A stretch of 64,000 nt of DNA from a virus (IMGVR_UViG_3300044617_002446:1-64000), one strand, 5' to 3'. Counted from the first letter of the stretch, positions 1 to 64,000 are shown. The notes: generated by a model not told the origin, from the letters alone. Translations and numbers: made by a program.

Positions 1-107
1 TTCGCGGGAAGTTCTTTGACGTATTTTTGAATCCCTAGTAGCTCTGTTAAATCTTCACCTTCATTCAATGCTATTATTTTATCTGTATTATATAATTTTA
101 GTTTCAC
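1..107 (-). CDS. RNA ligase (DRB0094/Rnl2-like), C-terminal part; runs off the window start
   Basis: Not in the ORF track. A GTG at 107-105 overlaps the TGA of the endonuclease (GTGA). The frame reads MKLKLYNTDKIIALNEGEDLTELLGIQKYVKELPA; EGEDLTELLGIQKY matches the segment that follows the N-terminal domain in DRB0094-type ligases. Confidence 0.75.
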   Translation of the reverse strand, partial: MKLKLYNTDKIIALNEGEDLTELLGIQKYVKELPA

Positions 108-955
108 TTTTTTATTCTTGCTCCATTCTTTGTTAATCCTATAGAATTCGTATATTCAGATATAGAAATACCATAAAAATCTTTAAATCGTTTAGATATT
201 GTTTGATAATTGGACGATACTATTTTTTTTATATCTTTTATCATTTTTCCTTCGTCTATTAACTTTTTAATATAAGTAGCATCTATGTTTCTAAAACAAG
301 GATGGTTTTTACCTGAAAACCTTTTACTTATTTCTTTTTTGATTTTTATCGCCTTTTCTTCGCCAAATATTTCTTCATAACTTTTTCCTATTTTAGAGTC
401 ACTAATTTTTTTTCTAGCCTCTTTAGTATGTGTTTTACCGTACATTCCATGGGTTTTACCAGATAAAAATGTCGGCTTTAAATATGGTAATTCTCCACTT
501 TTGTATCTTTCTTTATAAAGAGCAGAAATATATTTTTTTTGTTCCTCTGGAATAACTTTTCCTTTATGTGCTTCTGATAATTTTCTTTTATGCTCTTCTG
601 TTTTTTTTCTCCCTTTTTGTATTTTAGAAAGTTTTTTTATTGTTTCATCGGAAAAAACAGTAGTTTCTCCACCATATGTTAAATTATAACCGAATTTTCT
701 GTCTACTGTTTTATAAAAGTTTATCCAAAATTTTTCTTTTTCTAAAATTTCTTTTAATGAATCGGATTTATCTATGATCTCGAATATAAAATTTTGAGAA
801 CCATATTTATTCCAAGCTTTTTGTAAATGTGTATTGATATGTTTTGAACATTTTAATTCAGAAAAATGTCTTTTTTTTCTTCTATGTGGATTATTTGTTT
901 GCCCTATGTATTTTTTTTTATTAATTTTATTTTCAATCTTATATATAACGTGCAT
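104..955 (-). mobile_element. Free-standing GIY-YIG homing endonuclease with NUMOD3 repeats
   Basis: N-terminal VIYKIENKINKKKYIGQT..RRKKRH..E..GYN, plus NUMOD3-type segments (HKRKLSEAHKGK, MYGKTHTKEARKKISDSKIGK). Confidence 0.92.
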
Positions 956-967
956 AATAATAACATT

Positions 968-972
968 TACAC
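968..972 (-). promoter_or_regulatory. GTGTA motif, putative late promoter of the endonuclease
   Basis: GTGTAAAT lies 12 nt before the ATG at 955; the motif recurs at 9-11 nt spacing before four other genes. Confidence 0.6.
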
Positions 973-987
973 GTAGTTTTATATTTT

Positions 988-1299
988 TTACTCTTCTATA
1001 ATGGTGCCATATTCTTGTAACACGCTTAAGGGTAAAATTAATCCAGCCGAAAATTCCCCTCTTAACTTAATATTTTTAATTCTAATTGGCTTTTCTGGAT
1101 TTTTTTGATCTACTAAAAATTCCGACCAATTGCACTTTGGTACTATTGTATCAATTGTAATAAAAACAACTTTGTCGCCATCTTTATATAAACCCTTTTT
1201 TACAACAACTTGCCACCCGAGAACTTCACTAATCTCTAAAGAATCAGCGTTGCTGTGATTTTTTATATTTTTAATAATTTCTATTGATGCAAGTTTCAT
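988..1299 (-). CDS. RNA ligase (DRB0094-like), N-terminal OB-type domain
   Basis: MKLASIEIIKNIKNHSNADSLE..VLGWQVVVKKGLYKDGDKVVFITIDTIVP..RIKNIKLRGEFSAGLILPL is the typical N-terminus of this family; the ORF stops after 103 aa. Confidence 0.85.
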   Translation of the reverse strand: MKLASIEIIKNIKNHSNADSLEISEVLGWQVVVKKGLYKDGDKVVFITIDTIVPKCNWSEFLVDQKNPEKPIRIKNIKLRGEFSAGLILPLSVLQEYGTIIEE

Positions 1300-1376
1300 T
1301 AGAATGAAAATTAATTTTTATTGTTAAGTTAATCTATTTGGATTTTGAAAAATTTGAAAAATAGAAGTTTGAGTTT

Positions 1377-1586
1377 CTAAATTAAATTCAGATAACTTTG
1401 ATGCAATTTTTCCGCTTGAGTCTTTAAATCAGATAAATCTAGTAAAAGTTTTTTAGATTCTTCTGGTTGTTTTTCGTAAATATCAAGAACAGAATCCTGC
1501 ATCGATATTATCGAATTTATAATATCATTTATTTCCTCTAGCTCAAGAAAAGAATTGTTTACCATAGAGTTCATATAGAAAATCAA
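1377..1586 (-). CDS. Hypothetical protein (helical)
   Basis: Tightly packed with its neighbours; the start may be the ATG at 1574. Confidence 0.6.
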   Translation of the reverse strand: MIFYMNSMVNNSFLELEEINDIINSIISMQDSVLDIYEKQPEESKKLLLDLSDLKTQAEKLHQSYLNLI

Positions 1587-1588
1587 TA

Positions 1589-1825
1589 TTATTGATTATC
1601 TTCATCTTGGTCGAACTGCTTTTTAATTTTATTTTTTCTTTGCCGTTCTGTTTTTATTTGCTTCTTTTGATCCTCTGAAAGGATACCAAGAATTTCTTCG
1701 CGCCAAGAGCGCTTCGACTCTTTATTTGAAAGAGTTGGTTGACCTTTTTCTGCGGTTTTTTTTAGGAGGAGCCTAATTTCCTGCATGATTGGCGACTTAT
1801 TTGATTTCCATGTTGCTAGGTTCAT
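1589..1825 (-). CDS. Hypothetical basic protein
   Basis: 78-aa ORF with an ATG start, co-oriented with neighbours. Confidence 0.65.
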   Translation of the reverse strand: MNLATWKSNKSPIMQEIRLLLKKTAEKGQPTLSNKESKRSWREEILGILSEDQKKQIKTERQRKNKIKKQFDQDEDNQ

Positions 1826-1873
1826 ATTGTATATGAATAATATATTTTTTACATTAAATCAAGATTTTTTTAC

Positions 1874-1907
1874 AAAAAAAAACTTTACCAAAAATGGTAA
1901 AGTTTTT
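1874..1907 (-). terminator. Intrinsic terminator, possibly bidirectional
   Basis: Perfect stem AACTTTACCA-AAAA-TGGTAAAGTT (1881-1904) flanked by A and T tracts, just downstream of 1928..2497. Confidence 0.8.
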
Positions 1908-1927
1908 AATTTTAAATTTTAATTTTT

Positions 1928-2497
1928 TTAAAAATTAAATTTTACAAGCGCATAACCTTCGGCATCTACAGAACTAAGGAAGTGACCGATTACAACATAT
2001 CCATCGGTCGCAAAAGATCCATTATCGCCAACATATACGGCATCGCCTGGATCGGGAAGTCCACCGAGTCCTGGTCCGGTGTGATCGTTTGTATCGATTT
2101 CATTAATCAATACAACACCTCTTGTTAAAATAGGAACAGCTTGATGAGGGAGAACAAGATCTCTCTCGGCTGCCATTCTTGGTTCATAAATTAAAGGTGT
2201 TCCATTCTCATCAAATTCTGCGACGGTTTTTAGAAGAATTCCAATCGGTCTGATTGCATCATCCCAGTTTTCAACTTTTGAAACTTTTCCGACTGTGCTA
2301 AATAAAGAGGAAACAGTATTGTCAATAAATGACAAATCTGAAAAATTAGAAATATTGCCAGAGCCATCTTTGTAATTATTTGTAATTTTTACAATTGTTC
2401 CAGCTGAAACCGGAACGCCTGCTACGGCGTCGTAAGAAAAAAGCCCGTTAATAACGTCGTGTTCGCTGTATTGTCTATATGGTTTTAATTTAATCAT
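1928..2497 (-). CDS. Capsid decoration/cement-like protein
   Basis: LKPYRQYSEHDVIN..PIGILL..DENG.PL..QAVPILTRG..GDAVY..IGHFLS..ALVK fits the beta-tulip head decoration pattern. It has an upstream GTGTA motif (2541-2545) and a downstream terminator. Confidence 0.6.
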   Translation of the reverse strand: MIKLKPYRQYSEHDVINGLFSYDAVAGVPVSAGTIVKITNNYKDGSGNISNFSDLSFIDNTVSSLFSTVGKVSKVENWDDAIRPIGILLKTVAEFDENGTPLIYEPRMAAERDLVLPHQAVPILTRGVVLINEIDTNDHTGPGLGGLPDPGDAVYVGDNGSFATDGYVVIGHFLSSVDAEGYALVKFNF

Positions 2498-2572
2498 AAT
2501 TAATTGTTTGTTTGTTTAAAAATATTACCTATATTGATAATACACATGTATATTGTATCATGGGAATAGTTT

Positions 2573-3922
2573 TTAAGCTTTTTCTCCTAAAAATTTTTCG
2601 TTAGTATAGATTGTATGTGCATTATCATTACTAACCCAATTTACTTCGCATTTAAAGCATGAATCTTCTTTTTTTTCTCTATCTCTTTCTATTTTTGCGT
2701 TTGTTTCTACATCTGCTTTGTATCTCAAATGAGAGATTGCTTTTAAAGCTATTTTTTCTTGAACTCCTGGGATGCTTGGTATAACAAATTGATCATATGG
2801 AACCTTGAAGGCATCTTTTACTGCCGTGGCAGCTTTTTGAGCTTCTTTTTGAAAAAGTTGATTTATTGTTTTTGCCACAATATCAGAGCCAGTAGATATT
2901 TGCTGAAGGTGTTTTCCTTTATGTTCTCCGTCAATTATAGCTGTAGTTGGAAAAGTTTCTAGTATTCGCCCTGCGCCATTTCTTAGATAACTCCTAAAGT
3001 CATTAATTCTTTCTTTAGAGTATTGAAACGGGTCAGGAATTTCAAAGCCCATTTGTTGTATACATTTTGAAACGCTTTCGGCAGGGTATTCTGTTTCAGA
3101 TGCATCAAAATTATCTTCAGCTAATGTAGAAAGATCTCGTTGTATCCTTCTGTGTTTTAAATATTTACATGTTATGTCCATTTCGTATACATAAGCTCCG
3201 CCTGTTGACAGGTTGCGCAAATTTTGACTGATTTTAATAATTGAAGACGACATCTGTGGATGCTTAATTCTATTTATATCTTCTTCTGTTACTTTTGTAT
3301 TATTTGAAGAAGGACCGCCTGAACTATAAAAAAGATCGCCTTTTATTTCAAATTCAAAATCAAATTCATAGGTTATTCTCGCGTCAACTTTTCCTAAAAC
3401 GAAGTATTTGCTTTGTCTCATTTCCCAAGATAATTCTGGGCAACATTTCTTAAGATTTGCTTCGCATTCGTTTATTGTTAAACATTCAACTTCTTCATAA
3501 GTTACATCTACTGTAGACTCTGGATTGCCTATGCCGCAATCTTCGAATTGATAAACATATGTCCATTCAAATCCATTTTTTTTAAGATCGTTGAAAATAG
3601 TGATTTCTTTGGGCTGCGCTGATTGTTTTATATCTTTAAATGACCAGCCTTCTGGAAGCTTTCTTATTTTTTTTGCTCCAACCACTCTATAACAATAACC
3701 AAATGGATCATTTGCAGGGTAACTGGGGCAGGTTGTAGTACTTTCTCCTTCAAGTGCATCTTCTAAGTTGAAAGATGGCTCATAACTAATAAAACCATAA
3801 TTTTTTTCAGAAGTACCGTCTTCTTTTTCTTTTATATTATGTGTAGTTAAACAAGTTTTTGTTTCATTTGAAGGAAACGGTTGTATTGTAAAATTTTTAA
3901 CTTTTAATTTATTTTTATTCAT
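2573..3922 (-). CDS. Hypothetical protein, probably virion-associated
   Basis: 449-aa ORF among structural genes, with several Cys clusters. Confidence 0.6.
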   Translation of the reverse strand: MNKNKLKVKNFTIQPFPSNETKTCLTTHNIKEKEDGTSEKNYGFISYEPSFNLEDALEGESTTTCPSYPANDPFGYCYRVVGAKKIRKLPEGWSFKDIKQSAQPKEITIFNDLKKNGFEWTYVYQFEDCGIGNPESTVDVTYEEVECLTINECEANLKKCCPELSWEMRQSKYFVLGKVDARITYEFDFEFEIKGDLFYSSGGPSSNNTKVTEEDINRIKHPQMSSSIIKISQNLRNLSTGGAYVYEMDITCKYLKHRRIQRDLSTLAEDNFDASETEYPAESVSKCIQQMGFEIPDPFQYSKERINDFRSYLRNGAGRILETFPTTAIIDGEHKGKHLQQISTGSDIVAKTINQLFQKEAQKAATAVKDAFKVPYDQFVIPSIPGVQEKIALKAISHLRYKADVETNAKIERDREKKEDSCFKCEVNWVSNDNAHTIYTNEKFLGEKA

Positions 3923-3945
3923 TTTTAAAATTAATATATTAGATA

Positions 3946-6900
3946 TTACGGCTGATATGTTATATATAATGTATTTACACTGCTTGTTACAAATTGCCCT
4001 GTACTTCCAATTACTGGTGGCATTGTATAGTTTGGCGTATAATTTATTCCAGTGTAACCGTTAATTATTGTACCTGTTCCACCGTTATTTGAATAGGTGA
4101 CATTAAATACCCCAGAAATTGGAGTAGTTGAATTTGCAGTTATTGATTTTTCAGATATATTTGATATTAAAAGTTGTTGATTTCCAATTTTAAATGAAGA
4201 ATTATAATTGACATTTTCTCCTGGTAAGGTGAACCTTGATCCAGTAATGATGAATGTTAAATTTGCATTTGCAGGGCCAACAGTTGGATATATAGATTGT
4301 ATAATTGGGGCGCCAAGATATGCATATTGATAAGAAAGAGCAGGAAGTCCTCCGCCGCTAACAGTTGCGGTTATTTTTCCAATTGTTGAATTTGGTGGAA
4401 CAATTCCTTCTATTGCTGTTTCAGAAATAGATGTTAATGTTGCTGTTCCCGTTCCAAATTTTACAACTGAGTTTGTAGGTATATCTGAGCCAATTATTGT
4501 AAATTTATTTCCTCCGGCAAGTGGACCAGCGTTCGGGCTAAATGAGGTTATACTCATGTTTCCAATATATCTATATCCACCGTTTAATGTAAATGAGCCT
4601 CCGCTATGATTGACGGTAACGTTTTTAAATCCAGGGGTTGATGCTGGGGCTATAACTCTTAATCTAGTATTTGACGAAGAAATATGTTGCGCTTTTATTC
4701 CACCTATGAAAACTTCAGCTAATGAAGCGTATGGTATGACGTGCAATCCTGATCCACTTATATCAACAAAGTTTCCTCCTGCTGTTGTACCTACAGATGG
4801 TGACAGACTTGTTATAACGGGTCTCTCCAAATACATGATTGTATTTGTTCCTGTGCCGCCAGCATTTGAAACCTCTATAGTTTTTAGTCCAGCAGTATTT
4901 GAAGGAGTTATAAATGATATATTGTCATTTGTAGATGAAATTATTGGGACACTTATTCCTCCTACTTTTAAAGAAGGTTGGCAGTAAAAATTTCCGCCAT
5001 ATATTGTTATATTTTGTCCGCCATTTTGATTTGACCAACTTGGGTTTACTGAATCAATTCTAGGTCTTGCTGCATATATGATATAAGAAGATGGTGTTCT
5101 TTCGGTTCCGGCTTCGGTTTCTATATAAAAATTATAGTATCCTGCAGAATTTGAAGCCGATACATTGGCTATTAATTCTGTTTCGCTGGCATTTATATTA
5201 GATATTGATATATTTGATCCTCCAATATTTAATCTTGTTAAATTAGAATTTAACAAATTTTGACCTGATACAATAATTTGTTGAGTTGTTCCGGTTCTTA
5301 TGCATGAAGGATTAACGCTGGTTATGATTGGCGCATTGGCGTATCTATAGCCATTGTTTAATACTGAAGTTGTATTATATCCGCTTATTGTCACATTTTT
5401 ACGTCCGACGCTTATTCCACTTGGTGTTTTACCAGAAATCAGACTTGAAGAAATTAATATAGGATTTATTATTTCTTTTCCGTCTATGAATGCTTTTGTA
5501 TTTTCATCAAAATTAAAACCAGAAATGTTTACATTTTGTGTTCCGTGTAATATTCCTGTAGACGGTTTTATGGAAGAAATTGTTGGTGCAAAAACATATC
5601 TAAAAGCATTGTTTAGTTCGGTACTATATTGGTCGAATGTTTCTACTTTTATTTTTCTAAACCCGGTTACTGCTGATGTTGGTAGGGTTGCGTCTATGGA
5701 AGTTTCAGATATATTCGAAGGTGTTAAGGCTACATAATTTAATGCAGCGTTTTCCATAAAAAGTTTTGTATGTCCACTTACAAAGTTGGATCCTGTTATT
5801 TTTATATTATTTTGCAATGAAGCTAAGCCTGCTGATGGTGAAACGCTTAATATATTAGGCTGCCCAAATATTCTTATTTGACGTCCGGTGTTTCCTCCTG
5901 CAGCAGAAACAAAAAGTGTATATTCACCAGCTTCATTTACCTTTGGTATAGTGCAATTTATAGAATTATTTGTTGAACTTAAAATAGCAAGTTGCGTTTG
6001 GGAGTTGTTGCGATTTATTGTTACTTTAAGCGGGTTATTAAATTGAGATCCATTTATTGTTATATTTCCTCCATTTGGACCAAATTTATCAGGATTGATA
6101 GATGTTATAATTGGTGGATTAAGGTAATTGATTTGACCAACGATTCTAGTCCCACTAGCATTTGTAATGCTGATATTTCTAGATCCTAATGTATTGAAAG
6201 AAGGCGTTTCAAAAAATAAAATATTATCTGATGGCACATAAAAATTTGAAGCTGTTACAGAGTCTACTGTTAAGTTTTTTATTGTTGAAAAACCTGAACC
6301 AGAAATCTTTATTGAAGTGGTTGCTCCAAGGTTAGAATAGTTTGGTTCTATTTTTGACGCAACGGGAGGATAATGTATAACCTCAACCCTAGCTCTAAAA
6401 AATACACTGCCTACTTTTGGAACAGAAAATGTATATGTTTTTCCGTCTCCGGTTATTGTGGACATTCTTGTCCAGTTGATAAGGTTTCCGCTTTCTACTA
6501 TATAGCGCCTATCTTTTGTAGTTGGAACAAAAAAGTCGAAGGTGCTTGGAGACGAATTGTAAGATATAAAATATCTCGAAGAAGATGAGGTTGGATCGGT
6601 TTTAAATACAAACTCTCTTATATTGTTTTGTCCGTCGTTATCAGAATCTACTACATGGTGATTAATTGAAGATTTAAAATTTGGATTTACTGATCCAGTG
6701 GTATATATAATTTGCGGTTGTTGATAGCTCCAATTTTTACCCCATGGAGTAGGAACGCCTTCTCCACCGCCATAACATTCAATAAATGTTAAACCGCCAA
6801 TTGGGGGATACGTTGCGCCGATTGGCACTATTGATGTTTTTGGAGCAAGCGTCAAAATGCACCTGCCGTCTCTACATTCTATTCTATTTTGTCCAGCAGA

Positions 6901-9900
6901 ACCTGCTTGTATTCCGCTTTCTAGATATATAGAATGTGTTGATGTTGATTGAGATGGAGAGCTATAATATATTGCGTTTGGAGAGCTGTATGTATTTCCA
7001 GCAGCAGTCCATCCTGTTATTGTAAATGTATCAAAATTTAAATTTTGTGGAAAATATAAATTATCCCAAGAGTCCGGAATATTATCTTGATTTAGGTCGA
7101 TTGACCTTGGATATACTGGCGGCTGTTGTGGAGTTGGGGCGCTTACTGCCGACTGTGGGGTTATAAATATTGAACCAACAAGATCGGGTATATCTATTAT
7201 TGAAAATGCATTTTTTAAAGTAGAAACGCCAAGTTTGTTTTCTATTGTTATATCATAATTTCCAATTTCTAAATTTGTTGGTGCATCAAATGTAAGAGTC
7301 TCTTGTGACGTGCCTCCATATGGCGGTGTGCCACCAAATAAGGACGAGTCAAATTGAGCAACTTTTGTACTATTTAAAAATACTTCAGATATTCCTATAG
7401 TCTTTCTAAAAAAGCCAGAAACTGTGATTCTGTATCCGCCTGTGTAAACACCACTAGCTGTTAAAGAATAATTATTGGGACCAAACATTTTTGGATTTGT
7501 TGAGCCATTGTTTGATATTGCGGCAACGGCTTTTATGCTTGGTGGAATAAATGGCATTATAGATACGGGCAATTCATTTACAATTGTTTCTATTCCTGAA
7601 TTGATTTGTATTACGTCTGAATATTCAGAATTTGTTCGCTGATTTATATATCTTTGATTTGAAAGGTCTGTGTAAAAAATTCCATTGTCATATTCTGTAG
7701 AATCAACAACATTTTCTATTGAAAGAGACCCAGATGAACCAACTGAATTTGGATTTGAAGTGTAATTTCCAAGATAATTAAATGGATCATTAAATTTTAT
7801 CCAGGAAAATAAAAATTCACCAGTATTTGGAGAAAGAACCCATGAACTTGGAATATTAGAACGTGAATTTATTGTTTGTTGACTGGTTGAATTTTCTGCA
7901 TATTTTAAATAATCTCCTCTAAAAATATTAGCCCAACCATATTTGGTTTTCAAAAACGTAAACGGACTTCTGTCCATTGAGCCGGAAAGTGTTATTGCGT
8001 TTATTCCGTCTCCGCTAATTATATTTTTGGAATTTGTTCCTATGCTTTCTGTGTTTACTTGTACAAGGGTGCCTATTTTTGCATTATTTGGTAGATTTAA
8101 TTGAAGAGTGTTAGATGTGCCGGGATTAGCCATCGTAACAATGTTTTTTTTGCAAAAATTAAGAGTTTCTAAGTTAGAAAAAATTGCACCATAATTGTGG
8201 CGAATTTTATTCCAATCGTCATTTAAAAAATTGTTGTTTGTGGAGCCGTCGTGATACCATAATTTAAAGCCCATATCTTCTGTTGTGAAAACTGGATTTG
8301 AATTATAATATTCAAGTGTATTTATAAATTTAGCACCGGAAAGTGCTGAATTAGACAATACTCCAGAAACAACAGGTGTTCCGCTATATCCTGAAAATGT
8401 TTCAATTGTTCCAGTATAAGGGGCTAAAGTTCCGCTTTCAAATGCGTCAAAATTTCCGGTTCTATAAATAAAATTAAAAGGATAGCTTTCATTATAAAAG
8501 TCTTGATTGTCACCAGTAAAGCTTTTTCCGCCTGAAACATCTAATGGATGAGCAAAGTGAATTCCTGATGCGTATGAGAATAATGGATAAAATTTTAGTA
8601 ATCCACTATTTATTATTGATTTAAACGCTGTATCGTTTTTTATTGAGAAGAAGTTTGCAAAGCCGCTTAATGAAAAAGAATTTATTAAATTTGTTGATTT
8701 TTGATCAAAAGATTGATTTTCAGATGGTGAAGAAAACGTTCCGGAAAGTCCTGTCTTTATTGTCTTGGCTACGCCAGACATAAATCTTGCTTTTTCGTTA
8801 AAAAGTGAATTTACATATGCTTCTTCGCCTTCAAAATCATAATTATAGTCGCCACTGTAATAAACTTGCTGTATTGTCGTGTATATCGGCGTAATATTTG
8901 TTAAAACCGTATTTTTTGCAATTAGTTCATATTTTTGGTAGGGTATTTTGGCTACTGCGCCACTTGGATTTTGTTCCTGTATTGTTAGCTTTACTCCGTT
9001 TATTTTTGCATTTATAGGAGATTTTAATGCGCCACCCTGTTCGTCTGGAATTTCATCATATGGGTTCCAAGTTAATCCACTTATTATAACAGAATCAATG
9101 GGTACTGGACCGTATAATGTAAAGTTATCTTGATATATAGAGCCGAATTGTGGCTCCATTAAATAATCTAATCCAGATGCGTATACTGTTCCGCCTTCGC
9201 CTTGTAGTTTTATTGATTTTAATCCAGCTGGGTAATTTGGTTGAACGCAAGAGCCCATATATTCACCCAAGCACCCGCCGGATCCAGGAGCTGTTAAAAA
9301 TGTAAGTTTATTGTTAGAAACATATTTTACATTTAGCATTTCGCGCCAATCAAAATACCCTTGTTGAATAAAAACTCGAGCGCCAGATAAGCCCTTTCCT
9401 TCGATTGTTACAAATTGACCGCCTCCGGATGGTGAATAGTTTGGATATATTTTTTCTAGAAGAGGTCTATTTGAGAAAAAGATAGCGTTTTCTAGTGTTC
9501 CGGTTTGTCCAAAAGAAACAACTTGTACATTAGCGCTTCCGGTTATTCCTGTGGGGTAAATTAAATCTATAACGCTACCATAATCTCCATAATTACTAAA
9601 ACTATTAATATTTACATTTTGTCCATTTATTCTTACAGCGGGTGATGAGCCAAAGTTTTTTCCGTAAATTTGACCATATGTTCTATTTACATAAAAAGAA
9701 GAAGAGTCATTGAATGGGTATACGTATTGAATATCAAGACTGGGTGCCGTTGATGGATTTACTCCATTGACAATTGGACTTGGTTGAGTATATGATGCTT
9801 GAACTGCTGTTTGCGTTGATTGGCTTTCTGCAATAGATTGAAACTCCACATTTACAGTTCCTGCGCCAGAAATAACCGGAGGTACAATTAATTCTCCGGA

Positions 9901-11160
9901 AAAGTTTGAATATGGAGTGAAGTATGTTTCGGAAAAATCATTTTGAGTGATAAAAACATTGCCTGCATTTAAAAGGTTTTCTCCATATACTGTTATTTTT
10001 GATTCAGATTGTGGATTTATAGTATCTGGATATATACTGCTTATTATTGGATTTGTAATGACTTCTAAAATGCCAAATTCTACAACCTCAAATAAGTTAT
10101 TATTGCTTAATGGGTATGAAAGTATTAAATTTTTATATCCTGAATTTTGTATAGCGGGAATTGAAAATCTTATTAAAGTGTTTGTTTTACCTATAATAGG
10201 AAGTTCAATTTTATTATCTCCATTTAAACTTGATAGCTCTATTTTGGTAAATTGATTTAGATTATTTCCTTGTATCTGTATTGCCGGTTCCCCGTTTTGA
10301 CTTATAGAGCGCTTTGAAATGCTTGTTAAAAATGGAGATGAAAAAACAGAAATGGCGTTTCTTAAGATAGCTTTACCAGATTCTGTGATAACTGTTACGT
10401 CTTTAGTCCCAGGTTCTTCGCTAAAATATTGAATTGTTATTGTGGTTGGATTTTTAGAAATTATATTTTGCGTTTCTTCTCCTATCTTTACCTCTAAAGA
10501 TGAAGAATCAAAATTTAATCCATTTATTGTAATATTTAAAAAGGCTTCTGAAGCTAATTTGAATGAGGGTGAGATATTGGATATTTGTGGTGGTTGGTTT
10601 TGTATTTTTATATTAACTGGAAAAATTGTTTTTTGCCCTGAGACGTCTTCGATCAACAGGTTATTTTTTAAGCCAGAATCAAATTTTGTAAAATTAATTA
10701 TTAAATTTTTATCAGATAAAATCTCAAAATTGTTAATTTTGTTTCCGTCTATATATATAGACTGTGCGTGCCTTAATCCGGATCCGACAACTTCAATTTG
10801 TCCTCCATTTTTATTTAAATTTAAAATTAAATTTGTATCAGCAAAAGTTGTTTTGTATGGAGAATTGGGGTCCTTGATATAATCAATTTTTACATTGTTT
10901 ATAGAAATAAATGATTTTTCTTTTGTGAAAGATTCGTTGTCTAAATTTGTAAAAATTATATTTTTTATTCCGGGTTTTAGCGTAGGGATGTTTACTAAAA
11001 TTTCTGTTGCAGATAATGTTTCATACGGCAGATTTTGTCCATCAACAGAAATATTAGATAGGTGATTTAATTCTGTTGCGAATATTTTGATTTTCCCGCC
11101 ATTTTCAGGTACGAAGATCGGTGATATTGCTTTTATGCTATTTTCATTAAACGTATTCAC
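3946..11160 (-). CDS. Giant IPT/TIG (Ig-like) repeat protein, putative virion fibre or adhesin
   Basis: More than a dozen repeats of P-x-I-x-S-I-x-P..G..ITIxGxNF..V.IG..S...I...P...G..V.V...G, plus an S/T-G-rich central region. Confidence 0.85.
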   Translation of the reverse strand: MNTFNENSIKAISPIFVPENGGKIKIFATELNHLSNISVDGQNLPYETLSATEILVNIPTLKPGIKNIIFTNLDNESFTKEKSFISINNVKIDYIKDPNSPYKTTFADTNLILNLNKNGGQIEVVGSGLRHAQSIYIDGNKINNFEILSDKNLIINFTKFDSGLKNNLLIEDVSGQKTIFPVNIKIQNQPPQISNISPSFKLASEAFLNITINGLNFDSSSLEVKIGEETQNIISKNPTTITIQYFSEEPGTKDVTVITESGKAILRNAISVFSSPFLTSISKRSISQNGEPAIQIQGNNLNQFTKIELSSLNGDNKIELPIIGKTNTLIRFSIPAIQNSGYKNLILSYPLSNNNLFEVVEFGILEVITNPIISSIYPDTINPQSESKITVYGENLLNAGNVFITQNDFSETYFTPYSNFSGELIVPPVISGAGTVNVEFQSIAESQSTQTAVQASYTQPSPIVNGVNPSTAPSLDIQYVYPFNDSSSFYVNRTYGQIYGKNFGSSPAVRINGQNVNINSFSNYGDYGSVIDLIYPTGITGSANVQVVSFGQTGTLENAIFFSNRPLLEKIYPNYSPSGGGQFVTIEGKGLSGARVFIQQGYFDWREMLNVKYVSNNKLTFLTAPGSGGCLGEYMGSCVQPNYPAGLKSIKLQGEGGTVYASGLDYLMEPQFGSIYQDNFTLYGPVPIDSVIISGLTWNPYDEIPDEQGGALKSPINAKINGVKLTIQEQNPSGAVAKIPYQKYELIAKNTVLTNITPIYTTIQQVYYSGDYNYDFEGEEAYVNSLFNEKARFMSGVAKTIKTGLSGTFSSPSENQSFDQKSTNLINSFSLSGFANFFSIKNDTAFKSIINSGLLKFYPLFSYASGIHFAHPLDVSGGKSFTGDNQDFYNESYPFNFIYRTGNFDAFESGTLAPYTGTIETFSGYSGTPVVSGVLSNSALSGAKFINTLEYYNSNPVFTTEDMGFKLWYHDGSTNNNFLNDDWNKIRHNYGAIFSNLETLNFCKKNIVTMANPGTSNTLQLNLPNNAKIGTLVQVNTESIGTNSKNIISGDGINAITLSGSMDRSPFTFLKTKYGWANIFRGDYLKYAENSTSQQTINSRSNIPSSWVLSPNTGEFLFSWIKFNDPFNYLGNYTSNPNSVGSSGSLSIENVVDSTEYDNGIFYTDLSNQRYINQRTNSEYSDVIQINSGIETIVNELPVSIMPFIPPSIKAVAAISNNGSTNPKMFGPNNYSLTASGVYTGGYRITVSGFFRKTIGISEVFLNSTKVAQFDSSLFGGTPPYGGTSQETLTFDAPTNLEIGNYDITIENKLGVSTLKNAFSIIDIPDLVGSIFITPQSAVSAPTPQQPPVYPRSIDLNQDNIPDSWDNLYFPQNLNFDTFTITGWTAAGNTYSSPNAIYYSSPSQSTSTHSIYLESGIQAGSAGQNRIECRDGRCILTLAPKTSIVPIGATYPPIGGLTFIECYGGGEGVPTPWGKNWSYQQPQIIYTTGSVNPNFKSSINHHVVDSDNDGQNNIREFVFKTDPTSSSSRYFISYNSSPSTFDFFVPTTKDRRYIVESGNLINWTRMSTITGDGKTYTFSVPKVGSVFFRARVEVIHYPPVASKIEPNYSNLGATTSIKISGSGFSTIKNLTVDSVTASNFYVPSDNILFFETPSFNTLGSRNISITNASGTRIVGQINYLNPPIITSINPDKFGPNGGNITINGSQFNNPLKVTINRNNSQTQLAILSSTNNSINCTIPKVNEAGEYTLFVSAAGGNTGRQIRIFGQPNILSVSPSAGLASLQNNIKITGSNFVSGHTKLFMENAALNYVALTPSNISETSIDATLPTSAVTGFRKIKVETFDQYSTELNNAFRYVFAPTISSIKPSTGILHGTQNVNISGFNFDENTKAFIDGKEIINPILISSSLISGKTPSGISVGRKNVTISGYNTTSVLNNGYRYANAPIITSVNPSCIRTGTTQQIIVSGQNLLNSNLTRLNIGGSNISISNINASETELIANVSASNSAGYYNFYIETEAGTERTPSSYIIYAARPRIDSVNPSWSNQNGGQNITIYGGNFYCQPSLKVGGISVPIISSTNDNISFITPSNTAGLKTIEVSNAGGTGTNTIMYLERPVITSLSPSVGTTAGGNFVDISGSGLHVIPYASLAEVFIGGIKAQHISSSNTRLRVIAPASTPGFKNVTVNHSGGSFTLNGGYRYIGNMSITSFSPNAGPLAGGNKFTIIGSDIPTNSVVKFGTGTATLTSISETAIEGIVPPNSTIGKITATVSGGGLPALSYQYAYLGAPIIQSIYPTVGPANANLTFIITGSRFTLPGENVNYNSSFKIGNQQLLISNISEKSITANSTTPISGVFNVTYSNNGGTGTIINGYTGINYTPNYTMPPVIGSTGQFVTSSVNTLYITYQP

Positions 11161-11200
11161 TTTTATATTTATAATTATTTTACTAATTTATGATGATTTT

Positions 11201-12211
11201 TTATTTTTGAGCCTTTTCCCAGGCTTTTTGAGATGGTCTATCTTTATCGCCAGGTTTTGCCGGTCTGTAGTTTTTACCAAGTCTTTCTTTTTTTCGTTTT
11301 ATATTTTCCCAAAGACCTCGTTTTGCAGCCTCTGCTTCCATGTCTTCCTCTTCTTTTTCGTTAAACATAACAAAATTATGAGTTGTCAAGACGTAATCTT
11401 CGGCAATTGCAATTTGTTGCTGGAGAAATGGCTCTACTAGATTTTCTTTTACACTTTCTTTGTCTAAATTGTTCAAAATATTTTCACAATGCTGTTTTAT
11501 TGAAGAAATTGAACCCACAATCATTTCATAAAATTCGTTTTTATATTCTTCAAATTCATATTCCCCATCATAATCATCTTCTGATCCTGTAATTTTACTT
11601 ACCGGTTTTGCGCTCCACATTTTACATGACCAATAATTTGCTTTCCATTTTGGCCCAGGGTTATCGCATCCGTGTCTGGCTCTATAGTTTTTTCTTCTTT
11701 CTGGATCATCGCGACGGATTTTCATGTTTGGATCGCCAAAGTTCACTTTTACTATATTCCCTTTGTCATTTTTTACATAAACAGAGAATTTTTTGGGTCC
11801 ACCCGGTGTTCTGAATGGTTTATTTAGTTTTTTTTGAGCTTCTGCGGCTTCTGCTTCATCATTTACTTCTTCTGCAGAATCGTTTTCCTCATCTAAATAA
11901 TAATTAGAAGAGCCGCACTTTGGACATTTATTACTTTTTTCTCCTTCATATTCGCAATCCTCGCACTCATATTTCCCTTCAGAAGCTTTTAATCCGCTAC
12001 CACTATAGGTTTTTTGTGCAGAGTATATAAATTCATTATCTCCATAACCAGCTACAACGTCGGCTGTAGCTTTAGCCTGTTCAAATTGTTTGTAACAAAC
12101 AGCTATTCTTTGGTCTTGAGTTTTAAATTCTCCGCTTTTTGTGAGTTCAGATACGCATCTCCCAACGAATTCGGATTTTTTTTCTTTATTTTTTGGACTT
12201 GGCAAAGGCAT
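11201..12211 (-). CDS. Modular phage protein with a DUF6321-like domain (possible internal head protein)
   Basis: Contains KKLNKPFRTPGGPKKFSVYVKN..VKVNFGDPNM..RRKNYRARHGC..ANYWSCKMW, an N-terminal MPLPSPK..EFVGRC module, a Zn ribbon (CEDC..CPKC) and a C-terminal GLWENIKRKK module. GTGTA motif at 12223-12227. Confidence 0.65.
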   Translation of the reverse strand: MPLPSPKNKEKKSEFVGRCVSELTKSGEFKTQDQRIAVCYKQFEQAKATADVVAGYGDNEFIYSAQKTYSGSGLKASEGKYECEDCEYEGEKSNKCPKCGSSNYYLDEENDSAEEVNDEAEAAEAQKKLNKPFRTPGGPKKFSVYVKNDKGNIVKVNFGDPNMKIRRDDPERRKNYRARHGCDNPGPKWKANYWSCKMWSAKPVSKITGSEDDYDGEYEFEEYKNEFYEMIVGSISSIKQHCENILNNLDKESVKENLVEPFLQQQIAIAEDYVLTTHNFVMFNEKEEEDMEAEAAKRGLWENIKRKKERLGKNYRPAKPGDKDRPSQKAWEKAQK

Positions 12212-12227
12212 AATGAGTTTATTACAC

Positions 12228-12626
12228 CTATAAATTTGAATATATATATTTTTTTATTTTAAATAAAATAAAATAAACTACATATGCAATAAAAAAACAA
12301 ACTAAAAAATAATAAAATAAACCAAATGCCATACAAATCCATAAGCTTAAAAAACAATTTAAACAAATAAAACAAGATATGAGTCTGAAAAAAAATCCTT
12401 TTAGGCCAGCAGAAACATATCTTGAAGATAAAAATTCAAGATAATTGTTATAGCCTTGAGAGTTTTCATAAAACTCAAATTTGAAAAACTTGTCAAGGTT
12501 TTTTGAATTGAAAATAGAAAAAAACAATCTTGAGTACTCAAAAACAAAATCTGTATGCTGCAGTAAAAATACAAAAGCACCTATAGACAAGCCTATAACG
12601 AACAAATCAAAATATAAATTAACCAT
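12228..12626 (-). CDS. DUF1360-like small membrane protein with CxxC
   Basis: Three hydrophobic helices; FFRLISCFICLNCFLSLW. Confidence 0.55.
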   Translation of the reverse strand: MVNLYFDLFVIGLSIGAFVFLLQHTDFVFEYSRLFFSIFNSKNLDKFFKFEFYENSQGYNNYLEFLSSRYVSAGLKGFFFRLISCFICLNCFLSLWICMAFGLFYYFLVCFFIAYVVYFILFKIKKYIYSNL

Positions 12627-12648
12627 AATATTATTATAATTAAAAATC

Positions 12649-12677
12649 TTGACTTTTGAATAAAAAAGATGTAAAAT
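12649..12677 (+). promoter_or_regulatory. Sigma70-type promoter
   Basis: TTGACT-17 nt-TAAAAT, pointing into a non-coding stretch. Confidence 0.75.
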
Positions 12678-12684
12678 AAATTTT

Positions 12685-12850
12685 ACTCAGTGCTTAACAG
12701 CGATAATTAATTTTTTTTAATTATTTGAAAGTTTTTAGGCGAGCTTGCGAGCCTCTGCTTTTGCGTTTGAGGTGTTTAACTGGGTGATGAAGTTCAAAAG
12801 CTGAACAACTAATATCCAATGTATTTCGGAAAGCAATGGCCGCAAAACAT
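12685..12850 (+). ncRNA. Candidate structured non-coding RNA or replication-related element
   Basis: No ORF; higher GC than other spacers. Stems: ACTCAGT/ACTGGGT (with G-U), ATAATTAA/TTAATTAT, AGGC/GCCT, GTTCA/TGAAC, TTTTGCG/CGCAAAA. Bracketed by two promoters. Confidence 0.4.
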
Positions 12851-12855
12851 TATGC

Positions 12856-12884
12856 TTGACTTATAGATAAATAACTTTTAATTT
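12856..12884 (+). promoter_or_regulatory. Sigma70-type promoter for the kinase/sigma operon
   Basis: TTGACT-17-TAATTT, with the ATG 8 nt downstream. Confidence 0.6.
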
Positions 12885-12892
12885 ATAAAAAA

Positions 12893-13567
12893 ATGACAAA
12901 AGAAGAAATTGATATTTCAATAAGTGAAAATTCAAATTTTCAAAATAAAATAATAATTGGTGTTTCTGGATACGCAAGATCAGGTAAAAATACGCTATCG
13001 GAAGTAATTAAAAACTATTGCTTGTCCAAATCAATAGATGCAAAAATATTTTCTTTTGCTTTTGCTCTAAGATTAGATTTAAATTCTTTCTGCAAAGAAA
13101 AGTTTAACATATCAGCATTTACAGAGCAAACAGAAGAAAAAACAAAAATAAGACCTCTATTGATCTCATATGGAGAAGTTCAAAGAAGAATATCAAAAGG
13201 CTCTTACTGGTGGAATAAATTAAAGCCAGAAATTAATAACTTTTTTAAGAACGGCGGCGACGTAGCTATAATTTCTGATTTAAGGTTTAAAGAATACGAT
13301 TTTGATGAAATCGATTTTATTAGATCTTACCCAAACAATTTAATATATTGTGTCACAAGAAAAAACGAGCACGGCGAAATTGTACCGGCTGCGCACGAAT
13401 CAGAAGTCGAAAACTTTCCAAAAATCTGCAAAAAAGCAGACGTGCACCTAACATGGGAAACTGTAGACGTAAACTCACAAGAGTTGGTTTTTAATTCACT
13501 GCCCGTTTTAAATTCTTTATCAAAAAGAATATCAAATTGTTTAAATAACGATAAAAAAGAAAGCTAA
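12893..13567 (+). CDS. Deoxynucleoside monophosphate kinase
   Basis: IIIGVSGYARSGKNT P-loop, FAFALR, RPLLISYGE, IISDLRF, HESE. Confidence 0.85.
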   Translation: MTKEEIDISISENSNFQNKIIIGVSGYARSGKNTLSEVIKNYCLSKSIDAKIFSFAFALRLDLNSFCKEKFNISAFTEQTEEKTKIRPLLISYGEVQRRISKGSYWWNKLKPEINNFFKNGGDVAIISDLRFKEYDFDEIDFIRSYPNNLIYCVTRKNEHGEIVPAAHESEVENFPKICKKADVHLTWETVDVNSQELVFNSLPVLNSLSKRISNCLNNDKKES

Positions 13568-13569
13568 AT

Positions 13570-14166
13570 ATGAATTATTGGGACGAATGTGATAATCCAG
13601 AGCTGGAAATTATTAAAAAAGCAAAAAACGGCAATGAAGAAGCTATTAGTCATTTAATAGATTCTCATAGCGGAATATGCGTCAATGTATACAAAAAATA
13701 CCTATCTCCAGGTATAGCGCCTCAGTATGTTCAAGATGATATTATAAATAGTAAAAATTATATTATCTACAACTCAATAAAAAGCTACGACCCAAGTCAC
13801 GGCAGTAAGTTTTCAACCTGGCTTGCGAATCAGGTTAGATTCTACTGTTTAAATTGTATAAACAAAAACAAAAAGCATAAATTTTCAGAAGTAGAGAATA
13901 TAGAAAACCTTTCGGAAAATGAAGAGCCAAAATGGAACCCGTATGACGAAAGCCTTAAAAAAGACAGAATAGACCAACTAAAAGAGTTAGTTGATTCGAT
14001 AGACGATAAAAAAATTAAAACATTAATACAAAAAAAATATTTTTCTGAAAAAAATAAAGTAGTTTCATTTACTGAAATAGCCAAAGAAATGGGCGTAACA
14101 GTGCAAACCGCTATCAACTGGCATAATAAATTTATTAATTTCGCAAAAACAAAAATCAAAAATTAA
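13570..14166 (+). CDS. Phage sigma70-family sigma factor (regions 2 and 4)
   Basis: AKNGNEEAISHL..SIKSYDPSHGSKFSTWLANQVR (region 2) and FTEIAKEMGVTVQT (region 4 HTH). Confidence 0.85.
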   Translation: MNYWDECDNPELEIIKKAKNGNEEAISHLIDSHSGICVNVYKKYLSPGIAPQYVQDDIINSKNYIIYNSIKSYDPSHGSKFSTWLANQVRFYCLNCINKNKKHKFSEVENIENLSENEEPKWNPYDESLKKDRIDQLKELVDSIDDKKIKTLIQKKYFSEKNKVVSFTEIAKEMGVTVQTAINWHNKFINFAKTKIKN

Positions 14167-14167
14167 C

Positions 14168-14195
14168 TTGATTTTCTTATAAAAAACCTTATTAT
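14168..14195 (+). promoter_or_regulatory. Sigma70-type promoter
   Basis: TTGATT-16-TATTAT upstream of 14211. Confidence 0.5.
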
Positions 14196-14210
14196 AAAAA
14201 ATACCAATAT

Positions 14211-14522
14211 ATGGATACAAACAACACCAATAAAACTAACAACGGTCCTAAAAAAGATATAGGAGGACTTTGGCTAAGGAAATCGCAGGCAGGGGTCAGT
14301 TACTTTTCGGGCTCTATCACTATAAATGGGGGCAAGCAAGACATCGTTATTTTTAAAAATACATACAAGAAACCTGAAGAAAAAACACCAGATTATAAAA
14401 TCTATCTTTCTGAAGCGCCAAAACAGCAAAACCCAACTGAAAAAAATTCTTCTGCAAAGCCAGAGGCAGAACTGAAAGATCTTTCAGTGGAGACCATCGA
14501 AGAAGACGAAATTCCTTTTTAA
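14211..14522 (+). CDS. Single-stranded DNA-binding protein-like (DUF736-type)
   Basis: IGGLWLRKSQAGVSYFSGSI..PDYKIY, with an SSB-type acidic tail EEDEIPF. Confidence 0.7.
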   Translation: MDTNNTNKTNNGPKKDIGGLWLRKSQAGVSYFSGSITINGGKQDIVIFKNTYKKPEEKTPDYKIYLSEAPKQQNPTEKNSSAKPEAELKDLSVETIEEDEIPF

Positions 14523-14524
14523 TC

Positions 14525-15607
14525 ATGGATATATCAGCTGAGCTTCCAGTAAATAATCTATCATTCGGGAATTGTTCTTATAATATTTTAAAAGAATTTT
14601 TTAAAAAAAATATAAACCTCAGTCTTAATTTTATAGGAGAAAATGCCGATTTATCTGCGTTTGATAAAACACAACAAGATTTCGCCTCCTGGCTGCATTA
14701 TTGTGCTGTAAAGTTTCAAACAAGACACTCAAGGAATAATCCGGTTTTCAAGCTTTGGCATATAAATGGTTCCATGTCGTCAATAGGCAAAGAACAATCT
14801 CTGCTTACTTTTTATGAACTGGACTCCCCAACACAATTTGAAATAAATATACTTAACAATCAAAAAAATGTATTGGTTTCTTCGAATTACACAAAAACAA
14901 TTTTTGACTTGAACGGTGTAAACAATACAAAATATTGCCCACTAGGATTCGATAGTGAAAATTTTTATAAAACCGGAAAAACCTATTCTCCAGATCAAAT
15001 TACGTTTTCTCTAGTTGGCAAATTAGAAAAAAGAAAACAACATCATAAGGTTTTATCTGCTTGGTCAAAAAAGTACGGTGACAATAAAAAATATGCACTG
15101 AATTGCGCAATTCAAAATCCATTCCTTACCCCCGAGCAACAGTCAGGAGCAATTTCTTCTATTTTAAAGAAAAAGTTTTTTAATATAAATTTTCTTGGGT
15201 TTATGCCCACCAATTCAATGTATAACGATTTCCTAAATAGCGCCGATATAGTAATAGGAATGTCAGCGGCTGAGGGATGGGGACTTCCAGAATTTCAAAG
15301 CGTATGTCTTGGTAAGCATGCGGTTATACTTAATGCTCATGCGTATAAAGATTGGGCTAATGAAAAAAATGCTGTTTTAGTGAATCCAATAGGTAAAATT
15401 GACTCACATGACGGCGTATTTTTTTCAAATGGTGGACCATTCAATCAAGGCAAGTACTTTGATTGGGACGAAGATGAGTTTATTGCCGCCTGCGAAGAAG
15501 CTGAAAAGAGATTTATTAATAATAAAAATAATCAAGAAGGTGAAAAATTGAAAGAAATTTTTACTTGGGAAAAAACTACCGATATAATTCTGGATTCTTT
15601 AAAATAA
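14525..15607 (+). CDS. Glycosyltransferase, GT-B fold (GT4-like)
   Basis: PLGFD..VGKLEKRKQ..SAAEGWGLPEFQS..FTWEKT. Confidence 0.88.
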   Translation: MDISAELPVNNLSFGNCSYNILKEFFKKNINLSLNFIGENADLSAFDKTQQDFASWLHYCAVKFQTRHSRNNPVFKLWHINGSMSSIGKEQSLLTFYELDSPTQFEINILNNQKNVLVSSNYTKTIFDLNGVNNTKYCPLGFDSENFYKTGKTYSPDQITFSLVGKLEKRKQHHKVLSAWSKKYGDNKKYALNCAIQNPFLTPEQQSGAISSILKKKFFNINFLGFMPTNSMYNDFLNSADIVIGMSAAEGWGLPEFQSVCLGKHAVILNAHAYKDWANEKNAVLVNPIGKIDSHDGVFFSNGGPFNQGKYFDWDEDEFIAACEEAEKRFINNKNNQEGEKLKEIFTWEKTTDIILDSLK

Positions 15608-15610
15608 TAG

Positions 15611-16015
15611 ATGCCGATTTATATTTTTAAAAATAAAAAAACAGGCGAAACAAAAGAAATTTGCCTTTCGATGAAAGGAAAAATAAGTTTCCCAGAGACT
15701 GAAGGCAATCCTAATGATTGGGAGCGTGTCTATACTATACCAAACATGGGCATCGATACAAAAATAAACCCATATTCATCTAGTGATTTTGTAGAAAAAA
15801 CAAGAAATAAAAAGGGAACAATAGGCGATCTTTTCAATGCAAGTAAAGAATTAAGCGAGGCTAGAGGTGGCACGTCAAGCGACCCAGTGCTTAAAAAATA
15901 TTTTTCCGATTATCAAAAAGAAAAAGGCGTGAAGCATTCGTCTCAAATACAAATAGAAAAAAAAGAAAAAGTAAAAGAAAAAGCTAAAAACCTGGGTATA
16001 AAAGTAAAGGTTTGA
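15611..16015 (+). CDS. FmdB-like protein with a degenerate zinc ribbon
   Basis: MPIYIFKNKKTGETKE..WERVY follows the FmdB MPxYxY pattern but lacks the CxxC pairs. Confidence 0.5.
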   Translation: MPIYIFKNKKTGETKEICLSMKGKISFPETEGNPNDWERVYTIPNMGIDTKINPYSSSDFVEKTRNKKGTIGDLFNASKELSEARGGTSSDPVLKKYFSDYQKEKGVKHSSQIQIEKKEKVKEKAKNLGIKVKV

Positions 16016-16049
16016 ATGTACACTTTTTTCTTTAAAAGAAATAAACTTT

Positions 16050-16078
16050 TTGACCAAAAAAACAAAAGCATGTAATCT
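16050..16078 (+). promoter_or_regulatory. Sigma70-type promoter of the RNR operon
   Basis: TTGACC-17-TAATCT. Confidence 0.65.
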
Positions 16079-16104
16079 ATACTCTGCCATCTTTTATATA
16101 GATT

Positions 16105-17076
16105 ATGATTTTCGAAGAACAAATTTCAAGAAACCCAAACCACTATCCCTGGACAAAGGATTTTATCCTTGCAATGCATAATGGTTTTTGGACAGATGCT
16201 GAATTTAATTTTAAGAGCGATCTTCAAGACTTCAAAGTAAATTTAAATGATGTGGAAAAAGAAATCGTAATAAGGTCTCTTTCAACAATAGGTCAATTAG
16301 AAATTTCTGTTAAAAAATTCTGGGCGAAATTAGGAGACAATTTACCTCATCCATCATTAAATGATCTAGGGTACGTAATGGCTAACATAGAAGTAATTCA
16401 CGGAGACGCATATTCTCGACTTTTAGATGTGCTAGGAATAGAAGACTCATTTGATAAAATATTACAAGAACCCATAATAAAAGGTAGAGTAAACTATTTA
16501 AAAAAACACTTACGCAAGTTTCATGATGACAACAAAAAACAATTTATATATTCTTTAATACTATTCACTCTTTTTGTTGAAAATATAGCCCTATTCTCTC
16601 AGTTTTACACTGTAAATTTTTTTGGTAAATTTAAAAATTTGTTGAAAGACACAAATAAGCAAATAGAATACACCTCTAGAGAAGAAGACTTGCATGCAAA
16701 AGTAGGAATGAAAATTATAAATACAATAAGGGATGAACATCCAGAGCTTTTCGATTTAGAGCTAGAAGAAAAAATTCTATCAGAAGCCTCAGAAGCTATA
16801 GAACACGAATGCAAAATTATCGAATGGATTGTAAATGGCTATCAAAATGAATATTTAAATTCAAACCTATTAAAAGAATTTATAAAAAATAGGATGAATG
16901 AATCTTTAAAAGAAATAAAATTTAAACCAATTTTTGATATTGATAAAAATGTTTTAGCTAAAACAACCTGGTTTGACGAACAATTACTAGGCAATGCAAA
17001 AACCGATTTTTTTAATTCAAGACCGGTCGAATATTCTCGAAATTCGCAATCGTTCGACGCGGATGAACTATTTTGA
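16105..17076 (+). CDS. nrdB: Ribonucleotide reductase class Ia, beta subunit
   Basis: FWT..E, EVIHGDAYS (ExxH plus radical Tyr), VENIALFSQF, REEDLH, DFFNSRPVEY. Confidence 0.95.
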   Translation: MIFEEQISRNPNHYPWTKDFILAMHNGFWTDAEFNFKSDLQDFKVNLNDVEKEIVIRSLSTIGQLEISVKKFWAKLGDNLPHPSLNDLGYVMANIEVIHGDAYSRLLDVLGIEDSFDKILQEPIIKGRVNYLKKHLRKFHDDNKKQFIYSLILFTLFVENIALFSQFYTVNFFGKFKNLLKDTNKQIEYTSREEDLHAKVGMKIINTIRDEHPELFDLELEEKILSEASEAIEHECKIIEWIVNGYQNEYLNSNLLKEFIKNRMNESLKEIKFKPIFDIDKNVLAKTTWFDEQLLGNAKTDFFNSRPVEYSRNSQSFDADELF

Positions 17077-17104
17077 TTTGTTTCAAAAGTTTCAATTTTA
17101 AATT

Positions 17105-18760
17105 ATGAATAAAGAAATCTATTGGCTTAATAAAGATTCTAGGAAATTTTTAAGCGGCGGCTATCTCGAAGAAGGCGTAACACCAGAGCAAAGAATTAGG
17201 CAAATAGCCGAAAATGCCGAAAAAATTTTAAAAATAAAAGGGTTTGCAGACAAGTTTGAGCTTTACGTACATAAAGGATTTTATTCTTTATCTACTCCTG
17301 TTTGGACAAACTACGGAAACAAAAGAGGGTACCCTGTAAGCTGTTTTGGATCAGCGATCTCTGATACCATGGAGTCTATTTTAGAAAAAGTTGCAGAAAT
17401 TGGGATTATGTCAAAAATGGGAGGAGGAACTTCTGCTTATTTTGGAAATCTTAGAGCGAGAGGCTCGAAAATTTCAGTTGGGGGCGAGTCGAGCGGTCCA
17501 GTGCATTTTATGGAGCTTTTTAGCACAGTTGCAGATGTCGTAAGCCAGGGGTCAGCGCGCAGAGGATCTTTTGCCGCAACGCTTCCAGTAGAGCATTCAG
17601 ATATCGAAGAGTTTCTTCAAATTAGATCAACAGGGCACCCAATTCAAAGCATGAGTATCGGCGTTTCAATCACCGACCAATGGATGAAAGAAATGGTAGA
17701 TGGCGATAAATCAAAAAGAAAAATTTGGGCGTCAATAATAAAAAAGAGGTTTGAAACCGGCTATCCCTATATTTTCTTTGCTGATAATGCAAACAACAAT
17801 GCGCCTGAAGTCTACAAAACTAAAGGGTTAAAAATTAATAATTCAAACTTATGTCAAGAAATTATGCTCAGTAATTCGGATACCGAATCATTTGTTTGCG
17901 TATTGTCTTCTTTAAACCTTTTACATTGGGATGAAATAGAAAAAACAGATGCCATAGAAACATTGATTTACTTTTTGGATTCTGTAAGCGAAGAATTTAT
18001 TCAAAAAAGCGAAGGTGTTAAATTTATGGAGGCTCCAAGGAAATTTGCAATTTCGCAAAGAGCATTGGGTATGGGTGTATTAGGATGGCATTCCTTCCTT
18101 CAATCTAAAATGATTGGATTTGAATCAATGGAAGCTAAAATACTCAATAACCAAATTTGGAAAATTATCAGGAGCAGGTCTGACCAAGCCACGGAGCAAT
18201 TAGCGAAAATTTTTGGCGCGGCTAATATATATTTAAACACACCGATAAACAGGAGAAATACTACCACACTTGCCGTTGCCCCGACTACAAGCTCAAGTGC
18301 AATTCTCGGACAAGTATCACCTTCTATCGAGCCATTAAATAGTAACTATTTTATAAACAAACTTGCAAAAGGAAACTTTACATACAAAAACCCCTTTTTG
18401 AAAAAACTTTTGAAAGAAAAGGGAAAAGACGACGAGGAGACTTGGAAGTCTATCCTTGTAAAAGGCGGTAGCGTTCAACACTTAAATTTTTTAAACGAAG
18501 TCGAAAAAAACGTCTTCAAAACATTCGGTGAAATTTCCCAAAAAGAAATTGTAATACAAGCAGCGCAAAGACAAAAATATATAGATCAGGGACAATCACT
18601 AAATTTAATGGTGCCTCCAAATACGCCAGCAAAAGAAGTTAGCGAGCTTTTAATAGAGGGCTGGAAACTTGGAATAAAAACATTTTACTATCAAAGAAGC
18701 GCAAATCCAGCACAAGAACTTTCGCGCTCAATTCTTTCATGCTCAAGCTGTGAATCTTAA
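17105..18760 (+). CDS. nrdA: Ribonucleotide reductase class Ia, alpha subunit (no ATP cone)
   Basis: PVSCF, GGGTS, SNLCQEI, VCVLSS, APTTSSS, KTFYY, and C-terminal CSSCES. Confidence 0.95.
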   Translation: MNKEIYWLNKDSRKFLSGGYLEEGVTPEQRIRQIAENAEKILKIKGFADKFELYVHKGFYSLSTPVWTNYGNKRGYPVSCFGSAISDTMESILEKVAEIGIMSKMGGGTSAYFGNLRARGSKISVGGESSGPVHFMELFSTVADVVSQGSARRGSFAATLPVEHSDIEEFLQIRSTGHPIQSMSIGVSITDQWMKEMVDGDKSKRKIWASIIKKRFETGYPYIFFADNANNNAPEVYKTKGLKINNSNLCQEIMLSNSDTESFVCVLSSLNLLHWDEIEKTDAIETLIYFLDSVSEEFIQKSEGVKFMEAPRKFAISQRALGMGVLGWHSFLQSKMIGFESMEAKILNNQIWKIIRSRSDQATEQLAKIFGAANIYLNTPINRRNTTTLAVAPTTSSSAILGQVSPSIEPLNSNYFINKLAKGNFTYKNPFLKKLLKEKGKDDEETWKSILVKGGSVQHLNFLNEVEKNVFKTFGEISQKEIVIQAAQRQKYIDQGQSLNLMVPPNTPAKEVSELLIEGWKLGIKTFYYQRSANPAQELSRSILSCSSCES

Positions 18761-18763
18761 AAT

Positions 18764-19189
18764 ATGAATATTAGAATAAAACTAACAAACGAAAACGCTA
18801 AAGTACCATCTAAAACATCTCCAGATGAGGCTGGTTATGATTTGTATAGCTCCGAAGACTGTATCATAAAACCCATGGAAAGAAGACTCGTTAAAACAGG
18901 CGTGTCGCTTGCTATTCCGTATGGATACTACGGTCATATATCTGACAGAAGTGGTATGGCACTTAAAAAAGGAGCACATTGCTTAGGTAAGATAGTTGAT
19001 CCAACTTACAGAGGCGAAATCGGCGTTATTATATTGAATACCGACATGTTCGAATCAATTAAAATTCAAAAAGGAGACAGAATGGCTCAAGTTATTTTCA
19101 AAAAGTACGAAAATGTAGAATTTATACAAGAAGCCGCGCTCGACAAGACAGAAAGAGACGAAAAAGGGTTTGGAAGCTCAGGAAATTAA
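18764..19189 (+). CDS. dut: Trimeric dUTPase
   Basis: AGYDL, RSGMA, IVDPTYRGEI, DRMAQ, RDEKGFGSSG. Confidence 0.95.
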   Translation: MNIRIKLTNENAKVPSKTSPDEAGYDLYSSEDCIIKPMERRLVKTGVSLAIPYGYYGHISDRSGMALKKGAHCLGKIVDPTYRGEIGVIILNTDMFESIKIQKGDRMAQVIFKKYENVEFIQEAALDKTERDEKGFGSSGN

Positions 19190-19219
19190 AATAAAAATAA
19201 AATCAATTTAATTTTATTT

Positions 19220-19224
19220 GTGTA
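19220..19224 (+). promoter_or_regulatory. GTGTA motif, putative late promoter
   Basis: GTGTATTA lies 10 nt before the ATG at 19235. Confidence 0.55.
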
Positions 19225-19234
19225 TTAATTATTA

Positions 19235-19645
19235 ATGGAAAAAATAGATGTTTCAATAAAAGAGTTGGCAAATTCTATAAAAAATAACAATGAACAAGTT
19301 TTGGAAAATCTAAGACTCAGGTTTCAAAACGAACTAATGTTCAATATAATATTTTTTCTTTTTAATAATTGGGCAAATAGTCAAAGAAGCGAATTCGGTT
19401 CTAATCTAGAAGAAGACGATCCAGCTCAAAGATTTTTTAATGCATGGTATCACGAAACAAAGAAAAGAGTTAAAAAAGAAATGTTAGAAGTAAATAAAAA
19501 CTTGACCTCTAATACTTTTGAATATTTAAACGCAATCTCTTCCAATTCTTTACCAAGCACCGAAGATTACCAATCAATATACAACACCGCATTAAGCGAT
19601 ATTAAAAAAATGTTCTCTAAAAATACCAAGCCCCCCAAAATATAA
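19235..19645 (+). CDS. Hypothetical protein
   Basis: 136-aa ORF in the plus-strand array. Confidence 0.7.
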   Translation: MEKIDVSIKELANSIKNNNEQVLENLRLRFQNELMFNIIFFLFNNWANSQRSEFGSNLEEDDPAQRFFNAWYHETKKRVKKEMLEVNKNLTSNTFEYLNAISSNSLPSTEDYQSIYNTALSDIKKMFSKNTKPPKI

Positions 19646-19647
19646 TT

Positions 19648-20295
19648 ATGGAAGAAGGCTTTACTCAAAAATTAAAAAAAACATTTAAAGACTATATTGG
19701 ATATATAGTAATATGCGTATTTATTATTTTAGGAACAGTTGCGAAAGACATTTCTGTTAAATATTTTCAAAATCAAGAATGGAGTTTTTATTCTTTAAAT
19801 AAAGACGCGAAAAGGAATGTTAAAATAACAGAACTTGTTTCTCAAATAAGAGAAATAGCAAATGCTGAAAATGTAACAGTTTTTCTTTTTCATAACGGGG
19901 GCTTTTTTAGTTCTGGAGTACCATATAGAAAAAAATCACCCGCATTTGAATCAAACTCACCACTAAAAATTGGCAAAAACTACAAATACGAAAACGTACC
20001 GCTCACACAGGTTTCAGAATTAATAAAAGAACTTACAGAAAACAATCAGGGTTTTTTTGTTAGAACTTCTTCAATTCAAAACGGAACATGGAAAGCGATG
20101 TTATTGGAAAGCGGCTACGAATACAATTTTTATACAAGCCTTAGAATTGGCGAAAAAATGATAGGGTATATAAAAATATCTTGGGAACTTGAGCTTGAAA
20201 ATGCAGAAAAGCAAAGACTTTCAAATCAAGTAAGTAGTTTTTCTTTAATAATAAGCTCACTGCTTGCTGAAAAAGAGCTTGATTTATTTAAATAA
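19648..20295 (+). CDS. Single-TM protein with a GAF-like domain (T4 holin T-like architecture)
   Basis: One N-terminal TM helix (YIGYIVICVFIILG), then VTVFLFHNGG..G.P..K.S..FE..IGYIKISW. Confidence 0.5.
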   Translation: MEEGFTQKLKKTFKDYIGYIVICVFIILGTVAKDISVKYFQNQEWSFYSLNKDAKRNVKITELVSQIREIANAENVTVFLFHNGGFFSSGVPYRKKSPAFESNSPLKIGKNYKYENVPLTQVSELIKELTENNQGFFVRTSSIQNGTWKAMLLESGYEYNFYTSLRIGEKMIGYIKISWELELENAEKQRLSNQVSSFSLIISSLLAEKELDLFK

Positions 20296-20315
20296 ATAAA
20301 TATAATCAATCTAAT

Positions 20316-20567
20316 ATGATTAGATTGAAAATTTCATCAATAGATTTTTCAGAAAAATCGCCAGGAGCTTTAGAAGAAATTAAGATAGAGGGACTTGTTG
20401 GCAAGTCTTTAAATTCATCTATAGATAAAGATGAAATTATAAAAGCCATAAAAGAGGGAGAAGATTTTATTCTATTAACAAATAAAAAACTAATAGAAAA
20501 AGTTTCCGGCCGCTCCGGTAAAAAATCAAATCCATTAATGTTAAATTTTGAAGATTACTCTGAATAA
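20316..20567 (+). CDS. Hypothetical protein
   Basis: Its stop overlaps the next start (TAATG). Confidence 0.65.
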   Translation: MIRLKISSIDFSEKSPGALEEIKIEGLVGKSLNSSIDKDEIIKAIKEGEDFILLTNKKLIEKVSGRSGKKSNPLMLNFEDYSE

Positions 20568-21505
20568 TGAATATTAATATCAGAATGGAGGGAGGTCTTG
20601 GCGATCACCTACTTGCAAATAGATTTGTTCCCGCTATATTAGATAAATATACAGACGCAAAAATTAAAATATTTTCCGACACGGAGAATAATTCAAAAAG
20701 CCTAGAAATGTTGCTGCATTTTTTCCCTTCGTTTTACCAAAGGGGAGGGGAAGTAATAAAAGAGAGAGCAAACAAAAACTATAAAATAATATCACAATTT
20801 GGCGAAGAAATTTACCCAGCCGCAATAGAAAACCAAACGGAATATATCAAAAACAAAATGATAAAAGAATGTGATATTTTTTATGATCTACACATAGACG
20901 GACTTAATTGGGTTAATCACGACTATGACTGGATAAGATATTATTTTCATTTTCCAAAACCAGAAAAAGTTGAAAGTAAAATTAAAAACAAAGATGAAGA
21001 TTTTGTTTTATGTCACCTTTATTCAAGACCAGATTCTATCTATAATGTAGAACAATGGTATGCAGAAACCTTAATAGAAGAAGTTGCAAAATCTATAAAA
21101 GTAAAAATAATTACAGAAAAGCAATATTCTGATTTTTATTTTAAATTAAAAAACAACAAGAATATAGAAATTTTAACACCAGATATTTTTGAAATATTTG
21201 AAATTTCTTCTAAATGTTCTTGTTATATAGGAATAGATTCAGGAATAAGATATATTCCATACCATTTTTCAAAGCCTACATTTGTACTTTCAAATTATTG
21301 CAACAGTATAGGAAACGTAGTTTACTCTCATCTAATAAGATGGCTTATATTTAAAAATCAAACATTACCCATGCATTTTAATGTAAAAAAAACTGCAAAA
21401 ATAATAATAAATTCTATAAACAACAAAGCATCTTATTTATTTCCTGAAATAGAAGAGAATTACGACAACCTTTTAGTAAAAAGAAACTATAAAAATTTTA
21501 TTTAA
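20567..21505 (+). CDS. Glycosyltransferase, GT9-like
   Basis: EGGLGDHLL at the N-terminus; YIGIDSGIRY..KPTFVL. Confidence 0.7.
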   Translation: MNINIRMEGGLGDHLLANRFVPAILDKYTDAKIKIFSDTENNSKSLEMLLHFFPSFYQRGGEVIKERANKNYKIISQFGEEIYPAAIENQTEYIKNKMIKECDIFYDLHIDGLNWVNHDYDWIRYYFHFPKPEKVESKIKNKDEDFVLCHLYSRPDSIYNVEQWYAETLIEEVAKSIKVKIITEKQYSDFYFKLKNNKNIEILTPDIFEIFEISSKCSCYIGIDSGIRYIPYHFSKPTFVLSNYCNSIGNVVYSHLIRWLIFKNQTLPMHFNVKKTAKIIINSINNKASYLFPEIEENYDNLLVKRNYKNFI

Positions 21506-22189
21506 ATGACTACAAAAAAAGACGTAACCATTAACGGAATAGCCACCCAAGAAAAATATTTTGAAAATACTTTAAAAGCAGTAATCTATTCAAAAAAAAT
21601 ATCAGGCATACCAAATGCTCAAATGATTTCTTTCAAAAAGTTTTTTCACGAAGAAGTAAAATGTGTTTATGTTCCAGATTTAATAAAAATTGATTCTGTT
21701 CCAAAGTGGAATTTTTTTCTTATAAAAAACTTATATCAGTTTATAAATACTGATTTTTGTTTAAATGTGCATGACGATGGATTTGCAATCAATGCATCGG
21801 CATGGAAAGATGAATTTTTAAATTATGATTATATAGGGGCATTATGGCCAGTTGGCTGCCATGAACCAATTGTTACAGAAAAAGACAGATGCGGAAACGG
21901 AGGCTTCTCATTAAGAAGTAAAAAACTTTTAGAAATTGCCGCCTTGTACTGTCCAGCATATGCTTATCCAAACGAAGACAGAGTTATTTGTGGGCTACAT
22001 AGAGATATTTTCACCAAAAGAAATATAAAATTTGCACCAGATCACATAGCTGCACAATTTTCAATAGAAGACGAAACAATACCTGAAGCCGCCGGTCAAA
22101 CCCACAAAAATAGGTTTTCTATAAAAAGCTTTGGCTTCCATCAAAAAAATTCAGATGCAATTAAATTTTTAGAAAGCGTTCAAGTATGA
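21506..22189 (+). CDS. DUF5672-family putative glycosyltransferase
   Basis: HDDGF..W..EFLNYDYIGALW..GNGGFSLRSK..NED..FAP..A.QFS..FGFH. Confidence 0.8.
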   Translation: MTTKKDVTINGIATQEKYFENTLKAVIYSKKISGIPNAQMISFKKFFHEEVKCVYVPDLIKIDSVPKWNFFLIKNLYQFINTDFCLNVHDDGFAINASAWKDEFLNYDYIGALWPVGCHEPIVTEKDRCGNGGFSLRSKKLLEIAALYCPAYAYPNEDRVICGLHRDIFTKRNIKFAPDHIAAQFSIEDETIPEAAGQTHKNRFSIKSFGFHQKNSDAIKFLESVQV

Positions 22190-23040
22190 TATTGCTAACT
22201 GGATCAACTGGTTATATAGGTTCTGAGTTTAAAAAGCAGCTTGAAAAAAAAAGTTTGATGCACTGCACAATTTCGCATAAAGAGATCAATAAAAAAAATT
22301 TAAAATCTATTATAAAATATAAAAATATAACACATATAATTAACTGTGCTGCATTTGTTGGCAAGCCCAATATAGAACAATGCGAAAAAGAAAAAGAAAA
22401 AAGCATAAACGGTAACATATTAGTTCCATTTCTTTTGAAAGAAATAGCAGAAGACTTCGACATTACAATGTGCCATATTTCTACTGGGTGCATTTATAAC
22501 GGGTTATCGCCCGATCCTTTGGGATGGAATGAAATGAACGAACCCAATCTTAGTTTCGAATTAAATAATTGTAGCTTTTATACTGGAACAAAATTAAGCG
22601 CAGAAAATATAATTAAAAACTATGAAAAATCATATATATGGAGAATCAGGCTTCCATTTGAAAATAAACATAATCAAAGAAATTATATATCCAAAATAAT
22701 TAATTACGAAAACCTCCTTCTGGAAAAAAATTCTATTTCTCATAAAGAAGAATTTGTCAGCGCATGCATTCAGTCAATAGAATTGAATATTCCATTTGGA
22801 ACATATAATATAACAAATACTGGTTCAATTTCAGCATATGAAATTTTTGAAAAATTAAAAAAAACGATCACCCCAAATAAAGAAGCTAAATTTTTGTCTA
22901 TTGATGATTTTTATAAAAAAGTTAGCAGTATGCCGAGGTCCAATTGTATTCTAGATAACTCAAAAATATTAGCAACCGGAATAAAACTTACAGAAGTAAA
23001 TGAGCAAGTAGATAAATGCATAAAAGAATGGAAATGGTAA
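22186..23040 (+). CDS. RmlD-like NDP-4-keto-6-deoxyhexose reductase/epimerase
   Basis: ILLTGSTGYIG, INCAAFVGKPNI, HISTGCIY, SFYTGTK, RIRLPF. Confidence 0.85.
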   Translation: MILLTGSTGYIGSEFKKQLEKKSLMHCTISHKEINKKNLKSIIKYKNITHIINCAAFVGKPNIEQCEKEKEKSINGNILVPFLLKEIAEDFDITMCHISTGCIYNGLSPDPLGWNEMNEPNLSFELNNCSFYTGTKLSAENIIKNYEKSYIWRIRLPFENKHNQRNYISKIINYENLLLEKNSISHKEEFVSACIQSIELNIPFGTYNITNTGSISAYEIFEKLKKTITPNKEAKFLSIDDFYKKVSSMPRSNCILDNSKILATGIKLTEVNEQVDKCIKEWKW

Positions 23041-23042
23041 AT

Positions 23043-24173
23043 ATGGAAAAAGAAATCATAAATCTTGGAAAGCTACCGCTGGTCAATAATCTCTTTAACT
23101 CTAAAGAAGAAAGCTTAAATGCAAAAAGGTTTGACTTAAGAATTATACAAAAAGAAAATTATCTAATGAAATTAGATACAGAAATTTCTTCAAGGGACAT
23201 GTTTGAAACCTATCTTTACAGATCATCTATAAATAAACCCTACGTAGAGCATTGTAAAAAAATGTGGAATTACGCCAAAAAGTTTAATCCTAAAAAAATT
23301 GCTGATATAGGCGGCAATGATGGAGCACTTTTAAATGCTTTCAAAGAAGCTTCAAGAGAAAAACTAGACTTAACTAATATAGATGCAAGTTCATCTTTTA
23401 AATTAGATAACGAATCAAATGGTATAAAATATATACAAGATTATTGGGGAGACTTAATTTTTAAAGAAAAATTTGATCTCATAACCTCAACAAATGTTTT
23501 TCAACACAATCCACATTATGAAAAATTCCTTCAAGGAATTAGGAATAATTTAAAAGGAATATGGATATTAGAGTTTCCTTATTTTTTAGAAACTGTAAAA
23601 ACTAATCAATTCGATCAAATATATCACGAACATGTATATTATTGGTTATTGACCCCACTATATACTATTTTTAAAAAATACGGATTAAAAATAATAGACG
23701 TTTCCTTAGAAGATATACACGGCGGATCAATGCGCATAATTTCTTCCAACAGAGAAGGCGACCAAGAAAATTTAGAAAAAATAAATAAATTTATTGAAGA
23801 AGAAAAGAACTTTAATTTTTCAAACTGGGGCAAAAAAATTGAAAAAAAACTACAACAAGACAATTTGTTTATAAACAATTTACCTGGATCTGTTGCGGCT
23901 TTTGGAGCCGCAGCAAAAGGCTGCGTATATTTAAATTGCATTGGAAAAAATAAAATACAATATATAATAGATGACACACCAGGAAAACAAAATTTATTTA
24001 GCCCCGGTACCGGACTAAAAATAGTTGATAGAAACTTTATAAAAAATAACCAACCAGACAATATAATAATACTAGCTCATAATTTTAAAAATTATATAGC
24101 AGACTCACTTAAAAACGATGGATACAATGGTAAAATCTATACCATGCTTCCAGAAATACAAGAAATAATTTAA
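23043..24173 (+). CDS. NDP-hexose C-methyltransferase
   Basis: LGKLPLVN, DIGGNDG, FDQIYHEHVYY, HGGSMR, FGAAAKG, DDTPGKQ..PG. The ATG at 23043 is preferred over 23016. Confidence 0.88.
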   Translation: MEKEIINLGKLPLVNNLFNSKEESLNAKRFDLRIIQKENYLMKLDTEISSRDMFETYLYRSSINKPYVEHCKKMWNYAKKFNPKKIADIGGNDGALLNAFKEASREKLDLTNIDASSSFKLDNESNGIKYIQDYWGDLIFKEKFDLITSTNVFQHNPHYEKFLQGIRNNLKGIWILEFPYFLETVKTNQFDQIYHEHVYYWLLTPLYTIFKKYGLKIIDVSLEDIHGGSMRIISSNREGDQENLEKINKFIEEEKNFNFSNWGKKIEKKLQQDNLFINNLPGSVAAFGAAAKGCVYLNCIGKNKIQYIIDDTPGKQNLFSPGTGLKIVDRNFIKNNQPDNIIILAHNFKNYIADSLKNDGYNGKIYTMLPEIQEII

Positions 24174-24179
24174 AAAAAA

Positions 24180-24743
24180 ATGAAACTTAAAGAAATACTA
24201 GACTCAACAGAACTGTTAAATACGACGCATTTTACAGGAACAGATAAAAATACGACGCATGGATTTATCGATTTTTTTTATGAAAGAGAATTTGAAAAGT
24301 ATAAAGATAAAAAAATCTCTCTACTAGAGATAGGTATGGAGGTTGGCGGCTCTATATATTTATGGGGTAAATATTTTCAAAACGGAGAAATAACAGGGGT
24401 TGATGTTGAAGATAAAATTCATGAAAGATGGAAATCTTTACCAAATACAAAATTTATAATAAATGACGCATATGAAATTGCGTTTATAGAAACGCTTCCG
24501 AACTTTGATATTATTATTGATGACGGACCACATACGCTAGATTCACAAATTCTTTGCATAGAGAGATATTTGCCAAAGTTAAAAGAAGGCGGAATTATGG
24601 TTATAGAAGATGTACAGGACGCAAGCCACTTAGAAATCTTAAAAAAACATACACCAGTAGAGCTACAAAATAAAACCGAGATGATAGATCTTAGATTTTC
24701 TAAGGGAAGATATGATGATCTACTATTTGTAATTAGAAAATAA
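24180..24743 (+). CDS. Class I SAM methyltransferase (sugar O-methyltransferase-like)
   Basis: GTDK..H..Y..LLEIG..GGS..W..YF..FDIIIDDGPH..LKEGGIMVIED. Confidence 0.8.
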   Translation: MKLKEILDSTELLNTTHFTGTDKNTTHGFIDFFYEREFEKYKDKKISLLEIGMEVGGSIYLWGKYFQNGEITGVDVEDKIHERWKSLPNTKFIINDAYEIAFIETLPNFDIIIDDGPHTLDSQILCIERYLPKLKEGGIMVIEDVQDASHLEILKKHTPVELQNKTEMIDLRFSKGRYDDLLFVIRK

Positions 24744-24746
24744 TAT

Positions 24747-25778
24747 ATGAAAAAAGTTATTATAACCGGCGCTACTGGAATGGATGGCAGTTTAATGGCT
24801 GATTATTTATTAAATAACACAGATAATCTAGTTGTAGCCGGAATAAGAAGGCTAAGCAATACTAATCATAAAAACATAGACCATTTAAAATTAAACCCCA
24901 GGTTTAAACTAATTGATTTAGATGTAACTGATTCTAATAATGTAGAGCAAGTAATAAGGCTAGAGCAACCGGATTTTTTTATAAATTTTGCGGCAAACTC
25001 ATTTGTTGGCAATAGCTGGACAATGCCAGTCAACCATATGCAAACGAACTGCATGGCGGTTTTATATCAATTAGAGGCTATAAGAAAATTTGTTCCTAAT
25101 TGCAGATATTATAACGCAGGATCTTCCGAAGAATTTGGTGACGTTGTTGCTGTTCCACAAAATGAAAATCACCCACTAAGACCAAGAAGCCCATATGGGG
25201 CATCAAAAGCCGCAGCAAGAATGCTTGTTAAAGTATATAGAGATTCTTATAATTTATATGCTATACAGGGCTGGCTATTTAATCATGAAGGCGTTAGAAG
25301 AGGAATTGAATTTGTTACAAGAAAAATAACATCAAATATAGCAAGAATTAAAAAGGCTTTAGATACCGGTGTAAATTTTGAACCGGTTGAGCTTGGCAAT
25401 TTAGATGCAAAAAGAGATTGGTCGGATGCAGAAGATTTCGTTGAAGGTGTGTGGAAAATGCTGAATCAAGAAACACCAAAAGAATACGTGCTTTCTTCTA
25501 ACGAGACGCATACAATTAGAGAGTTTTTAGAACTATCTTTCAAAGAAGTTGATATACAAGGATACTGGGAAGGAAAAAATCTCGATGAAAAATTTATACA
25601 TGGCAAAACCGGACAGGTAGTTTTGCAAATAAATTCAAAATTTTACAGACCAGCCGAAGTAGATATTTTATTTGGAGACTCATCTTTAGCCAGAAAAGAA
25701 TTAAATTGGACACCTAAAATATCTTTTGAGCAACTTGTAAAAAAGATGGTTCAAAATGATTTAAATTTGTGTAATTGA
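24747..25778 (+). CDS. gmd: GDP-mannose 4,6-dehydratase
   Basis: ITGATGMDGS, NFAANSFV, AGSSEEFG, PRSPYGASK, FNHEG..RG.EFVTRKI, GNLDAKRDW, YRPAEV. Confidence 0.93.
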   Translation: MKKVIITGATGMDGSLMADYLLNNTDNLVVAGIRRLSNTNHKNIDHLKLNPRFKLIDLDVTDSNNVEQVIRLEQPDFFINFAANSFVGNSWTMPVNHMQTNCMAVLYQLEAIRKFVPNCRYYNAGSSEEFGDVVAVPQNENHPLRPRSPYGASKAAARMLVKVYRDSYNLYAIQGWLFNHEGVRRGIEFVTRKITSNIARIKKALDTGVNFEPVELGNLDAKRDWSDAEDFVEGVWKMLNQETPKEYVLSSNETHTIREFLELSFKEVDIQGYWEGKNLDEKFIHGKTGQVVLQINSKFYRPAEVDILFGDSSLARKELNWTPKISFEQLVKKMVQNDLNLCN

Positions 25779-25782
25779 TAGT

Positions 25783-25974
25783 ATGCACCATGTTATGGAC
25801 GGTCAAGAAAAAATGGACACATGCGCCCATAGATCAGACGCAAAAGAGGTTTTTGTAGGGTGTCCATGCAGGGGACAGAAAAAAACTGTTTATGAATGTA
25901 TAGCCAGAAGCATACCAGAAATCCACTCTGCAATTTGCGCGGGCTGCCCTTTATATAAAAATAAAAATAGTTGA
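25783..25974 (+). CDS. Small Cys-rich protein
   Basis: 63 aa with 6 Cys (CPC, CAGC); GTGTA motif at 25769-25773, 9 nt before the ATG. Confidence 0.65.
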   Translation: MHHVMDGQEKMDTCAHRSDAKEVFVGCPCRGQKKTVYECIARSIPEIHSAICAGCPLYKNKNS

Positions 25975-25999
25975 CTTTTATTAAAAAAAAGAATATCCT
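25971..25999 (+). promoter_or_regulatory. Sigma70-type promoter
   Basis: TTGACT-17-TATCCT upstream of the recombination genes. Confidence 0.6.
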
Positions 26000-26014
26000 A
26001 TAATCACTAAAAAA

Positions 26015-26440
26015 GTGATTAGTGAAAATACATTTAAAAATACTTTTAGTATAAAAAAAGCAAAAGAGGCTTTTTCTCTTAAAAGGTTTAAATCAGATTT
26101 TATTTTAAACTGTTTAAAACTTCCCAAAAGCAGACAAAAAGAAATAAATTGGGCAAAAGAGATGAAAATCATGAACACTCTAACTCAAAGATGTTCAGAT
26201 CCAAAATTTTGGCTTCATTCGATTCCAGATTTTCAAATTCCGTCCCTGGCTTGGTTTCTTACAGACAACGGGAGAAAATTTTTAAATGAAAAACATAAAA
26301 GATTTTATTCAAAAATTCAAACAATTGAAAAAATAGATAAAAGCATTAGTATATTAAGCGACCAATCACAAGGTGAAGATATAATAAATTCAACTTCAAA
26401 AATTAAAACATTGAAAGATTTTTTAAATAAAAAACTATGA
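26015..26440 (+). CDS. Hypothetical protein
   Basis: GTG start; the stop overlaps the start of the RecA-like gene. Confidence 0.65.
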   Translation: MISENTFKNTFSIKKAKEAFSLKRFKSDFILNCLKLPKSRQKEINWAKEMKIMNTLTQRCSDPKFWLHSIPDFQIPSLAWFLTDNGRKFLNEKHKRFYSKIQTIEKIDKSISILSDQSQGEDIINSTSKIKTLKDFLNKKL

Positions 26441-27519
26441 ACAATAAAGACCTATTATCAAACTATCTAAAAAGCAACAAAGAAGATCACTTTAATTTTG
26501 CCGGAGAACAGGACTATATATTATCAACCGGAAGTTTAATTTTTGATGTAGAACTTGGTGGAGGGATTCACCCTTCAATTTTGCGCTTTAGCGGAGTTTC
26601 TGGAGGAGGAAAAACAAGCTGCGCTCTTTCAATGATGAAAAACTTCTTATCAGAATCAAAAAATAGAAAAGGTTTTTATATAAAAGCAGAAGGAAGGCTA
26701 TCTAAACAGATAATTGATCGTTCTGGTGTAAAATTCGTTGATGACGCAGAGGAGTGGGAGGATGGAACTTGCTTTGTATTTAAAAGTAATATATATGAAA
26801 CGGTTGCAAATCTGGTTGCCACATTAATTCAAAATAACGAGGCAAAAACAAATTATTTTTTTATTGTAGACAGCATGGATGCCCTTTTACCAAAAGGAGA
26901 TAAAGATAAAACTTTTGAAGAAGCCGTGAAAGTAAGTGGTGGCGCCGTTATCTCGTCTCATTTCTTAAGGAAGATGGCTCTGCCTTTTTCTGTCGGTGGA
27001 CATATTTGTGCTCTAATTTCCCAAGTAAGAAGCGAGGTTAAAGTTAACCAGTATGCCAAAACAGATCCACGTTTAACAAACGCATCTGGAGGCTCAGCTC
27101 TTTTGCATTATTCGGATTGGATTTTTGAATTTTCTCCAAGATATAAATCTGATTATATTACGGCAACCATCAATGGTAAAGAACAAAACATCGGGCATTG
27201 GGCTAAAATAACATTTAAAAAGTCTCCAAATGAAAAAGATGGAAAAGAAATAAAATATCCAATTAAACACAACCAGAATGACGGAAACTCTGTTTGGATA
27301 GAATATGAAATCGCAGATTTAATGCTTACATGGGAAATGGCTAAAAAAGCAGGAGCATGGATAAAAATAGACCAATCTTTAATTGAAGAATTAAAATCAA
27401 ATAAAATTTCATTTCCAGAATCTGTTCAAGGAATAGATAACTTAAGACTAGCATTAACAAACAATCCAGAAGCGTGTAATTTTCTTTTTAAGAAATTTAA
27501 AGATATATGCTTAACATAA
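26437..27519 (+). CDS. RecA/UvsX-like recombinase
   Basis: STGSLIFDVELGGG, Walker A GVSGGGKTS, IVDSMDAL, ISQVR, SGGSALLHY, KAGAW. Confidence 0.9.
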   Translation: MNNKDLLSNYLKSNKEDHFNFAGEQDYILSTGSLIFDVELGGGIHPSILRFSGVSGGGKTSCALSMMKNFLSESKNRKGFYIKAEGRLSKQIIDRSGVKFVDDAEEWEDGTCFVFKSNIYETVANLVATLIQNNEAKTNYFFIVDSMDALLPKGDKDKTFEEAVKVSGGAVISSHFLRKMALPFSVGGHICALISQVRSEVKVNQYAKTDPRLTNASGGSALLHYSDWIFEFSPRYKSDYITATINGKEQNIGHWAKITFKKSPNEKDGKEIKYPIKHNQNDGNSVWIEYEIADLMLTWEMAKKAGAWIKIDQSLIEELKSNKISFPESVQGIDNLRLALTNNPEACNFLFKKFKDICLT

Positions 27520-27522
27520 AAA

Positions 27523-27936
27523 ATGTTTATTTTAAATCTAAAAGGCAGACCTGTAAAAATAAATATTAATAAATCTAGAATAAAATGGGATAAAAAAGTC
27601 GGCAGCAATGCTCAATTCAAAACCAAGCAATTTTTTAAATCTTTTTGGGTTCAGGATCTTGTTTGTGAAGAATTTGTAATACCTCAATCAAGATTAAGAA
27701 TAGATCTAATAAATTTTACAAAAAAGATTATAGTTGAAACATCTGGTCAACAACATGAAAATTTTGTGGAATTTTTCCATGGAAATAGAGTCGGTTTTTT
27801 AAAATCAATAAAAAGAGACTATTCAAAAATTAAATGGTCAGAGATAAATGATTTTCTTTTTTTAGAAATTTATGATACTGAGACAGATTTGTTGAGTGAA
27901 GACTTTATACAAAAAAAATTCAATTTAAAACTATGA
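27523..27936 (+). CDS. Small PD-(D/E)XK/Vsr-like endonuclease
   Basis: EEF..RLRIDL..IIVETSGQQH..FFH..RD..K..W. Confidence 0.7.
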   Translation: MFILNLKGRPVKININKSRIKWDKKVGSNAQFKTKQFFKSFWVQDLVCEEFVIPQSRLRIDLINFTKKIIVETSGQQHENFVEFFHGNRVGFLKSIKRDYSKIKWSEINDFLFLEIYDTETDLLSEDFIQKKFNLKL

Positions 27937-28235
27937 GTAAAGAAAAATATAATCAAAATTTTGAGCTACCTGAATCAATTTTATCTCAAATGGAAGAGAT
28001 GAGTGGTGGCGGATATATAATATTTATTTTAGATGCAGGAAACACGCCCTCAGTGTACGAAAGTTTTGATGGATACGGACAAGAAAGCCAGGTTAAAAAT
28101 TTTGCATTAGACTTTTTACAGGCGGAAAGAGAGGCTAGAAAAGAAATATTTAAAAGAGATATAATTGCGAATATGGAAAATCAAAACGACGACGACGAAG
28201 AAGAGGAGGAGGGCGATCAAGATAATACTGATTGA
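27933..28235 (+). CDS. Hypothetical protein with an acidic C-terminus
   Basis: Overlaps the upstream stop; ends in DDDEEEEEGDQD. Confidence 0.7.
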   Translation: MSKEKYNQNFELPESILSQMEEMSGGGYIIFILDAGNTPSVYESFDGYGQESQVKNFALDFLQAEREARKEIFKRDIIANMENQNDDDEEEEEGDQDNTD

Positions 28236-28260
28236 CCTTTATCAAAAAAAGCGTTATTAG
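28232..28260 (+). promoter_or_regulatory. Sigma70-type promoter
   Basis: TTGACC-17-TATTAG upstream of dnaB. Confidence 0.45.
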
Positions 28261-28274
28261 TTTGGTGAACCATA

Positions 28275-29783
28275 ATGATATTTTCAATTCCTGTAGAAAA
28301 ACACGTTGTTGCGGGCTGCTTAAAATACCCAAAACTTTTTTTTGAAATCGATGCATTTGTTTCAGAAAAAGATTTTTATCATGAAATTCATTCCGTTATT
28401 TATTCTGTAATAAAATCAAATATCTCTCAAAACGAGAGCGTGGACAACGTTCTTATCAGTGAAAAAATAAAAAATCTAGGAATAACATTCAAAAATCAGA
28501 TAAATATTTTTGACTACCTGCAAAGTCTCAGTCTCATAAATCTTTCCGAAAAGGCTTTTATAGAAGCGGCAAAAACACTAAAAACTCTTACTGTCAAAAG
28601 AGAAATATATCAAACCGCCGAAAAATTAAAAGAAAAAATGACGGCGAAAGAGGACATGACCGCAGATCAAATCATATCTGCCGCAGACGCCATTTATAAT
28701 GAAAAAATAAGTGCATACGATTTATTCGAAGAACCTACAAACATCTTTGAAGACGCCAAAGAACAAATAGAGCTAATAGGTAACACGCCCGTTGATGATT
28801 CGGGGTTCAGAACGCCGTTCAATGATTTCAATAGATTATACGGAGGATTAAGACCAAAAAACCTTTATGCGTTTGTTGCCAGACCAAAATCTGGAAAAAC
28901 GACCATGCTTTGCGATTTAAATTATAAAATCTGTAACGAAATAAACAAAGGCGAAATATCATGCCTATATTTGGATACAGAAATGGAAACACTTGATGTT
29001 CAAAAAAGACTCGTTGCTTCAATATCTGGAGTGCCATTTTGGTATATAGATACCGGCAATTGGAGAAAAGATAAAGAAATGACTCAAAAAGTCAGAGCTA
29101 CATGGTCTAAAATAAATAATTTTAAATTTTATCATTTAAAAGTAGGAAACAAGACTATCAGTGAGGTTCTTTCTATTGCCAGAAGATGGTATTATTCCAA
29201 AGTTGGTCGAGGGGAGAAAGCAATAATTACATACGATTATTTAAAAATGACAGGAGAAGGCGTATCCGAATCCTGGAAGGAATATCAAGTAATTGGCGAC
29301 AAAACAGATAAATTAAAAAAACTCGGCGAAGAATTGAATTGCGCCGTACTTACTTCCACACAAATGAATAGAAGTGGTGAAAGCCAAAATAGAAGGGCTG
29401 GTGGATTTGCAGATGACTCATCCGCCATCGCGCTTTCAGATAGGCTTCAATGGTTTGCCTCATATGTTGGTATTTTTAGAAGAAAAACTGTTGATGAAAT
29501 AGAAGAAGATGGAGAAGAGTGGGGCACGCATAAATTAATTACAACGGCAAGCAGATTCCAAGGAAAAGATGCAGCTGGTCACGTCGATCTAGTTGAACGA
29601 ATCGTTGATGGTGAAAGAAGATATGTTAATAATTACATTTCTTTTGATGTAAAAAATTTCAATGTTGAAGAAAAAGGAAGCCTAGATCAACTTATAAAAA
29701 GAAATGGATTAAGATTTCAAATTTTTGATAGAGATGGAAGGCTAGTTGACCAAGAAAATCAAAATGAAGACGGGCTTTTATAA
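28275..29783 (+). CDS. dnaB: Replicative DNA helicase
   Basis: N-terminal EKHVVAG..DFY..H..IY, Walker A ARPKSGKT, DTEM, YDYLK, TQMNR; no intein. Confidence 0.92.
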   Translation: MIFSIPVEKHVVAGCLKYPKLFFEIDAFVSEKDFYHEIHSVIYSVIKSNISQNESVDNVLISEKIKNLGITFKNQINIFDYLQSLSLINLSEKAFIEAAKTLKTLTVKREIYQTAEKLKEKMTAKEDMTADQIISAADAIYNEKISAYDLFEEPTNIFEDAKEQIELIGNTPVDDSGFRTPFNDFNRLYGGLRPKNLYAFVARPKSGKTTMLCDLNYKICNEINKGEISCLYLDTEMETLDVQKRLVASISGVPFWYIDTGNWRKDKEMTQKVRATWSKINNFKFYHLKVGNKTISEVLSIARRWYYSKVGRGEKAIITYDYLKMTGEGVSESWKEYQVIGDKTDKLKKLGEELNCAVLTSTQMNRSGESQNRRAGGFADDSSAIALSDRLQWFASYVGIFRRKTVDEIEEDGEEWGTHKLITTASRFQGKDAAGHVDLVERIVDGERRYVNNYISFDVKNFNVEEKGSLDQLIKRNGLRFQIFDRDGRLVDQENQNEDGLL

Positions 29784-30696
29784 TCAAGACCAAATAAAAT
29801 ACGCTTTAGAAAATTTAGGTTACAAGCTTTTAGACAAAGGTAAAGAGTGGAGAGCCAAACCTATTTATAGAGACTCCGACAATGAAACCTCTCTTTCTAT
29901 AAAGAAAGATTCTGGGTTTTGGATAGATTTTGCCAGAAACTATTCTGGCAAACTAGAAGATTTGATAGAAAAAACTTTAAAAAAACCAAAAGGTTTCGGA
30001 GAAGCTTGGCTGAAAAAAGAGGGTTTTTTAAAAAACGAAAAGACAGAAAATGAAAAAAGAGAACAGCTACCTATTTTTTATGAAAAATTTTTCGATAAAT
30101 CCTTATTAGAAAAACTTTCCTTAAATTATACATATTGGATAAATAGAGGAATTTCAGAAAAAACATTGAAAGAGTTCGGTGGAGGGCTTTGCACTACTGG
30201 AAAAATGAATGGAAGGTATGTATTTCCAATTTTTGATGAGTCTAAAAACATTAGGGGCTTTGCTGGTAGATCAATTTATTTAAATAATGATATAAAGTGG
30301 AAATTAATAGGTCGTCGAAGCGAATGGAAATACCCTCTTTTTATAACAAAAGAATACATAGAATCAAAAAAAGAATGTATAATCATCGAAAGTATAGGGG
30401 ACGGTTTAAAGCTTTGGGAAGCAGGAGTAAAAAATTTTATAATTTCGTTTGGATTAAATAGCTTGGAACATTTATATTATCCATTGATATCTCTTGACCC
30501 TAATAAAATAATAATATCATTCAATGACGACTATAAAAATGGTAAATCAAACGGCGCAGGAAATTTAGCTGCCAAAAACTTTCAAAAAAATCTATTATCA
30601 TTTTTTAATAAAGACCAAGTTGTTATAAAATTTCCAACAAAAAATGATTTTGGCGAAATGACCACAGAAGAAATACTCGAATGGAAGAAACTATAA
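29764..30696 (+). CDS. DnaG-like primase (Toprim) with a Cys-less N-terminal domain
   Basis: YWINRGIS, GRYVFPIFD..GFAGR, IIIESIGDG, SFNDD..AG..AA, NDFGEM. The ATG at 29764 is preferred. Confidence 0.85.
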   Translation: MKTGFYNQDQIKYALENLGYKLLDKGKEWRAKPIYRDSDNETSLSIKKDSGFWIDFARNYSGKLEDLIEKTLKKPKGFGEAWLKKEGFLKNEKTENEKREQLPIFYEKFFDKSLLEKLSLNYTYWINRGISEKTLKEFGGGLCTTGKMNGRYVFPIFDESKNIRGFAGRSIYLNNDIKWKLIGRRSEWKYPLFITKEYIESKKECIIIESIGDGLKLWEAGVKNFIISFGLNSLEHLYYPLISLDPNKIIISFNDDYKNGKSNGAGNLAAKNFQKNLLSFFNKDQVVIKFPTKNDFGEMTTEEILEWKKL

Positions 30697-31685
30697 AAAA
30701 AATAAACTACCTTAGTGCGTCAAAAATAAAAACTTTAAACAGTTGTACTTGGCAATATTATTGTGCTTATGAACTTGGAATTCCTCAAAAATCAAACAGC
30801 GGCGCAAGTCGCGGGACTATTGTTCATAATCTTTTTGAACTTATATCAAAACCAAAGCACCAGCATTATATAAATAAAATATGGGTATCTGGTTCTCCAG
30901 AAAAAGTGCCACAGATTAAAAAATTTCTTATAAATGAATTCAAAAAACAAAAAATATCACTAACTGAAGAAGTTAAACCAATTAAGTCAAAATATGGTAA
31001 AAAAAACAATTGGGACACCATATGCGACATGATTCTGACTACTTTAAAACATGAATTTATAGCAATAAATCATTCTAAAATAATAGATTCAGAATATGAA
31101 TTTAATATAGTAAATGAAAATCCAAAGTATGCTGTAAGAGGTTTTATTGACAGAGTAGAAATAGAAAACGAAAATACAATAAAAATATTAGACTATAAAA
31201 GTTCTTCCAAAAAGTTTTCCGGAGAAGATGAGGAGTCAAATATTCAGGCAATGATATATTCGCTTGTTGCTAGAAAAATATGGAAAAATTATAAAAACTA
31301 TACTGCTTCATTCTTTTTTATGAGATTCCCAGAAGATCCATATCAAAATAGTGAATTTTCAAAAAATGAACTAGATGGATTAGAACACTATTTAGAATAT
31401 ATTTCTGAAATATTGGAAAATTTCGACATTAAAAAAGCAAAATCATCAATGGCTGCATTTGACAATGCAAAATCATGGCTTTGCGGAAGAGGCAGCTGGG
31501 TTTGCCCGTATAAAAATGCTTTGACTTTTTTTAAAGTTTTTGAAAAAAATAACGATGAAAAAAAATATATATCTTCGCATTTTGAATTAAAGGATGCCGA
31601 AGAAAAAATTTCTAAAAATAAAAAAGAAGATGTCTGGGACATAGAAATGGTAGAATATACCGGTTGTCCGGCATTTAGTATTTGA
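30681..31685 (+). CDS. PD-(D/E)XK exonuclease (RecB/AddB-like)
   Basis: LSASKI..C..QYY, RGTIVH, RGFIDR, ILDYKS, QAMIY, and C-terminal Cys residues. Confidence 0.85.
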   Translation: MEETIKKINYLSASKIKTLNSCTWQYYCAYELGIPQKSNSGASRGTIVHNLFELISKPKHQHYINKIWVSGSPEKVPQIKKFLINEFKKQKISLTEEVKPIKSKYGKKNNWDTICDMILTTLKHEFIAINHSKIIDSEYEFNIVNENPKYAVRGFIDRVEIENENTIKILDYKSSSKKFSGEDEESNIQAMIYSLVARKIWKNYKNYTASFFFMRFPEDPYQNSEFSKNELDGLEHYLEYISEILENFDIKKAKSSMAAFDNAKSWLCGRGSWVCPYKNALTFFKVFEKNNDEKKYISSHFELKDAEEKISKNKKEDVWDIEMVEYTGCPAFSI

Positions 31686-31710
31686 CTAAAAATTAAAAAA
31701 AACCTATACA
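31682..31710 (+). promoter_or_regulatory. Sigma70-type promoter of the polymerase cluster
   Basis: TTGACT-17-TATACA, with start codons 7-10 nt downstream. Confidence 0.55.
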
Positions 31711-31717
31711 TTAATAG

Positions 31718-32476
31718 GTGATGATTATTCCATTTTTTAAATCACATTACTCTTTAAATAAGAGTATTTTGACCTTATCTGAATCTCACGATGGAGATTT
31801 GGGACCAAAATCAATTTTAAAATTAATAAAAGAAAATAATATTAAAAACGCTTTTCTTGTAGATGAGAACATGAGCGGTTTTCCAGAAATGTATTACAAT
31901 TCTCAAGAACTAGCAGTTGATATTAATTTTGGACTTAGACTAACAGTATGCCAAAATATTAAAGAAAAAAACGAAGCTTCTATAAAAAGTGAATCAAAGG
32001 TAATAATTTTTATAAAAAATGCAAAAGGCTATGAGTGTCTTAGCTCTATATTTTCAATTGCCGCAAAAGATGGATTTTATTATTTGCCAAGAATTGACCT
32101 TCAAACTTTAAGACAGAACTGGTGTGATGATTTGATTTTAGGAATACCATTTTACGATAGTTTTTTATTTAAAAATCATTTTAATATGTCTTCATGTGTA
32201 CCTGAAGCATTTTGGACAAAACCAGTGTTTTTCTGGGAAAACAACAATTTGCCGTTCGATTTATTTTATAAACAAATACTTTCTGAATATTTATCGGATA
32301 ATTTTCCCGATGCTGAATTTTTGCAAGCACAATCTATTTATTATAACGATAGGGATGATTTTTTAGCTTATTTGGCTATGCGATGCATTGGCAAAAAAAG
32401 CGAACTCCAAAAACCCAAACTCGATCACTTAAGCAGTTGCGATTTCTGCCTTGAGTCTTTTCTAGAAAAAATTTAA
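31718..32476 (+). CDS. Stand-alone PHP domain of DNA polymerase III alpha
   Basis: FKSHYSL.KSIL, VDENMSGF, NFGLR, KNAKGYECL, YYLPRID, IYY..DD..AY; metal ligands look degenerate. Confidence 0.8.
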   Translation: MMIIPFFKSHYSLNKSILTLSESHDGDLGPKSILKLIKENNIKNAFLVDENMSGFPEMYYNSQELAVDINFGLRLTVCQNIKEKNEASIKSESKVIIFIKNAKGYECLSSIFSIAAKDGFYYLPRIDLQTLRQNWCDDLILGIPFYDSFLFKNHFNMSSCVPEAFWTKPVFFWENNNLPFDLFYKQILSEYLSDNFPDAEFLQAQSIYYNDRDDFLAYLAMRCIGKKSELQKPKLDHLSSCDFCLESFLEKI

Positions 32477-32477
32477 T

Positions 32478-33128
32478 ATGGAAGAAAATTTAATTAGATT
32501 TAACAAGAGTATCAAAATTCTTTTTATTGATTTTGAAACGGCTAACCTATGCCTTTCTTCTAAATTTAATCTTCCGTGGCAAATGGCTCTTCTTAAAACA
32601 AAAGGTGGAATTCCAGAAGACGAAGGTGAAAGTATTTTAATAAATTGGGGCGATGAATTTAAATTTTCAAAAGGCGCACTTGAAATGGCGCACTCTTATT
32701 GCAAGAACAAAATGCAATCAGAAGGACTTAAACCAATCGAAGCATTTCAAAAACTTTCAGATGCACTATCAGAAACAGATGCGATAGCCGGGCATAATAT
32801 TTTAGGCTTCGATATTTATATGATAAAAGGAATGTATGAAAAACTAGGTAGAAAATTTCCAAATATTATCCAAAAGAAAAAAATATTCGATACATTTGCT
32901 TTAGCCAAAGGTTATTTTAATAATATACCAATTCAAAAAAACGAAAATATAATTTCATATCAATATAAAATGATTAATAATATCATCAAAGGTTCAAAAA
33001 CATCTCTTTCAAAAGTTGCAGAAAGCTTCAATATCGAGTATGATCAAGGAATGCTACATGATGCTCTTTATGATCTAAATTTAAATTTAAAAGTTTGGAA
33101 TAAACTAAAATACCAAATTGATTTTTAA
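32478..33128 (+). CDS. DEDDh 3'-5' proofreading exonuclease (epsilon-like)
   Basis: IDFET, GHNILGFD, DTFAL, LHDALYD. Confidence 0.88.
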   Translation: MEENLIRFNKSIKILFIDFETANLCLSSKFNLPWQMALLKTKGGIPEDEGESILINWGDEFKFSKGALEMAHSYCKNKMQSEGLKPIEAFQKLSDALSETDAIAGHNILGFDIYMIKGMYEKLGRKFPNIIQKKKIFDTFALAKGYFNNIPIQKNENIISYQYKMINNIIKGSKTSLSKVAESFNIEYDQGMLHDALYDLNLNLKVWNKLKYQIDF

Positions 33129-33131
33129 AAA

Positions 33132-35729
33132 ATGTTTATAAAAGAATTCACAAAATTAAATCTTCCATTTCATGGTGTTATATGTCCAAAAATAAGTTTG
33201 GATAAAAAAGATCGCATAGAATATGAAATTACCGAAGGAGCTACAAATCTTGAAATTTTGCAAGCACTTTGTAATAAAGGCTTTAAAAGCATGTTGCCGA
33301 AATGGAAAGATGAAGGCGCAGATATTCAGTCTTATAAAGATAGAGCAAAACTAGAAGTTGAAACATTAAATAAGTTGAATTTTGTTGATTATATACTTAT
33401 TGTATGGGATGTTTTTAATTTTTGTAAGAAAAACGACATACCAACAGGATTAGGTAGAGGTAGCGCGGCCGGAAGTTTGGTTCTTTATCTGCTTGGTGTA
33501 ACAGGCGTAGATCCGGTAAAGTACGGTTTGTTTTTTCAAAGATTTGTTTCAGAGGCAAGGGCTAAGCAAAAAATAGTTGACGGTACGACATATTTAGATG
33601 GAAAAATGATTGCTGACATTGATAGTGATATTTGCTATTATAGAAGAAAGGAAGTTATGAAGTATTTGGATGAAAAATACCCAGAAAGAACATCAAAAAT
33701 GCTCACGGTTTCAACTCTTTCTGGAAAGGCTCTTATTAAAGACTGCGGAAAGATTATAGGTGAAAAAGAGGAGGTAGAAATGAATAAGATAACATCATTG
33801 TTTACTTCTAAATATGGAAAAGTTGCTGAACCCGAAGAAATGTATGAATCTAGTGAGGAATTTAAAAACTGGTGTGATGAAAACGCCTTAGTTTATTCGA
33901 CTGCTTTAAAATTAAAAAACCTTATTAGAAATAAGGGGGTTCACGCCTCTGGAATACTTGTAAGTCATGATAAACTTATAAAAACAACCCCAACAGAGCT
34001 TACAGCCGATAAAGAGATAGTTTCATCATTTACAATGGATTGGGCTACAAAAATAAATATTAAACTAGATCTACTGGGCTTGAAAAGCGTTTCTGTAATT
34101 CATGAAGTTTCAAAAATAACAGGAATAGATTATAAAAATGTTGACTTAGAAAACTATGAGAAAATATATGCTCATCTTCAAGACTTAAAGCACCCCAAGG
34201 GGTTATTTCAAATTGAGGCGGATGTAAATTATAAAGTTTGCCAGAAAGTCAAACCAAAAAATCTAGATCAATTAAGCGCGGTTGTGGCACTAGCCAGACC
34301 AGGTGCGCTTGACTATGCTGATCAATATGCCACGTATGCCATTACAGGGGTAAAGCCGGAAATCGATCCAATTATAGAATCCGTGCTAGAAAAAACAGGA
34401 AATATTTGCTTATATCAAGAGCAAGTAATGTCTATGTTTAATAAAATTGGATTTTCACTAACAGATTCAGAAGAAATTAGACGCGCAATCGGTAAAAAAC
34501 TTCCAGAAGAGGTAGCAAAATGGAAGCCTAAAATTTATCAACAATGTGAAAAACAAGAAATAAAAAAAGAAACAGCTGATCAGATCTGGAAAGTCTGTGA
34601 AGACAGCGCGAATTATCAATTTAATTTATCTCACAGTATTTCATATGGTGCCATGTCTGCTCTCACTACTTATTTTAAGTTTAATCATCCAAAAGAATTT
34701 TTTCTAGCGTTATTAAAAATGGCTAAGAATGAACAAGATTCGTTAAATGAAATAAATATCATTTCACAAGAAATGAAACATTTTGGAATAACTTTACTGC
34801 CGCCAGATCTAGCAAAAAGTGGTGAAGATTTTGAAATTGAAGGAAATAATATCAGGTATGGTCTTTCTGCAATTAAGGGGATTAGCAAAAAGATTATAGA
34901 AAAGATGATAAACTTTCGAAATAGTTATTCTTCAAAAATTGATTTATTTATAGCTGCAAAACAAGCTAAAATATCAATTGGAGTTTTATCTGCACTTATT
35001 CAAGCCGGCGCATTGGAAAGTGTAAATAGCAAATCAAGAAGCCGCCTGGTATTAGAGGCACAAACATGGAATTTACTTAAAGATAAAGAAAAAATAATTG
35101 TAAAGCAATTAATTGATGAATGCAAGTATTCCGATATTTTGCTTTGCGTTAAAGCCATGTCTGAATCAATAAAAGACGAAAAAGGAAAACCCTTAATTAG
35201 AGAATCTAGATTTAAAACAATTAAAAAAGATTACGATAAGTTTAAAACTATTTACTTGTTAAATAGCCGCAACGAAGAGCTTGCGAATTTCTTTTACGAA
35301 AAACAACTTCTTGGCATGCCATATAGCCAAAGTCTTTCTAAAATTTATTCTAAAAAGAATGAAAATATAAAACAAATTTATGACATAAACAATCTGGAAG
35401 ACAAACAAGCAGGACTTTTTGTTGGAATAGTAAACGACATTTTAAAAAGAACATCGAAAAATGGAAACCCATATATTAAATATAGTATTGTAGATGAAAG
35501 CGATACAATAGATTGTTTTCTTTTTTCTTCTGCCAGGAGAGATAAGGTTGCTGAATGCAAAGAATTTAATGGAGGAAAACTTCCAGAAGAAGGGGATATT
35601 GTCGTAGTAAAAGGAACAAAAAAAGATGGTAAAGCTTGCTATATTGAAAAGCTAGGCATCCAAAGCGCAAAAATATATATGGCTTTAAGAGAAATAAAAG
35701 ATATAGATTTAATTGAAGATGATGCTTAA
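33132..35729 (+). CDS. dnaE: DNA polymerase III alpha catalytic core (lacks PHP)
   Basis: GLGRGSAAGSLVLY, FQRF, DIDSD, GVHASG, KLDLLGL, GLFQ, RPG, YQEQ, YQFNLSH, IRYGLSAIKG and a C-terminal OB fold. Confidence 0.93.
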   Translation: MFIKEFTKLNLPFHGVICPKISLDKKDRIEYEITEGATNLEILQALCNKGFKSMLPKWKDEGADIQSYKDRAKLEVETLNKLNFVDYILIVWDVFNFCKKNDIPTGLGRGSAAGSLVLYLLGVTGVDPVKYGLFFQRFVSEARAKQKIVDGTTYLDGKMIADIDSDICYYRRKEVMKYLDEKYPERTSKMLTVSTLSGKALIKDCGKIIGEKEEVEMNKITSLFTSKYGKVAEPEEMYESSEEFKNWCDENALVYSTALKLKNLIRNKGVHASGILVSHDKLIKTTPTELTADKEIVSSFTMDWATKINIKLDLLGLKSVSVIHEVSKITGIDYKNVDLENYEKIYAHLQDLKHPKGLFQIEADVNYKVCQKVKPKNLDQLSAVVALARPGALDYADQYATYAITGVKPEIDPIIESVLEKTGNICLYQEQVMSMFNKIGFSLTDSEEIRRAIGKKLPEEVAKWKPKIYQQCEKQEIKKETADQIWKVCEDSANYQFNLSHSISYGAMSALTTYFKFNHPKEFFLALLKMAKNEQDSLNEINIISQEMKHFGITLLPPDLAKSGEDFEIEGNNIRYGLSAIKGISKKIIEKMINFRNSYSSKIDLFIAAKQAKISIGVLSALIQAGALESVNSKSRSRLVLEAQTWNLLKDKEKIIVKQLIDECKYSDILLCVKAMSESIKDEKGKPLIRESRFKTIKKDYDKFKTIYLLNSRNEELANFFYEKQLLGMPYSQSLSKIYSKKNENIKQIYDINNLEDKQAGLFVGIVNDILKRTSKNGNPYIKYSIVDESDTIDCFLFSSARRDKVAECKEFNGGKLPEEGDIVVVKGTKKDGKACYIEKLGIQSAKIYMALREIKDIDLIEDDA

Positions 35730-35740
35730 AAAATTATAAT
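35713..35740 (+). promoter_or_regulatory. Sigma70-type promoter
   Basis: TTGAAG-16-TATAAT, with the -10 enclosed in an inverted repeat. Confidence 0.5.
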
Positions 35741-35752
35741 AATTTAAGCATT

Positions 35753-36238
35753 ATGAAACTAAACAACATTCAATTTTATAAACCTAATTCTTCTAATAAA
35801 GGCATAGCGGTTTCCTTGTCTTTTAACGAAAAAGACGGGGGAGTATATTTTTCTTTTATTAAGCAACATAGCTGGGACGCCGCAAAAAAAATAGGTTCTT
35901 TCAAAGGCAATACTGAAAATCCAAAAGCCAAAAAAAATATTAAATTTAATGACGTAGAGGTTTCTGGAATAATCAGGGCAATTGAAAAAGAAGATAAGTG
36001 GAGCGCTTATCATAAATTTAATAACGATTCTGGCGTTTCAATTAGTTTTTCTCCATATATTAAAGAAAATGTAATGTCTGGCTACGGATTGAGAATAGTA
36101 GATTCAAAAGACAAAGAAAATGTATTTTCTGTTGGCTTCACAAATGACGAAGCAGTAAAGTTAAGAGAATGGTTAAAAGAAAGCTTGAAAGAAGTTTTTA
36201 GATTAGAAAAAGAAGAAACAACAGAAAACAATAAATGA
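35753..36238 (+). CDS. Hypothetical protein, possibly Whirly/PC4-like ssDNA-binding
   Basis: Apparent two-fold beta-sheet plus helix pattern (IKFNDVEVSGI / VGFTNDEAVKL); adjacent to dnaE. Confidence 0.4.
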   Translation: MKLNNIQFYKPNSSNKGIAVSLSFNEKDGGVYFSFIKQHSWDAAKKIGSFKGNTENPKAKKNIKFNDVEVSGIIRAIEKEDKWSAYHKFNNDSGVSISFSPYIKENVMSGYGLRIVDSKDKENVFSVGFTNDEAVKLREWLKESLKEVFRLEKEETTENNK

Positions 36239-38256
36239 GAAAAAAAAGAGTATTATTTCATTCTGATTTTGCTTTAGCTAAAACAGGTTTTGGCAGAGCA
36301 ATGAAAGCATTATTATCAGAATTATATAAAACCAATAAATATGAAATACATCATGTATGCTGTGGCGTTCATGAAGGCGCAAAAGAATTAGAATTCACGC
36401 CTTGGAAAAGCTATGGTTCGGTTCCCTCTGATCAATTTAAATTAAATGAAATTCAAAAAGATCCAGCCCTATCTAGAACATTAGGCTATGGTTCTGCCAC
36501 GATAGACCAACATGTTTTAAATATAAAACCAGACGTTTACATTGGAACGCAAGATTTTTGGGGGTTAGATTACAACATAGATAAAAACTGGTTCAAAAAA
36601 ATAACAAGCTGCCTTTGGATAACGCTTGATTCTTTACCATTATTACCCCCAGCTGTTAAAAGAGCAAATGATATTCCTAACTATTGGGTTTGGAGTAATT
36701 TTGCTGAAAAAGAAATGAAAAGGCTCGGTCACAATCAAGTCGAAACAATACATGGACCGATCAATGATGAAAAGTTTTTTAGACTTAGCGATGAAAAACG
36801 AAAAGAATTAAGATTAAAAAATAATCTTCCTGAAGACGCTGTAATAATCGGGTTCGTTTTCAGAAATCAATTAAGAAAGCTTGTGCCCAATTTAATGGAG
36901 GGTTATAAACTTTGGAAAGATGCACATCCAGAACTTAAAAACACGTATTTACTTTTGCATACAAATTTTTCAGAAGGATGGAATATAAAAGCGCAAGCAG
37001 ATCAACATGGCGTTGACACAAAAGAAATATTAACTACATATATATGTAGGTCATGTCAAGAATATGAGGTAAAAACATTTGACGATAGGCAGGAAAAGTT
37101 TCAAAAAAATCAAAATGGAGAGTTTTTGCTTGATAAAAATGGTAAAAAAATTGAAGTTGAACTTGACGCTCAAAATAAAAATTGTAATCATTGTAGGACA
37201 GCAGGCTCTCAAATTACCACAGGTGTTGGATTTGGGGTTTCAGAAGAGCAGTTAAACGAGGTTTATAATTTAATGGATGTATATGTCCATCCATTTACTA
37301 GCGGCGGACAAGAAATACCAATACAAGAAGCTAAACTAACCGAACTTATCACTCTTGTTACAAACTATTCGTGTGGAGAGGAATGTTGCGAGCCAGACGC
37401 CTGCTCTCTTCCCCTTGAATGGGCAAAATATCTTGAACATGGAACGGAATTTATAAAAGCATCTACCTATCCTTGGTCAATTAAAGACCAACTAGATAAA
37501 TTTCTTTCTATGACAAATGAAGAAAGAAGAGAAATGGGTAAAAAAGCTAGGCAATGGACTATTAAAAACTTTTCTGCAAAAAACGTCTCTCAAAAAATAG
37601 AAAAATTTTTAGATTCTGCACCACTGTTAAATGAAAACAACAATGCTTTTTTTGAATCAAAAGAGATAAAAAGTCCTAATCCAAATGCTAAAATAGATGG
37701 CGATCTATTAGATAAAGAATGGGTTAAATCTCTTTATAAAGAAATACTTGATCGCGAGGTTGATGAAGCAGACGAAGGCTTTAGATATTGGATGAACGAA
37801 CTTGGTAAAAATACCGAAAGACCAAATATAGAAAACTATTTCCGAAAAGTTGCAGCAGAAGAAAAAGGTAAAGATACCTCTTCTAAATTTGAAGACTTAC
37901 TGGACAAGGATGATAAAAACAAAAGAGCGCTTATAGTTATGCCAGAAAGCTTGGGTGATGTATTAATGCTTACGAGTTTGTTTGAATCGTTTAAACACCA
38001 GTATCCTGATTATAATTTATATATTTCTACAAAACCAGAAAATTTTTCTGTACTCGATGGAAATCCATTTGTGCATAAAGTCATACCATACTTCCCTCAA
38101 ATGGATAATTTAATGTGGCTTGAAGGTCATGGCGAACATGAAGGATACTTTGAAATGGCTTTTTTGCCGCATCTTGGCACCCAAAGAATGTTAAACTATC
38201 TACACAACGGAAAAGATAAAATCGCTTTTGAGATTAAGAATTTTAAAAATGATTAA
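36235..38256 (+). CDS. Multidomain glycosyltransferase: GT4, DUF4214-like helical domain, GT9 N-terminal half
   Basis: TGFGR, FRNQLRK, YNLMDVYVHPFTSGGQEIPIQEA (GT4); WVKSLYKEILDREVD..GFRYW (DUF4214-like); VMPESLGDVLMLTSL..LDGNPFVHKVI (GT9 N-domain). Confidence 0.82.
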   Translation: MRKKRVLFHSDFALAKTGFGRAMKALLSELYKTNKYEIHHVCCGVHEGAKELEFTPWKSYGSVPSDQFKLNEIQKDPALSRTLGYGSATIDQHVLNIKPDVYIGTQDFWGLDYNIDKNWFKKITSCLWITLDSLPLLPPAVKRANDIPNYWVWSNFAEKEMKRLGHNQVETIHGPINDEKFFRLSDEKRKELRLKNNLPEDAVIIGFVFRNQLRKLVPNLMEGYKLWKDAHPELKNTYLLLHTNFSEGWNIKAQADQHGVDTKEILTTYICRSCQEYEVKTFDDRQEKFQKNQNGEFLLDKNGKKIEVELDAQNKNCNHCRTAGSQITTGVGFGVSEEQLNEVYNLMDVYVHPFTSGGQEIPIQEAKLTELITLVTNYSCGEECCEPDACSLPLEWAKYLEHGTEFIKASTYPWSIKDQLDKFLSMTNEERREMGKKARQWTIKNFSAKNVSQKIEKFLDSAPLLNENNNAFFESKEIKSPNPNAKIDGDLLDKEWVKSLYKEILDREVDEADEGFRYWMNELGKNTERPNIENYFRKVAAEEKGKDTSSKFEDLLDKDDKNKRALIVMPESLGDVLMLTSLFESFKHQYPDYNLYISTKPENFSVLDGNPFVHKVIPYFPQMDNLMWLEGHGEHEGYFEMAFLPHLGTQRMLNYLHNGKDKIAFEIKNFKND

Positions 38257-38626
38257 TATACAAACAGAAGTATCGGCTGGAGAGCTTCTAGATAAAATAT
38301 CTATTCTTGAAATAAAGCAAGAAAAAATAAATGATTTTAAAAAACTTCAAGAAATACAAAAAGAGCTTTTCATTTTAAGAAAAACATCTCTTCTTTTAGA
38401 AGGCTCAGATACCTGGATTAAAAAAATTAAAGAAGTAAATAGCAGGCTTTGGAAAATAGAAGATGATATTCGCGACAAAGAAAGAAAAAAAGAATTCGAT
38501 CAAGAGTTTATTGAAATGGCAAGATCTGTTTATTTCACAAACGATCAAAGGTTTAATATAAAAAACGAAATAAATATATATTATAAATCAAATATATTAG
38601 AACAAAAAAATCACGAAAAATACTAA
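38249..38626 (+). CDS. DUF6165-family protein
   Basis: VSAGELLDKISILEIK..VNSRLWKIEDDIR..FIEMARSVYFTNDQR..IK..IN..S.I.E.K. Confidence 0.8.
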   Translation: MINIQTEVSAGELLDKISILEIKQEKINDFKKLQEIQKELFILRKTSLLLEGSDTWIKKIKEVNSRLWKIEDDIRDKERKKEFDQEFIEMARSVYFTNDQRFNIKNEINIYYKSNILEQKNHEKY

Positions 38627-38633
38627 TTTAAAT

Positions 38634-39863
38634 ATGCATATATTAGAACAATATTCATTAAACTGCGGGCTAAAAATAGGAAAACCTTTTATATATAAAA
38701 AATTTTATCCTCTGCCTTTTGATAAATATATAACATTTAATCCTTTTGGTAAATTTAACTCTAGGAAATATTCTTACTGGCAGGATGTAGTAGACATTCT
38801 TCACCCTGTATTATCTGATCATAATATTAAAATTATCCAACTTGGTGGAAAAGATGAACCAAATTATACGGGCTGCTATAATGCAGCAGGTATTACTAAT
38901 TTGAACCAATCCGCATATATAATTAGCAATAGTCTTTTGCATTTTGGCGTAGATAGTTTTCCCGTTCACGCAGCTTCAGCTTTTGATAAAAAAATAGTTG
39001 CACTTTACTGCAACATGTATGCATCTCAATCGAAACCATATTGGTCAAAAGAGGAAGACGTATCATTAATACAGGCGGATTTAAAAGGAAAAAAACCTTC
39101 ATATGCACCAGAAGAAAATCCAAAAACAATTGACTCAATAAAGCCAGAACTTATAGCAAATGAAATACTTAAAAAGCTTGAAATAAAAAATAAAGTAGAA
39201 CAAAACTCGATTTTTTTTGGAGAAAATTACCCGAATCTAGAACTAGACTTTATTCCAGATTCAAGTATTCTTATAGATAAAGGAATTAATCAAACATTAA
39301 ACGTTAGGTTTGATTTATTAGACAAGCCAGCTTCAGATGAACAAATAAATATCGCCGTAGTTAACATACAAAAAAGAAAATGCAGGATTTATTTATCTGA
39401 TATAATACCAGTAGATTTTTTAAAACATCCAGAACTTAGAAAAAATACAGAGAGTATTATTTTTAAAATAAAAGACTATTCAGTCGAAACAAAAAAGTTT
39501 ATTTCCAAATTGAAATCCATAGGGGGTAATATTAAATATATTGCGTGCAGCAAAACATTCAATACCGAAGAAAAATTTTCATTATTAAAACTTGAAATGT
39601 TGGATTATTGTCTTGTAGAAAAAGAGCAATTAAAACCAATTGAAAACGAAATCAAAAAACAAATTTTGAAAAATAAAAATTCATTGACTTTTTATAAAAG
39701 TTGTAGGATAATATACTCAAAAGGTGAAAGCTTTATTAGTGAAGCCGCCCTAAAAGAGAAAAAATCAACTACATCATTCGTACAAAAAATCAAAGACATT
39801 AAAAACATAGATCTACTTCTTGAAAAAGATCATAGTAATATTTATATTTTTAATAAAAAATAA
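38634..39863 (+). CDS. GT9 C-terminal-half glycosyltransferase plus an unknown domain
   Basis: YITF..SRKYSYWQDV..IIQLGG..TNLNQSAYII..HFGVDSFPVHAASAFDKKIVALY..IKPELI. Confidence 0.78.
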   Translation: MHILEQYSLNCGLKIGKPFIYKKFYPLPFDKYITFNPFGKFNSRKYSYWQDVVDILHPVLSDHNIKIIQLGGKDEPNYTGCYNAAGITNLNQSAYIISNSLLHFGVDSFPVHAASAFDKKIVALYCNMYASQSKPYWSKEEDVSLIQADLKGKKPSYAPEENPKTIDSIKPELIANEILKKLEIKNKVEQNSIFFGENYPNLELDFIPDSSILIDKGINQTLNVRFDLLDKPASDEQINIAVVNIQKRKCRIYLSDIIPVDFLKHPELRKNTESIIFKIKDYSVETKKFISKLKSIGGNIKYIACSKTFNTEEKFSLLKLEMLDYCLVEKEQLKPIENEIKKQILKNKNSLTFYKSCRIIYSKGESFISEAALKEKKSTTSFVQKIKDIKNIDLLLEKDHSNIYIFNKK

Positions 39864-39864
39864 A

Positions 39865-40653
39865 ATGGAACAAGAACAACAAAATCAACAGATCGCAAAA
39901 AAATCAAACAAGAAAAACTCAAGTGAGGCAGATTTAAAATTTAAAAGAGATCAAAATGGGCTTATATGTGGTGTAACTTATCAGTTTAATGACAACGGCA
40001 CAATAAACTGGAGATCAATGATCCAAAAAGAACACTTGGTTCCAAATAGAGATCTTTTTAAAAATCAAGATTCAAAAGAAATAGACGTGTCTACCCTGCC
40101 AGACAATCAGCTTTTAATACTATTGGCTGGAATCAAAGATTTGGCTCAAATTAGGGGCTATGAAAGTGTTGAGTATAAAGTTATACAAGCTGGTCCGCAG
40201 TATGTTGCGGTAAAATGTACCATTAAATGGCTTCCAAATTATGAAACAAGTATGCAATCCGTATCATTTTCTTCTTTAGCTGATGCGCACTTGGATAACA
40301 CGAAAAGTTTCGCCAAAGATTTTTTAATGGCTATTGCTGAAAATAGAGCGTTTGTTAGAGCAGTTAGAAATTTTTTAAGAATTAATATTGTAGGAAGTGA
40401 TGAAATGGGCGATTCAACCAAAAGCACTCCACCGATAGAATCTAATGACGCTCCCCCTATTTCAGCAACACATCCATCCAATGTTCTTTCCGATTTAATG
40501 AAAAAAGCAAATATCTCTTTCGATAAAATCAAAGAGACGATGAATAAAGAAGGCATACAGGAATCAGAAGCCTGGAATTCTATAAATGATATTCCGAATA
40601 AAATAATTTTCTCTTTAATTCAAAGATTAAAGAAAAAAATTAATACGAATTAA
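39865..40653 (+). CDS. Putative single-strand annealing protein (Rad52/Sak/ERF-like)
   Basis: VKCTI..F..LADA..N..MAIAENRAFVRAVRNFLRI..E. The ATG at 39865 is preferred. Confidence 0.5.
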   Translation: MEQEQQNQQIAKKSNKKNSSEADLKFKRDQNGLICGVTYQFNDNGTINWRSMIQKEHLVPNRDLFKNQDSKEIDVSTLPDNQLLILLAGIKDLAQIRGYESVEYKVIQAGPQYVAVKCTIKWLPNYETSMQSVSFSSLADAHLDNTKSFAKDFLMAIAENRAFVRAVRNFLRINIVGSDEMGDSTKSTPPIESNDAPPISATHPSNVLSDLMKKANISFDKIKETMNKEGIQESEAWNSINDIPNKIIFSLIQRLKKKINTN

Positions 40654-41647
40654 GAATCTCATCTTTCACACCGACGCCCTGCCTCAAACAATTTTGACAG
40701 CTGCCGGCTTCCGATAGTTTAACTTCATCTGATCCATCATAATAAAATCTAGAGCAACATTCTCTGTCTTGCTCTTGTTTTGGTATGGAAATACTGCCAA
40801 AAACTTGCGGTCCTAAAATTCCTGCAAATCCTGTTTGACCAATGATCATACTTAATGGAAAAAAAATTGGTATAACAGAACCTTCAAAAGTTACATAAGC
40901 CATAAAACTTGATCCTGTTCCAAATCCCGTATAATTATACGTAGTTTTAAAACCATATTGATTTTGCACTTGTGAAGTATATCCTATAAAAGAAGTTCCG
41001 TATGGCGTCATAACCATAACTCTCGGCCAATATAGTCTTCTAAATGTAATTATAGAAGAAAAATCTATTATTACACTCACTCCGTCATTATTTCCAACAT
41101 GAAAAGGACCAGCAGCCGGCAAAACTCCTTCTGTTACTCCTATTGGTATATCGTCTGTCACTAAAGAAGAATTGGAAGGCTTTCTTTTATTTGATCTAGT
41201 ATGTAAAACTTTTTCTGCTATTGGAGAGTTTGGCGCCTGTGCTAAATTTAAATTATCCAAATCAGCGCCATCCGCTTTATTGTTATCTTTTATTCTGTTT
41301 CTTATTCTTGATGTAAAACCTATCCGTGTTATTCCATTACCCTGGAAAGGTTTCGACAATGAAAGTTCACCAGCCGCAACTCCAACCAACCCTCCGCCCG
41401 CACTTCCAGCTGCACCACCGCCCATTAAAAAGTCTGAAACCTGATCTCTTGGAGGCATATAACCAGCAACGGCAAATCTAAAATATCTAACTCTCCAATA
41501 TAAAAAGTGCATACGTTCAAAGGTAAATCCAACAGGTCTGTCACTACCGTTTCCTACAACAAATTTTCTTTCAGGTAGATCATCTGGATTTACAGGAATT
41601 TCTCCTAAATAATTTATATAAATTGGAGATTTTAATTTTTCTTCCAT
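40640..41647 (-). CDS. Hypothetical tail/baseplate-region protein
   Basis: Last gene of the structural array; convergent 14-nt overlap with 39865..40653. Confidence 0.6.
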   Translation of the reverse strand: MEEKLKSPIYINYLGEIPVNPDDLPERKFVVGNGSDRPVGFTFERMHFLYWRVRYFRFAVAGYMPPRDQVSDFLMGGGAAGSAGGGLVGVAAGELSLSKPFQGNGITRIGFTSRIRNRIKDNNKADGADLDNLNLAQAPNSPIAEKVLHTRSNKRKPSNSSLVTDDIPIGVTEGVLPAAGPFHVGNNDGVSVIIDFSSIITFRRLYWPRVMVMTPYGTSFIGYTSQVQNQYGFKTTYNYTGFGTGSSFMAYVTFEGSVIPIFFPLSMIIGQTGFAGILGPQVFGSISIPKQEQDRECCSRFYYDGSDEVKLSEAGSCQNCLRQGVGVKDEILNSY

Positions 41648-41650
41648 ATT

Positions 41651-42328
41651 TTAAAATGGATTTGAACCTATAACAACTCCAGAGGGGTGAGCATTCCCAT
41701 GCCACGGCATAGGAAACGCAACAGGAACGCCCCTATGCTGCGAAGCCATCATTATTAAATTTGAATTTGCCTTTTGTATAACTGTAATACTTCCACTTTC
41801 TTGATTTTGATTAAAATAATAAGCATCATCAGATCTTAGACCTAAAAGCAAATAGGCTTTTGTTTGTCTTTTGTAATCCGCAATTTTTTTTATATATCCG
41901 TTATCATCAACTTCATCTTCTGGTATTAATCTCAACATAGAAGGAAAGTCAACCCATCCTCCAGGATCAATTACATTTTTTCCTCCTTTTCCAGGAGAAT
42001 CTCTGCCAACCTTTTCACATTTAATAAACGCATTACCAGAAACTTGAAGATTTCCAAGTATTGTAAAATCTATAAAAACCTTTGCATCTTTTTCCCACTC
42101 AAATCCAGAGTTTATACCGATAATATTTATTTGTTGTCTTTTATCATAAGAAAAAGTTCTGAAACAGTCACCTGTTCTAACCATATAATAAGACTTTCCT
42201 TCGCTGCCCTTTGATCCGTAACCATTTGGTTTAGGTCCGCCAAAAGCCTCATCGTATTCAACAATTTGGAAAGGGTAAGAGATATTGGAACTTTTAATTG
42301 GTATTATATTAGCTTTATATGTAGCCAT
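41651..42328 (-). CDS. Hypothetical tail/baseplate-region protein
   Basis: Packed with 3-4 nt spacers in the structural array. Confidence 0.6.
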   Translation of the reverse strand: MATYKANIIPIKSSNISYPFQIVEYDEAFGGPKPNGYGSKGSEGKSYYMVRTGDCFRTFSYDKRQQINIIGINSGFEWEKDAKVFIDFTILGNLQVSGNAFIKCEKVGRDSPGKGGKNVIDPGGWVDFPSMLRLIPEDEVDDNGYIKKIADYKRQTKAYLLLGLRSDDAYYFNQNQESGSITVIQKANSNLIMMASQHRGVPVAFPMPWHGNAHPSGVVIGSNPF

Positions 42329-42332
42329 AATA

Positions 42333-45300
42333 TTAAATATTTTGTATTATTATACTTGAACCAGAACCAGTAATATAAACATTTCCGCCTGTTGTATAAA
42401 TATAATTTTTATCAAAAACTGTTAATTTAGCAGCGTCTTTATTATTAGACAAACCAAAAGAGTTGGTGTATGAAACACCAATGGTAAATTTAGATGGATA
42501 TAGACCAGAATACTCACCAATCAAAGATCCAGATACCTCTTTATCTGAAATACTTGGAACAGAAAACAATCTATCCAAGAAAAGAGATTCACCTGTAGAT
42601 ATTTGCCAAATGCCCGAAAATTCCCTTTCTCCTTGATATGTAGAAATAGGTCCAGATATAAAACCAGAACCGCTATTATTATAAAAATATCCCGTCATAG
42701 CATAATTTTTGTGTTCAAAAAAACCACTATATAATCCAGTTCCAGATATATATTGATAATAAGTTTCGCCTCCAGAAAGGCGTCCATCATATTTTATTCC
42801 ATTTATTCCACCAAAATCAGAATAAAAATCAAAAGAAGTTAAATTACCGGAGTCACCTATACCGCTTGATATTATTATAATTGAATTATCTATATCATTT
42901 ATAACAAATGAACAATTGAAAAGAGAACCAAAGTCCTCACCTGTTAGAATAGAACACAAACCAGAAAAAGAATCAAAATAGCCAGGCGGCACATTATTCG
43001 ATATATTATTTGTATAAAATATTAAATTATCATTTAATAATAAATAATCGTTTGTCGTTAGAAGTGGTTCAATTATTTTTATAAAACCAGATGCATATTT
43101 ATACCCTGTTGGAACTTTATATTGAATAACAACTCCAGCCGAGCTTCCAGTTATACCTGTTGAATAATTTATATAGCCAGACGTTGAAATACCTGTTATA
43201 TTATAAAAAGATTTAATATAACCAGTAATGCCACTTTCGTAATCAAAAGTTTGAAAATTTGTATAGTAAGTTACACCCGTTGTTATATTCACGTCATAAG
43301 TAGGATTTAGCCATCTACCAAAAGCCAAGTCTTTATTTACAACATCTAGCTTTATTCTAGTGTATGACCCACTAAAACGACCAGATCCAGATGCAAAAAA
43401 CGCATCAAAACTCCTAATTGTATCTATTTCTTTTGTAGTTGGATTATAAAACCAGTCTACAATACCCGTATTAAAAATACCTGTTGCATAAATTGGACCC
43501 TTATATAAAGAGTAACCGGTATTTGAAACTATTCTTCCACTTGCTCTATTGAATCTTATATAATCACCAGAAGAATACCCAATAATTCGACCGCTCATTA
43601 AGGCGTTTTCAAAAACTCTAACACCGCTATCTTGAGGTCTAACATCGGCGGTAAAATGTCCGCTTATACTAACCGGCACATTTCCACTGGGAATTATTTC
43701 ATACAATCCGCCATCCCAACAAGTTAAACCAGTTTGTAATTCAGGGTTATCTCTATCCAAAGAAAAGAAATTTATTTTATTAACTTTAAAATAATCAACT
43801 GGATTTAATCCGACTAAATCAATTGGACTCTTAAAATCCTGAAGCTCAACTTTATAATAATTAAATTTTACATCGCCAGCCTCACCAGGGTTAATTCCTA
43901 AATTATTAAAATCAATAAGCCAACCTGTCCTCAAAGATTCCACAAAAAATGGACCATCACCGCTACCGTCCTGTTCTTCATCATCTTCATCCTCGTCTTC
44001 GCCTTCGTCTTCCTGTTCTTTACATGTAATACCTGATCCAATATAAAAAATATCAAATTCTTGGTCAAATAATTGTGGTGGACACCATTTTCCAGCTTGC
44101 TCAACTGTCTTTTTTGTTAACTTTAATAGACTTCTTGGTCTATACCAAGGATCTGCTATAAACCCTGAACCAGATAAATCTATGCCTGTTTTTATATCTA
44201 GTCCAGTTTGTGCATATAATGAATCATAAATACCAGAATTAGTATAACCACTTAATAAACCAAATCCATCTGAAAGAAAAGGTTCGTTTTTCAGATATTC
44301 TTCTGGTACACTTGCTATAGTAGAATCAATACCGGTCCAATTAATGTTTGATATATAATGAAGCCTACTCCATGTTTTAGCATCTTGCGAACCATATAGA
44401 GATATAGAATTTGGTAAAACAAATTTGAATCCATCTACCCTACCGGTTTCGAGATCAAGTCTTCTTTGTGTTTTGTTTATTTTTATATTGTATCCACCAC
44501 TATGATAGTAGTTAGATTTATATCCAATAATTCTACCACTCCAATATTTTAATATAGATTCTGATGGACTATTAGTAAAGTAATCACTAGGGTTTATATA
44601 AAAAACATCAGCTAATGGTCTTTCAATTTTTTCAAAAACACCAGTTTGACCAATGCCCGTATTACAACCAAGACCAGCATACCATATAAATCCAGTTCTA
44701 TTTGGATTATAAGTATATGAAGAGAACTCTTGGTTTAATTTATTAAATAAATCACCCGGAGTAGAAAAATCTTTTTTAAATTCTAAATTAAAATTAGAAA
44801 TTTTTTTGTATGGAGGATTACTAATATATATATTTTTATATAAACCAGTATAATCAAAGTTGTACGGCTCAAAAGACAGAGTATCTCCAGAAAAAAAGTC
44901 ACCAAAAAATATTATACCGCTGGACCCACTAAAAAAAGAATCAGATGAAAAAAGACCCGTATTTGTACTTGTTTCGTATAAAAAACTATTATTAGATGGA
45001 TCTATACCTGTTACACTCCCTTTCATGACACCAGAAATTAAATCAACAACAAAGGCATCATATAAAGGACCAGGTGGAGGCAGTTGCCCGCCAGAGATGC
45101 CATATTTTCCGGATAGTCCATCTATACAAATTTCTTTTGGCTCTTTGTCATCGAGTTCTTCACACCCTTCTTTTTCAAGGCATATCGCAGAAAAATTATT
45201 TAAAAAACTATGCCAGCCAGTTATTAGGAAAGGGTCAACTCTTAACAGCGGTAAATAATAATAAGCAGAATATACATCTGGAACAGCTTCATAAACTTTA

Positions 45301-47282
45301 CTTATTATACTTTTATCTAATTCAATAGCGTAAGCAAAAACATTTTTACTATTTGTTCCCGATCTCACGTCATAAGTTAAAAAAGCATTTCTATTAGAGT
45401 TATAGATAAGTGTATTTTTGATTATTTGCGGAAAATTTTTAATAGAAAAAACGTATCTAGTATTTGCTTCATTAAGAGAAGTATAAAAGTTTTCTGCCAG
45501 AGAAGGCTTTTCATTTACTTTTACAAAGTATTCTGAATTAAGATAATTAGAAAAATTATGAACAATTTGAAAAGCTGGATCTTTTTCAGAAAACGTATTC
45601 GGGTTTATATACCCGTTCGATATTAAAGAATTTTTATAATCCTCATTAAATCCAGGATCACTCGACCAATTATCAGCAGAATAAAAATAAAAATAATTTT
45701 TGTCTAAACCACGATATATATCAACCTTAGGATCTGAAATATATTTATATTCAAAATTTAAACCAGTAACAACTTTTCCAGAAAGAGAACTTCCAGATAT
45801 CTTTAAAAAAGAATTTAATGAAAATGAAGCCTGACCTGTTGGCATTTTGATAAAGTAATCAGAAGGCTCATATGACCAGCCAACTGTTTTATCTATTTTT
45901 TGTAATTTTTTATTAATCGCCGTATCTATTTCAAAATTTTCTACACTAGGGTCTCCACTTCCACCGATAACGATACTTAAAGGTGTTTTTAAAAAATCAA
46001 CATATTTTAAACCATTATCCACAATAGTTTGTGTAAATCCCCAACCATTAAAGGCATATAAAAAATTTTTATTATAATTATTAAAAGCAAACTCATCACA
46101 TTTCTCATCTCCAATCCCTAAAATACTACCATCATTTAAAACTACCACAAACCCATTCGCTCCAGCGTTTACATAAACTGCACCCGTTATAGAATTTAAA
46201 TATGCAAAATCTTGAAAAGATCCAACGCCAGTCGCAAAAACTCTGCCAAATTTTTCATTAATAGAGTTTTCATATATAATTATTGTTTTAAACTCGCCTG
46301 CAGAAATTTCTTTAACAAAAGAAAATACTGGTATATTTCTTTGACCAAAAAAGTTATCTCCACGAGAAAAAATTTGACCATTTTTATTTAAAAATAAAGA
46401 ATGAGAATAGCCTGCTGAAATATAGTCTACATTTACTAATGTATCTAAATTTGATATTTGACCACTACTATTACTACCAATACCTGTTACCGTACCGTCT
46501 TCAAATAAAACAAGAGAATAACCATTTCCAGCGGCTGCATATTTAATATTCTTTTGTAAGGAGTTTATATTTTCAAAATTTATTTGCCCACTATAATTTG
46601 CACCCCATCCAGTCACCCTATAAAGATTTTCATTTTTTTTAGTTATATCAACAATGGCTTGCACAGAAAAACTATTTGTAGAATTAAGCAAAAGATTTCT
46701 TGTCGTTGGATAAATTTCTAAAGAAAAAGATTCATCTTTTTTTAAAGAAAAGTTCCCAGTAAAAAAAAATGGAAATTGGGATCTTTCGTCTAGAATTTTT
46801 TCATTTTGATTTGGATATTTTTTAACACAAATACCAGCATCAAACATTCCTGTAATTGTTATGTTTTTTTCAAATCCAGAAAACGGATCCGATGACGAAA
46901 GAGGAATCCACATTGGGCTTGCCCAACTACCTGTAATTGGAGTTGAAAAATCATAAAAACCAGTTGGACTAGAATAATTTATATTATATTTTACAGATTC
47001 AGTAGAAACTTGTGGCAAATAAACCCCAACAGCGTGATCATATCCAGCAGAAATATTATTAAAAAATAAATTTGACACACCAACCGATGCAAAATTCAAA
47101 ACGCCAGAAACATTTGTACCCCATCCCTGTATGTTAGAATTTTCATTTAATATTAAAGAATAATCAGGTGCAACAGACATAAAAACAGGAGAAAAACTTT
47201 CTCCACCTTTTGACCTGTTATCCTTTGTTAAACCAAACCCCGATATCGAAGTTAAAGTATCCCTTTTTATCTTTTTTCGCAT
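42333..47282 (-). CDS. Large S/T-G-rich virion protein with N-terminal RCC1-like repeats
   Basis: ISAGYDHAV, VTGWGANYSGQ, AAAGNGYSLVL.EDGTV.GIG.N.SGQ and ISAGYSHSLFL..NGQI..RGDN.FGQ are RCC1-type blades. GTGTA motif at 47294-47298. Confidence 0.75.
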   Translation of the reverse strand: MRKKIKRDTLTSISGFGLTKDNRSKGGESFSPVFMSVAPDYSLILNENSNIQGWGTNVSGVLNFASVGVSNLFFNNISAGYDHAVGVYLPQVSTESVKYNINYSSPTGFYDFSTPITGSWASPMWIPLSSSDPFSGFEKNITITGMFDAGICVKKYPNQNEKILDERSQFPFFFTGNFSLKKDESFSLEIYPTTRNLLLNSTNSFSVQAIVDITKKNENLYRVTGWGANYSGQINFENINSLQKNIKYAAAGNGYSLVLFEDGTVTGIGSNSSGQISNLDTLVNVDYISAGYSHSLFLNKNGQIFSRGDNFFGQRNIPVFSFVKEISAGEFKTIIIYENSINEKFGRVFATGVGSFQDFAYLNSITGAVYVNAGANGFVVVLNDGSILGIGDEKCDEFAFNNYNKNFLYAFNGWGFTQTIVDNGLKYVDFLKTPLSIVIGGSGDPSVENFEIDTAINKKLQKIDKTVGWSYEPSDYFIKMPTGQASFSLNSFLKISGSSLSGKVVTGLNFEYKYISDPKVDIYRGLDKNYFYFYSADNWSSDPGFNEDYKNSLISNGYINPNTFSEKDPAFQIVHNFSNYLNSEYFVKVNEKPSLAENFYTSLNEANTRYVFSIKNFPQIIKNTLIYNSNRNAFLTYDVRSGTNSKNVFAYAIELDKSIISKVYEAVPDVYSAYYYLPLLRVDPFLITGWHSFLNNFSAICLEKEGCEELDDKEPKEICIDGLSGKYGISGGQLPPPGPLYDAFVVDLISGVMKGSVTGIDPSNNSFLYETSTNTGLFSSDSFFSGSSGIIFFGDFFSGDTLSFEPYNFDYTGLYKNIYISNPPYKKISNFNLEFKKDFSTPGDLFNKLNQEFSSYTYNPNRTGFIWYAGLGCNTGIGQTGVFEKIERPLADVFYINPSDYFTNSPSESILKYWSGRIIGYKSNYYHSGGYNIKINKTQRRLDLETGRVDGFKFVLPNSISLYGSQDAKTWSRLHYISNINWTGIDSTIASVPEEYLKNEPFLSDGFGLLSGYTNSGIYDSLYAQTGLDIKTGIDLSGSGFIADPWYRPRSLLKLTKKTVEQAGKWCPPQLFDQEFDIFYIGSGITCKEQEDEGEDEDEDDEEQDGSGDGPFFVESLRTGWLIDFNNLGINPGEAGDVKFNYYKVELQDFKSPIDLVGLNPVDYFKVNKINFFSLDRDNPELQTGLTCWDGGLYEIIPSGNVPVSISGHFTADVRPQDSGVRVFENALMSGRIIGYSSGDYIRFNRASGRIVSNTGYSLYKGPIYATGIFNTGIVDWFYNPTTKEIDTIRSFDAFFASGSGRFSGSYTRIKLDVVNKDLAFGRWLNPTYDVNITTGVTYYTNFQTFDYESGITGYIKSFYNITGISTSGYINYSTGITGSSAGVVIQYKVPTGYKYASGFIKIIEPLLTTNDYLLLNDNLIFYTNNISNNVPPGYFDSFSGLCSILTGEDFGSLFNCSFVINDIDNSIIIISSGIGDSGNLTSFDFYSDFGGINGIKYDGRLSGGETYYQYISGTGLYSGFFEHKNYAMTGYFYNNSGSGFISGPISTYQGEREFSGIWQISTGESLFLDRLFSVPSISDKEVSGSLIGEYSGLYPSKFTIGVSYTNSFGLSNNKDAAKLTVFDKNYIYTTGGNVYITGSGSSIIIQNI

Positions 47283-47339
47283 TATATTTAATATACACTT
47301 TCTTTTTAAAAAAACTAGCCCAACTATATAATAACTTGT

Positions 47340-47645
47340 ATGACAAATTTAATATGTTTTCTTCTTGTTTCATGTGGAGCAAGCGCGCTATGGTCATTAT
47401 CTGACATTTTTATGCCGCTTAGAAATATTGTTGCAAAAAAATTTCCTTCATTTTTTAGAAAAATGCTATTATGCATGGAGTGTTCGGGTTTTTGGGTTGG
47501 AGTCGCGTGTTCGTTAATTTTTTTTGAACCAACTGAACTTGTAACACACTCAAACCCATTATTAAATAAAATTATTTTAGCAATTTATGGTGGAATAATA
47601 ACTCATTTGGTAATAAAAGTAATAAATAAAAAAGAATTAATTTAA
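47340..47645 (+). CDS. DUF1360-like membrane protein with CxxC
   Basis: SDIFMPLR..KMLLCMECSGFWVG; three TM helices. Confidence 0.7.
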   Translation: MTNLICFLLVSCGASALWSLSDIFMPLRNIVAKKFPSFFRKMLLCMECSGFWVGVACSLIFFEPTELVTHSNPLLNKIILAIYGGIITHLVIKVINKKELI

Positions 47646-47647
47646 TT

Positions 47648-48316
47648 ATGAACACACAAAATTATTCATTAGAAGAAGCAAAAAACGCAGCAATTCAAGC
47701 AATTGACCTGTACTTTAATCCAAATGAAAACAAAGGTTTGGCAAAATTCGGACCCAGCATGATTGTAAACGCCTATTTTGATTTAGGCAAAAATAAAGAA
47801 ATAAGAAAAAACATCATAAACAACTATGAACAAAAACATGAAATATTTGCAGATGTAGTTAGTTCTATGGACAATCCAAATTGTTCATGTAGAGGTAGAT
47901 TTGGTACATACATTGAAAATAATGTAGAAGAATCGGTTTCACTTTACAAAGAAGTAATCAATAAACTTGATGAAAATTCATTAAATATTTTAAAATCCGT
48001 AATAGAAAAACAAAACGCGGCGTTTGAAAAATTACAATCTGATGATGTTAAACCTGAAGAAAAAACAAATACACTTACAAAAACATTTACAACGCCTGCC
48101 GACAAAATTCTTTCGCCAGATGAAAATTTAAAAAAAGACCAAATAAATCAAGAACAGGTTTTTCCTGTTTATCTTGAGGGCAATGTAATAGAAATACGCG
48201 ACACTCCAGAGGCTTACGGTAATTTAATTAAATCAATGAGAGCAAATGGTGAATTTTATAAAGGATTGAATATAGTACCAAAACCAAATGGTAAAATTTG
48301 GGTTTATTTTTATTAA
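47648..48316 (+). CDS. Hypothetical protein with an NPNCSC motif
   Basis: 222 aa, 2 nt downstream of the DUF1360-like gene. Confidence 0.7.
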   Translation: MNTQNYSLEEAKNAAIQAIDLYFNPNENKGLAKFGPSMIVNAYFDLGKNKEIRKNIINNYEQKHEIFADVVSSMDNPNCSCRGRFGTYIENNVEESVSLYKEVINKLDENSLNILKSVIEKQNAAFEKLQSDDVKPEEKTNTLTKTFTTPADKILSPDENLKKDQINQEQVFPVYLEGNVIEIRDTPEAYGNLIKSMRANGEFYKGLNIVPKPNGKIWVYFY

Positions 48317-48337
48317 TTAATTATTTTATAAACTTTA

Positions 48338-51300
48338 TCATACAGACAGACATTCCACAAACTCATATTCTACTTTTATACTTAAGTCGTAACTTCCATC
48401 TGCTATTTCGGGGCAGTCTTCATACCAATATTCTCCATCTCCTTTATATATAGTATTTCCCAATGAACTCGAGCCGCCCTTGCATGGATTTGGGGTATTT
48501 GGAAAAGCGGGATTTTCTGATGGACATGATGTTGTAATATTTCCATTTACATTGCCCTGTATTATGCTGTCAATTGGTGTGGTACGATTATAGGTGTTGT
48601 GTGGACCTGGATTACTTATAGTTAAATTACAGGTACTTGTACAACTTGGATTTCCTGCTTTATTACATTTTATTGAAAGTAATTTTATACAATCCTTATT
48701 ACCATTTTCATCATCATCATCATCATCGTCATCATCACCTTCATCACAACATAGTATTTTTTTCTCCGGCATAGATCCAGGAGGCACTCCCGGTGGAAGA
48801 GGACACGTTTTTTGCACCAATATACCACCCTTGCTACCAGGACCAATCACATTACACCTTGCTCCAACTTGGTAGTCGCCATAAGAAAAACTATCTGGCA
48901 AACCAAAATCAGAACAAAAACAACGCTTTTCTGTACCTTGGCAGCAACAAAATTGAGCTTGTTGATATCCAGTATAATTTTCGCCATATTTCTCTTTACA
49001 TGAAGCAGTACAATCATTACTTAAAGGAGCAGTTTTACCTCCATCACATTTTGCTTCACAACAATAATAACATTTTTTACCTGGTGAATCGGGACAATCC
49101 GTTTCAATAGGATCCTCTTCTCCCAAGCAATATTGTCCACCAAATGGAGGTCCATCTAAACACGAACCTACCAATCTACAGCCCTGCCTACCAGGAGACT
49201 CGCATTCAGTATTTTCACATGGCAAACATTCATCTTTAGCACATGCCTTGTGGCAGCGACATTTTTTAACACCTCTTCCATTTGGACACGGGTAAACTGA
49301 TTTTTCAACATATCCTGTCCAATTATCAGTTGCACAGCATGAAGATTCAATAATTTCCTCCTGAATAGGCTCACCACCACATTGCCAAAACGTAGCTCGA
49401 ATTCCACCTATTATATCTTTACCATTTGCTAATCGTGTTTTACAGCTTTCATCAGTAAAAGCAGACTCTTCTCTCCTTTTATAAACAGTAAAATGACCAT
49501 CTTTACCTTCGGGACCACCAATATATACTCTTTCAGGTTCAATTGTAAAACCAAGACTCACACTAGATTGTTTTATTGTAGCAAAACATTCTTCGCATTT
49601 AGACTGGTTTCCTCCATTAACTAAGGTTTTAATAGTACAATCTGCAAGTATTTCAAAATTAGTACAATCACTATTATTTATACTACAACTCAAATCAAAT
49701 TTCTGTTTACATGCTGGAGTTCTATTTGTTTTTGGATCTAATCTACCTGTACCTATACTGTAAGTTCCATCGGGTCCAGTTTCAAAAGGACTGTCTACAG
49801 GAAGCAAGGGTCCTTGTTCTGGTCCAGATTCTGGTCCTGGCCCTGGTCCTGGCCCTGGTCCCGACCCAGATTCTGGCTCTGGTCCGTATCTTGGATCTAA
49901 TGGTCCCTGAGCAAGAGGGGGCGGAGGTGGCGGTGGAGAAGTATTTTTACAAATATCACCAATGCATCTTGTATCATCACCCTTGTAAACACCATTTAAA
50001 AAGCCACATTGTTCTGAAGTTGTTTCTATACAATTTAAAAAAACTCCAGATACATCAAATCTACAACACACACCAACAGCAACAGGATTTTCAGTTGGCG
50101 CACAACCGTTTGGCTCCCTAATATCATCATCGCTTATAATAAAATTAGCAGAAGATATACCAAATTGTAAAGATTCATATGGCACTAGTGTATTTAAGGT
50201 TAAATTAAATCCTTCAAATTTTTCTAAGTCACCCTCGTCTTCTAGAATTTGCCCGAGTCTTATGCTTTGTCTTGTTTTAGGTATTATAAAAGGAAGCTCT
50301 GTATAATAACCACTTGGCAAAATTTCATTTGATTCAAAATGATCACCAAATAAAGGATCCGGCTTCCATTTACTATAAGTTATTAATCCCGTTAAATCAT
50401 AATCCGTAAAACCAGTTCTATTAATAGTATAACCAACTGATCTTTGCTCTTCGCAACCCGTATATCTATTTAGTGAAAAAGATAAAAAAGAATCAGGCTT
50501 TGGTGGACAAAAACCGTTTATAGCTATACTGCCGTCCCAGCAAATATCAGGCCTGGGTGGAAGAGTGATATCTCCATATTTTATTTTTAATAAATAGTTG
50601 CCAGAAGCAAGCTGTTGACTAAACGAAAAAACATTTCCTGTGGTATTATATGGACCAGCGCGTAACGCATTTATTTTTTCGTTAACTTTGTAAAAATCCT
50701 GACAGTCAAAAAATTGAATTTGACCTTTCGAGCTACCAGAAAGATCATTTTTCATATAATTTAAACCTCGAAAAGCAACAGCGAATTCGGCACCAAACGA
50801 ATATTGATACGAATAACCTTCATATAAATTATTGAGAGCACCAGTACATCCAGCACCACTACAAACTCCTGTTATTAAAATGTGATCAGGTTTTAATTTA
50901 TAAAATCCAGAAACACCATAAAAAGGATAATCATTTCCAGGTAGATTATTAAAATATACTCTTTTAAAAGGCGCTCCAAAAATATCTGTCGCATAACCTA
51001 AATCACAATTAAAAGCTTCATAAAAGTCATTTCTTAATTCATATTTTTCCTCAACCCCAGAAGCTATACCAATATATTGATAAATACCCCCGTCGTTTAA
51101 ATAATTAAAAAATATACCAGAAAAAATACCAGAAAAACCTGTATTTGCATTTTCAGCATAATTATAAAAACCAGAATATAGTCCGCTAGTTTTTCCTACA
51201 CATCCAGAACCTTCGCAAAAATAATTGTAATCATAAGTTTCATTATAGGGTATATATGCACCAATATATAAATCATATAAAGTTCCAGAACTTGTATATA

Positions 51301-53950
51301 CAACCCCGTTGTTAATATATCCATTAATAGGAATTTTATTCACACCGAAAGCTTTTTCACCATAGAAAAAAGCATTTTTTTCACCATATTGCCCATTCAC
51401 CCAAAAATCAAAAATACCAGTAGATGCTAAAGAAAATCTATTTGTAGTTATTCCCGTAAAGCTGCCTGTAAAAAATTTATCATAAGGAGCACATCCCTTT
51501 ATACCTGTAAATTGAAAAGAATAAAAACCTATACCAGTACAACCAACCCCAGTGCAAATTGAATTATAAATCGACCCATCAAAAACCTTAGGATCTAATA
51601 TTTTCGATTCAGAGTTGTTATTATTTACCCCAAAAGGGTAAGCATAAAATGTTTCTTCTTCAAAACTTGCATCATCATTGTATTGTTTACAATAATAATT
51701 TAATTTATATAAATCAAATAAAACCGCCACATTAGCTTTGTCTATTTTTATTTTAAAATCACCTTTAGAAAAAAAACAAGGTTCTTCATTTATAGAAAAA
51801 TTTATTTCACTTTTATCAAAATAATCATCAAAAAAAAGATCTCCACTTAAATTAAAGTTATTTAATTGCGCAGGGGGTAAACTAGATTCAAAATTTCCAA
51901 CAAGATATTCCCGCCAGCCTTCTTGACTTGATTTCTCATCTAAACTAGAAATACCACTTTTAAATTTTGCAAATTCTTCATTTAAAGAAGAGTAATAAGA
52001 TCGAACTGGATTATAAAAAGAACCAGAACCACTTTGCGAAGGATTCATACGAGAAATTCTTACTCTGCCTCCAGAGGGAGTGCTTTCTCCCATGTTCAAA
52101 GTTGAAATTAAATTACCTGACAAATCATAAAAATCTATATTCCCTAAAAAATCACCAGATTTTTTTAAAAAATCAGAATTATTTGCATACTCTTCAAACT
52201 GATTAACAGGCTCTAATCCAGTTATTATATACGGAAGGTAAACCTTTAAATTGTTTTGGTTATAATAAACATCATTTTCTGGTGTTTCAGAAATTTTAAG
52301 CTCAAACTCAGGAATAGGATCGCAAGGATCCCATGATAAATCTAAAGTTCTTTCAATAGGCTGGATAAATCCAAGCAAATTAATTTTTTTATCAGCACTT
52401 CCGTCTGTAGGTTTAAAAGAAAGTATATCAGGGGCGCCTTCTTCCTTTTGCATCAAATACCCACTTAAAACTTTCTTTATTGTTATATAACCAGGTTCAA
52501 GATATGACATATTCCCAACCCAAATTCCAGTTGTTGATGAACCAGTTGCAAGAACAAAACCTGGTCTATTATTAAAATTGATTGTAAAAAACCCAGTTCC
52601 ATAGGAGAAAGGACTTAAAAAAGAAAATTCTTCTAGTTCTTTTTCAGTATATTCCCCAGTTAATTTAAAACCAGTAGCTGGAACAGTATAAAGATAAGAG
52701 GCTCCTGATTCAGAAACACCTGTCGATATATAGCCACTTACAGTCTTACCAAAAAAATCAACACCAGATACAGCCCCTTCTATTCCTGTTACCAGTATAG
52801 ATGGATTCAATCTAGAAATTGTACCAGAAATATTAATCTCTTTGTAACCCGAACCAAAAACATTTTTTAATATTAGTCCTGTTCCTAAAGCAGGTATCTC
52901 AACCTCAATAAAATCATTTACAAATCCTGTAGCAATAAAATTATTAAAATATACAATACCAGATCCGGTTCCGTATTCAAACCCACTAAGTAAGTTATTA
53001 AATCCAGAAACAATTCCAGTTTTATACCCAGATAACAATCCAATTCCACTTACAAATCCAGAAACAAATTGACCGGTTAATTCTCTTGTTCTTTCAATAT
53101 CTAAATAAACAGATCCAGTATAACCACTTATATATTCAAATTGAACAGACAGATCAGAACCACTGGTATTTAAATAATATGAAGTATATTTATTTGTTTC
53201 TCCTGCAGATATATTTCCTTCGTTTGGTGAAATTAAAATATAAAATGTTTGCACGGATAAAGGTGAGCCAACTGCATTGAACGAATAAGAAAAATCACCA
53301 AAATCAGTATAAAAATTCACAGGAAACGAATAGTTTCCATTAATTTGATTAAGAATATCTATTTCAAATGTTTTTTCTGAAAATGGAAGAATAATAGATG
53401 GAAATTGACCACTAGAAAAAGAAAAATTTAAATCAGATATATCTCCTGAGAATATATTTATTGAATGCGGATTTTGATTTTTAAGCACCAAATTCAATGG
53501 AACATTAACTCCTTCAATATAACTTCCTGATCTAGAATAAGCTTTTTCAGAATCAGATTCAGTATCTTTATAACCAGAAGGCTGCTCGCCATTAATAAAA
53601 AAATCCAAATTTGAAATTCCGCTTACAGAATTAAAATACAAATAAGAATAGTTATTGGAAAACTTATCTTGACCAATATAAACAGGAATTCCGTCAACAA
53701 AAAAATCATTAAATTGAGAATTTATATTTCCAGATAAAAATAAATTTTTTTCACTATAAAATGAACCAATATATTGATTTTTATAATCAAATATTTTTCC
53801 ATTTTCCAAAGTCCAATTAATCTTTCCAGAAACTCCAGAAAAACCAAAATCAAACTTGGAAGTATTTTGATCAACAATTATATTTGCAGACCAAGTAAAG
53901 TCACCAGTTTGGTTATAAATTTTTCTTTTTGTAAATCCGCTTATTTGCAT
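48338..53950 (-). CDS. Giant S/T-G-rich virion protein with a Calx-beta-like domain, Pro/Gly linker and Cys-rich C-terminus
   Basis: Dense S/T-G dipeptides; FLSFS..E..VGYTINRTG..ILEDEGDLEKFEGFNLTL..ANFIISDDD is Calx-beta-like; PPPPPP..GPGPGPGP linker; dozens of Cys in the last ~580 aa. Confidence 0.7.
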   Translation of the reverse strand: MQISGFTKRKIYNQTGDFTWSANIIVDQNTSKFDFGFSGVSGKINWTLENGKIFDYKNQYIGSFYSEKNLFLSGNINSQFNDFFVDGIPVYIGQDKFSNNYSYLYFNSVSGISNLDFFINGEQPSGYKDTESDSEKAYSRSGSYIEGVNVPLNLVLKNQNPHSINIFSGDISDLNFSFSSGQFPSIILPFSEKTFEIDILNQINGNYSFPVNFYTDFGDFSYSFNAVGSPLSVQTFYILISPNEGNISAGETNKYTSYYLNTSGSDLSVQFEYISGYTGSVYLDIERTRELTGQFVSGFVSGIGLLSGYKTGIVSGFNNLLSGFEYGTGSGIVYFNNFIATGFVNDFIEVEIPALGTGLILKNVFGSGYKEINISGTISRLNPSILVTGIEGAVSGVDFFGKTVSGYISTGVSESGASYLYTVPATGFKLTGEYTEKELEEFSFLSPFSYGTGFFTINFNNRPGFVLATGSSTTGIWVGNMSYLEPGYITIKKVLSGYLMQKEEGAPDILSFKPTDGSADKKINLLGFIQPIERTLDLSWDPCDPIPEFELKISETPENDVYYNQNNLKVYLPYIITGLEPVNQFEEYANNSDFLKKSGDFLGNIDFYDLSGNLISTLNMGESTPSGGRVRISRMNPSQSGSGSFYNPVRSYYSSLNEEFAKFKSGISSLDEKSSQEGWREYLVGNFESSLPPAQLNNFNLSGDLFFDDYFDKSEINFSINEEPCFFSKGDFKIKIDKANVAVLFDLYKLNYYCKQYNDDASFEEETFYAYPFGVNNNNSESKILDPKVFDGSIYNSICTGVGCTGIGFYSFQFTGIKGCAPYDKFFTGSFTGITTNRFSLASTGIFDFWVNGQYGEKNAFFYGEKAFGVNKIPINGYINNGVVYTSSGTLYDLYIGAYIPYNETYDYNYFCEGSGCVGKTSGLYSGFYNYAENANTGFSGIFSGIFFNYLNDGGIYQYIGIASGVEEKYELRNDFYEAFNCDLGYATDIFGAPFKRVYFNNLPGNDYPFYGVSGFYKLKPDHILITGVCSGAGCTGALNNLYEGYSYQYSFGAEFAVAFRGLNYMKNDLSGSSKGQIQFFDCQDFYKVNEKINALRAGPYNTTGNVFSFSQQLASGNYLLKIKYGDITLPPRPDICWDGSIAINGFCPPKPDSFLSFSLNRYTGCEEQRSVGYTINRTGFTDYDLTGLITYSKWKPDPLFGDHFESNEILPSGYYTELPFIIPKTRQSIRLGQILEDEGDLEKFEGFNLTLNTLVPYESLQFGISSANFIISDDDIREPNGCAPTENPVAVGVCCRFDVSGVFLNCIETTSEQCGFLNGVYKGDDTRCIGDICKNTSPPPPPPPLAQGPLDPRYGPEPESGSGPGPGPGPGPESGPEQGPLLPVDSPFETGPDGTYSIGTGRLDPKTNRTPACKQKFDLSCSINNSDCTNFEILADCTIKTLVNGGNQSKCEECFATIKQSSVSLGFTIEPERVYIGGPEGKDGHFTVYKRREESAFTDESCKTRLANGKDIIGGIRATFWQCGGEPIQEEIIESSCCATDNWTGYVEKSVYPCPNGRGVKKCRCHKACAKDECLPCENTECESPGRQGCRLVGSCLDGPPFGGQYCLGEEDPIETDCPDSPGKKCYYCCEAKCDGGKTAPLSNDCTASCKEKYGENYTGYQQAQFCCCQGTEKRCFCSDFGLPDSFSYGDYQVGARCNVIGPGSKGGILVQKTCPLPPGVPPGSMPEKKILCCDEGDDDDDDDDDENGNKDCIKLLSIKCNKAGNPSCTSTCNLTISNPGPHNTYNRTTPIDSIIQGNVNGNITTSCPSENPAFPNTPNPCKGGSSSLGNTIYKGDGEYWYEDCPEIADGSYDLSIKVEYEFVECLSV
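48708..48737. repeat. (TCA)n trinucleotide run encoding poly-Asp
   Basis: About 10 TCA/TCG units encoding DDDDDDDDE on the minus strand. Confidence 0.85.
49818..49885. repeat. Hexamer repeats (CTGGTC/CTGGCC) encoding a Gly-Pro linker
   Basis: Encodes GPEPESGSGPGPGPGPGPESGP. Confidence 0.8.
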
Positions 53951-53956
53951 TTTAAA

Positions 53957-56860
53957 TTAATTGGTTGGAAGAGTTAACGGCCTATAAGAAGAATTTATAT
54001 TTCCACCTACAGATGATGTATACAATCTATAAGAAAGCCCTTCGATCATTTTATTTATTAAATTGGCTTCCGGTATGGCTCTATATTTAGTTGATAATGT
54101 ATAAGATGTTTTCGGTCCATCTTCTCCTATTGTTATACTTATGTTATCTAAACCTTCTTCAAAAGAATATCTTTTTGGCATTATTCCAAATAAAGTAAAA
54201 TTTGCACTTTTTTTATTTTGGGTATTAGAATATTTTAAATAACTATAAGCCGCTGCGTGCGCCTTTTGAATTTGCTGCATATTTGGAACACATGCACCAG
54301 GTTTTAATTCTTTTTCTATTTGAGAGAGTTCATTAAAATAATAATCATGCTTCATTGCATCAGCTGGAATGTCGCCCGCAATTGGAACTTGATGCTTTGG
54401 AATAAAAACCGGCACGTCATAAGTTTGCCTAAGTCTTACTTTATAAAAGTCTTTATTTTGCCCCCCAGAAGAACCAATATTGCTTGATCCACCGTCTAAC
54501 AATGATTTTTTTGGTTGAGCCATAAGTTTTCTAAATTTCGCTGTTTCTTCTTGCATTTTTTCTGCTAGACTTCTTTTTACATCTTCCTTATCTTTAAAGA
54601 AACAACCACCAACTGGCATCATAAATCCGAAGCCATCAAACGTAACCCATCTACAATTGTCAGAAGTTAACCCAGATGCCCCAAGAACCATTTTTTTCTC
54701 GTATGGACTTTTTGTATCTCTACTATCCCTCAACAAAGTTTTTCTAACATTTTTCATTTGCTTTGTTTCGTAAAAGTTATTTATTTGAGTTTTTGTTATT
54801 GGAAACTCTCTGCCATTCCTCGCATTACGGACGCAATATATTCTTATATTTTTATTATTTTTTGCACATGGATATAATCTAACAAGTATATCTGGTCTTC
54901 CTTCTGGACCAACAAGCCAAAGACCAAAATTATTTGCAAGATAGTCTACTTGAGAAGAGTATTCATTTATTTGACTAGAATGAGGGTACCATTTTGAATC
55001 TCTTTCTGCAATTACTAAATTTGATTTAACTTTATATTCTTTTTGTATTTGCCCATCTTCTTGTTCTACAGTAAATGTCGAATCTTCTGCATTTGAATCA
55101 TCATCATCTTTAACTTCTGTAATAAGTTTATCTATATAAGACCCTGGTTCATGACCAAAACCGCAAACCGGATGACCAGGAATACCCGCGCCACTAGATA
55201 AAAATTCAGCAGATGCATCAGGAGATTCAATTGATACATTGGGCGCATTTTCTTCTCCAGCTGGAACAATAGGAGAATATTTTCTATACCAAAACCTACC
55301 CATAAAATTATTTGCTATTGAAGACTCTCTATCGAACTGAGATTGTAAAGTTTCCAAACTATTTTCAACCACCAAAAAATAGTACGAAGAAGTTCCGCCG
55401 GTCTTTTTTTGATCTTCTAAAATTGCTTTTTTTCTTTCGTCGCCCATTTGATTCAAAATTGAATTCCATCCAGCATCATTAGCTCCCTCATTTTTTGTTG
55501 GAGCTATAACATCAATAATACGCATATTACCAAGTTCTTTTAATACATTTGGATCTTCTTCATCTTTTTTATTACCCGTAGTGGAAGCACCCAAACCAGG
55601 TCCAGCTGTACCTCCACCGGCTAAACTATTATCTTTTGGAGCAGTTCTTGGTTTTGAAGGATTTTCGCTACAGTCAAATGCCACCTTCTTGCTTACCGCA
55701 TCTTTTACGCTAAGTATTTTGTAAGCATTATAAAACCAAAACACTTCTCTTAAATTATTACTATAGTAACTTAAAGCAATCGAAATTTCTTTATCTTCAA
55801 GATATTTTTCTTTATCTCCAGAGGAAGATTTCAAAGAGCCGCCAAGACTACTTTTATTTTTAGATAATCCTGCTCCATCTTTCATATCCCCACCAAATAA
55901 ATCGGTTATATAAAATGGAGTTAAAGTAATTATTCTATCGTCTTCACAAGTGTATGATTGCTTTATTCCTTCTCTACCATAATAAGATATTACACCGCGT
56001 GATGATGTATCCTCACAAGAAATTGTTTCGGAATATTCTGATAAATTTTCATAACTACTAGAATCAATATTAAAATTTGCACCAGATTTTAAATCAACAA
56101 AAACCAAAGAATCCTTTTCAAAATCCCAATAAAAAGTAAAACCAAAATCAGAACACCAGCTTTGCAAAACACTTCTTAATGATCCTGTATAATCTCTTGG
56201 CAATTTTTTTAAGAAATCGCCAGACGGTTTATTATTTGCAGTAACCGGCAACTTTGATAAAAGCTCATCAAATGTATATTTAACTTCATAAATACTATTG
56301 CCGTCTTCTTCATTAACGCAAGATAAGCCATATTTATCAGGTGGAGCAAATGGGCAAGGGTCGCACCAATCAACTTTTATTTGATTTTCATTTAAATCAA
56401 CAGTAGAATCGAAATCTGTATCGCATGGATGATATTCTTTCCCAACTATAATTAAATTTTTAGCAAAAGAACCAGGTCTAGATGGCGCCGAATATTTATT
56501 GAATCCAGTTCTAATTCTATTATACCCATGTCTTTTATGTAACCCAACATACCACTGATCTAATTTAAAACTATTATCAATATATTTAACCTCTAAAGTA
56601 GAAAGCTCAGGACTAACATTTTTTGTATATGAAACAAGCGCCCCTTTAAAATTTACACCGCCACCAATTCTAACAGAAGACGAATTTCCAACGGGCGAAA
56701 TAGTAGGAAGACTATATCTCCCGGTTTCATTCACTATACTTAAAGTCAAAGAGCTGGGTTGTTCTGGTCCACCAACCTCACATGATAAATTGTAAACACG
56801 ACCACCAAACATTGACGTGCCAACAACAGAATCAGAATTTATTTTTATTACCTTTGACAT
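53957..56860 (-). CDS. Putative baseplate hub/tail protein
   Basis: Downstream of the tape measure gene; SLTLSIVNE, LEVKYID, SLRSVLQSWCSDFGFTFYWD and C-terminal ISITIGEDGPKTSYT fit hub-type folds. Confidence 0.55.
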   Translation of the reverse strand: MSKVIKINSDSVVGTSMFGGRVYNLSCEVGGPEQPSSLTLSIVNETGRYSLPTISPVGNSSSVRIGGGVNFKGALVSYTKNVSPELSTLEVKYIDNSFKLDQWYVGLHKRHGYNRIRTGFNKYSAPSRPGSFAKNLIIVGKEYHPCDTDFDSTVDLNENQIKVDWCDPCPFAPPDKYGLSCVNEEDGNSIYEVKYTFDELLSKLPVTANNKPSGDFLKKLPRDYTGSLRSVLQSWCSDFGFTFYWDFEKDSLVFVDLKSGANFNIDSSSYENLSEYSETISCEDTSSRGVISYYGREGIKQSYTCEDDRIITLTPFYITDLFGGDMKDGAGLSKNKSSLGGSLKSSSGDKEKYLEDKEISIALSYYSNNLREVFWFYNAYKILSVKDAVSKKVAFDCSENPSKPRTAPKDNSLAGGGTAGPGLGASTTGNKKDEEDPNVLKELGNMRIIDVIAPTKNEGANDAGWNSILNQMGDERKKAILEDQKKTGGTSSYYFLVVENSLETLQSQFDRESSIANNFMGRFWYRKYSPIVPAGEENAPNVSIESPDASAEFLSSGAGIPGHPVCGFGHEPGSYIDKLITEVKDDDDSNAEDSTFTVEQEDGQIQKEYKVKSNLVIAERDSKWYPHSSQINEYSSQVDYLANNFGLWLVGPEGRPDILVRLYPCAKNNKNIRIYCVRNARNGREFPITKTQINNFYETKQMKNVRKTLLRDSRDTKSPYEKKMVLGASGLTSDNCRWVTFDGFGFMMPVGGCFFKDKEDVKRSLAEKMQEETAKFRKLMAQPKKSLLDGGSSNIGSSGGQNKDFYKVRLRQTYDVPVFIPKHQVPIAGDIPADAMKHDYYFNELSQIEKELKPGACVPNMQQIQKAHAAAYSYLKYSNTQNKKSANFTLFGIMPKRYSFEEGLDNISITIGEDGPKTSYTLSTKYRAIPEANLINKMIEGLSYRLYTSSVGGNINSSYRPLTLPTN

Positions 56861-56895
56861 TTCCTTTTATCCTTTAATTATACCATTTTTTTGAA

Positions 56896-58734
56896 TTAAT
56901 TTTCAAAAAAAGAACCATTATTGTTATATAATACACTTTTCTGCGATGAAAAACTTCCGTTTTTAACAAAAAGATCATTACTTGACGATTCAAAATAATC
57001 TATATTTTTATCAAGTTTAACTCCGTTTAAAAAACACGACAAAGAACTTTCTTTATACTTTCCGCCAAGCAAATCTATATTAAAAAATCCAGAATAAGAA
57101 TTAAATTCTTTTCTTTTTGTTTTTATATTTTTAACAATAGATAAAGTACCAGAAACGCCTTCAAATAAAGAAATATAATTATTAAAAAATAAATTGTTAT
57201 TAATTACATATATATAATTTTCATTAATTAAATTAAAAATACCAGTATTTAATTTCTGCCCATTAAAAAATACCAAATTATTTGTACCAGAACAAATAAA
57301 CCTATTACCTGTTCCAGATACGTGGCTGAAATTATCAATAATTTCGATTTCAGAAAAGTCTAAATATTCAACGTATGCCTCATCACCAAGGGAGTATCCG
57401 CCAGTAGAATAAATAAATTTTCCCGACGTAAAATAGTCGCGCTCAAGAACAATCTTTTGATCATAAAAATCTCCAGAATAATATCCAGATCCACTGTTTT
57501 GCATTATACCATTTAAATAAAAAACGAAATTTGAATTTGTATTATTTAGAAAAAACCCTAAATTTATTCTATCCAAAGATGGATAATAACTTTGTGAATT
57601 TGCAAAAGTATTTAAAAATTCACCAGTATTGCTTTCATATGTCCAAGAAAAAACATTTCCTGTATCTAAATTATATACGCTTACGCCTTTAGACATTCCA
57701 AAAGAACTATAATAAGATTCGTCAAAAACTAATTCTGTAGAAAGACCCGTAAATATAGGATAAACTACTTCACCACTTATCGGAACCTGAATAATGCCGC
57801 TTTCTATATAATAAATCGGTTCCTCTGTATATCCTGTATATTTATTGCCAAATTCATCCTCAACCAATCCAGTTGGATTTATTGTGTATCCAGTAATGCC
57901 GCTTGATATACCAGTATATATTGAATTGTATCCTGTTATTTCATAGCCTGTTACATACCCAGAAATAAAACCCGATGTCACCGGTTCATAAATAAAACCA
58001 CTTGCTAAAAGCGAAGAATTAAATTGGTCAACCGGTTCAGAAAAAAACAAAAACTCATCTAAGTAGCCACTAAAATTTTTATTATAAAAATTATTTGAAT
58101 TACCAGTAATACCACCAATGTTCCAACTTTTGGATCCGGTTAAAATAGGCGCCTCAAGAAAAAAATCTTTGGAAACAACACCCTGAGAAAAAAAGTTTTG
58201 TTTTCCAAGTGATAAATTTCCATTTGAATATGAAACAAATAAACAATTATTTTCCCCGAGAGGTTCATCTAAAACGTAAGAATACAAATTATTATCACTT
58301 CTATTTTCAAAATACAATCTATTTGCATCATTTATTCCGAATGAAAAACCTTTATATATTGTTGCATTTTTATAAAAATCTTTTTCAATATTGGAAAATA
58401 TAACACCTTTTCCACTAGCGACAAAAGAAAAACCAAATCCATTAAACTCATAATCAAATCCAGAACCAAAATTATTAACCTGCAATATTCTAGATCCTGT
58501 AAAAAAACCGTATCCAGATTTATGAAAAAATCCAGATCCACCAGGGGGAACAAAAGAAAAAGAAGAACCCGAAATAACTTTTAAATAAAAATCTTCATAT
58601 TCAGAATACGGCGAGGAATTTGGCACATTCAATCCGGCATCCAGTCCATTAAATCTATAATGCAAAATATAATTCCCTGTATTTAGAGAACTAAAATTTT
58701 CTAAAAAATATAATGTTCCTGTTTTTGCAGACAT
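56896..58734 (-). CDS. S/T-G-rich virion protein with a LamG/concanavalin-like domain
   Basis: LHYRF..FSFGINDANRLYF..WNIGG..FSGYLDEFLFFS; repeated VFxLNG motifs near the C-terminus. Confidence 0.65.
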   Translation of the reverse strand: MSAKTGTLYFLENFSSLNTGNYILHYRFNGLDAGLNVPNSSPYSEYEDFYLKVISGSSFSFVPPGGSGFFHKSGYGFFTGSRILQVNNFGSGFDYEFNGFGFSFVASGKGVIFSNIEKDFYKNATIYKGFSFGINDANRLYFENRSDNNLYSYVLDEPLGENNCLFVSYSNGNLSLGKQNFFSQGVVSKDFFLEAPILTGSKSWNIGGITGNSNNFYNKNFSGYLDEFLFFSEPVDQFNSSLLASGFIYEPVTSGFISGYVTGYEITGYNSIYTGISSGITGYTINPTGLVEDEFGNKYTGYTEEPIYYIESGIIQVPISGEVVYPIFTGLSTELVFDESYYSSFGMSKGVSVYNLDTGNVFSWTYESNTGEFLNTFANSQSYYPSLDRINLGFFLNNTNSNFVFYLNGIMQNSGSGYYSGDFYDQKIVLERDYFTSGKFIYSTGGYSLGDEAYVEYLDFSEIEIIDNFSHVSGTGNRFICSGTNNLVFFNGQKLNTGIFNLINENYIYVINNNLFFNNYISLFEGVSGTLSIVKNIKTKRKEFNSYSGFFNIDLLGGKYKESSLSCFLNGVKLDKNIDYFESSSNDLFVKNGSFSSQKSVLYNNNGSFFEN

Positions 58735-58737
58735 AGT

Positions 58738-60363
58738 TTATTCTATTAATAAAAATCCTGTACCAGCTTCATATGACACAGTTATATTAAAATTATACAC
58801 CTGAGGACCTGAAGCAAGGTCTTTAGATATTTCCACAGCCTCTATAAAATAACCACTGCCTACATATCTGGAAATCAAAGAAAAGGCAAATGATTTTATA
58901 TTAGAATAAACCTCCGCAACAGAACAAGTATCCAGTAATTGTGCTGAGCCCTGAATTGAACACGACGGTCTTGTTGTTGATTCGATATCAATAACCTTTG
59001 CGCCATTATTAACAGTTTGCACCGGTAAAATTATTTTTCTTGATGCGTCTATATTTATATCGAAATTTAAATTTCTAAATTGATTATACCAAATATTAGC
59101 TGGATTCGCCTCTGCATAAGCGGCACTCACTGTAATTGTGCCATTTCTTTCATCAAACTCAACAGAATAAGACCTTGCATAAGGCTCTATTCTTACAGAC
59201 GAATCTTCTTCACTTAAAAATTTTTGACATAGTGCGGCTACATTTAAATTAGAGTAAAAACTCTTTAATTCTGACCATTTTGTTTTTTGTGATTTTTTAC
59301 CTTTTATAGTACCTGTAAAACTTATTTCATGCAGCTCAGATAAGTCATCATACGATATTGAATACTCGGACTCTAAATAAACGGTCCCGGCTCCTATATC
59401 AGAATTAAAAGAACAAGAAAATGAGGCAGATCTTTCAATTTCATTTTCATTTACCTTAAAATTTAAAATATTTGGATTTAAATCAATACTATATTTCTTT
59501 TTAAATATAGTATTTGCTATACTATAAAAATCGATTCTTTTAATTGCATTTCTTATTTCGTTAAAATCAGTATTACCCAAATTACCAGCGGCAAATCCGC
59601 CGTTAATACTTCCATCCATCGAAACATTATAAATTCCAGACTCTTCGTCATATGAAATTTCAACAGATGAATTAAAAATCATGTTACTATTAACTCTCCT
59701 TGCGTCACAAATATATCTTCTTGTTATCGAATAAGAAGCCTCCATTCTATTTATTTCTTCATTTTCAGAAACCAGAACCGGAGAAGTTATCGTTCCGTTT
59801 TTTAATATTCTTGCAGAAATTGGAACAGCTGACCCAATCGTTATGTTGCTGTTTACATAATTTATCGCATTATCAAGGGCGCTATTATTTGTTTTAAATC
59901 CTTTTGCAGAAACTGTATGTTCTATAGTTATTTCGCCGTTTTCTCCTTCAGAATAAGATATTTCATTTGACGGTTCTATCACGCCAAAGTCAGAGATATT
60001 AAAATAATCTTCTTCGTAGCATTCAATGCTTATAGAATAAGGTTTAATTGAAAAAGTTTTATCCTCATCACAATTAAAAGATGTTATTTTAGAATAAGGT
60101 TTTTTAACAACCTCGACGCCTTCAGAGACAATTTTAAACTCTTTGAAATCAGAAGATAACCTATTAAAAAGAGTTGTTGTTTTATTTATTATATCAGAAT
60201 AACTGGTGTTGCATGAACCTGTTATAACTCCTTCCAGAGTAAAAATATCTTTAGCGCCAAATTTTTTACCATACCTTATTGGCTCAACACTTCTTGAAAC
60301 ATATGGCGTTGGACCTACATCTGAAAATAAATTTGCACCGTTGTAAAATATAGAAACGCTCAT
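58738..60363 (-). CDS. Tail/baseplate protein with internal beta-rich repeats
   Basis: Near the tape measure gene; repeated EISY..G..(I/V)...G units. Confidence 0.6.
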   Translation of the reverse strand: MSVSIFYNGANLFSDVGPTPYVSRSVEPIRYGKKFGAKDIFTLEGVITGSCNTSYSDIINKTTTLFNRLSSDFKEFKIVSEGVEVVKKPYSKITSFNCDEDKTFSIKPYSISIECYEEDYFNISDFGVIEPSNEISYSEGENGEITIEHTVSAKGFKTNNSALDNAINYVNSNITIGSAVPISARILKNGTITSPVLVSENEEINRMEASYSITRRYICDARRVNSNMIFNSSVEISYDEESGIYNVSMDGSINGGFAAGNLGNTDFNEIRNAIKRIDFYSIANTIFKKKYSIDLNPNILNFKVNENEIERSASFSCSFNSDIGAGTVYLESEYSISYDDLSELHEISFTGTIKGKKSQKTKWSELKSFYSNLNVAALCQKFLSEEDSSVRIEPYARSYSVEFDERNGTITVSAAYAEANPANIWYNQFRNLNFDINIDASRKIILPVQTVNNGAKVIDIESTTRPSCSIQGSAQLLDTCSVAEVYSNIKSFAFSLISRYVGSGYFIEAVEISKDLASGPQVYNFNITVSYEAGTGFLLIE

Positions 60364-60364
60364 T

Positions 60365-62005
60365 TTATGTTGGTTTAAATGTTTGCAAATCCAAAGATGC
60401 CGTTTTATTTAATGGATTATATGAATACGAAGCACTTTCAATATACATATCAGATCCCCTGCATATTGCAGCTTCAGTTTTCAATTTATCTAAAATAAAA
60501 TTTAAACTATTATTAGTTTTTGTTGAAACAGCTGAAACAGAAATGCTTTTTTTCTCATGAATATTATTTGAGGTTGACGGCTGCTTAATTTCTTTAAATC
60601 TTGGAACTACTATATTTGAAGAAAGTTTAATTTGTTCACCAGCTTGATTTGCGCAAGAAGAATCCAAGGTTTTTAAATTATTTAATTTGCCTCTAGATCT
60701 TGAAAGATCATCCGTATAAGATATGTCATAATTAACCGCGCCCATTCGATCAGATTTTGTAACAGACCAATTTTGCAGGTTCAGCGAAAAGCTAGTACAC
60801 GGCGCTATTCTTTTTGAATAAAAACTATTTATTCTGCTTGGAACACTCACGCCAGGCTTTATATTAGTTTTCCAAAAAGTATTAGCTTTATTTTGTTTTT
60901 CTAAATCTTTTAATATATCGTCACCAATTATTGTTCCAGATTCTTTTACTGTGGTTATATTTTGTTCATCGGTCTCTAATTCCAATTTATATTCCCAAAA
61001 TACCGGACCAGAAGCAGAACCATCTGAATAATTTTTTGTATAAAATAAATCATTTGAAAAAGTAACTGTATATGAAACAAAGCCAGACTTTTCTGTTATA
61101 GTCGTTCCTTTTTCTATCGGTTTATCATATAGTGCAGCAGATGTATCTAAATTTACATTGGTTGATTTATATGTATTATAAATAGATTGGCATCTTGTAA
61201 ATGCATTTGCCATATCCGACTTTGCATCGGCAATCATTTGGTCGGTTTTATCCCATTTGGCAGTATATTCAGCGGTTTCAGTTATTTTTATAACACCATC
61301 TTCAGCAACGTCAAATGTACTTGTTCTGGATTTTAAATATGTATCAAGGTCATCATTTAAAACATATCTCTTTTCAAAAGAACAACTATTGGTAATTTTA
61401 TTATAAGTTTCACTAAAATAAGTATTTAATGTTACTTTCGAATTACCCCAAAGCAAAGCTGGAAAATCTTCTGACGCAAACAGTTTTACTGCAATAGCCT
61501 TTGCCAAATCTATTCCTGAAGACGGGGCGTCTATTGCCGTTATATTTATTGAATGAGTATAAGAATCTGTTTTTTGGTCAGAATCTTTTCTAAAAGTTTC
61601 GCTAATAGAATCTAAAAATTTTAAATCAGAAGCAGTCAATCCGCTTATAGATGGATTTAAATAAGACAAGTCGCCGTCTTCATATATTGTAAACGATGCG
61701 GAATATTCTTTTATTCTTACGTCGCTTCCTGAAGAAAAAGAAACCGATGACATAAAGCCTTGCCCAAAACTTACGCCATTTATAATTATTTCGTCCCAGT
61801 TATTTAAAAAACTAATTATTGTATTTTCAACCTCTGATGTTATTCCACCCACACCAAAAGAATTAGCTAAATCCAAAAGATTTCCGCTTATAGAAACTTC
61901 TTTTGTAATTCTATATCGAAATCCTTCGCCAAGAAATTGAAACTGCCTGTTAAGACCAAGTGCAGCCGGTTGATTTTTCGTTGTGCCGTTGATTGTTATA
62001 GCCAT
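60365..62005 (-). CDS. Tail/baseplate protein, probable paralog of 58738..60363
   Basis: Directly follows the tape measure gene; ATG at 62005 (MAITING); similar repeat units. Confidence 0.6.
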   Translation of the reverse strand: MAITINGTTKNQPAALGLNRQFQFLGEGFRYRITKEVSISGNLLDLANSFGVGGITSEVENTIISFLNNWDEIIINGVSFGQGFMSSVSFSSGSDVRIKEYSASFTIYEDGDLSYLNPSISGLTASDLKFLDSISETFRKDSDQKTDSYTHSINITAIDAPSSGIDLAKAIAVKLFASEDFPALLWGNSKVTLNTYFSETYNKITNSCSFEKRYVLNDDLDTYLKSRTSTFDVAEDGVIKITETAEYTAKWDKTDQMIADAKSDMANAFTRCQSIYNTYKSTNVNLDTSAALYDKPIEKGTTITEKSGFVSYTVTFSNDLFYTKNYSDGSASGPVFWEYKLELETDEQNITTVKESGTIIGDDILKDLEKQNKANTFWKTNIKPGVSVPSRINSFYSKRIAPCTSFSLNLQNWSVTKSDRMGAVNYDISYTDDLSRSRGKLNNLKTLDSSCANQAGEQIKLSSNIVVPRFKEIKQPSTSNNIHEKKSISVSAVSTKTNNSLNFILDKLKTEAAICRGSDMYIESASYSYNPLNKTASLDLQTFKPT

Positions 62006-62014
62006 ATAATACAA

Positions 62015-64000
62015 TTAAGCTTTTTTCTGCAAACTGCCAAGTTGGTCTGGAGTCATAGAAGATAAGGTTTTATTTGTTGACATAGGTGGTTTGGCTTTTA
62101 TCGCCCCACCTTTTTCAAGCTCACTTCTTAATTCATTTATTTTTTGATTGGCTCTGTCAACACCAGCCTTGATTTCATCAACATATATAGCTTCAACTTT
62201 AGTAGCCATTCCATTTTGAACATCTTGCGGCGTACTTGTTGGTATCGTTACCGAAACAGGAACACTTATATTATACGTTGCCCCTGCACCAGCTGCCGCA
62301 GCTGACATTGACGGCATAGTCGATAACGCCTGTTCCGTTGGCGACGGCTGTCTAGGCATAGCGTTTTGTGTAACAGGAGCTTGTGAATTAGGTTGAACAA
62401 TACCAGAAAAAGCTGTTTTATTTGTAGCTGTGACCAGATTTGGATTCATGAAATTTGTTGAACCAGGTGTAAAATATCCTTCTTTACCCAAGGCTGCGTT
62501 TCTTCCAACAATTGATTGAATTGATTCTGGCGTGGCATTTGCTCCAAGTTGAGACCTAATATCTGTTACGTTTGCTTCTGCTCGACCAAATTTTTCTTTA
62601 TTTTTATTTATCTGTACCTCGGCGGATCGCTGTTCACCCACGGCCGTTTTATAAGCTTGGTCAGCAGCAACAAAATCTTTAAAAAGCTCCGCTTGCTTTA
62701 TAAATTCTTTATCTTGTTTAGCTGTTGAAGCCCCCGTGGAAACATTTGTTCTGGCTTGTTGGATTGCTTCGTCCGAAAAGGCTTTAGAATACATTTCAAT
62801 AAATGACGCATTATTTTCAGATCCCAAATCTGCCTTTTGTAAGGCATTATCGCCAGCAAATTTAGAAATAGCCAAATCTCTTAATTTTTTCGACTCTTCA
62901 GTTTTACCTTTCTTGGTATCTAATTCGGTCTGTGCAAAAGAAAGCTCTTCTTTCGCATCAGATAAAGCATTTTCCATTGAAATTTTCATTTCAGCAGCTC
63001 TACCCTTATTAATTGCCGCTTCAAGCTGTGACCCAATTTTTGAAATATCGAATGATTCTCTTATAGCATCTTCAACTTCATTTAATTTACCAACAACCTC
63101 TTTTGTTTGATTATTTATTGTTAAAACTTGAAGTTTTGTATCACCGGTTACGCCCATATAAGCATCTTTTAACTCTTTAGGAAGACCTTCAAAAGCAGTT
63201 TTTGTATAATCACTTGTTACAGCATCAACATATTGACCAGAATCTATTGCTCCAAATTTTTGCAATAATTGAAGATTTGCTGCTGTCATCGTACCTGTGT
63301 CGCCACCAGCTTGAAGACTTTGTATTTGTTCTCTTAATCTATCAAATATTTCCGGACCAAGTGCGCCACCGGCTTGCGCTTCAAATTCATCAACTGATTT
63401 TGATAAAAATGAGCTATATCCTTGAGCTATAGCTTTAAAATTCGTATCACCCATCGACATAATAGGTACGCCTGCAAATCGCGTCAGTTTAGATATACTA
63501 TCTGTTAATGAACCTAATTTATCAAACGCTGGAGCCTCGCCGGTTGCTTTATCAACGATTTTTCCAAACTCATTTGTAGTTAAATTTCCAACATTATATC
63601 CACCGCCAACAGTTGCAGCCAAAGAATCTTTGATTTGATTAACCAAAGAATCTTCTTCATTAAGAAGCCCCTTGGTTATTTCTTCAGGTCCACCACCTAA
63701 ACTTTGTGCCTCAACTATTTTTTGACGAGCTTTTTCAAACGCAAGCTGCTGAGCTAAAAGAGCCTTTTGTTGTTGTTCATTTCTATTTGAAGTTTTTACG
63801 CCCCTATCAATATCATCAAGTTCTTTAGTAATTTTATTTTGTAAATCCTGTATAGCTGACTCTGTAAATTTGCCACTCGCTTTTAGTTCGCTTATAAATT
63901 TTGCGGCATCGGCTCTAGCGCCACCAACATCACCTTTTAATAATTTTTCATTAATACCACTGCCCAAAAGGGAAGCGCGCAGCTGTTCTTTTTCTCTTTC
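62015..64000 (-). CDS. Probable tape measure protein, C-terminal part; runs off the window end
   Basis: The frame stays open to 64000 (EREKEQLRASLLGSG..). The sequence is A/Q/E/K-rich and helical, with a low-complexity region and TYNISVPVSV near the C-terminus, and lies upstream of baseplate genes. Confidence 0.7.
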   Translation of the reverse strand, partial: EREKEQLRASLLGSGINEKLLKGDVGGARADAAKFISELKASGKFTESAIQDLQNKITKELDDIDRGVKTSNRNEQQQKALLAQQLAFEKARQKIVEAQSLGGGPEEITKGLLNEEDSLVNQIKDSLAATVGGGYNVGNLTTNEFGKIVDKATGEAPAFDKLGSLTDSISKLTRFAGVPIMSMGDTNFKAIAQGYSSFLSKSVDEFEAQAGGALGPEIFDRLREQIQSLQAGGDTGTMTAANLQLLQKFGAIDSGQYVDAVTSDYTKTAFEGLPKELKDAYMGVTGDTKLQVLTINNQTKEVVGKLNEVEDAIRESFDISKIGSQLEAAINKGRAAEMKISMENALSDAKEELSFAQTELDTKKGKTEESKKLRDLAISKFAGDNALQKADLGSENNASFIEMYSKAFSDEAIQQARTNVSTGASTAKQDKEFIKQAELFKDFVAADQAYKTAVGEQRSAEVQINKNKEKFGRAEANVTDIRSQLGANATPESIQSIVGRNAALGKEGYFTPGSTNFMNPNLVTATNKTAFSGIVQPNSQAPVTQNAMPRQPSPTEQALSTMPSMSAAAAGAGATYNISVPVSVTIPTSTPQDVQNGMATKVEAIYVDEIKAGVDRANQKINELRSELEKGGAIKAKPPMSTNKTLSSMTPDQLGSLQKKA

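Follow-up and report, generated by a model that had tools for sequence, protein, structure and literature searches.

RESULTS

Tail and sugar genes in a lake phage fragment

The sequence analysed here, referred to as the window, is a 64-kb stretch of an 81-kb fragment from an uncultured, low-GC tailed lake phage. CheckV estimates the fragment to be ~54% complete, and complete relatives of the lineage measure 140 to 167 kb. Genes for sugar synthesis and sugar transfer lie on the plus strand, and tail genes lie on the minus strand. The relevant features are listed below, with [S/T]G denoting a Ser-Gly or Thr-Gly dipeptide.

3946..11160, minus strand: 2404-aa protein with 11 TIG/IPT domains
14525..15607, plus strand: GT-B (GT4-like) glycosyltransferase, 360 aa (PHROG 2170 "glycosyltransferase," E 6e-14)
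20567..21505, plus strand: 312-aa protein that opens the sugar block, a GT9-like lead (ESM-Atlas only)
21506..22189, plus strand: DUF5672 protein (Pfam, 53.8 bits)
22186..23040, plus strand: RmlD-like NDP-4-keto-6-deoxyhexose reductase (RmlD_sub_bind, 70.7 bits)
23016..24173, plus strand: NDP-hexose C-methyltransferase (PF08484, Methyltransf_14, C-terminal, 77.4 bits, plus a SAM domain)
24180..24743, plus strand: small SAM methyltransferase (Methyltransf_24, 32.2 bits)
24747..25778, plus strand: GDP-mannose 4,6-dehydratase, Gmd (PF16363 at 353.2 bits, full profile)
36235..38256, plus strand: GT4-like glycosyltransferase, 673 aa, with DUF4214 (PHROG 2170, E 3e-13)
38228..38626, plus strand: DUF6165 protein between the two transferases (profile match)
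38634..39863, plus strand: 409-aa protein, C-terminal Rossmann half of GT9, the heptosyltransferase family (PF01075)
42333..47282, minus strand: 1649-aa tail fibre-like protein with RCC1 repeats
48338..53950, minus strand: 1870-aa tail protein, [S/T]G-rich in residues 1-1290
53957..56860, minus strand: 967-aa conserved tail protein
56896..58734, minus strand: 612-aa tail-tip protein (60 word-search homologues, all enriched in [S/T]G; structure prediction)
58738..62014, minus strand: 541-aa and 549-aa proteins, encoded immediately after the tape measure gene
62015..64000, minus strand: C-terminal part of the tape measure protein, whose full 3111 aa span genome positions 62015-71350 (PHROG 4211, E 4.9e-47)

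Identification of the tape measure protein marks the genes that follow it as tail-tip genes. Within the sugar block, profile searches recovered the Gmd, RmlD-like reductase, and C-methyltransferase named in a preliminary description of this DNA, at the scores listed above, and the gene described there as O-methyltransferase-like holds as a methyltransferase. Against TIGR01472, Gmd scores 330.7 bits, under the equivalog cut-off of 415. The 4-keto reductase and tailoring genes adjoin Gmd, and by family assignment a GDP-6-deoxyhexose pathway set is present.

Five glycosyltransferase genes had also been proposed. Those at 14525, 36235, and 38634 stand, the gene at 20567 is retained as an ESM-Atlas lead, and the gene at 21506 encodes a DUF5672 protein. 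Pfam GT1 scores for the 14525 and 36235 genes lie under the cut-off. The 409-aa protein matches PF01075 at 31.3 bits (cut-off 22) over profile positions 135-230 of 247 only, with a weak match to residues 233-339 of 1psw_A (E 0.038), while the C-terminal stretch of the 673-aa protein weakly resembles the N-terminal half of heptosyltransferases (TIGR02195 positions 1-54, E 0.003). The 312-aa protein has no family match in Pfam, PHROGs, NCBIfam, or PDB sequences; in ESM-Atlas it has a feature score of 0.97 and a TM of 0.70 to a viral cluster in which 81% of members carry PF01075.

[S/T]G dipeptides are enriched in a few tail proteins

We scored the 49 ORFs of the window for [S/T]G, with the expected number taken from composition and z obtained by shuffling. 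Only four reach z ≥ 4: the 612-, 1649-, 1870-, and 2404-aa proteins. The 612-aa protein contains 20 SG and 17 TG, or 37 sites against 12.0 expected (observed/expected 3.09; shuffle z 9.2), and its 541-aa neighbour contains 6 against 5.8 expected, matching the hand counts of the preliminary description (about 37 and about 6) and confirming the bias per protein. The same bias, as had been proposed, is found in the 1649-aa protein (86 sites against 28.3 expected, z 12.5) and the 1870-aa protein (78 against 31.3, z 10.0). Its extension to the 2404-aa protein does not hold up: there, 70 sites were counted against 43.1 expected (z 4.7), with SG raised 1.9-fold, TG 1.24-fold, and AG and GG raised too, a weak and different bias that probably represents something else.

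Ser or Thr precedes 54% of the Gly residues in the 612-aa protein, 52% in the 1649-aa protein, and 51% in residues 1-1290 of the 1870-aa protein; the C-terminal 580 aa of the latter are Cys-rich (50 Cys), with 12% of Gly following Ser or Thr. The peptide from the 612-aa protein that was quoted in the earlier account corresponds to residues 252-283, and EDEDDEEQDGSGDG lies near residue 1100 of the 1649-aa protein. The 967-aa protein, located between biased neighbours, serves as an internal comparator and has 11 sites against 12.1 expected. Enrichment is likewise absent from the 541- and 549-aa proteins and from the tape measure protein (z 1.9), and of the proteins encoded upstream of it only one, of 173 aa, exceeds z 2.4.

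The bias is conserved and specific to Ser and Thr

To the 60 word-search homologues of the 612-aa protein we added 137 further representatives of 50%-identity clusters. [S/T]G is enriched in all 197 members of this family (observed/expected 1.67 to 4.72); since the bias occurs in every member examined, its effect cannot be told apart from that of the fold. In the 20 related loci, z is at least 5.3 in 17 of 17 recognisable 612-like ORFs and at least 5.1 in 15 of 15 orthologues of the 1870-aa protein, and it does not exceed 0.7 in any of 16 orthologues of the 967-aa protein. One complete relative has 75 ORFs that encode 200 aa or more, and z ≥ 4 is reached by 5 of them. The 16 T4 virion proteins scored, fibres and baseplate included, all have z ≤ 2.1 and show no bias.

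Among the 400 dipeptides in 60 family members, TG (3.47-fold) and SG (2.44-fold) are the two top outliers. Four other Xaa-Gly pairs are depleted (NG 0.86, DG 0.66, AG 0.65, and GG 0.41), indicating that the bias is not a general Gly-turn preference. At 19 of 28 conserved Gly columns, 75% or more of the sequences have Ser or Thr before the Gly, with few Ala, Asn, or Asp, and the two residues exchange freely at sites in this family. N-G is retained at three invariant or near-invariant columns (N408-G409, N491-G492, and N570-G571). The codon pairs used for the sites are diverse, so selection operates at the protein level. Site positions are kept down to ~25% identity, and the Gly is more conserved than the Ser or Thr.

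The usual form of a site is hydrophobic-[S/T]-G-hydrophobic, the two flanking residues being hydrophobic in 52% and 51% of cases against a background of 37%. Conserved positions with hydrophobic flanks are what structural residues would show, an observation that speaks against glycosylation. Asp and Glu are absent from the seven commonest residues at every position from -4 to +5 of 2294 sites. They occur within three residues of 12 of 37 sites in the 612-aa protein, 33 of 86 in the 1649-aa protein, and 33 of 78 in the 1870-aa protein, so an acidic neighbourhood is not general and the suggested analogy with proteoglycans, in which acidic residues lie beside Ser-Gly, is not borne out. The 1649-aa protein has one acidic linker, which contains DGSGDG.

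Structural context of the sites

In the AlphaFold2 model of the 612-aa protein, the N-terminal domain is a lectin-like jelly roll, residues 249-337 form one long beta-hairpin, and the C-terminal part consists of beta-sandwiches. The N-terminal domain matches the carbohydrate-binding domain of AbnA (5hon_B; Z 17.2, rmsd 2.7 over 187 residues) and CBM40 domains (Z ~14). Across the family, each of these regions shows the bias, at 2.59-fold in the jelly roll, 3.30-fold in the hairpin, and 3.14-fold in the C-terminal sandwiches. Buried beta-solenoid turns, which the preliminary description had raised as a possible structural setting for the motif, were rejected: the model contains no solenoid, and the spacing of successive sites follows no single period, distances of 3, 6, and 7 being modestly overrepresented. 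For residues 1-560 of the 1870-aa protein the AlphaFold2 model is poor (pLDDT 46.9). The 612-, 1649-, and 1870-aa proteins show no BLAST matches to one another and have an hhalign probability of 1.2%.

The 37 sites of the 612-aa protein include 14 inside predicted beta-strands, 9 at strand edges, and 11 in loops. Twelve of the 14 in-strand sites sit in the long hairpin, at one site per 3 to 7 residues, and sequence parity places S, F, S, Y, T, and Y of residues 254-264 on one face, opposite G, I, G, V, G, and E. Such a distribution of sites is characteristic of structural residues and sterically awkward for dense glycosylation.

Co-occurrence with glycosyltransferase genes

In 20 related records, three of them complete genomes, we looked for the pair of adjacent glycosyltransferase genes (the 673- and 409-aa proteins) and for Gmd. 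The pair is present in 16 and Gmd in 15, each including all three complete genomes, and the records lacking either are all fragments of 30 to 60% completeness. No relative was found with the [S/T]G bias and without the transferase or sugar genes, or the reverse. The transferase is carried by at least 532 IMG/VR loci. We assembled a set of 80 loci centred on it; the 409-aa protein adjoins the 673-aa transferase in 79, DnaE is adjacent in 70, and one replication module is common to all. Because the 20 tail records and the 80 transferase loci share this module, the co-occurrence is a single lineage trait and provides no independent contrasts.

All sugar and glycosyltransferase genes are encoded on the plus strand within a nucleotide and replication module, anchored to DnaE and not to the tail genes. 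The pair and the tail genes converge, and the sugar and transferase genes are plausibly expressed early or in the middle of infection. At least 9 kb of downstream sequence is available for 58 of the loci. At least one strongly biased ORF lies next to the pair in 38 of these, and the biased ORFs so placed mostly have no BLAST homologue in the genome studied here. The remaining 20 have no biased ORF after the pair and mostly carry a different co-directional module instead, indicating that adjacency to tail genes is no functional link.

Profile searches for DNA modification and glycan export genes covered five records, three of them complete. None of the five contains a thymidylate synthase homologue (PF00303) or a C5-DNA methyltransferase (PF00145); Tet_JBP (PF12851) also gave 0 of 5, but its control matched nowhere either. 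A Wzx flippase (PF01943), a Wzy/O-antigen ligase (PF04932), and an initiating phosphoglycosyl transferase (PF02397) were each absent from the same five records. The host could supply flippase, polymerase/ligase, and initiating transferase.

DISCUSSION

The gene content and the dipeptide bias suggest how the phage might decorate its own tail. Gmd would produce GDP-4-keto-6-deoxymannose, which, judging by family assignment, the C-methyltransferase, the RmlD-like 4-reductase, and the small methyltransferase would convert to a branched, methylated 6-deoxyhexose. Soluble GT-B transferases, including the conserved adjacent pair of 673-aa GT4-like and 409-aa half-GT9 proteins, would act in the cytoplasm and, with [S/T]-G as the acceptor site, O-glycosylate tail proteins before or during tail assembly. 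The outermost parts of the tail would thereby gain a dense glycan coat that may serve shielding, stability, or host-surface interaction. From sequence we infer that such virion O-glycosylation at [S/T]G by the phage's own transferases is plausible, with confidence somewhat below even. The strict specificity for Ser and Thr, the occurrence in unrelated proteins with different folds, and the absence from T4 fit a sequon. In the original sequon proposal, the bias and the sugar and transferase genes are upheld, and the acidic motif and the 2404-aa protein drop out. With more reserve, we suggest that this large lineage of uncultured aquatic phages may use S/T-G as a two-residue code by which its own split GT4/GT9 pair hyperglycosylates the outer tail with a phage-made, branched and methylated 6-deoxyhexose. 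If so, the receptor-binding apparatus would be a glycoprotein, and the sequon would be kept even when fibre genes are replaced.

An equal rival, which we also hold to be somewhat less than probable, is that [S/T]-G serves the structure, the assembly, or ligand binding of the lineage's fibres and that the sugar genes are unrelated to it. In the hairpin the motif reads [S/T]-G-aromatic-aliphatic, so that Ser/Thr and Tyr/Phe share a face opposite Gly and Ile/Val; such faces would suit tight packing in intertwined fibres or carbohydrate binding, and the T-G-W of cell-wall and choline-binding repeats may be a loose parallel. The alternating faces of residues 254-264, the location of sites in strands (14 of 37) and at strand edges (9), the hydrophobic flanks, the lectin-like N-terminal domain, and the conservation of positions, with Gly the most conserved residue, are all consistent with this explanation, as is the bias in every family member, which a fold requirement would give. 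As is usual for intertwined fibres, the [S/T]G-rich region of the 1870-aa protein could not be folded as a monomer. However, a turn or bulge motif should accept Asn or Asp in front of Gly, in contrast to the observed depletion of NG and DG, and the bias spans mutually non-homologous proteins and three fold types with no periodicity and is missing from the T4 fibres and baseplate. Under a structural origin of the motif, the sugar kit, which sits in the DnaE-anchored replication module, would remodel host envelope glycans during infection, the leading alternative function for its genes. According to PMC5332604, Gmd, transferases, and LPS genes of lytic aquatic phages are proposed to modify the host cell surface. 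Those LPS and capsule auxiliary sets are silent on virion proteins and do not explain the [S/T]-G bias, and the phage records searched lack the flippase, polymerase/ligase, and initiating transferase, which the host could provide.

Two further explanations appear much weaker. It is highly improbable that the bias is a signature of chemical stability or of another modification, whereby exposed, long-lived extracellular Gly-turns would use Ser/Thr-Gly to avoid Asn-Gly deamidation and Asp-Gly isomerisation, or S/T-G would mark phosphorylation or acylation. Asn-Gly is chemically labile, and the depletion of NG, DG, and GG alongside raised SG and TG, together with the sites in loops (11 of 37) and at strand edges, is in line with the stability version; yet these proteins retain the three N-G columns, and no such replacement is seen in the 967-, 541-, and 549-aa proteins, the tape measure protein, or the T4 virion proteins. 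The modification version lacks a kinase or acyltransferase candidate, and one weak sulfotransferase-like match lies at genome positions 80262-80828. Very unlikely, in our judgement, is glycosylation of the phage DNA at hypermodified bases, with the [S/T]-G bias unrelated. The transferase pair and sugar block do lie among RNR, dUTPase, dNMP-kinase-like, DnaB, primase, and DnaE genes, and 5hmC can be an acceptor for heptose and other sugars transferred by phage GT-B enzymes (bioRxiv 10.1101/2023.12.21.572611). Against DNA as the target, the thymidylate synthase homologue and C5-methyltransferase that would provide an acceptor hydroxyl are absent from all five records, glycosyltransferase contigs without adjoining 5mYOX or ThyS are considered less likely to represent hypermodification (bioRxiv 10.1101/2023.12.21.572611), and the source passages drawn on here name no GDP-6-deoxyhexose as a sugar of DNA.

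The proposed O-glycosylation of the tail can be compared with known systems. Giant viruses carry their own Gmd, nucleotide-sugar enzymes, methyltransferases, and glycosyltransferases in clusters, and virus-encoded enzymes glycosylate their outer virion proteins and fibrils at non-standard sequons, which in the PBCV-1 capsid protein Vp54 are NTXT and NIPG (PMC9614988). PBCV-1 and mimivirus differ from the phage in their eukaryotic hosts, in the N-linkage of the PBCV-1 glycans, and in having no sequence relation to it, and the passages of PMC9614988 on giant-virus glycosylation describe no S/T-G motif. In mycobacteriophages, phage-encoded glycosyltransferases are reported to add glycans to capsid and tail-tube proteins (Freeman et al. 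2023, as cited in PMC12619734). Those glycans are reported at the C termini, whereas the sites here run along whole tail-tip and fibre proteins, hundreds per set, and the lake phage, unlike the mycobacteriophage system, has its own nucleotide-sugar pathway.

The bacterial autotransporter heptosyltransferases, or BAHT enzymes (TibC/TibA and Aah/AIDA-I), offer another comparison. Soluble TibC-type GT-B enzymes, which are structurally WaaC (GT9)-like, hyperglycosylate autotransporters, beta-rich adhesins of the cell surface, on Ser in the cytoplasm (PMC4358343). They feature a four-Cys iron-finger, dodecameric assembly, and an ADP-heptose donor, whereas the phage pathway starts from GDP-mannose and the GT9 signal in the phage is weak and split over two genes. 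Their substrate is a beta-helical passenger, whereas the candidates here are tail proteins, with no beta-helix in the AlphaFold2 model. The likeness lies in GT9-type sequence, found in three genes of the phage, and in beta-rich, adhesin-like substrates with many Ser/Thr sites.

Gene layout and sugar genes

The window forms the first 64 kb of a single viral contig of 81,323 bp, which is linear by IMG/VR class and 54% complete by the CheckV estimate. Its GC content is 27 to 38% and it carries no tRNA genes. No close relative was found among 50,697 deposited phage records, the top DnaE identity being 27%. Nucleotide and replication genes lie on the + strand, and from 40.6 kb on the - strand holds large genes placed after the tape measure protein. 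As this position follows the usual tailed-phage order, we take these to be tail-tip, baseplate, and fibre genes. A PHROGs search gave no match for seven large tail proteins.

Features of the contig (window positions unless marked as contig positions)
~12.9-40.6 kb, +, replication module: RNR small and large subunits, dUTPase, RecA-like, DnaB, primase, PD-(D/E)XK nuclease, PHP protein, DnaE-type polymerase
14525, +, GT-B transferase (PHROG 2170, E 6e-14)
20567, +, 312-aa protein, no family match; GT9 lead from the ESM Atlas only
21506, +, DUF5672 protein (family match)
22186, +, RmlD-like reductase (family match)
23016, +, NDP-hexose C-methyltransferase (family match)
24180, +, small methyltransferase (family match)
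24747, +, Gmd (PF16363, 353 bits)
36235, +, GT-B transferase of 673 aa (PHROG 2170, E 3e-13)
38634, +, 409-aa protein whose match to the GT9 heptosyltransferase profile is confined to the C-terminal half
42333-47282, -, 1649-aa tail protein
48338-53950, -, 1870-aa tail protein
53957-56860, -, 967-aa tail protein
56896-58734, -, 612-aa tail protein
Contig 62015-71350, -, tape measure protein of 3111 aa (PHROG 4211, E 4.9e-47)

Family matches confirm Gmd, the reductase, and both methyltransferases as named in the preliminary description. The block at 20567-25778 would, judging from these families, make a C-methylated and possibly O-methylated 6-deoxyhexose from GDP-mannose. Five genes had also been read as glycosyltransferases; those at 14525 and 36235 hold up as such, the one at 38634 does so over half a profile, the one at 20567 has just the Atlas lead, and the one at 21506 falls in DUF5672. 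The C-terminal end of the 673-aa protein weakly matches positions 1-54 of heptosyltransferase II, which together with the half-profile in its 409-aa neighbor may fit one GT9 enzyme split across both genes. Searches of PDB sequences with the 312-, 227-, 673-, and 409-aa proteins gave no significant match. In four related records (G002, G005, G015, and G016), the region that matches the 673-aa transferase over residues 325-672 contains one TAA or TAG, possibly the end of the gene, a split, or a read-through. A 277-aa gene (39820-40653, +) is conserved 3' of the 673-aa/409-aa pair in related loci; the ESM Atlas places it in a hypothetical family confined to viruses and gives no more than weak leads to single-strand-annealing proteins, and we leave it out of the sugar system.

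Tail proteins with a strong Ser/Thr-Gly bias

The density of Ser or Thr directly before Gly ([ST]G) described for several virion proteins proved to be unusually strong and specific when observed/expected (O/E) ratios and z scores were computed per protein. Among 49 ORFs scored, the 612-aa protein has 37 [ST]G against 12.0 expected (z 9.2), the 1649-aa protein 86 against 28.3 (z 12.5), and the 1870-aa protein 78 against 31.3 (z 10.0). The 2404-aa TIG protein, which had been grouped with them, shares the bias more weakly (z 4.7), and every remaining ORF has z < 4. In each of the three strongly biased proteins, TG and SG are the two top outliers of all 400 dipeptides. Ser or Thr precedes 54% of Gly residues in the 612-aa protein, 52% in the 1649-aa protein, and 51% in residues 1-1290 of the 1870-aa protein, compared with 8 to 25% in the 967-, 541-, and 549-aa proteins, the tape measure, DnaE, and the 673-aa transferase, and 12% in the Cys-rich C-terminal domain of the 1870-aa protein. 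No homology is detectable among the 612-, 1649-, and 1870-aa proteins.

The usual context is hydrophobic-[S/T]-G-hydrophobic rather than acidic, with hydrophobic residues at 52% of -1 and 51% of +2 positions against a background of 37%. The bias is not a DNA word, because the pairs are encoded by many different codon hexamers, at frequencies that follow the general codon usage. Nor is it generic fibre composition, since 16 T4 baseplate, fibre, sheath, portal, and capsid proteins give O/E of 0.57 to 2.34 and z ≤ 2.1. A general preference for Gly turns is likewise excluded: across 60 homologues of the 612-aa protein TG is enriched 3.47-fold and SG 2.44-fold, and NG (0.86), DG (0.66), AG (0.65), and GG (0.41) are depleted. 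Apparent avoidance of [ST]G in the 967-like protein (pooled O/E 0.72) is uninformative, as ordinary enzymes of the same phages span 0.19 to 1.79.

Conservation and predicted structure

All 60 of these homologues, found by word search, are enriched (O/E 1.92 to 4.32). A profile search of the 612-aa family gave 761 matches at E ≤ 0.001, and all 137 further 50%-identity cluster representatives, taken from the best 150 of the 761, are also enriched (O/E 1.67 to 4.72, median 3.0). Bias-free members that could separate bias from fold were thus not found in either set. The family alignment has 28 conserved Gly columns, and in 19 of these at least 75% of sequences place Ser or Thr before the Gly; Ser and Thr interchange freely there, Ala, Asn, and Asp are rare, and three N-G columns remain N-G.

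The gene order tape measure-549-541-612-like-967-like-1870-like is kept in 20 related IMG/VR loci. Recognizable 612-like ORFs all have z ≥ 5.3 (17/17), with the ORFs at that position in L017 and L019 scoring 3.4 and 3.2. The 1870-like ORFs all reach z ≥ 5.1 (15/15), and the 967-like ORFs stay at z ≤ 0.7 (16/16). A complete 140.5-kb relative (G014) has 75 ORFs that are 200 aa or longer; five of them score z ≥ 4, two within the tail-tip module and three outside it.

For the 612-aa protein, an AlphaFold2 model based on an alignment with 41 homologues (pLDDT 80.7, pTM 0.74) predicts a lectin-like jelly roll (residues 12-248), a single very long beta-hairpin (residues 249-337), and beta-sandwiches in the rest. 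The top match of the jelly roll is carbohydrate-binding domain 4 of the AbnA arabinanase (5hon_B; Z 17.2, rmsd 2.7, 187 residues aligned), followed by a cyanophage tailspike (Z 16.0) and CBM40 modules. In this model, 14 of the 37 sites fall within strands (12 in the hairpin), 9 at strand edges, 11 in loops, and 3 at helix ends. Across 41 family members the bias is 2.59-fold in the jelly roll, 3.30-fold in the hairpin, where 79% of Gly are preceded by Ser or Thr, and 3.14-fold in the beta-sandwiches. A beta-solenoid or fixed-period repeat, which might have explained the sites as buried turns, is rejected by the model and by the lack of any single spacing period between sites. The prediction for residues 1-560 of the 1870-aa protein was unusable (pLDDT 46.9, with residues 227-538 below 50).

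Co-occurrence with the transferase genes

As regards the TRANSFERASES, 15 of 20 related records carry Gmd and 16 of 20 carry the adjacent 673-aa/409-aa pair. All three complete genomes have both, and the records that lack either one are fragments of 30 to 60% completeness. A search with the 673-aa transferase returned at least 532 IMG/VR loci. Within the best 80 (L035-L114; 51 to 73% identity to the window's copy), the 409-aa partner is present in 79 and DnaE adjoins in 70. These copies are closer than six aligned orthologues from tail-related loci (38 to 45%); the 73% copy is that of L035, which belongs to the same record as L002.

Among 58 such loci with at least 9 kb downstream, 38 have one or more ORFs of at least 300 aa at z ≥ 4, mostly on the convergent strand and mostly without a BLAST homologue in the window's genome. 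The other 20 have no such ORF, and most of them have a different, co-directional module next. This survey indicates that the bias and the transferase pair go together across a very broad range of contigs and in tail genes of diverse sequence. The proposed comparison across related phages yielded no relative with the bias and without the transferases, or the converse; because all contigs share one replication module, the co-occurrence represents one lineage.

What the bias may mean

That the phage's own transferases O-glycosylate its tail proteins at a putative [ST]G sequon is a tentative reading, plausible though short of an even chance. It survives every test that was run. In its favor are the specificity for Ser and Thr, a bias that extends to unrelated proteins and different folds, and the set of enzymes that makes up the sugar kit. 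Against it stand site positions that are strongly conserved and flanked by hydrophobic residues, sugar genes that all lie within the replication module, and a co-occurrence that rests on one lineage with no independent contrast. A serious competitor, which we also hold to be less than probable, is that [ST]G is a purely structural or ligand-binding motif and the sugar genes act on the host envelope. Envelope glycan remodeling by the phage sugar genes, using host-supplied machinery, is a possible role (PMC5332604); Wzx, Wzy/O-antigen ligase, and an initiating phosphoglycosyl transferase were absent from five records, three of them complete.

Glycosylation of phage DNA by the transferases is very improbable. 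Known sugar hypermodifications of DNA begin with enzymes of the thymidylate-synthase or C5-methyltransferase type (PMC13326640; 10.1101/2023.12.21.572611), and this alternative is weak because the starting enzymes were not found: the same five records hold no thymidylate-synthase homologue and no C5-DNA methyltransferase. A Tet_JBP search gave no match, and its control likewise gave none. We consider a chemical-stability signature or another modification very unlikely as well.

Literature searches, judged by titles and abstract openings, turned up no account of Ser/Thr-Gly enrichment in tail proteins of phages, of phage tail fibres carrying O-glycans, or of a phage heptosyltransferase split into a pair. 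The documented virion glycosylation of tailed phages that we found concerns only mycobacteriophages, at a few C-terminal sites (PMC12619734), whereas the candidate sites here number hundreds and lie on the putative receptor-binding apparatus. If the sequon is real, it would be a code readable from sequence that changes how tail fibres of uncultured phages are interpreted, and the mass, antigenicity, host recognition, and stability of these fibres would need rethinking. It would also add a new system for O-glycosylating proteins, one whose acceptor motif is minimal and which might be of use in glyco-engineering, and it would assign a role to the Gmd and glycosyltransferase genes that are common in aquatic phages and so far unexplained. 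If the motif is purely structural, a hydroxyl residue before half of all Gly across different folds would be an undescribed principle of fibre building. On either reading, the bias gives a strong signal in the sequence that is easy to test.

Other features of the tail region

Outside the window, a 173-aa protein (contig 79621-80142, -; L001:17621-18142) has 14 [ST]G against 4.4 expected, with 74% of Gly preceded by Ser or Thr and two copies of an NPSG[YF]I motif. The bias recurs in a 636-aa relative from G014 (z 6.3), and the 173-aa protein is probably another fibre component. Nearby are a 461-aa DUF285 (BspA-like repeat) protein (contig 78264-79649, -; E 1e-26) and a 188-aa ORF (contig 80262-80828, +) with weak sulfotransferase matches, both under the cut-off (E 6e-4 and 5e-3).

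Residues ~1291-1870 of the 1870-aa protein (48338-50080, -) form a 580-aa C-terminal domain with 50 Cys and no [ST]G bias, preceded by a poly-Pro/(PG)n linker and containing nine consecutive Asp. The 967-aa protein and its orthologues share an invariant Cys/Pro cluster (consensus ...HPCDKN...DPCDPCPFMPPDKY..SCDP in 8 orthologues of 27 to 63% identity), which may be a metal site in a tail hub-like protein.

The word GTGTAW lies 15 to 17 nt upstream of the start codon in 5 of 59 genes examined (window 104-955, 11201-12211, 19235-19645, and 42333-47282; contig 77054-77614), against ~0.1 genes expected by chance in our own rough estimate. Two of the five are the 1649-aa tail gene and the first gene (19235) of the + strand run that leads into the sugar block; GTGTAW is thus a possible regulatory signal common to tail and sugar genes.
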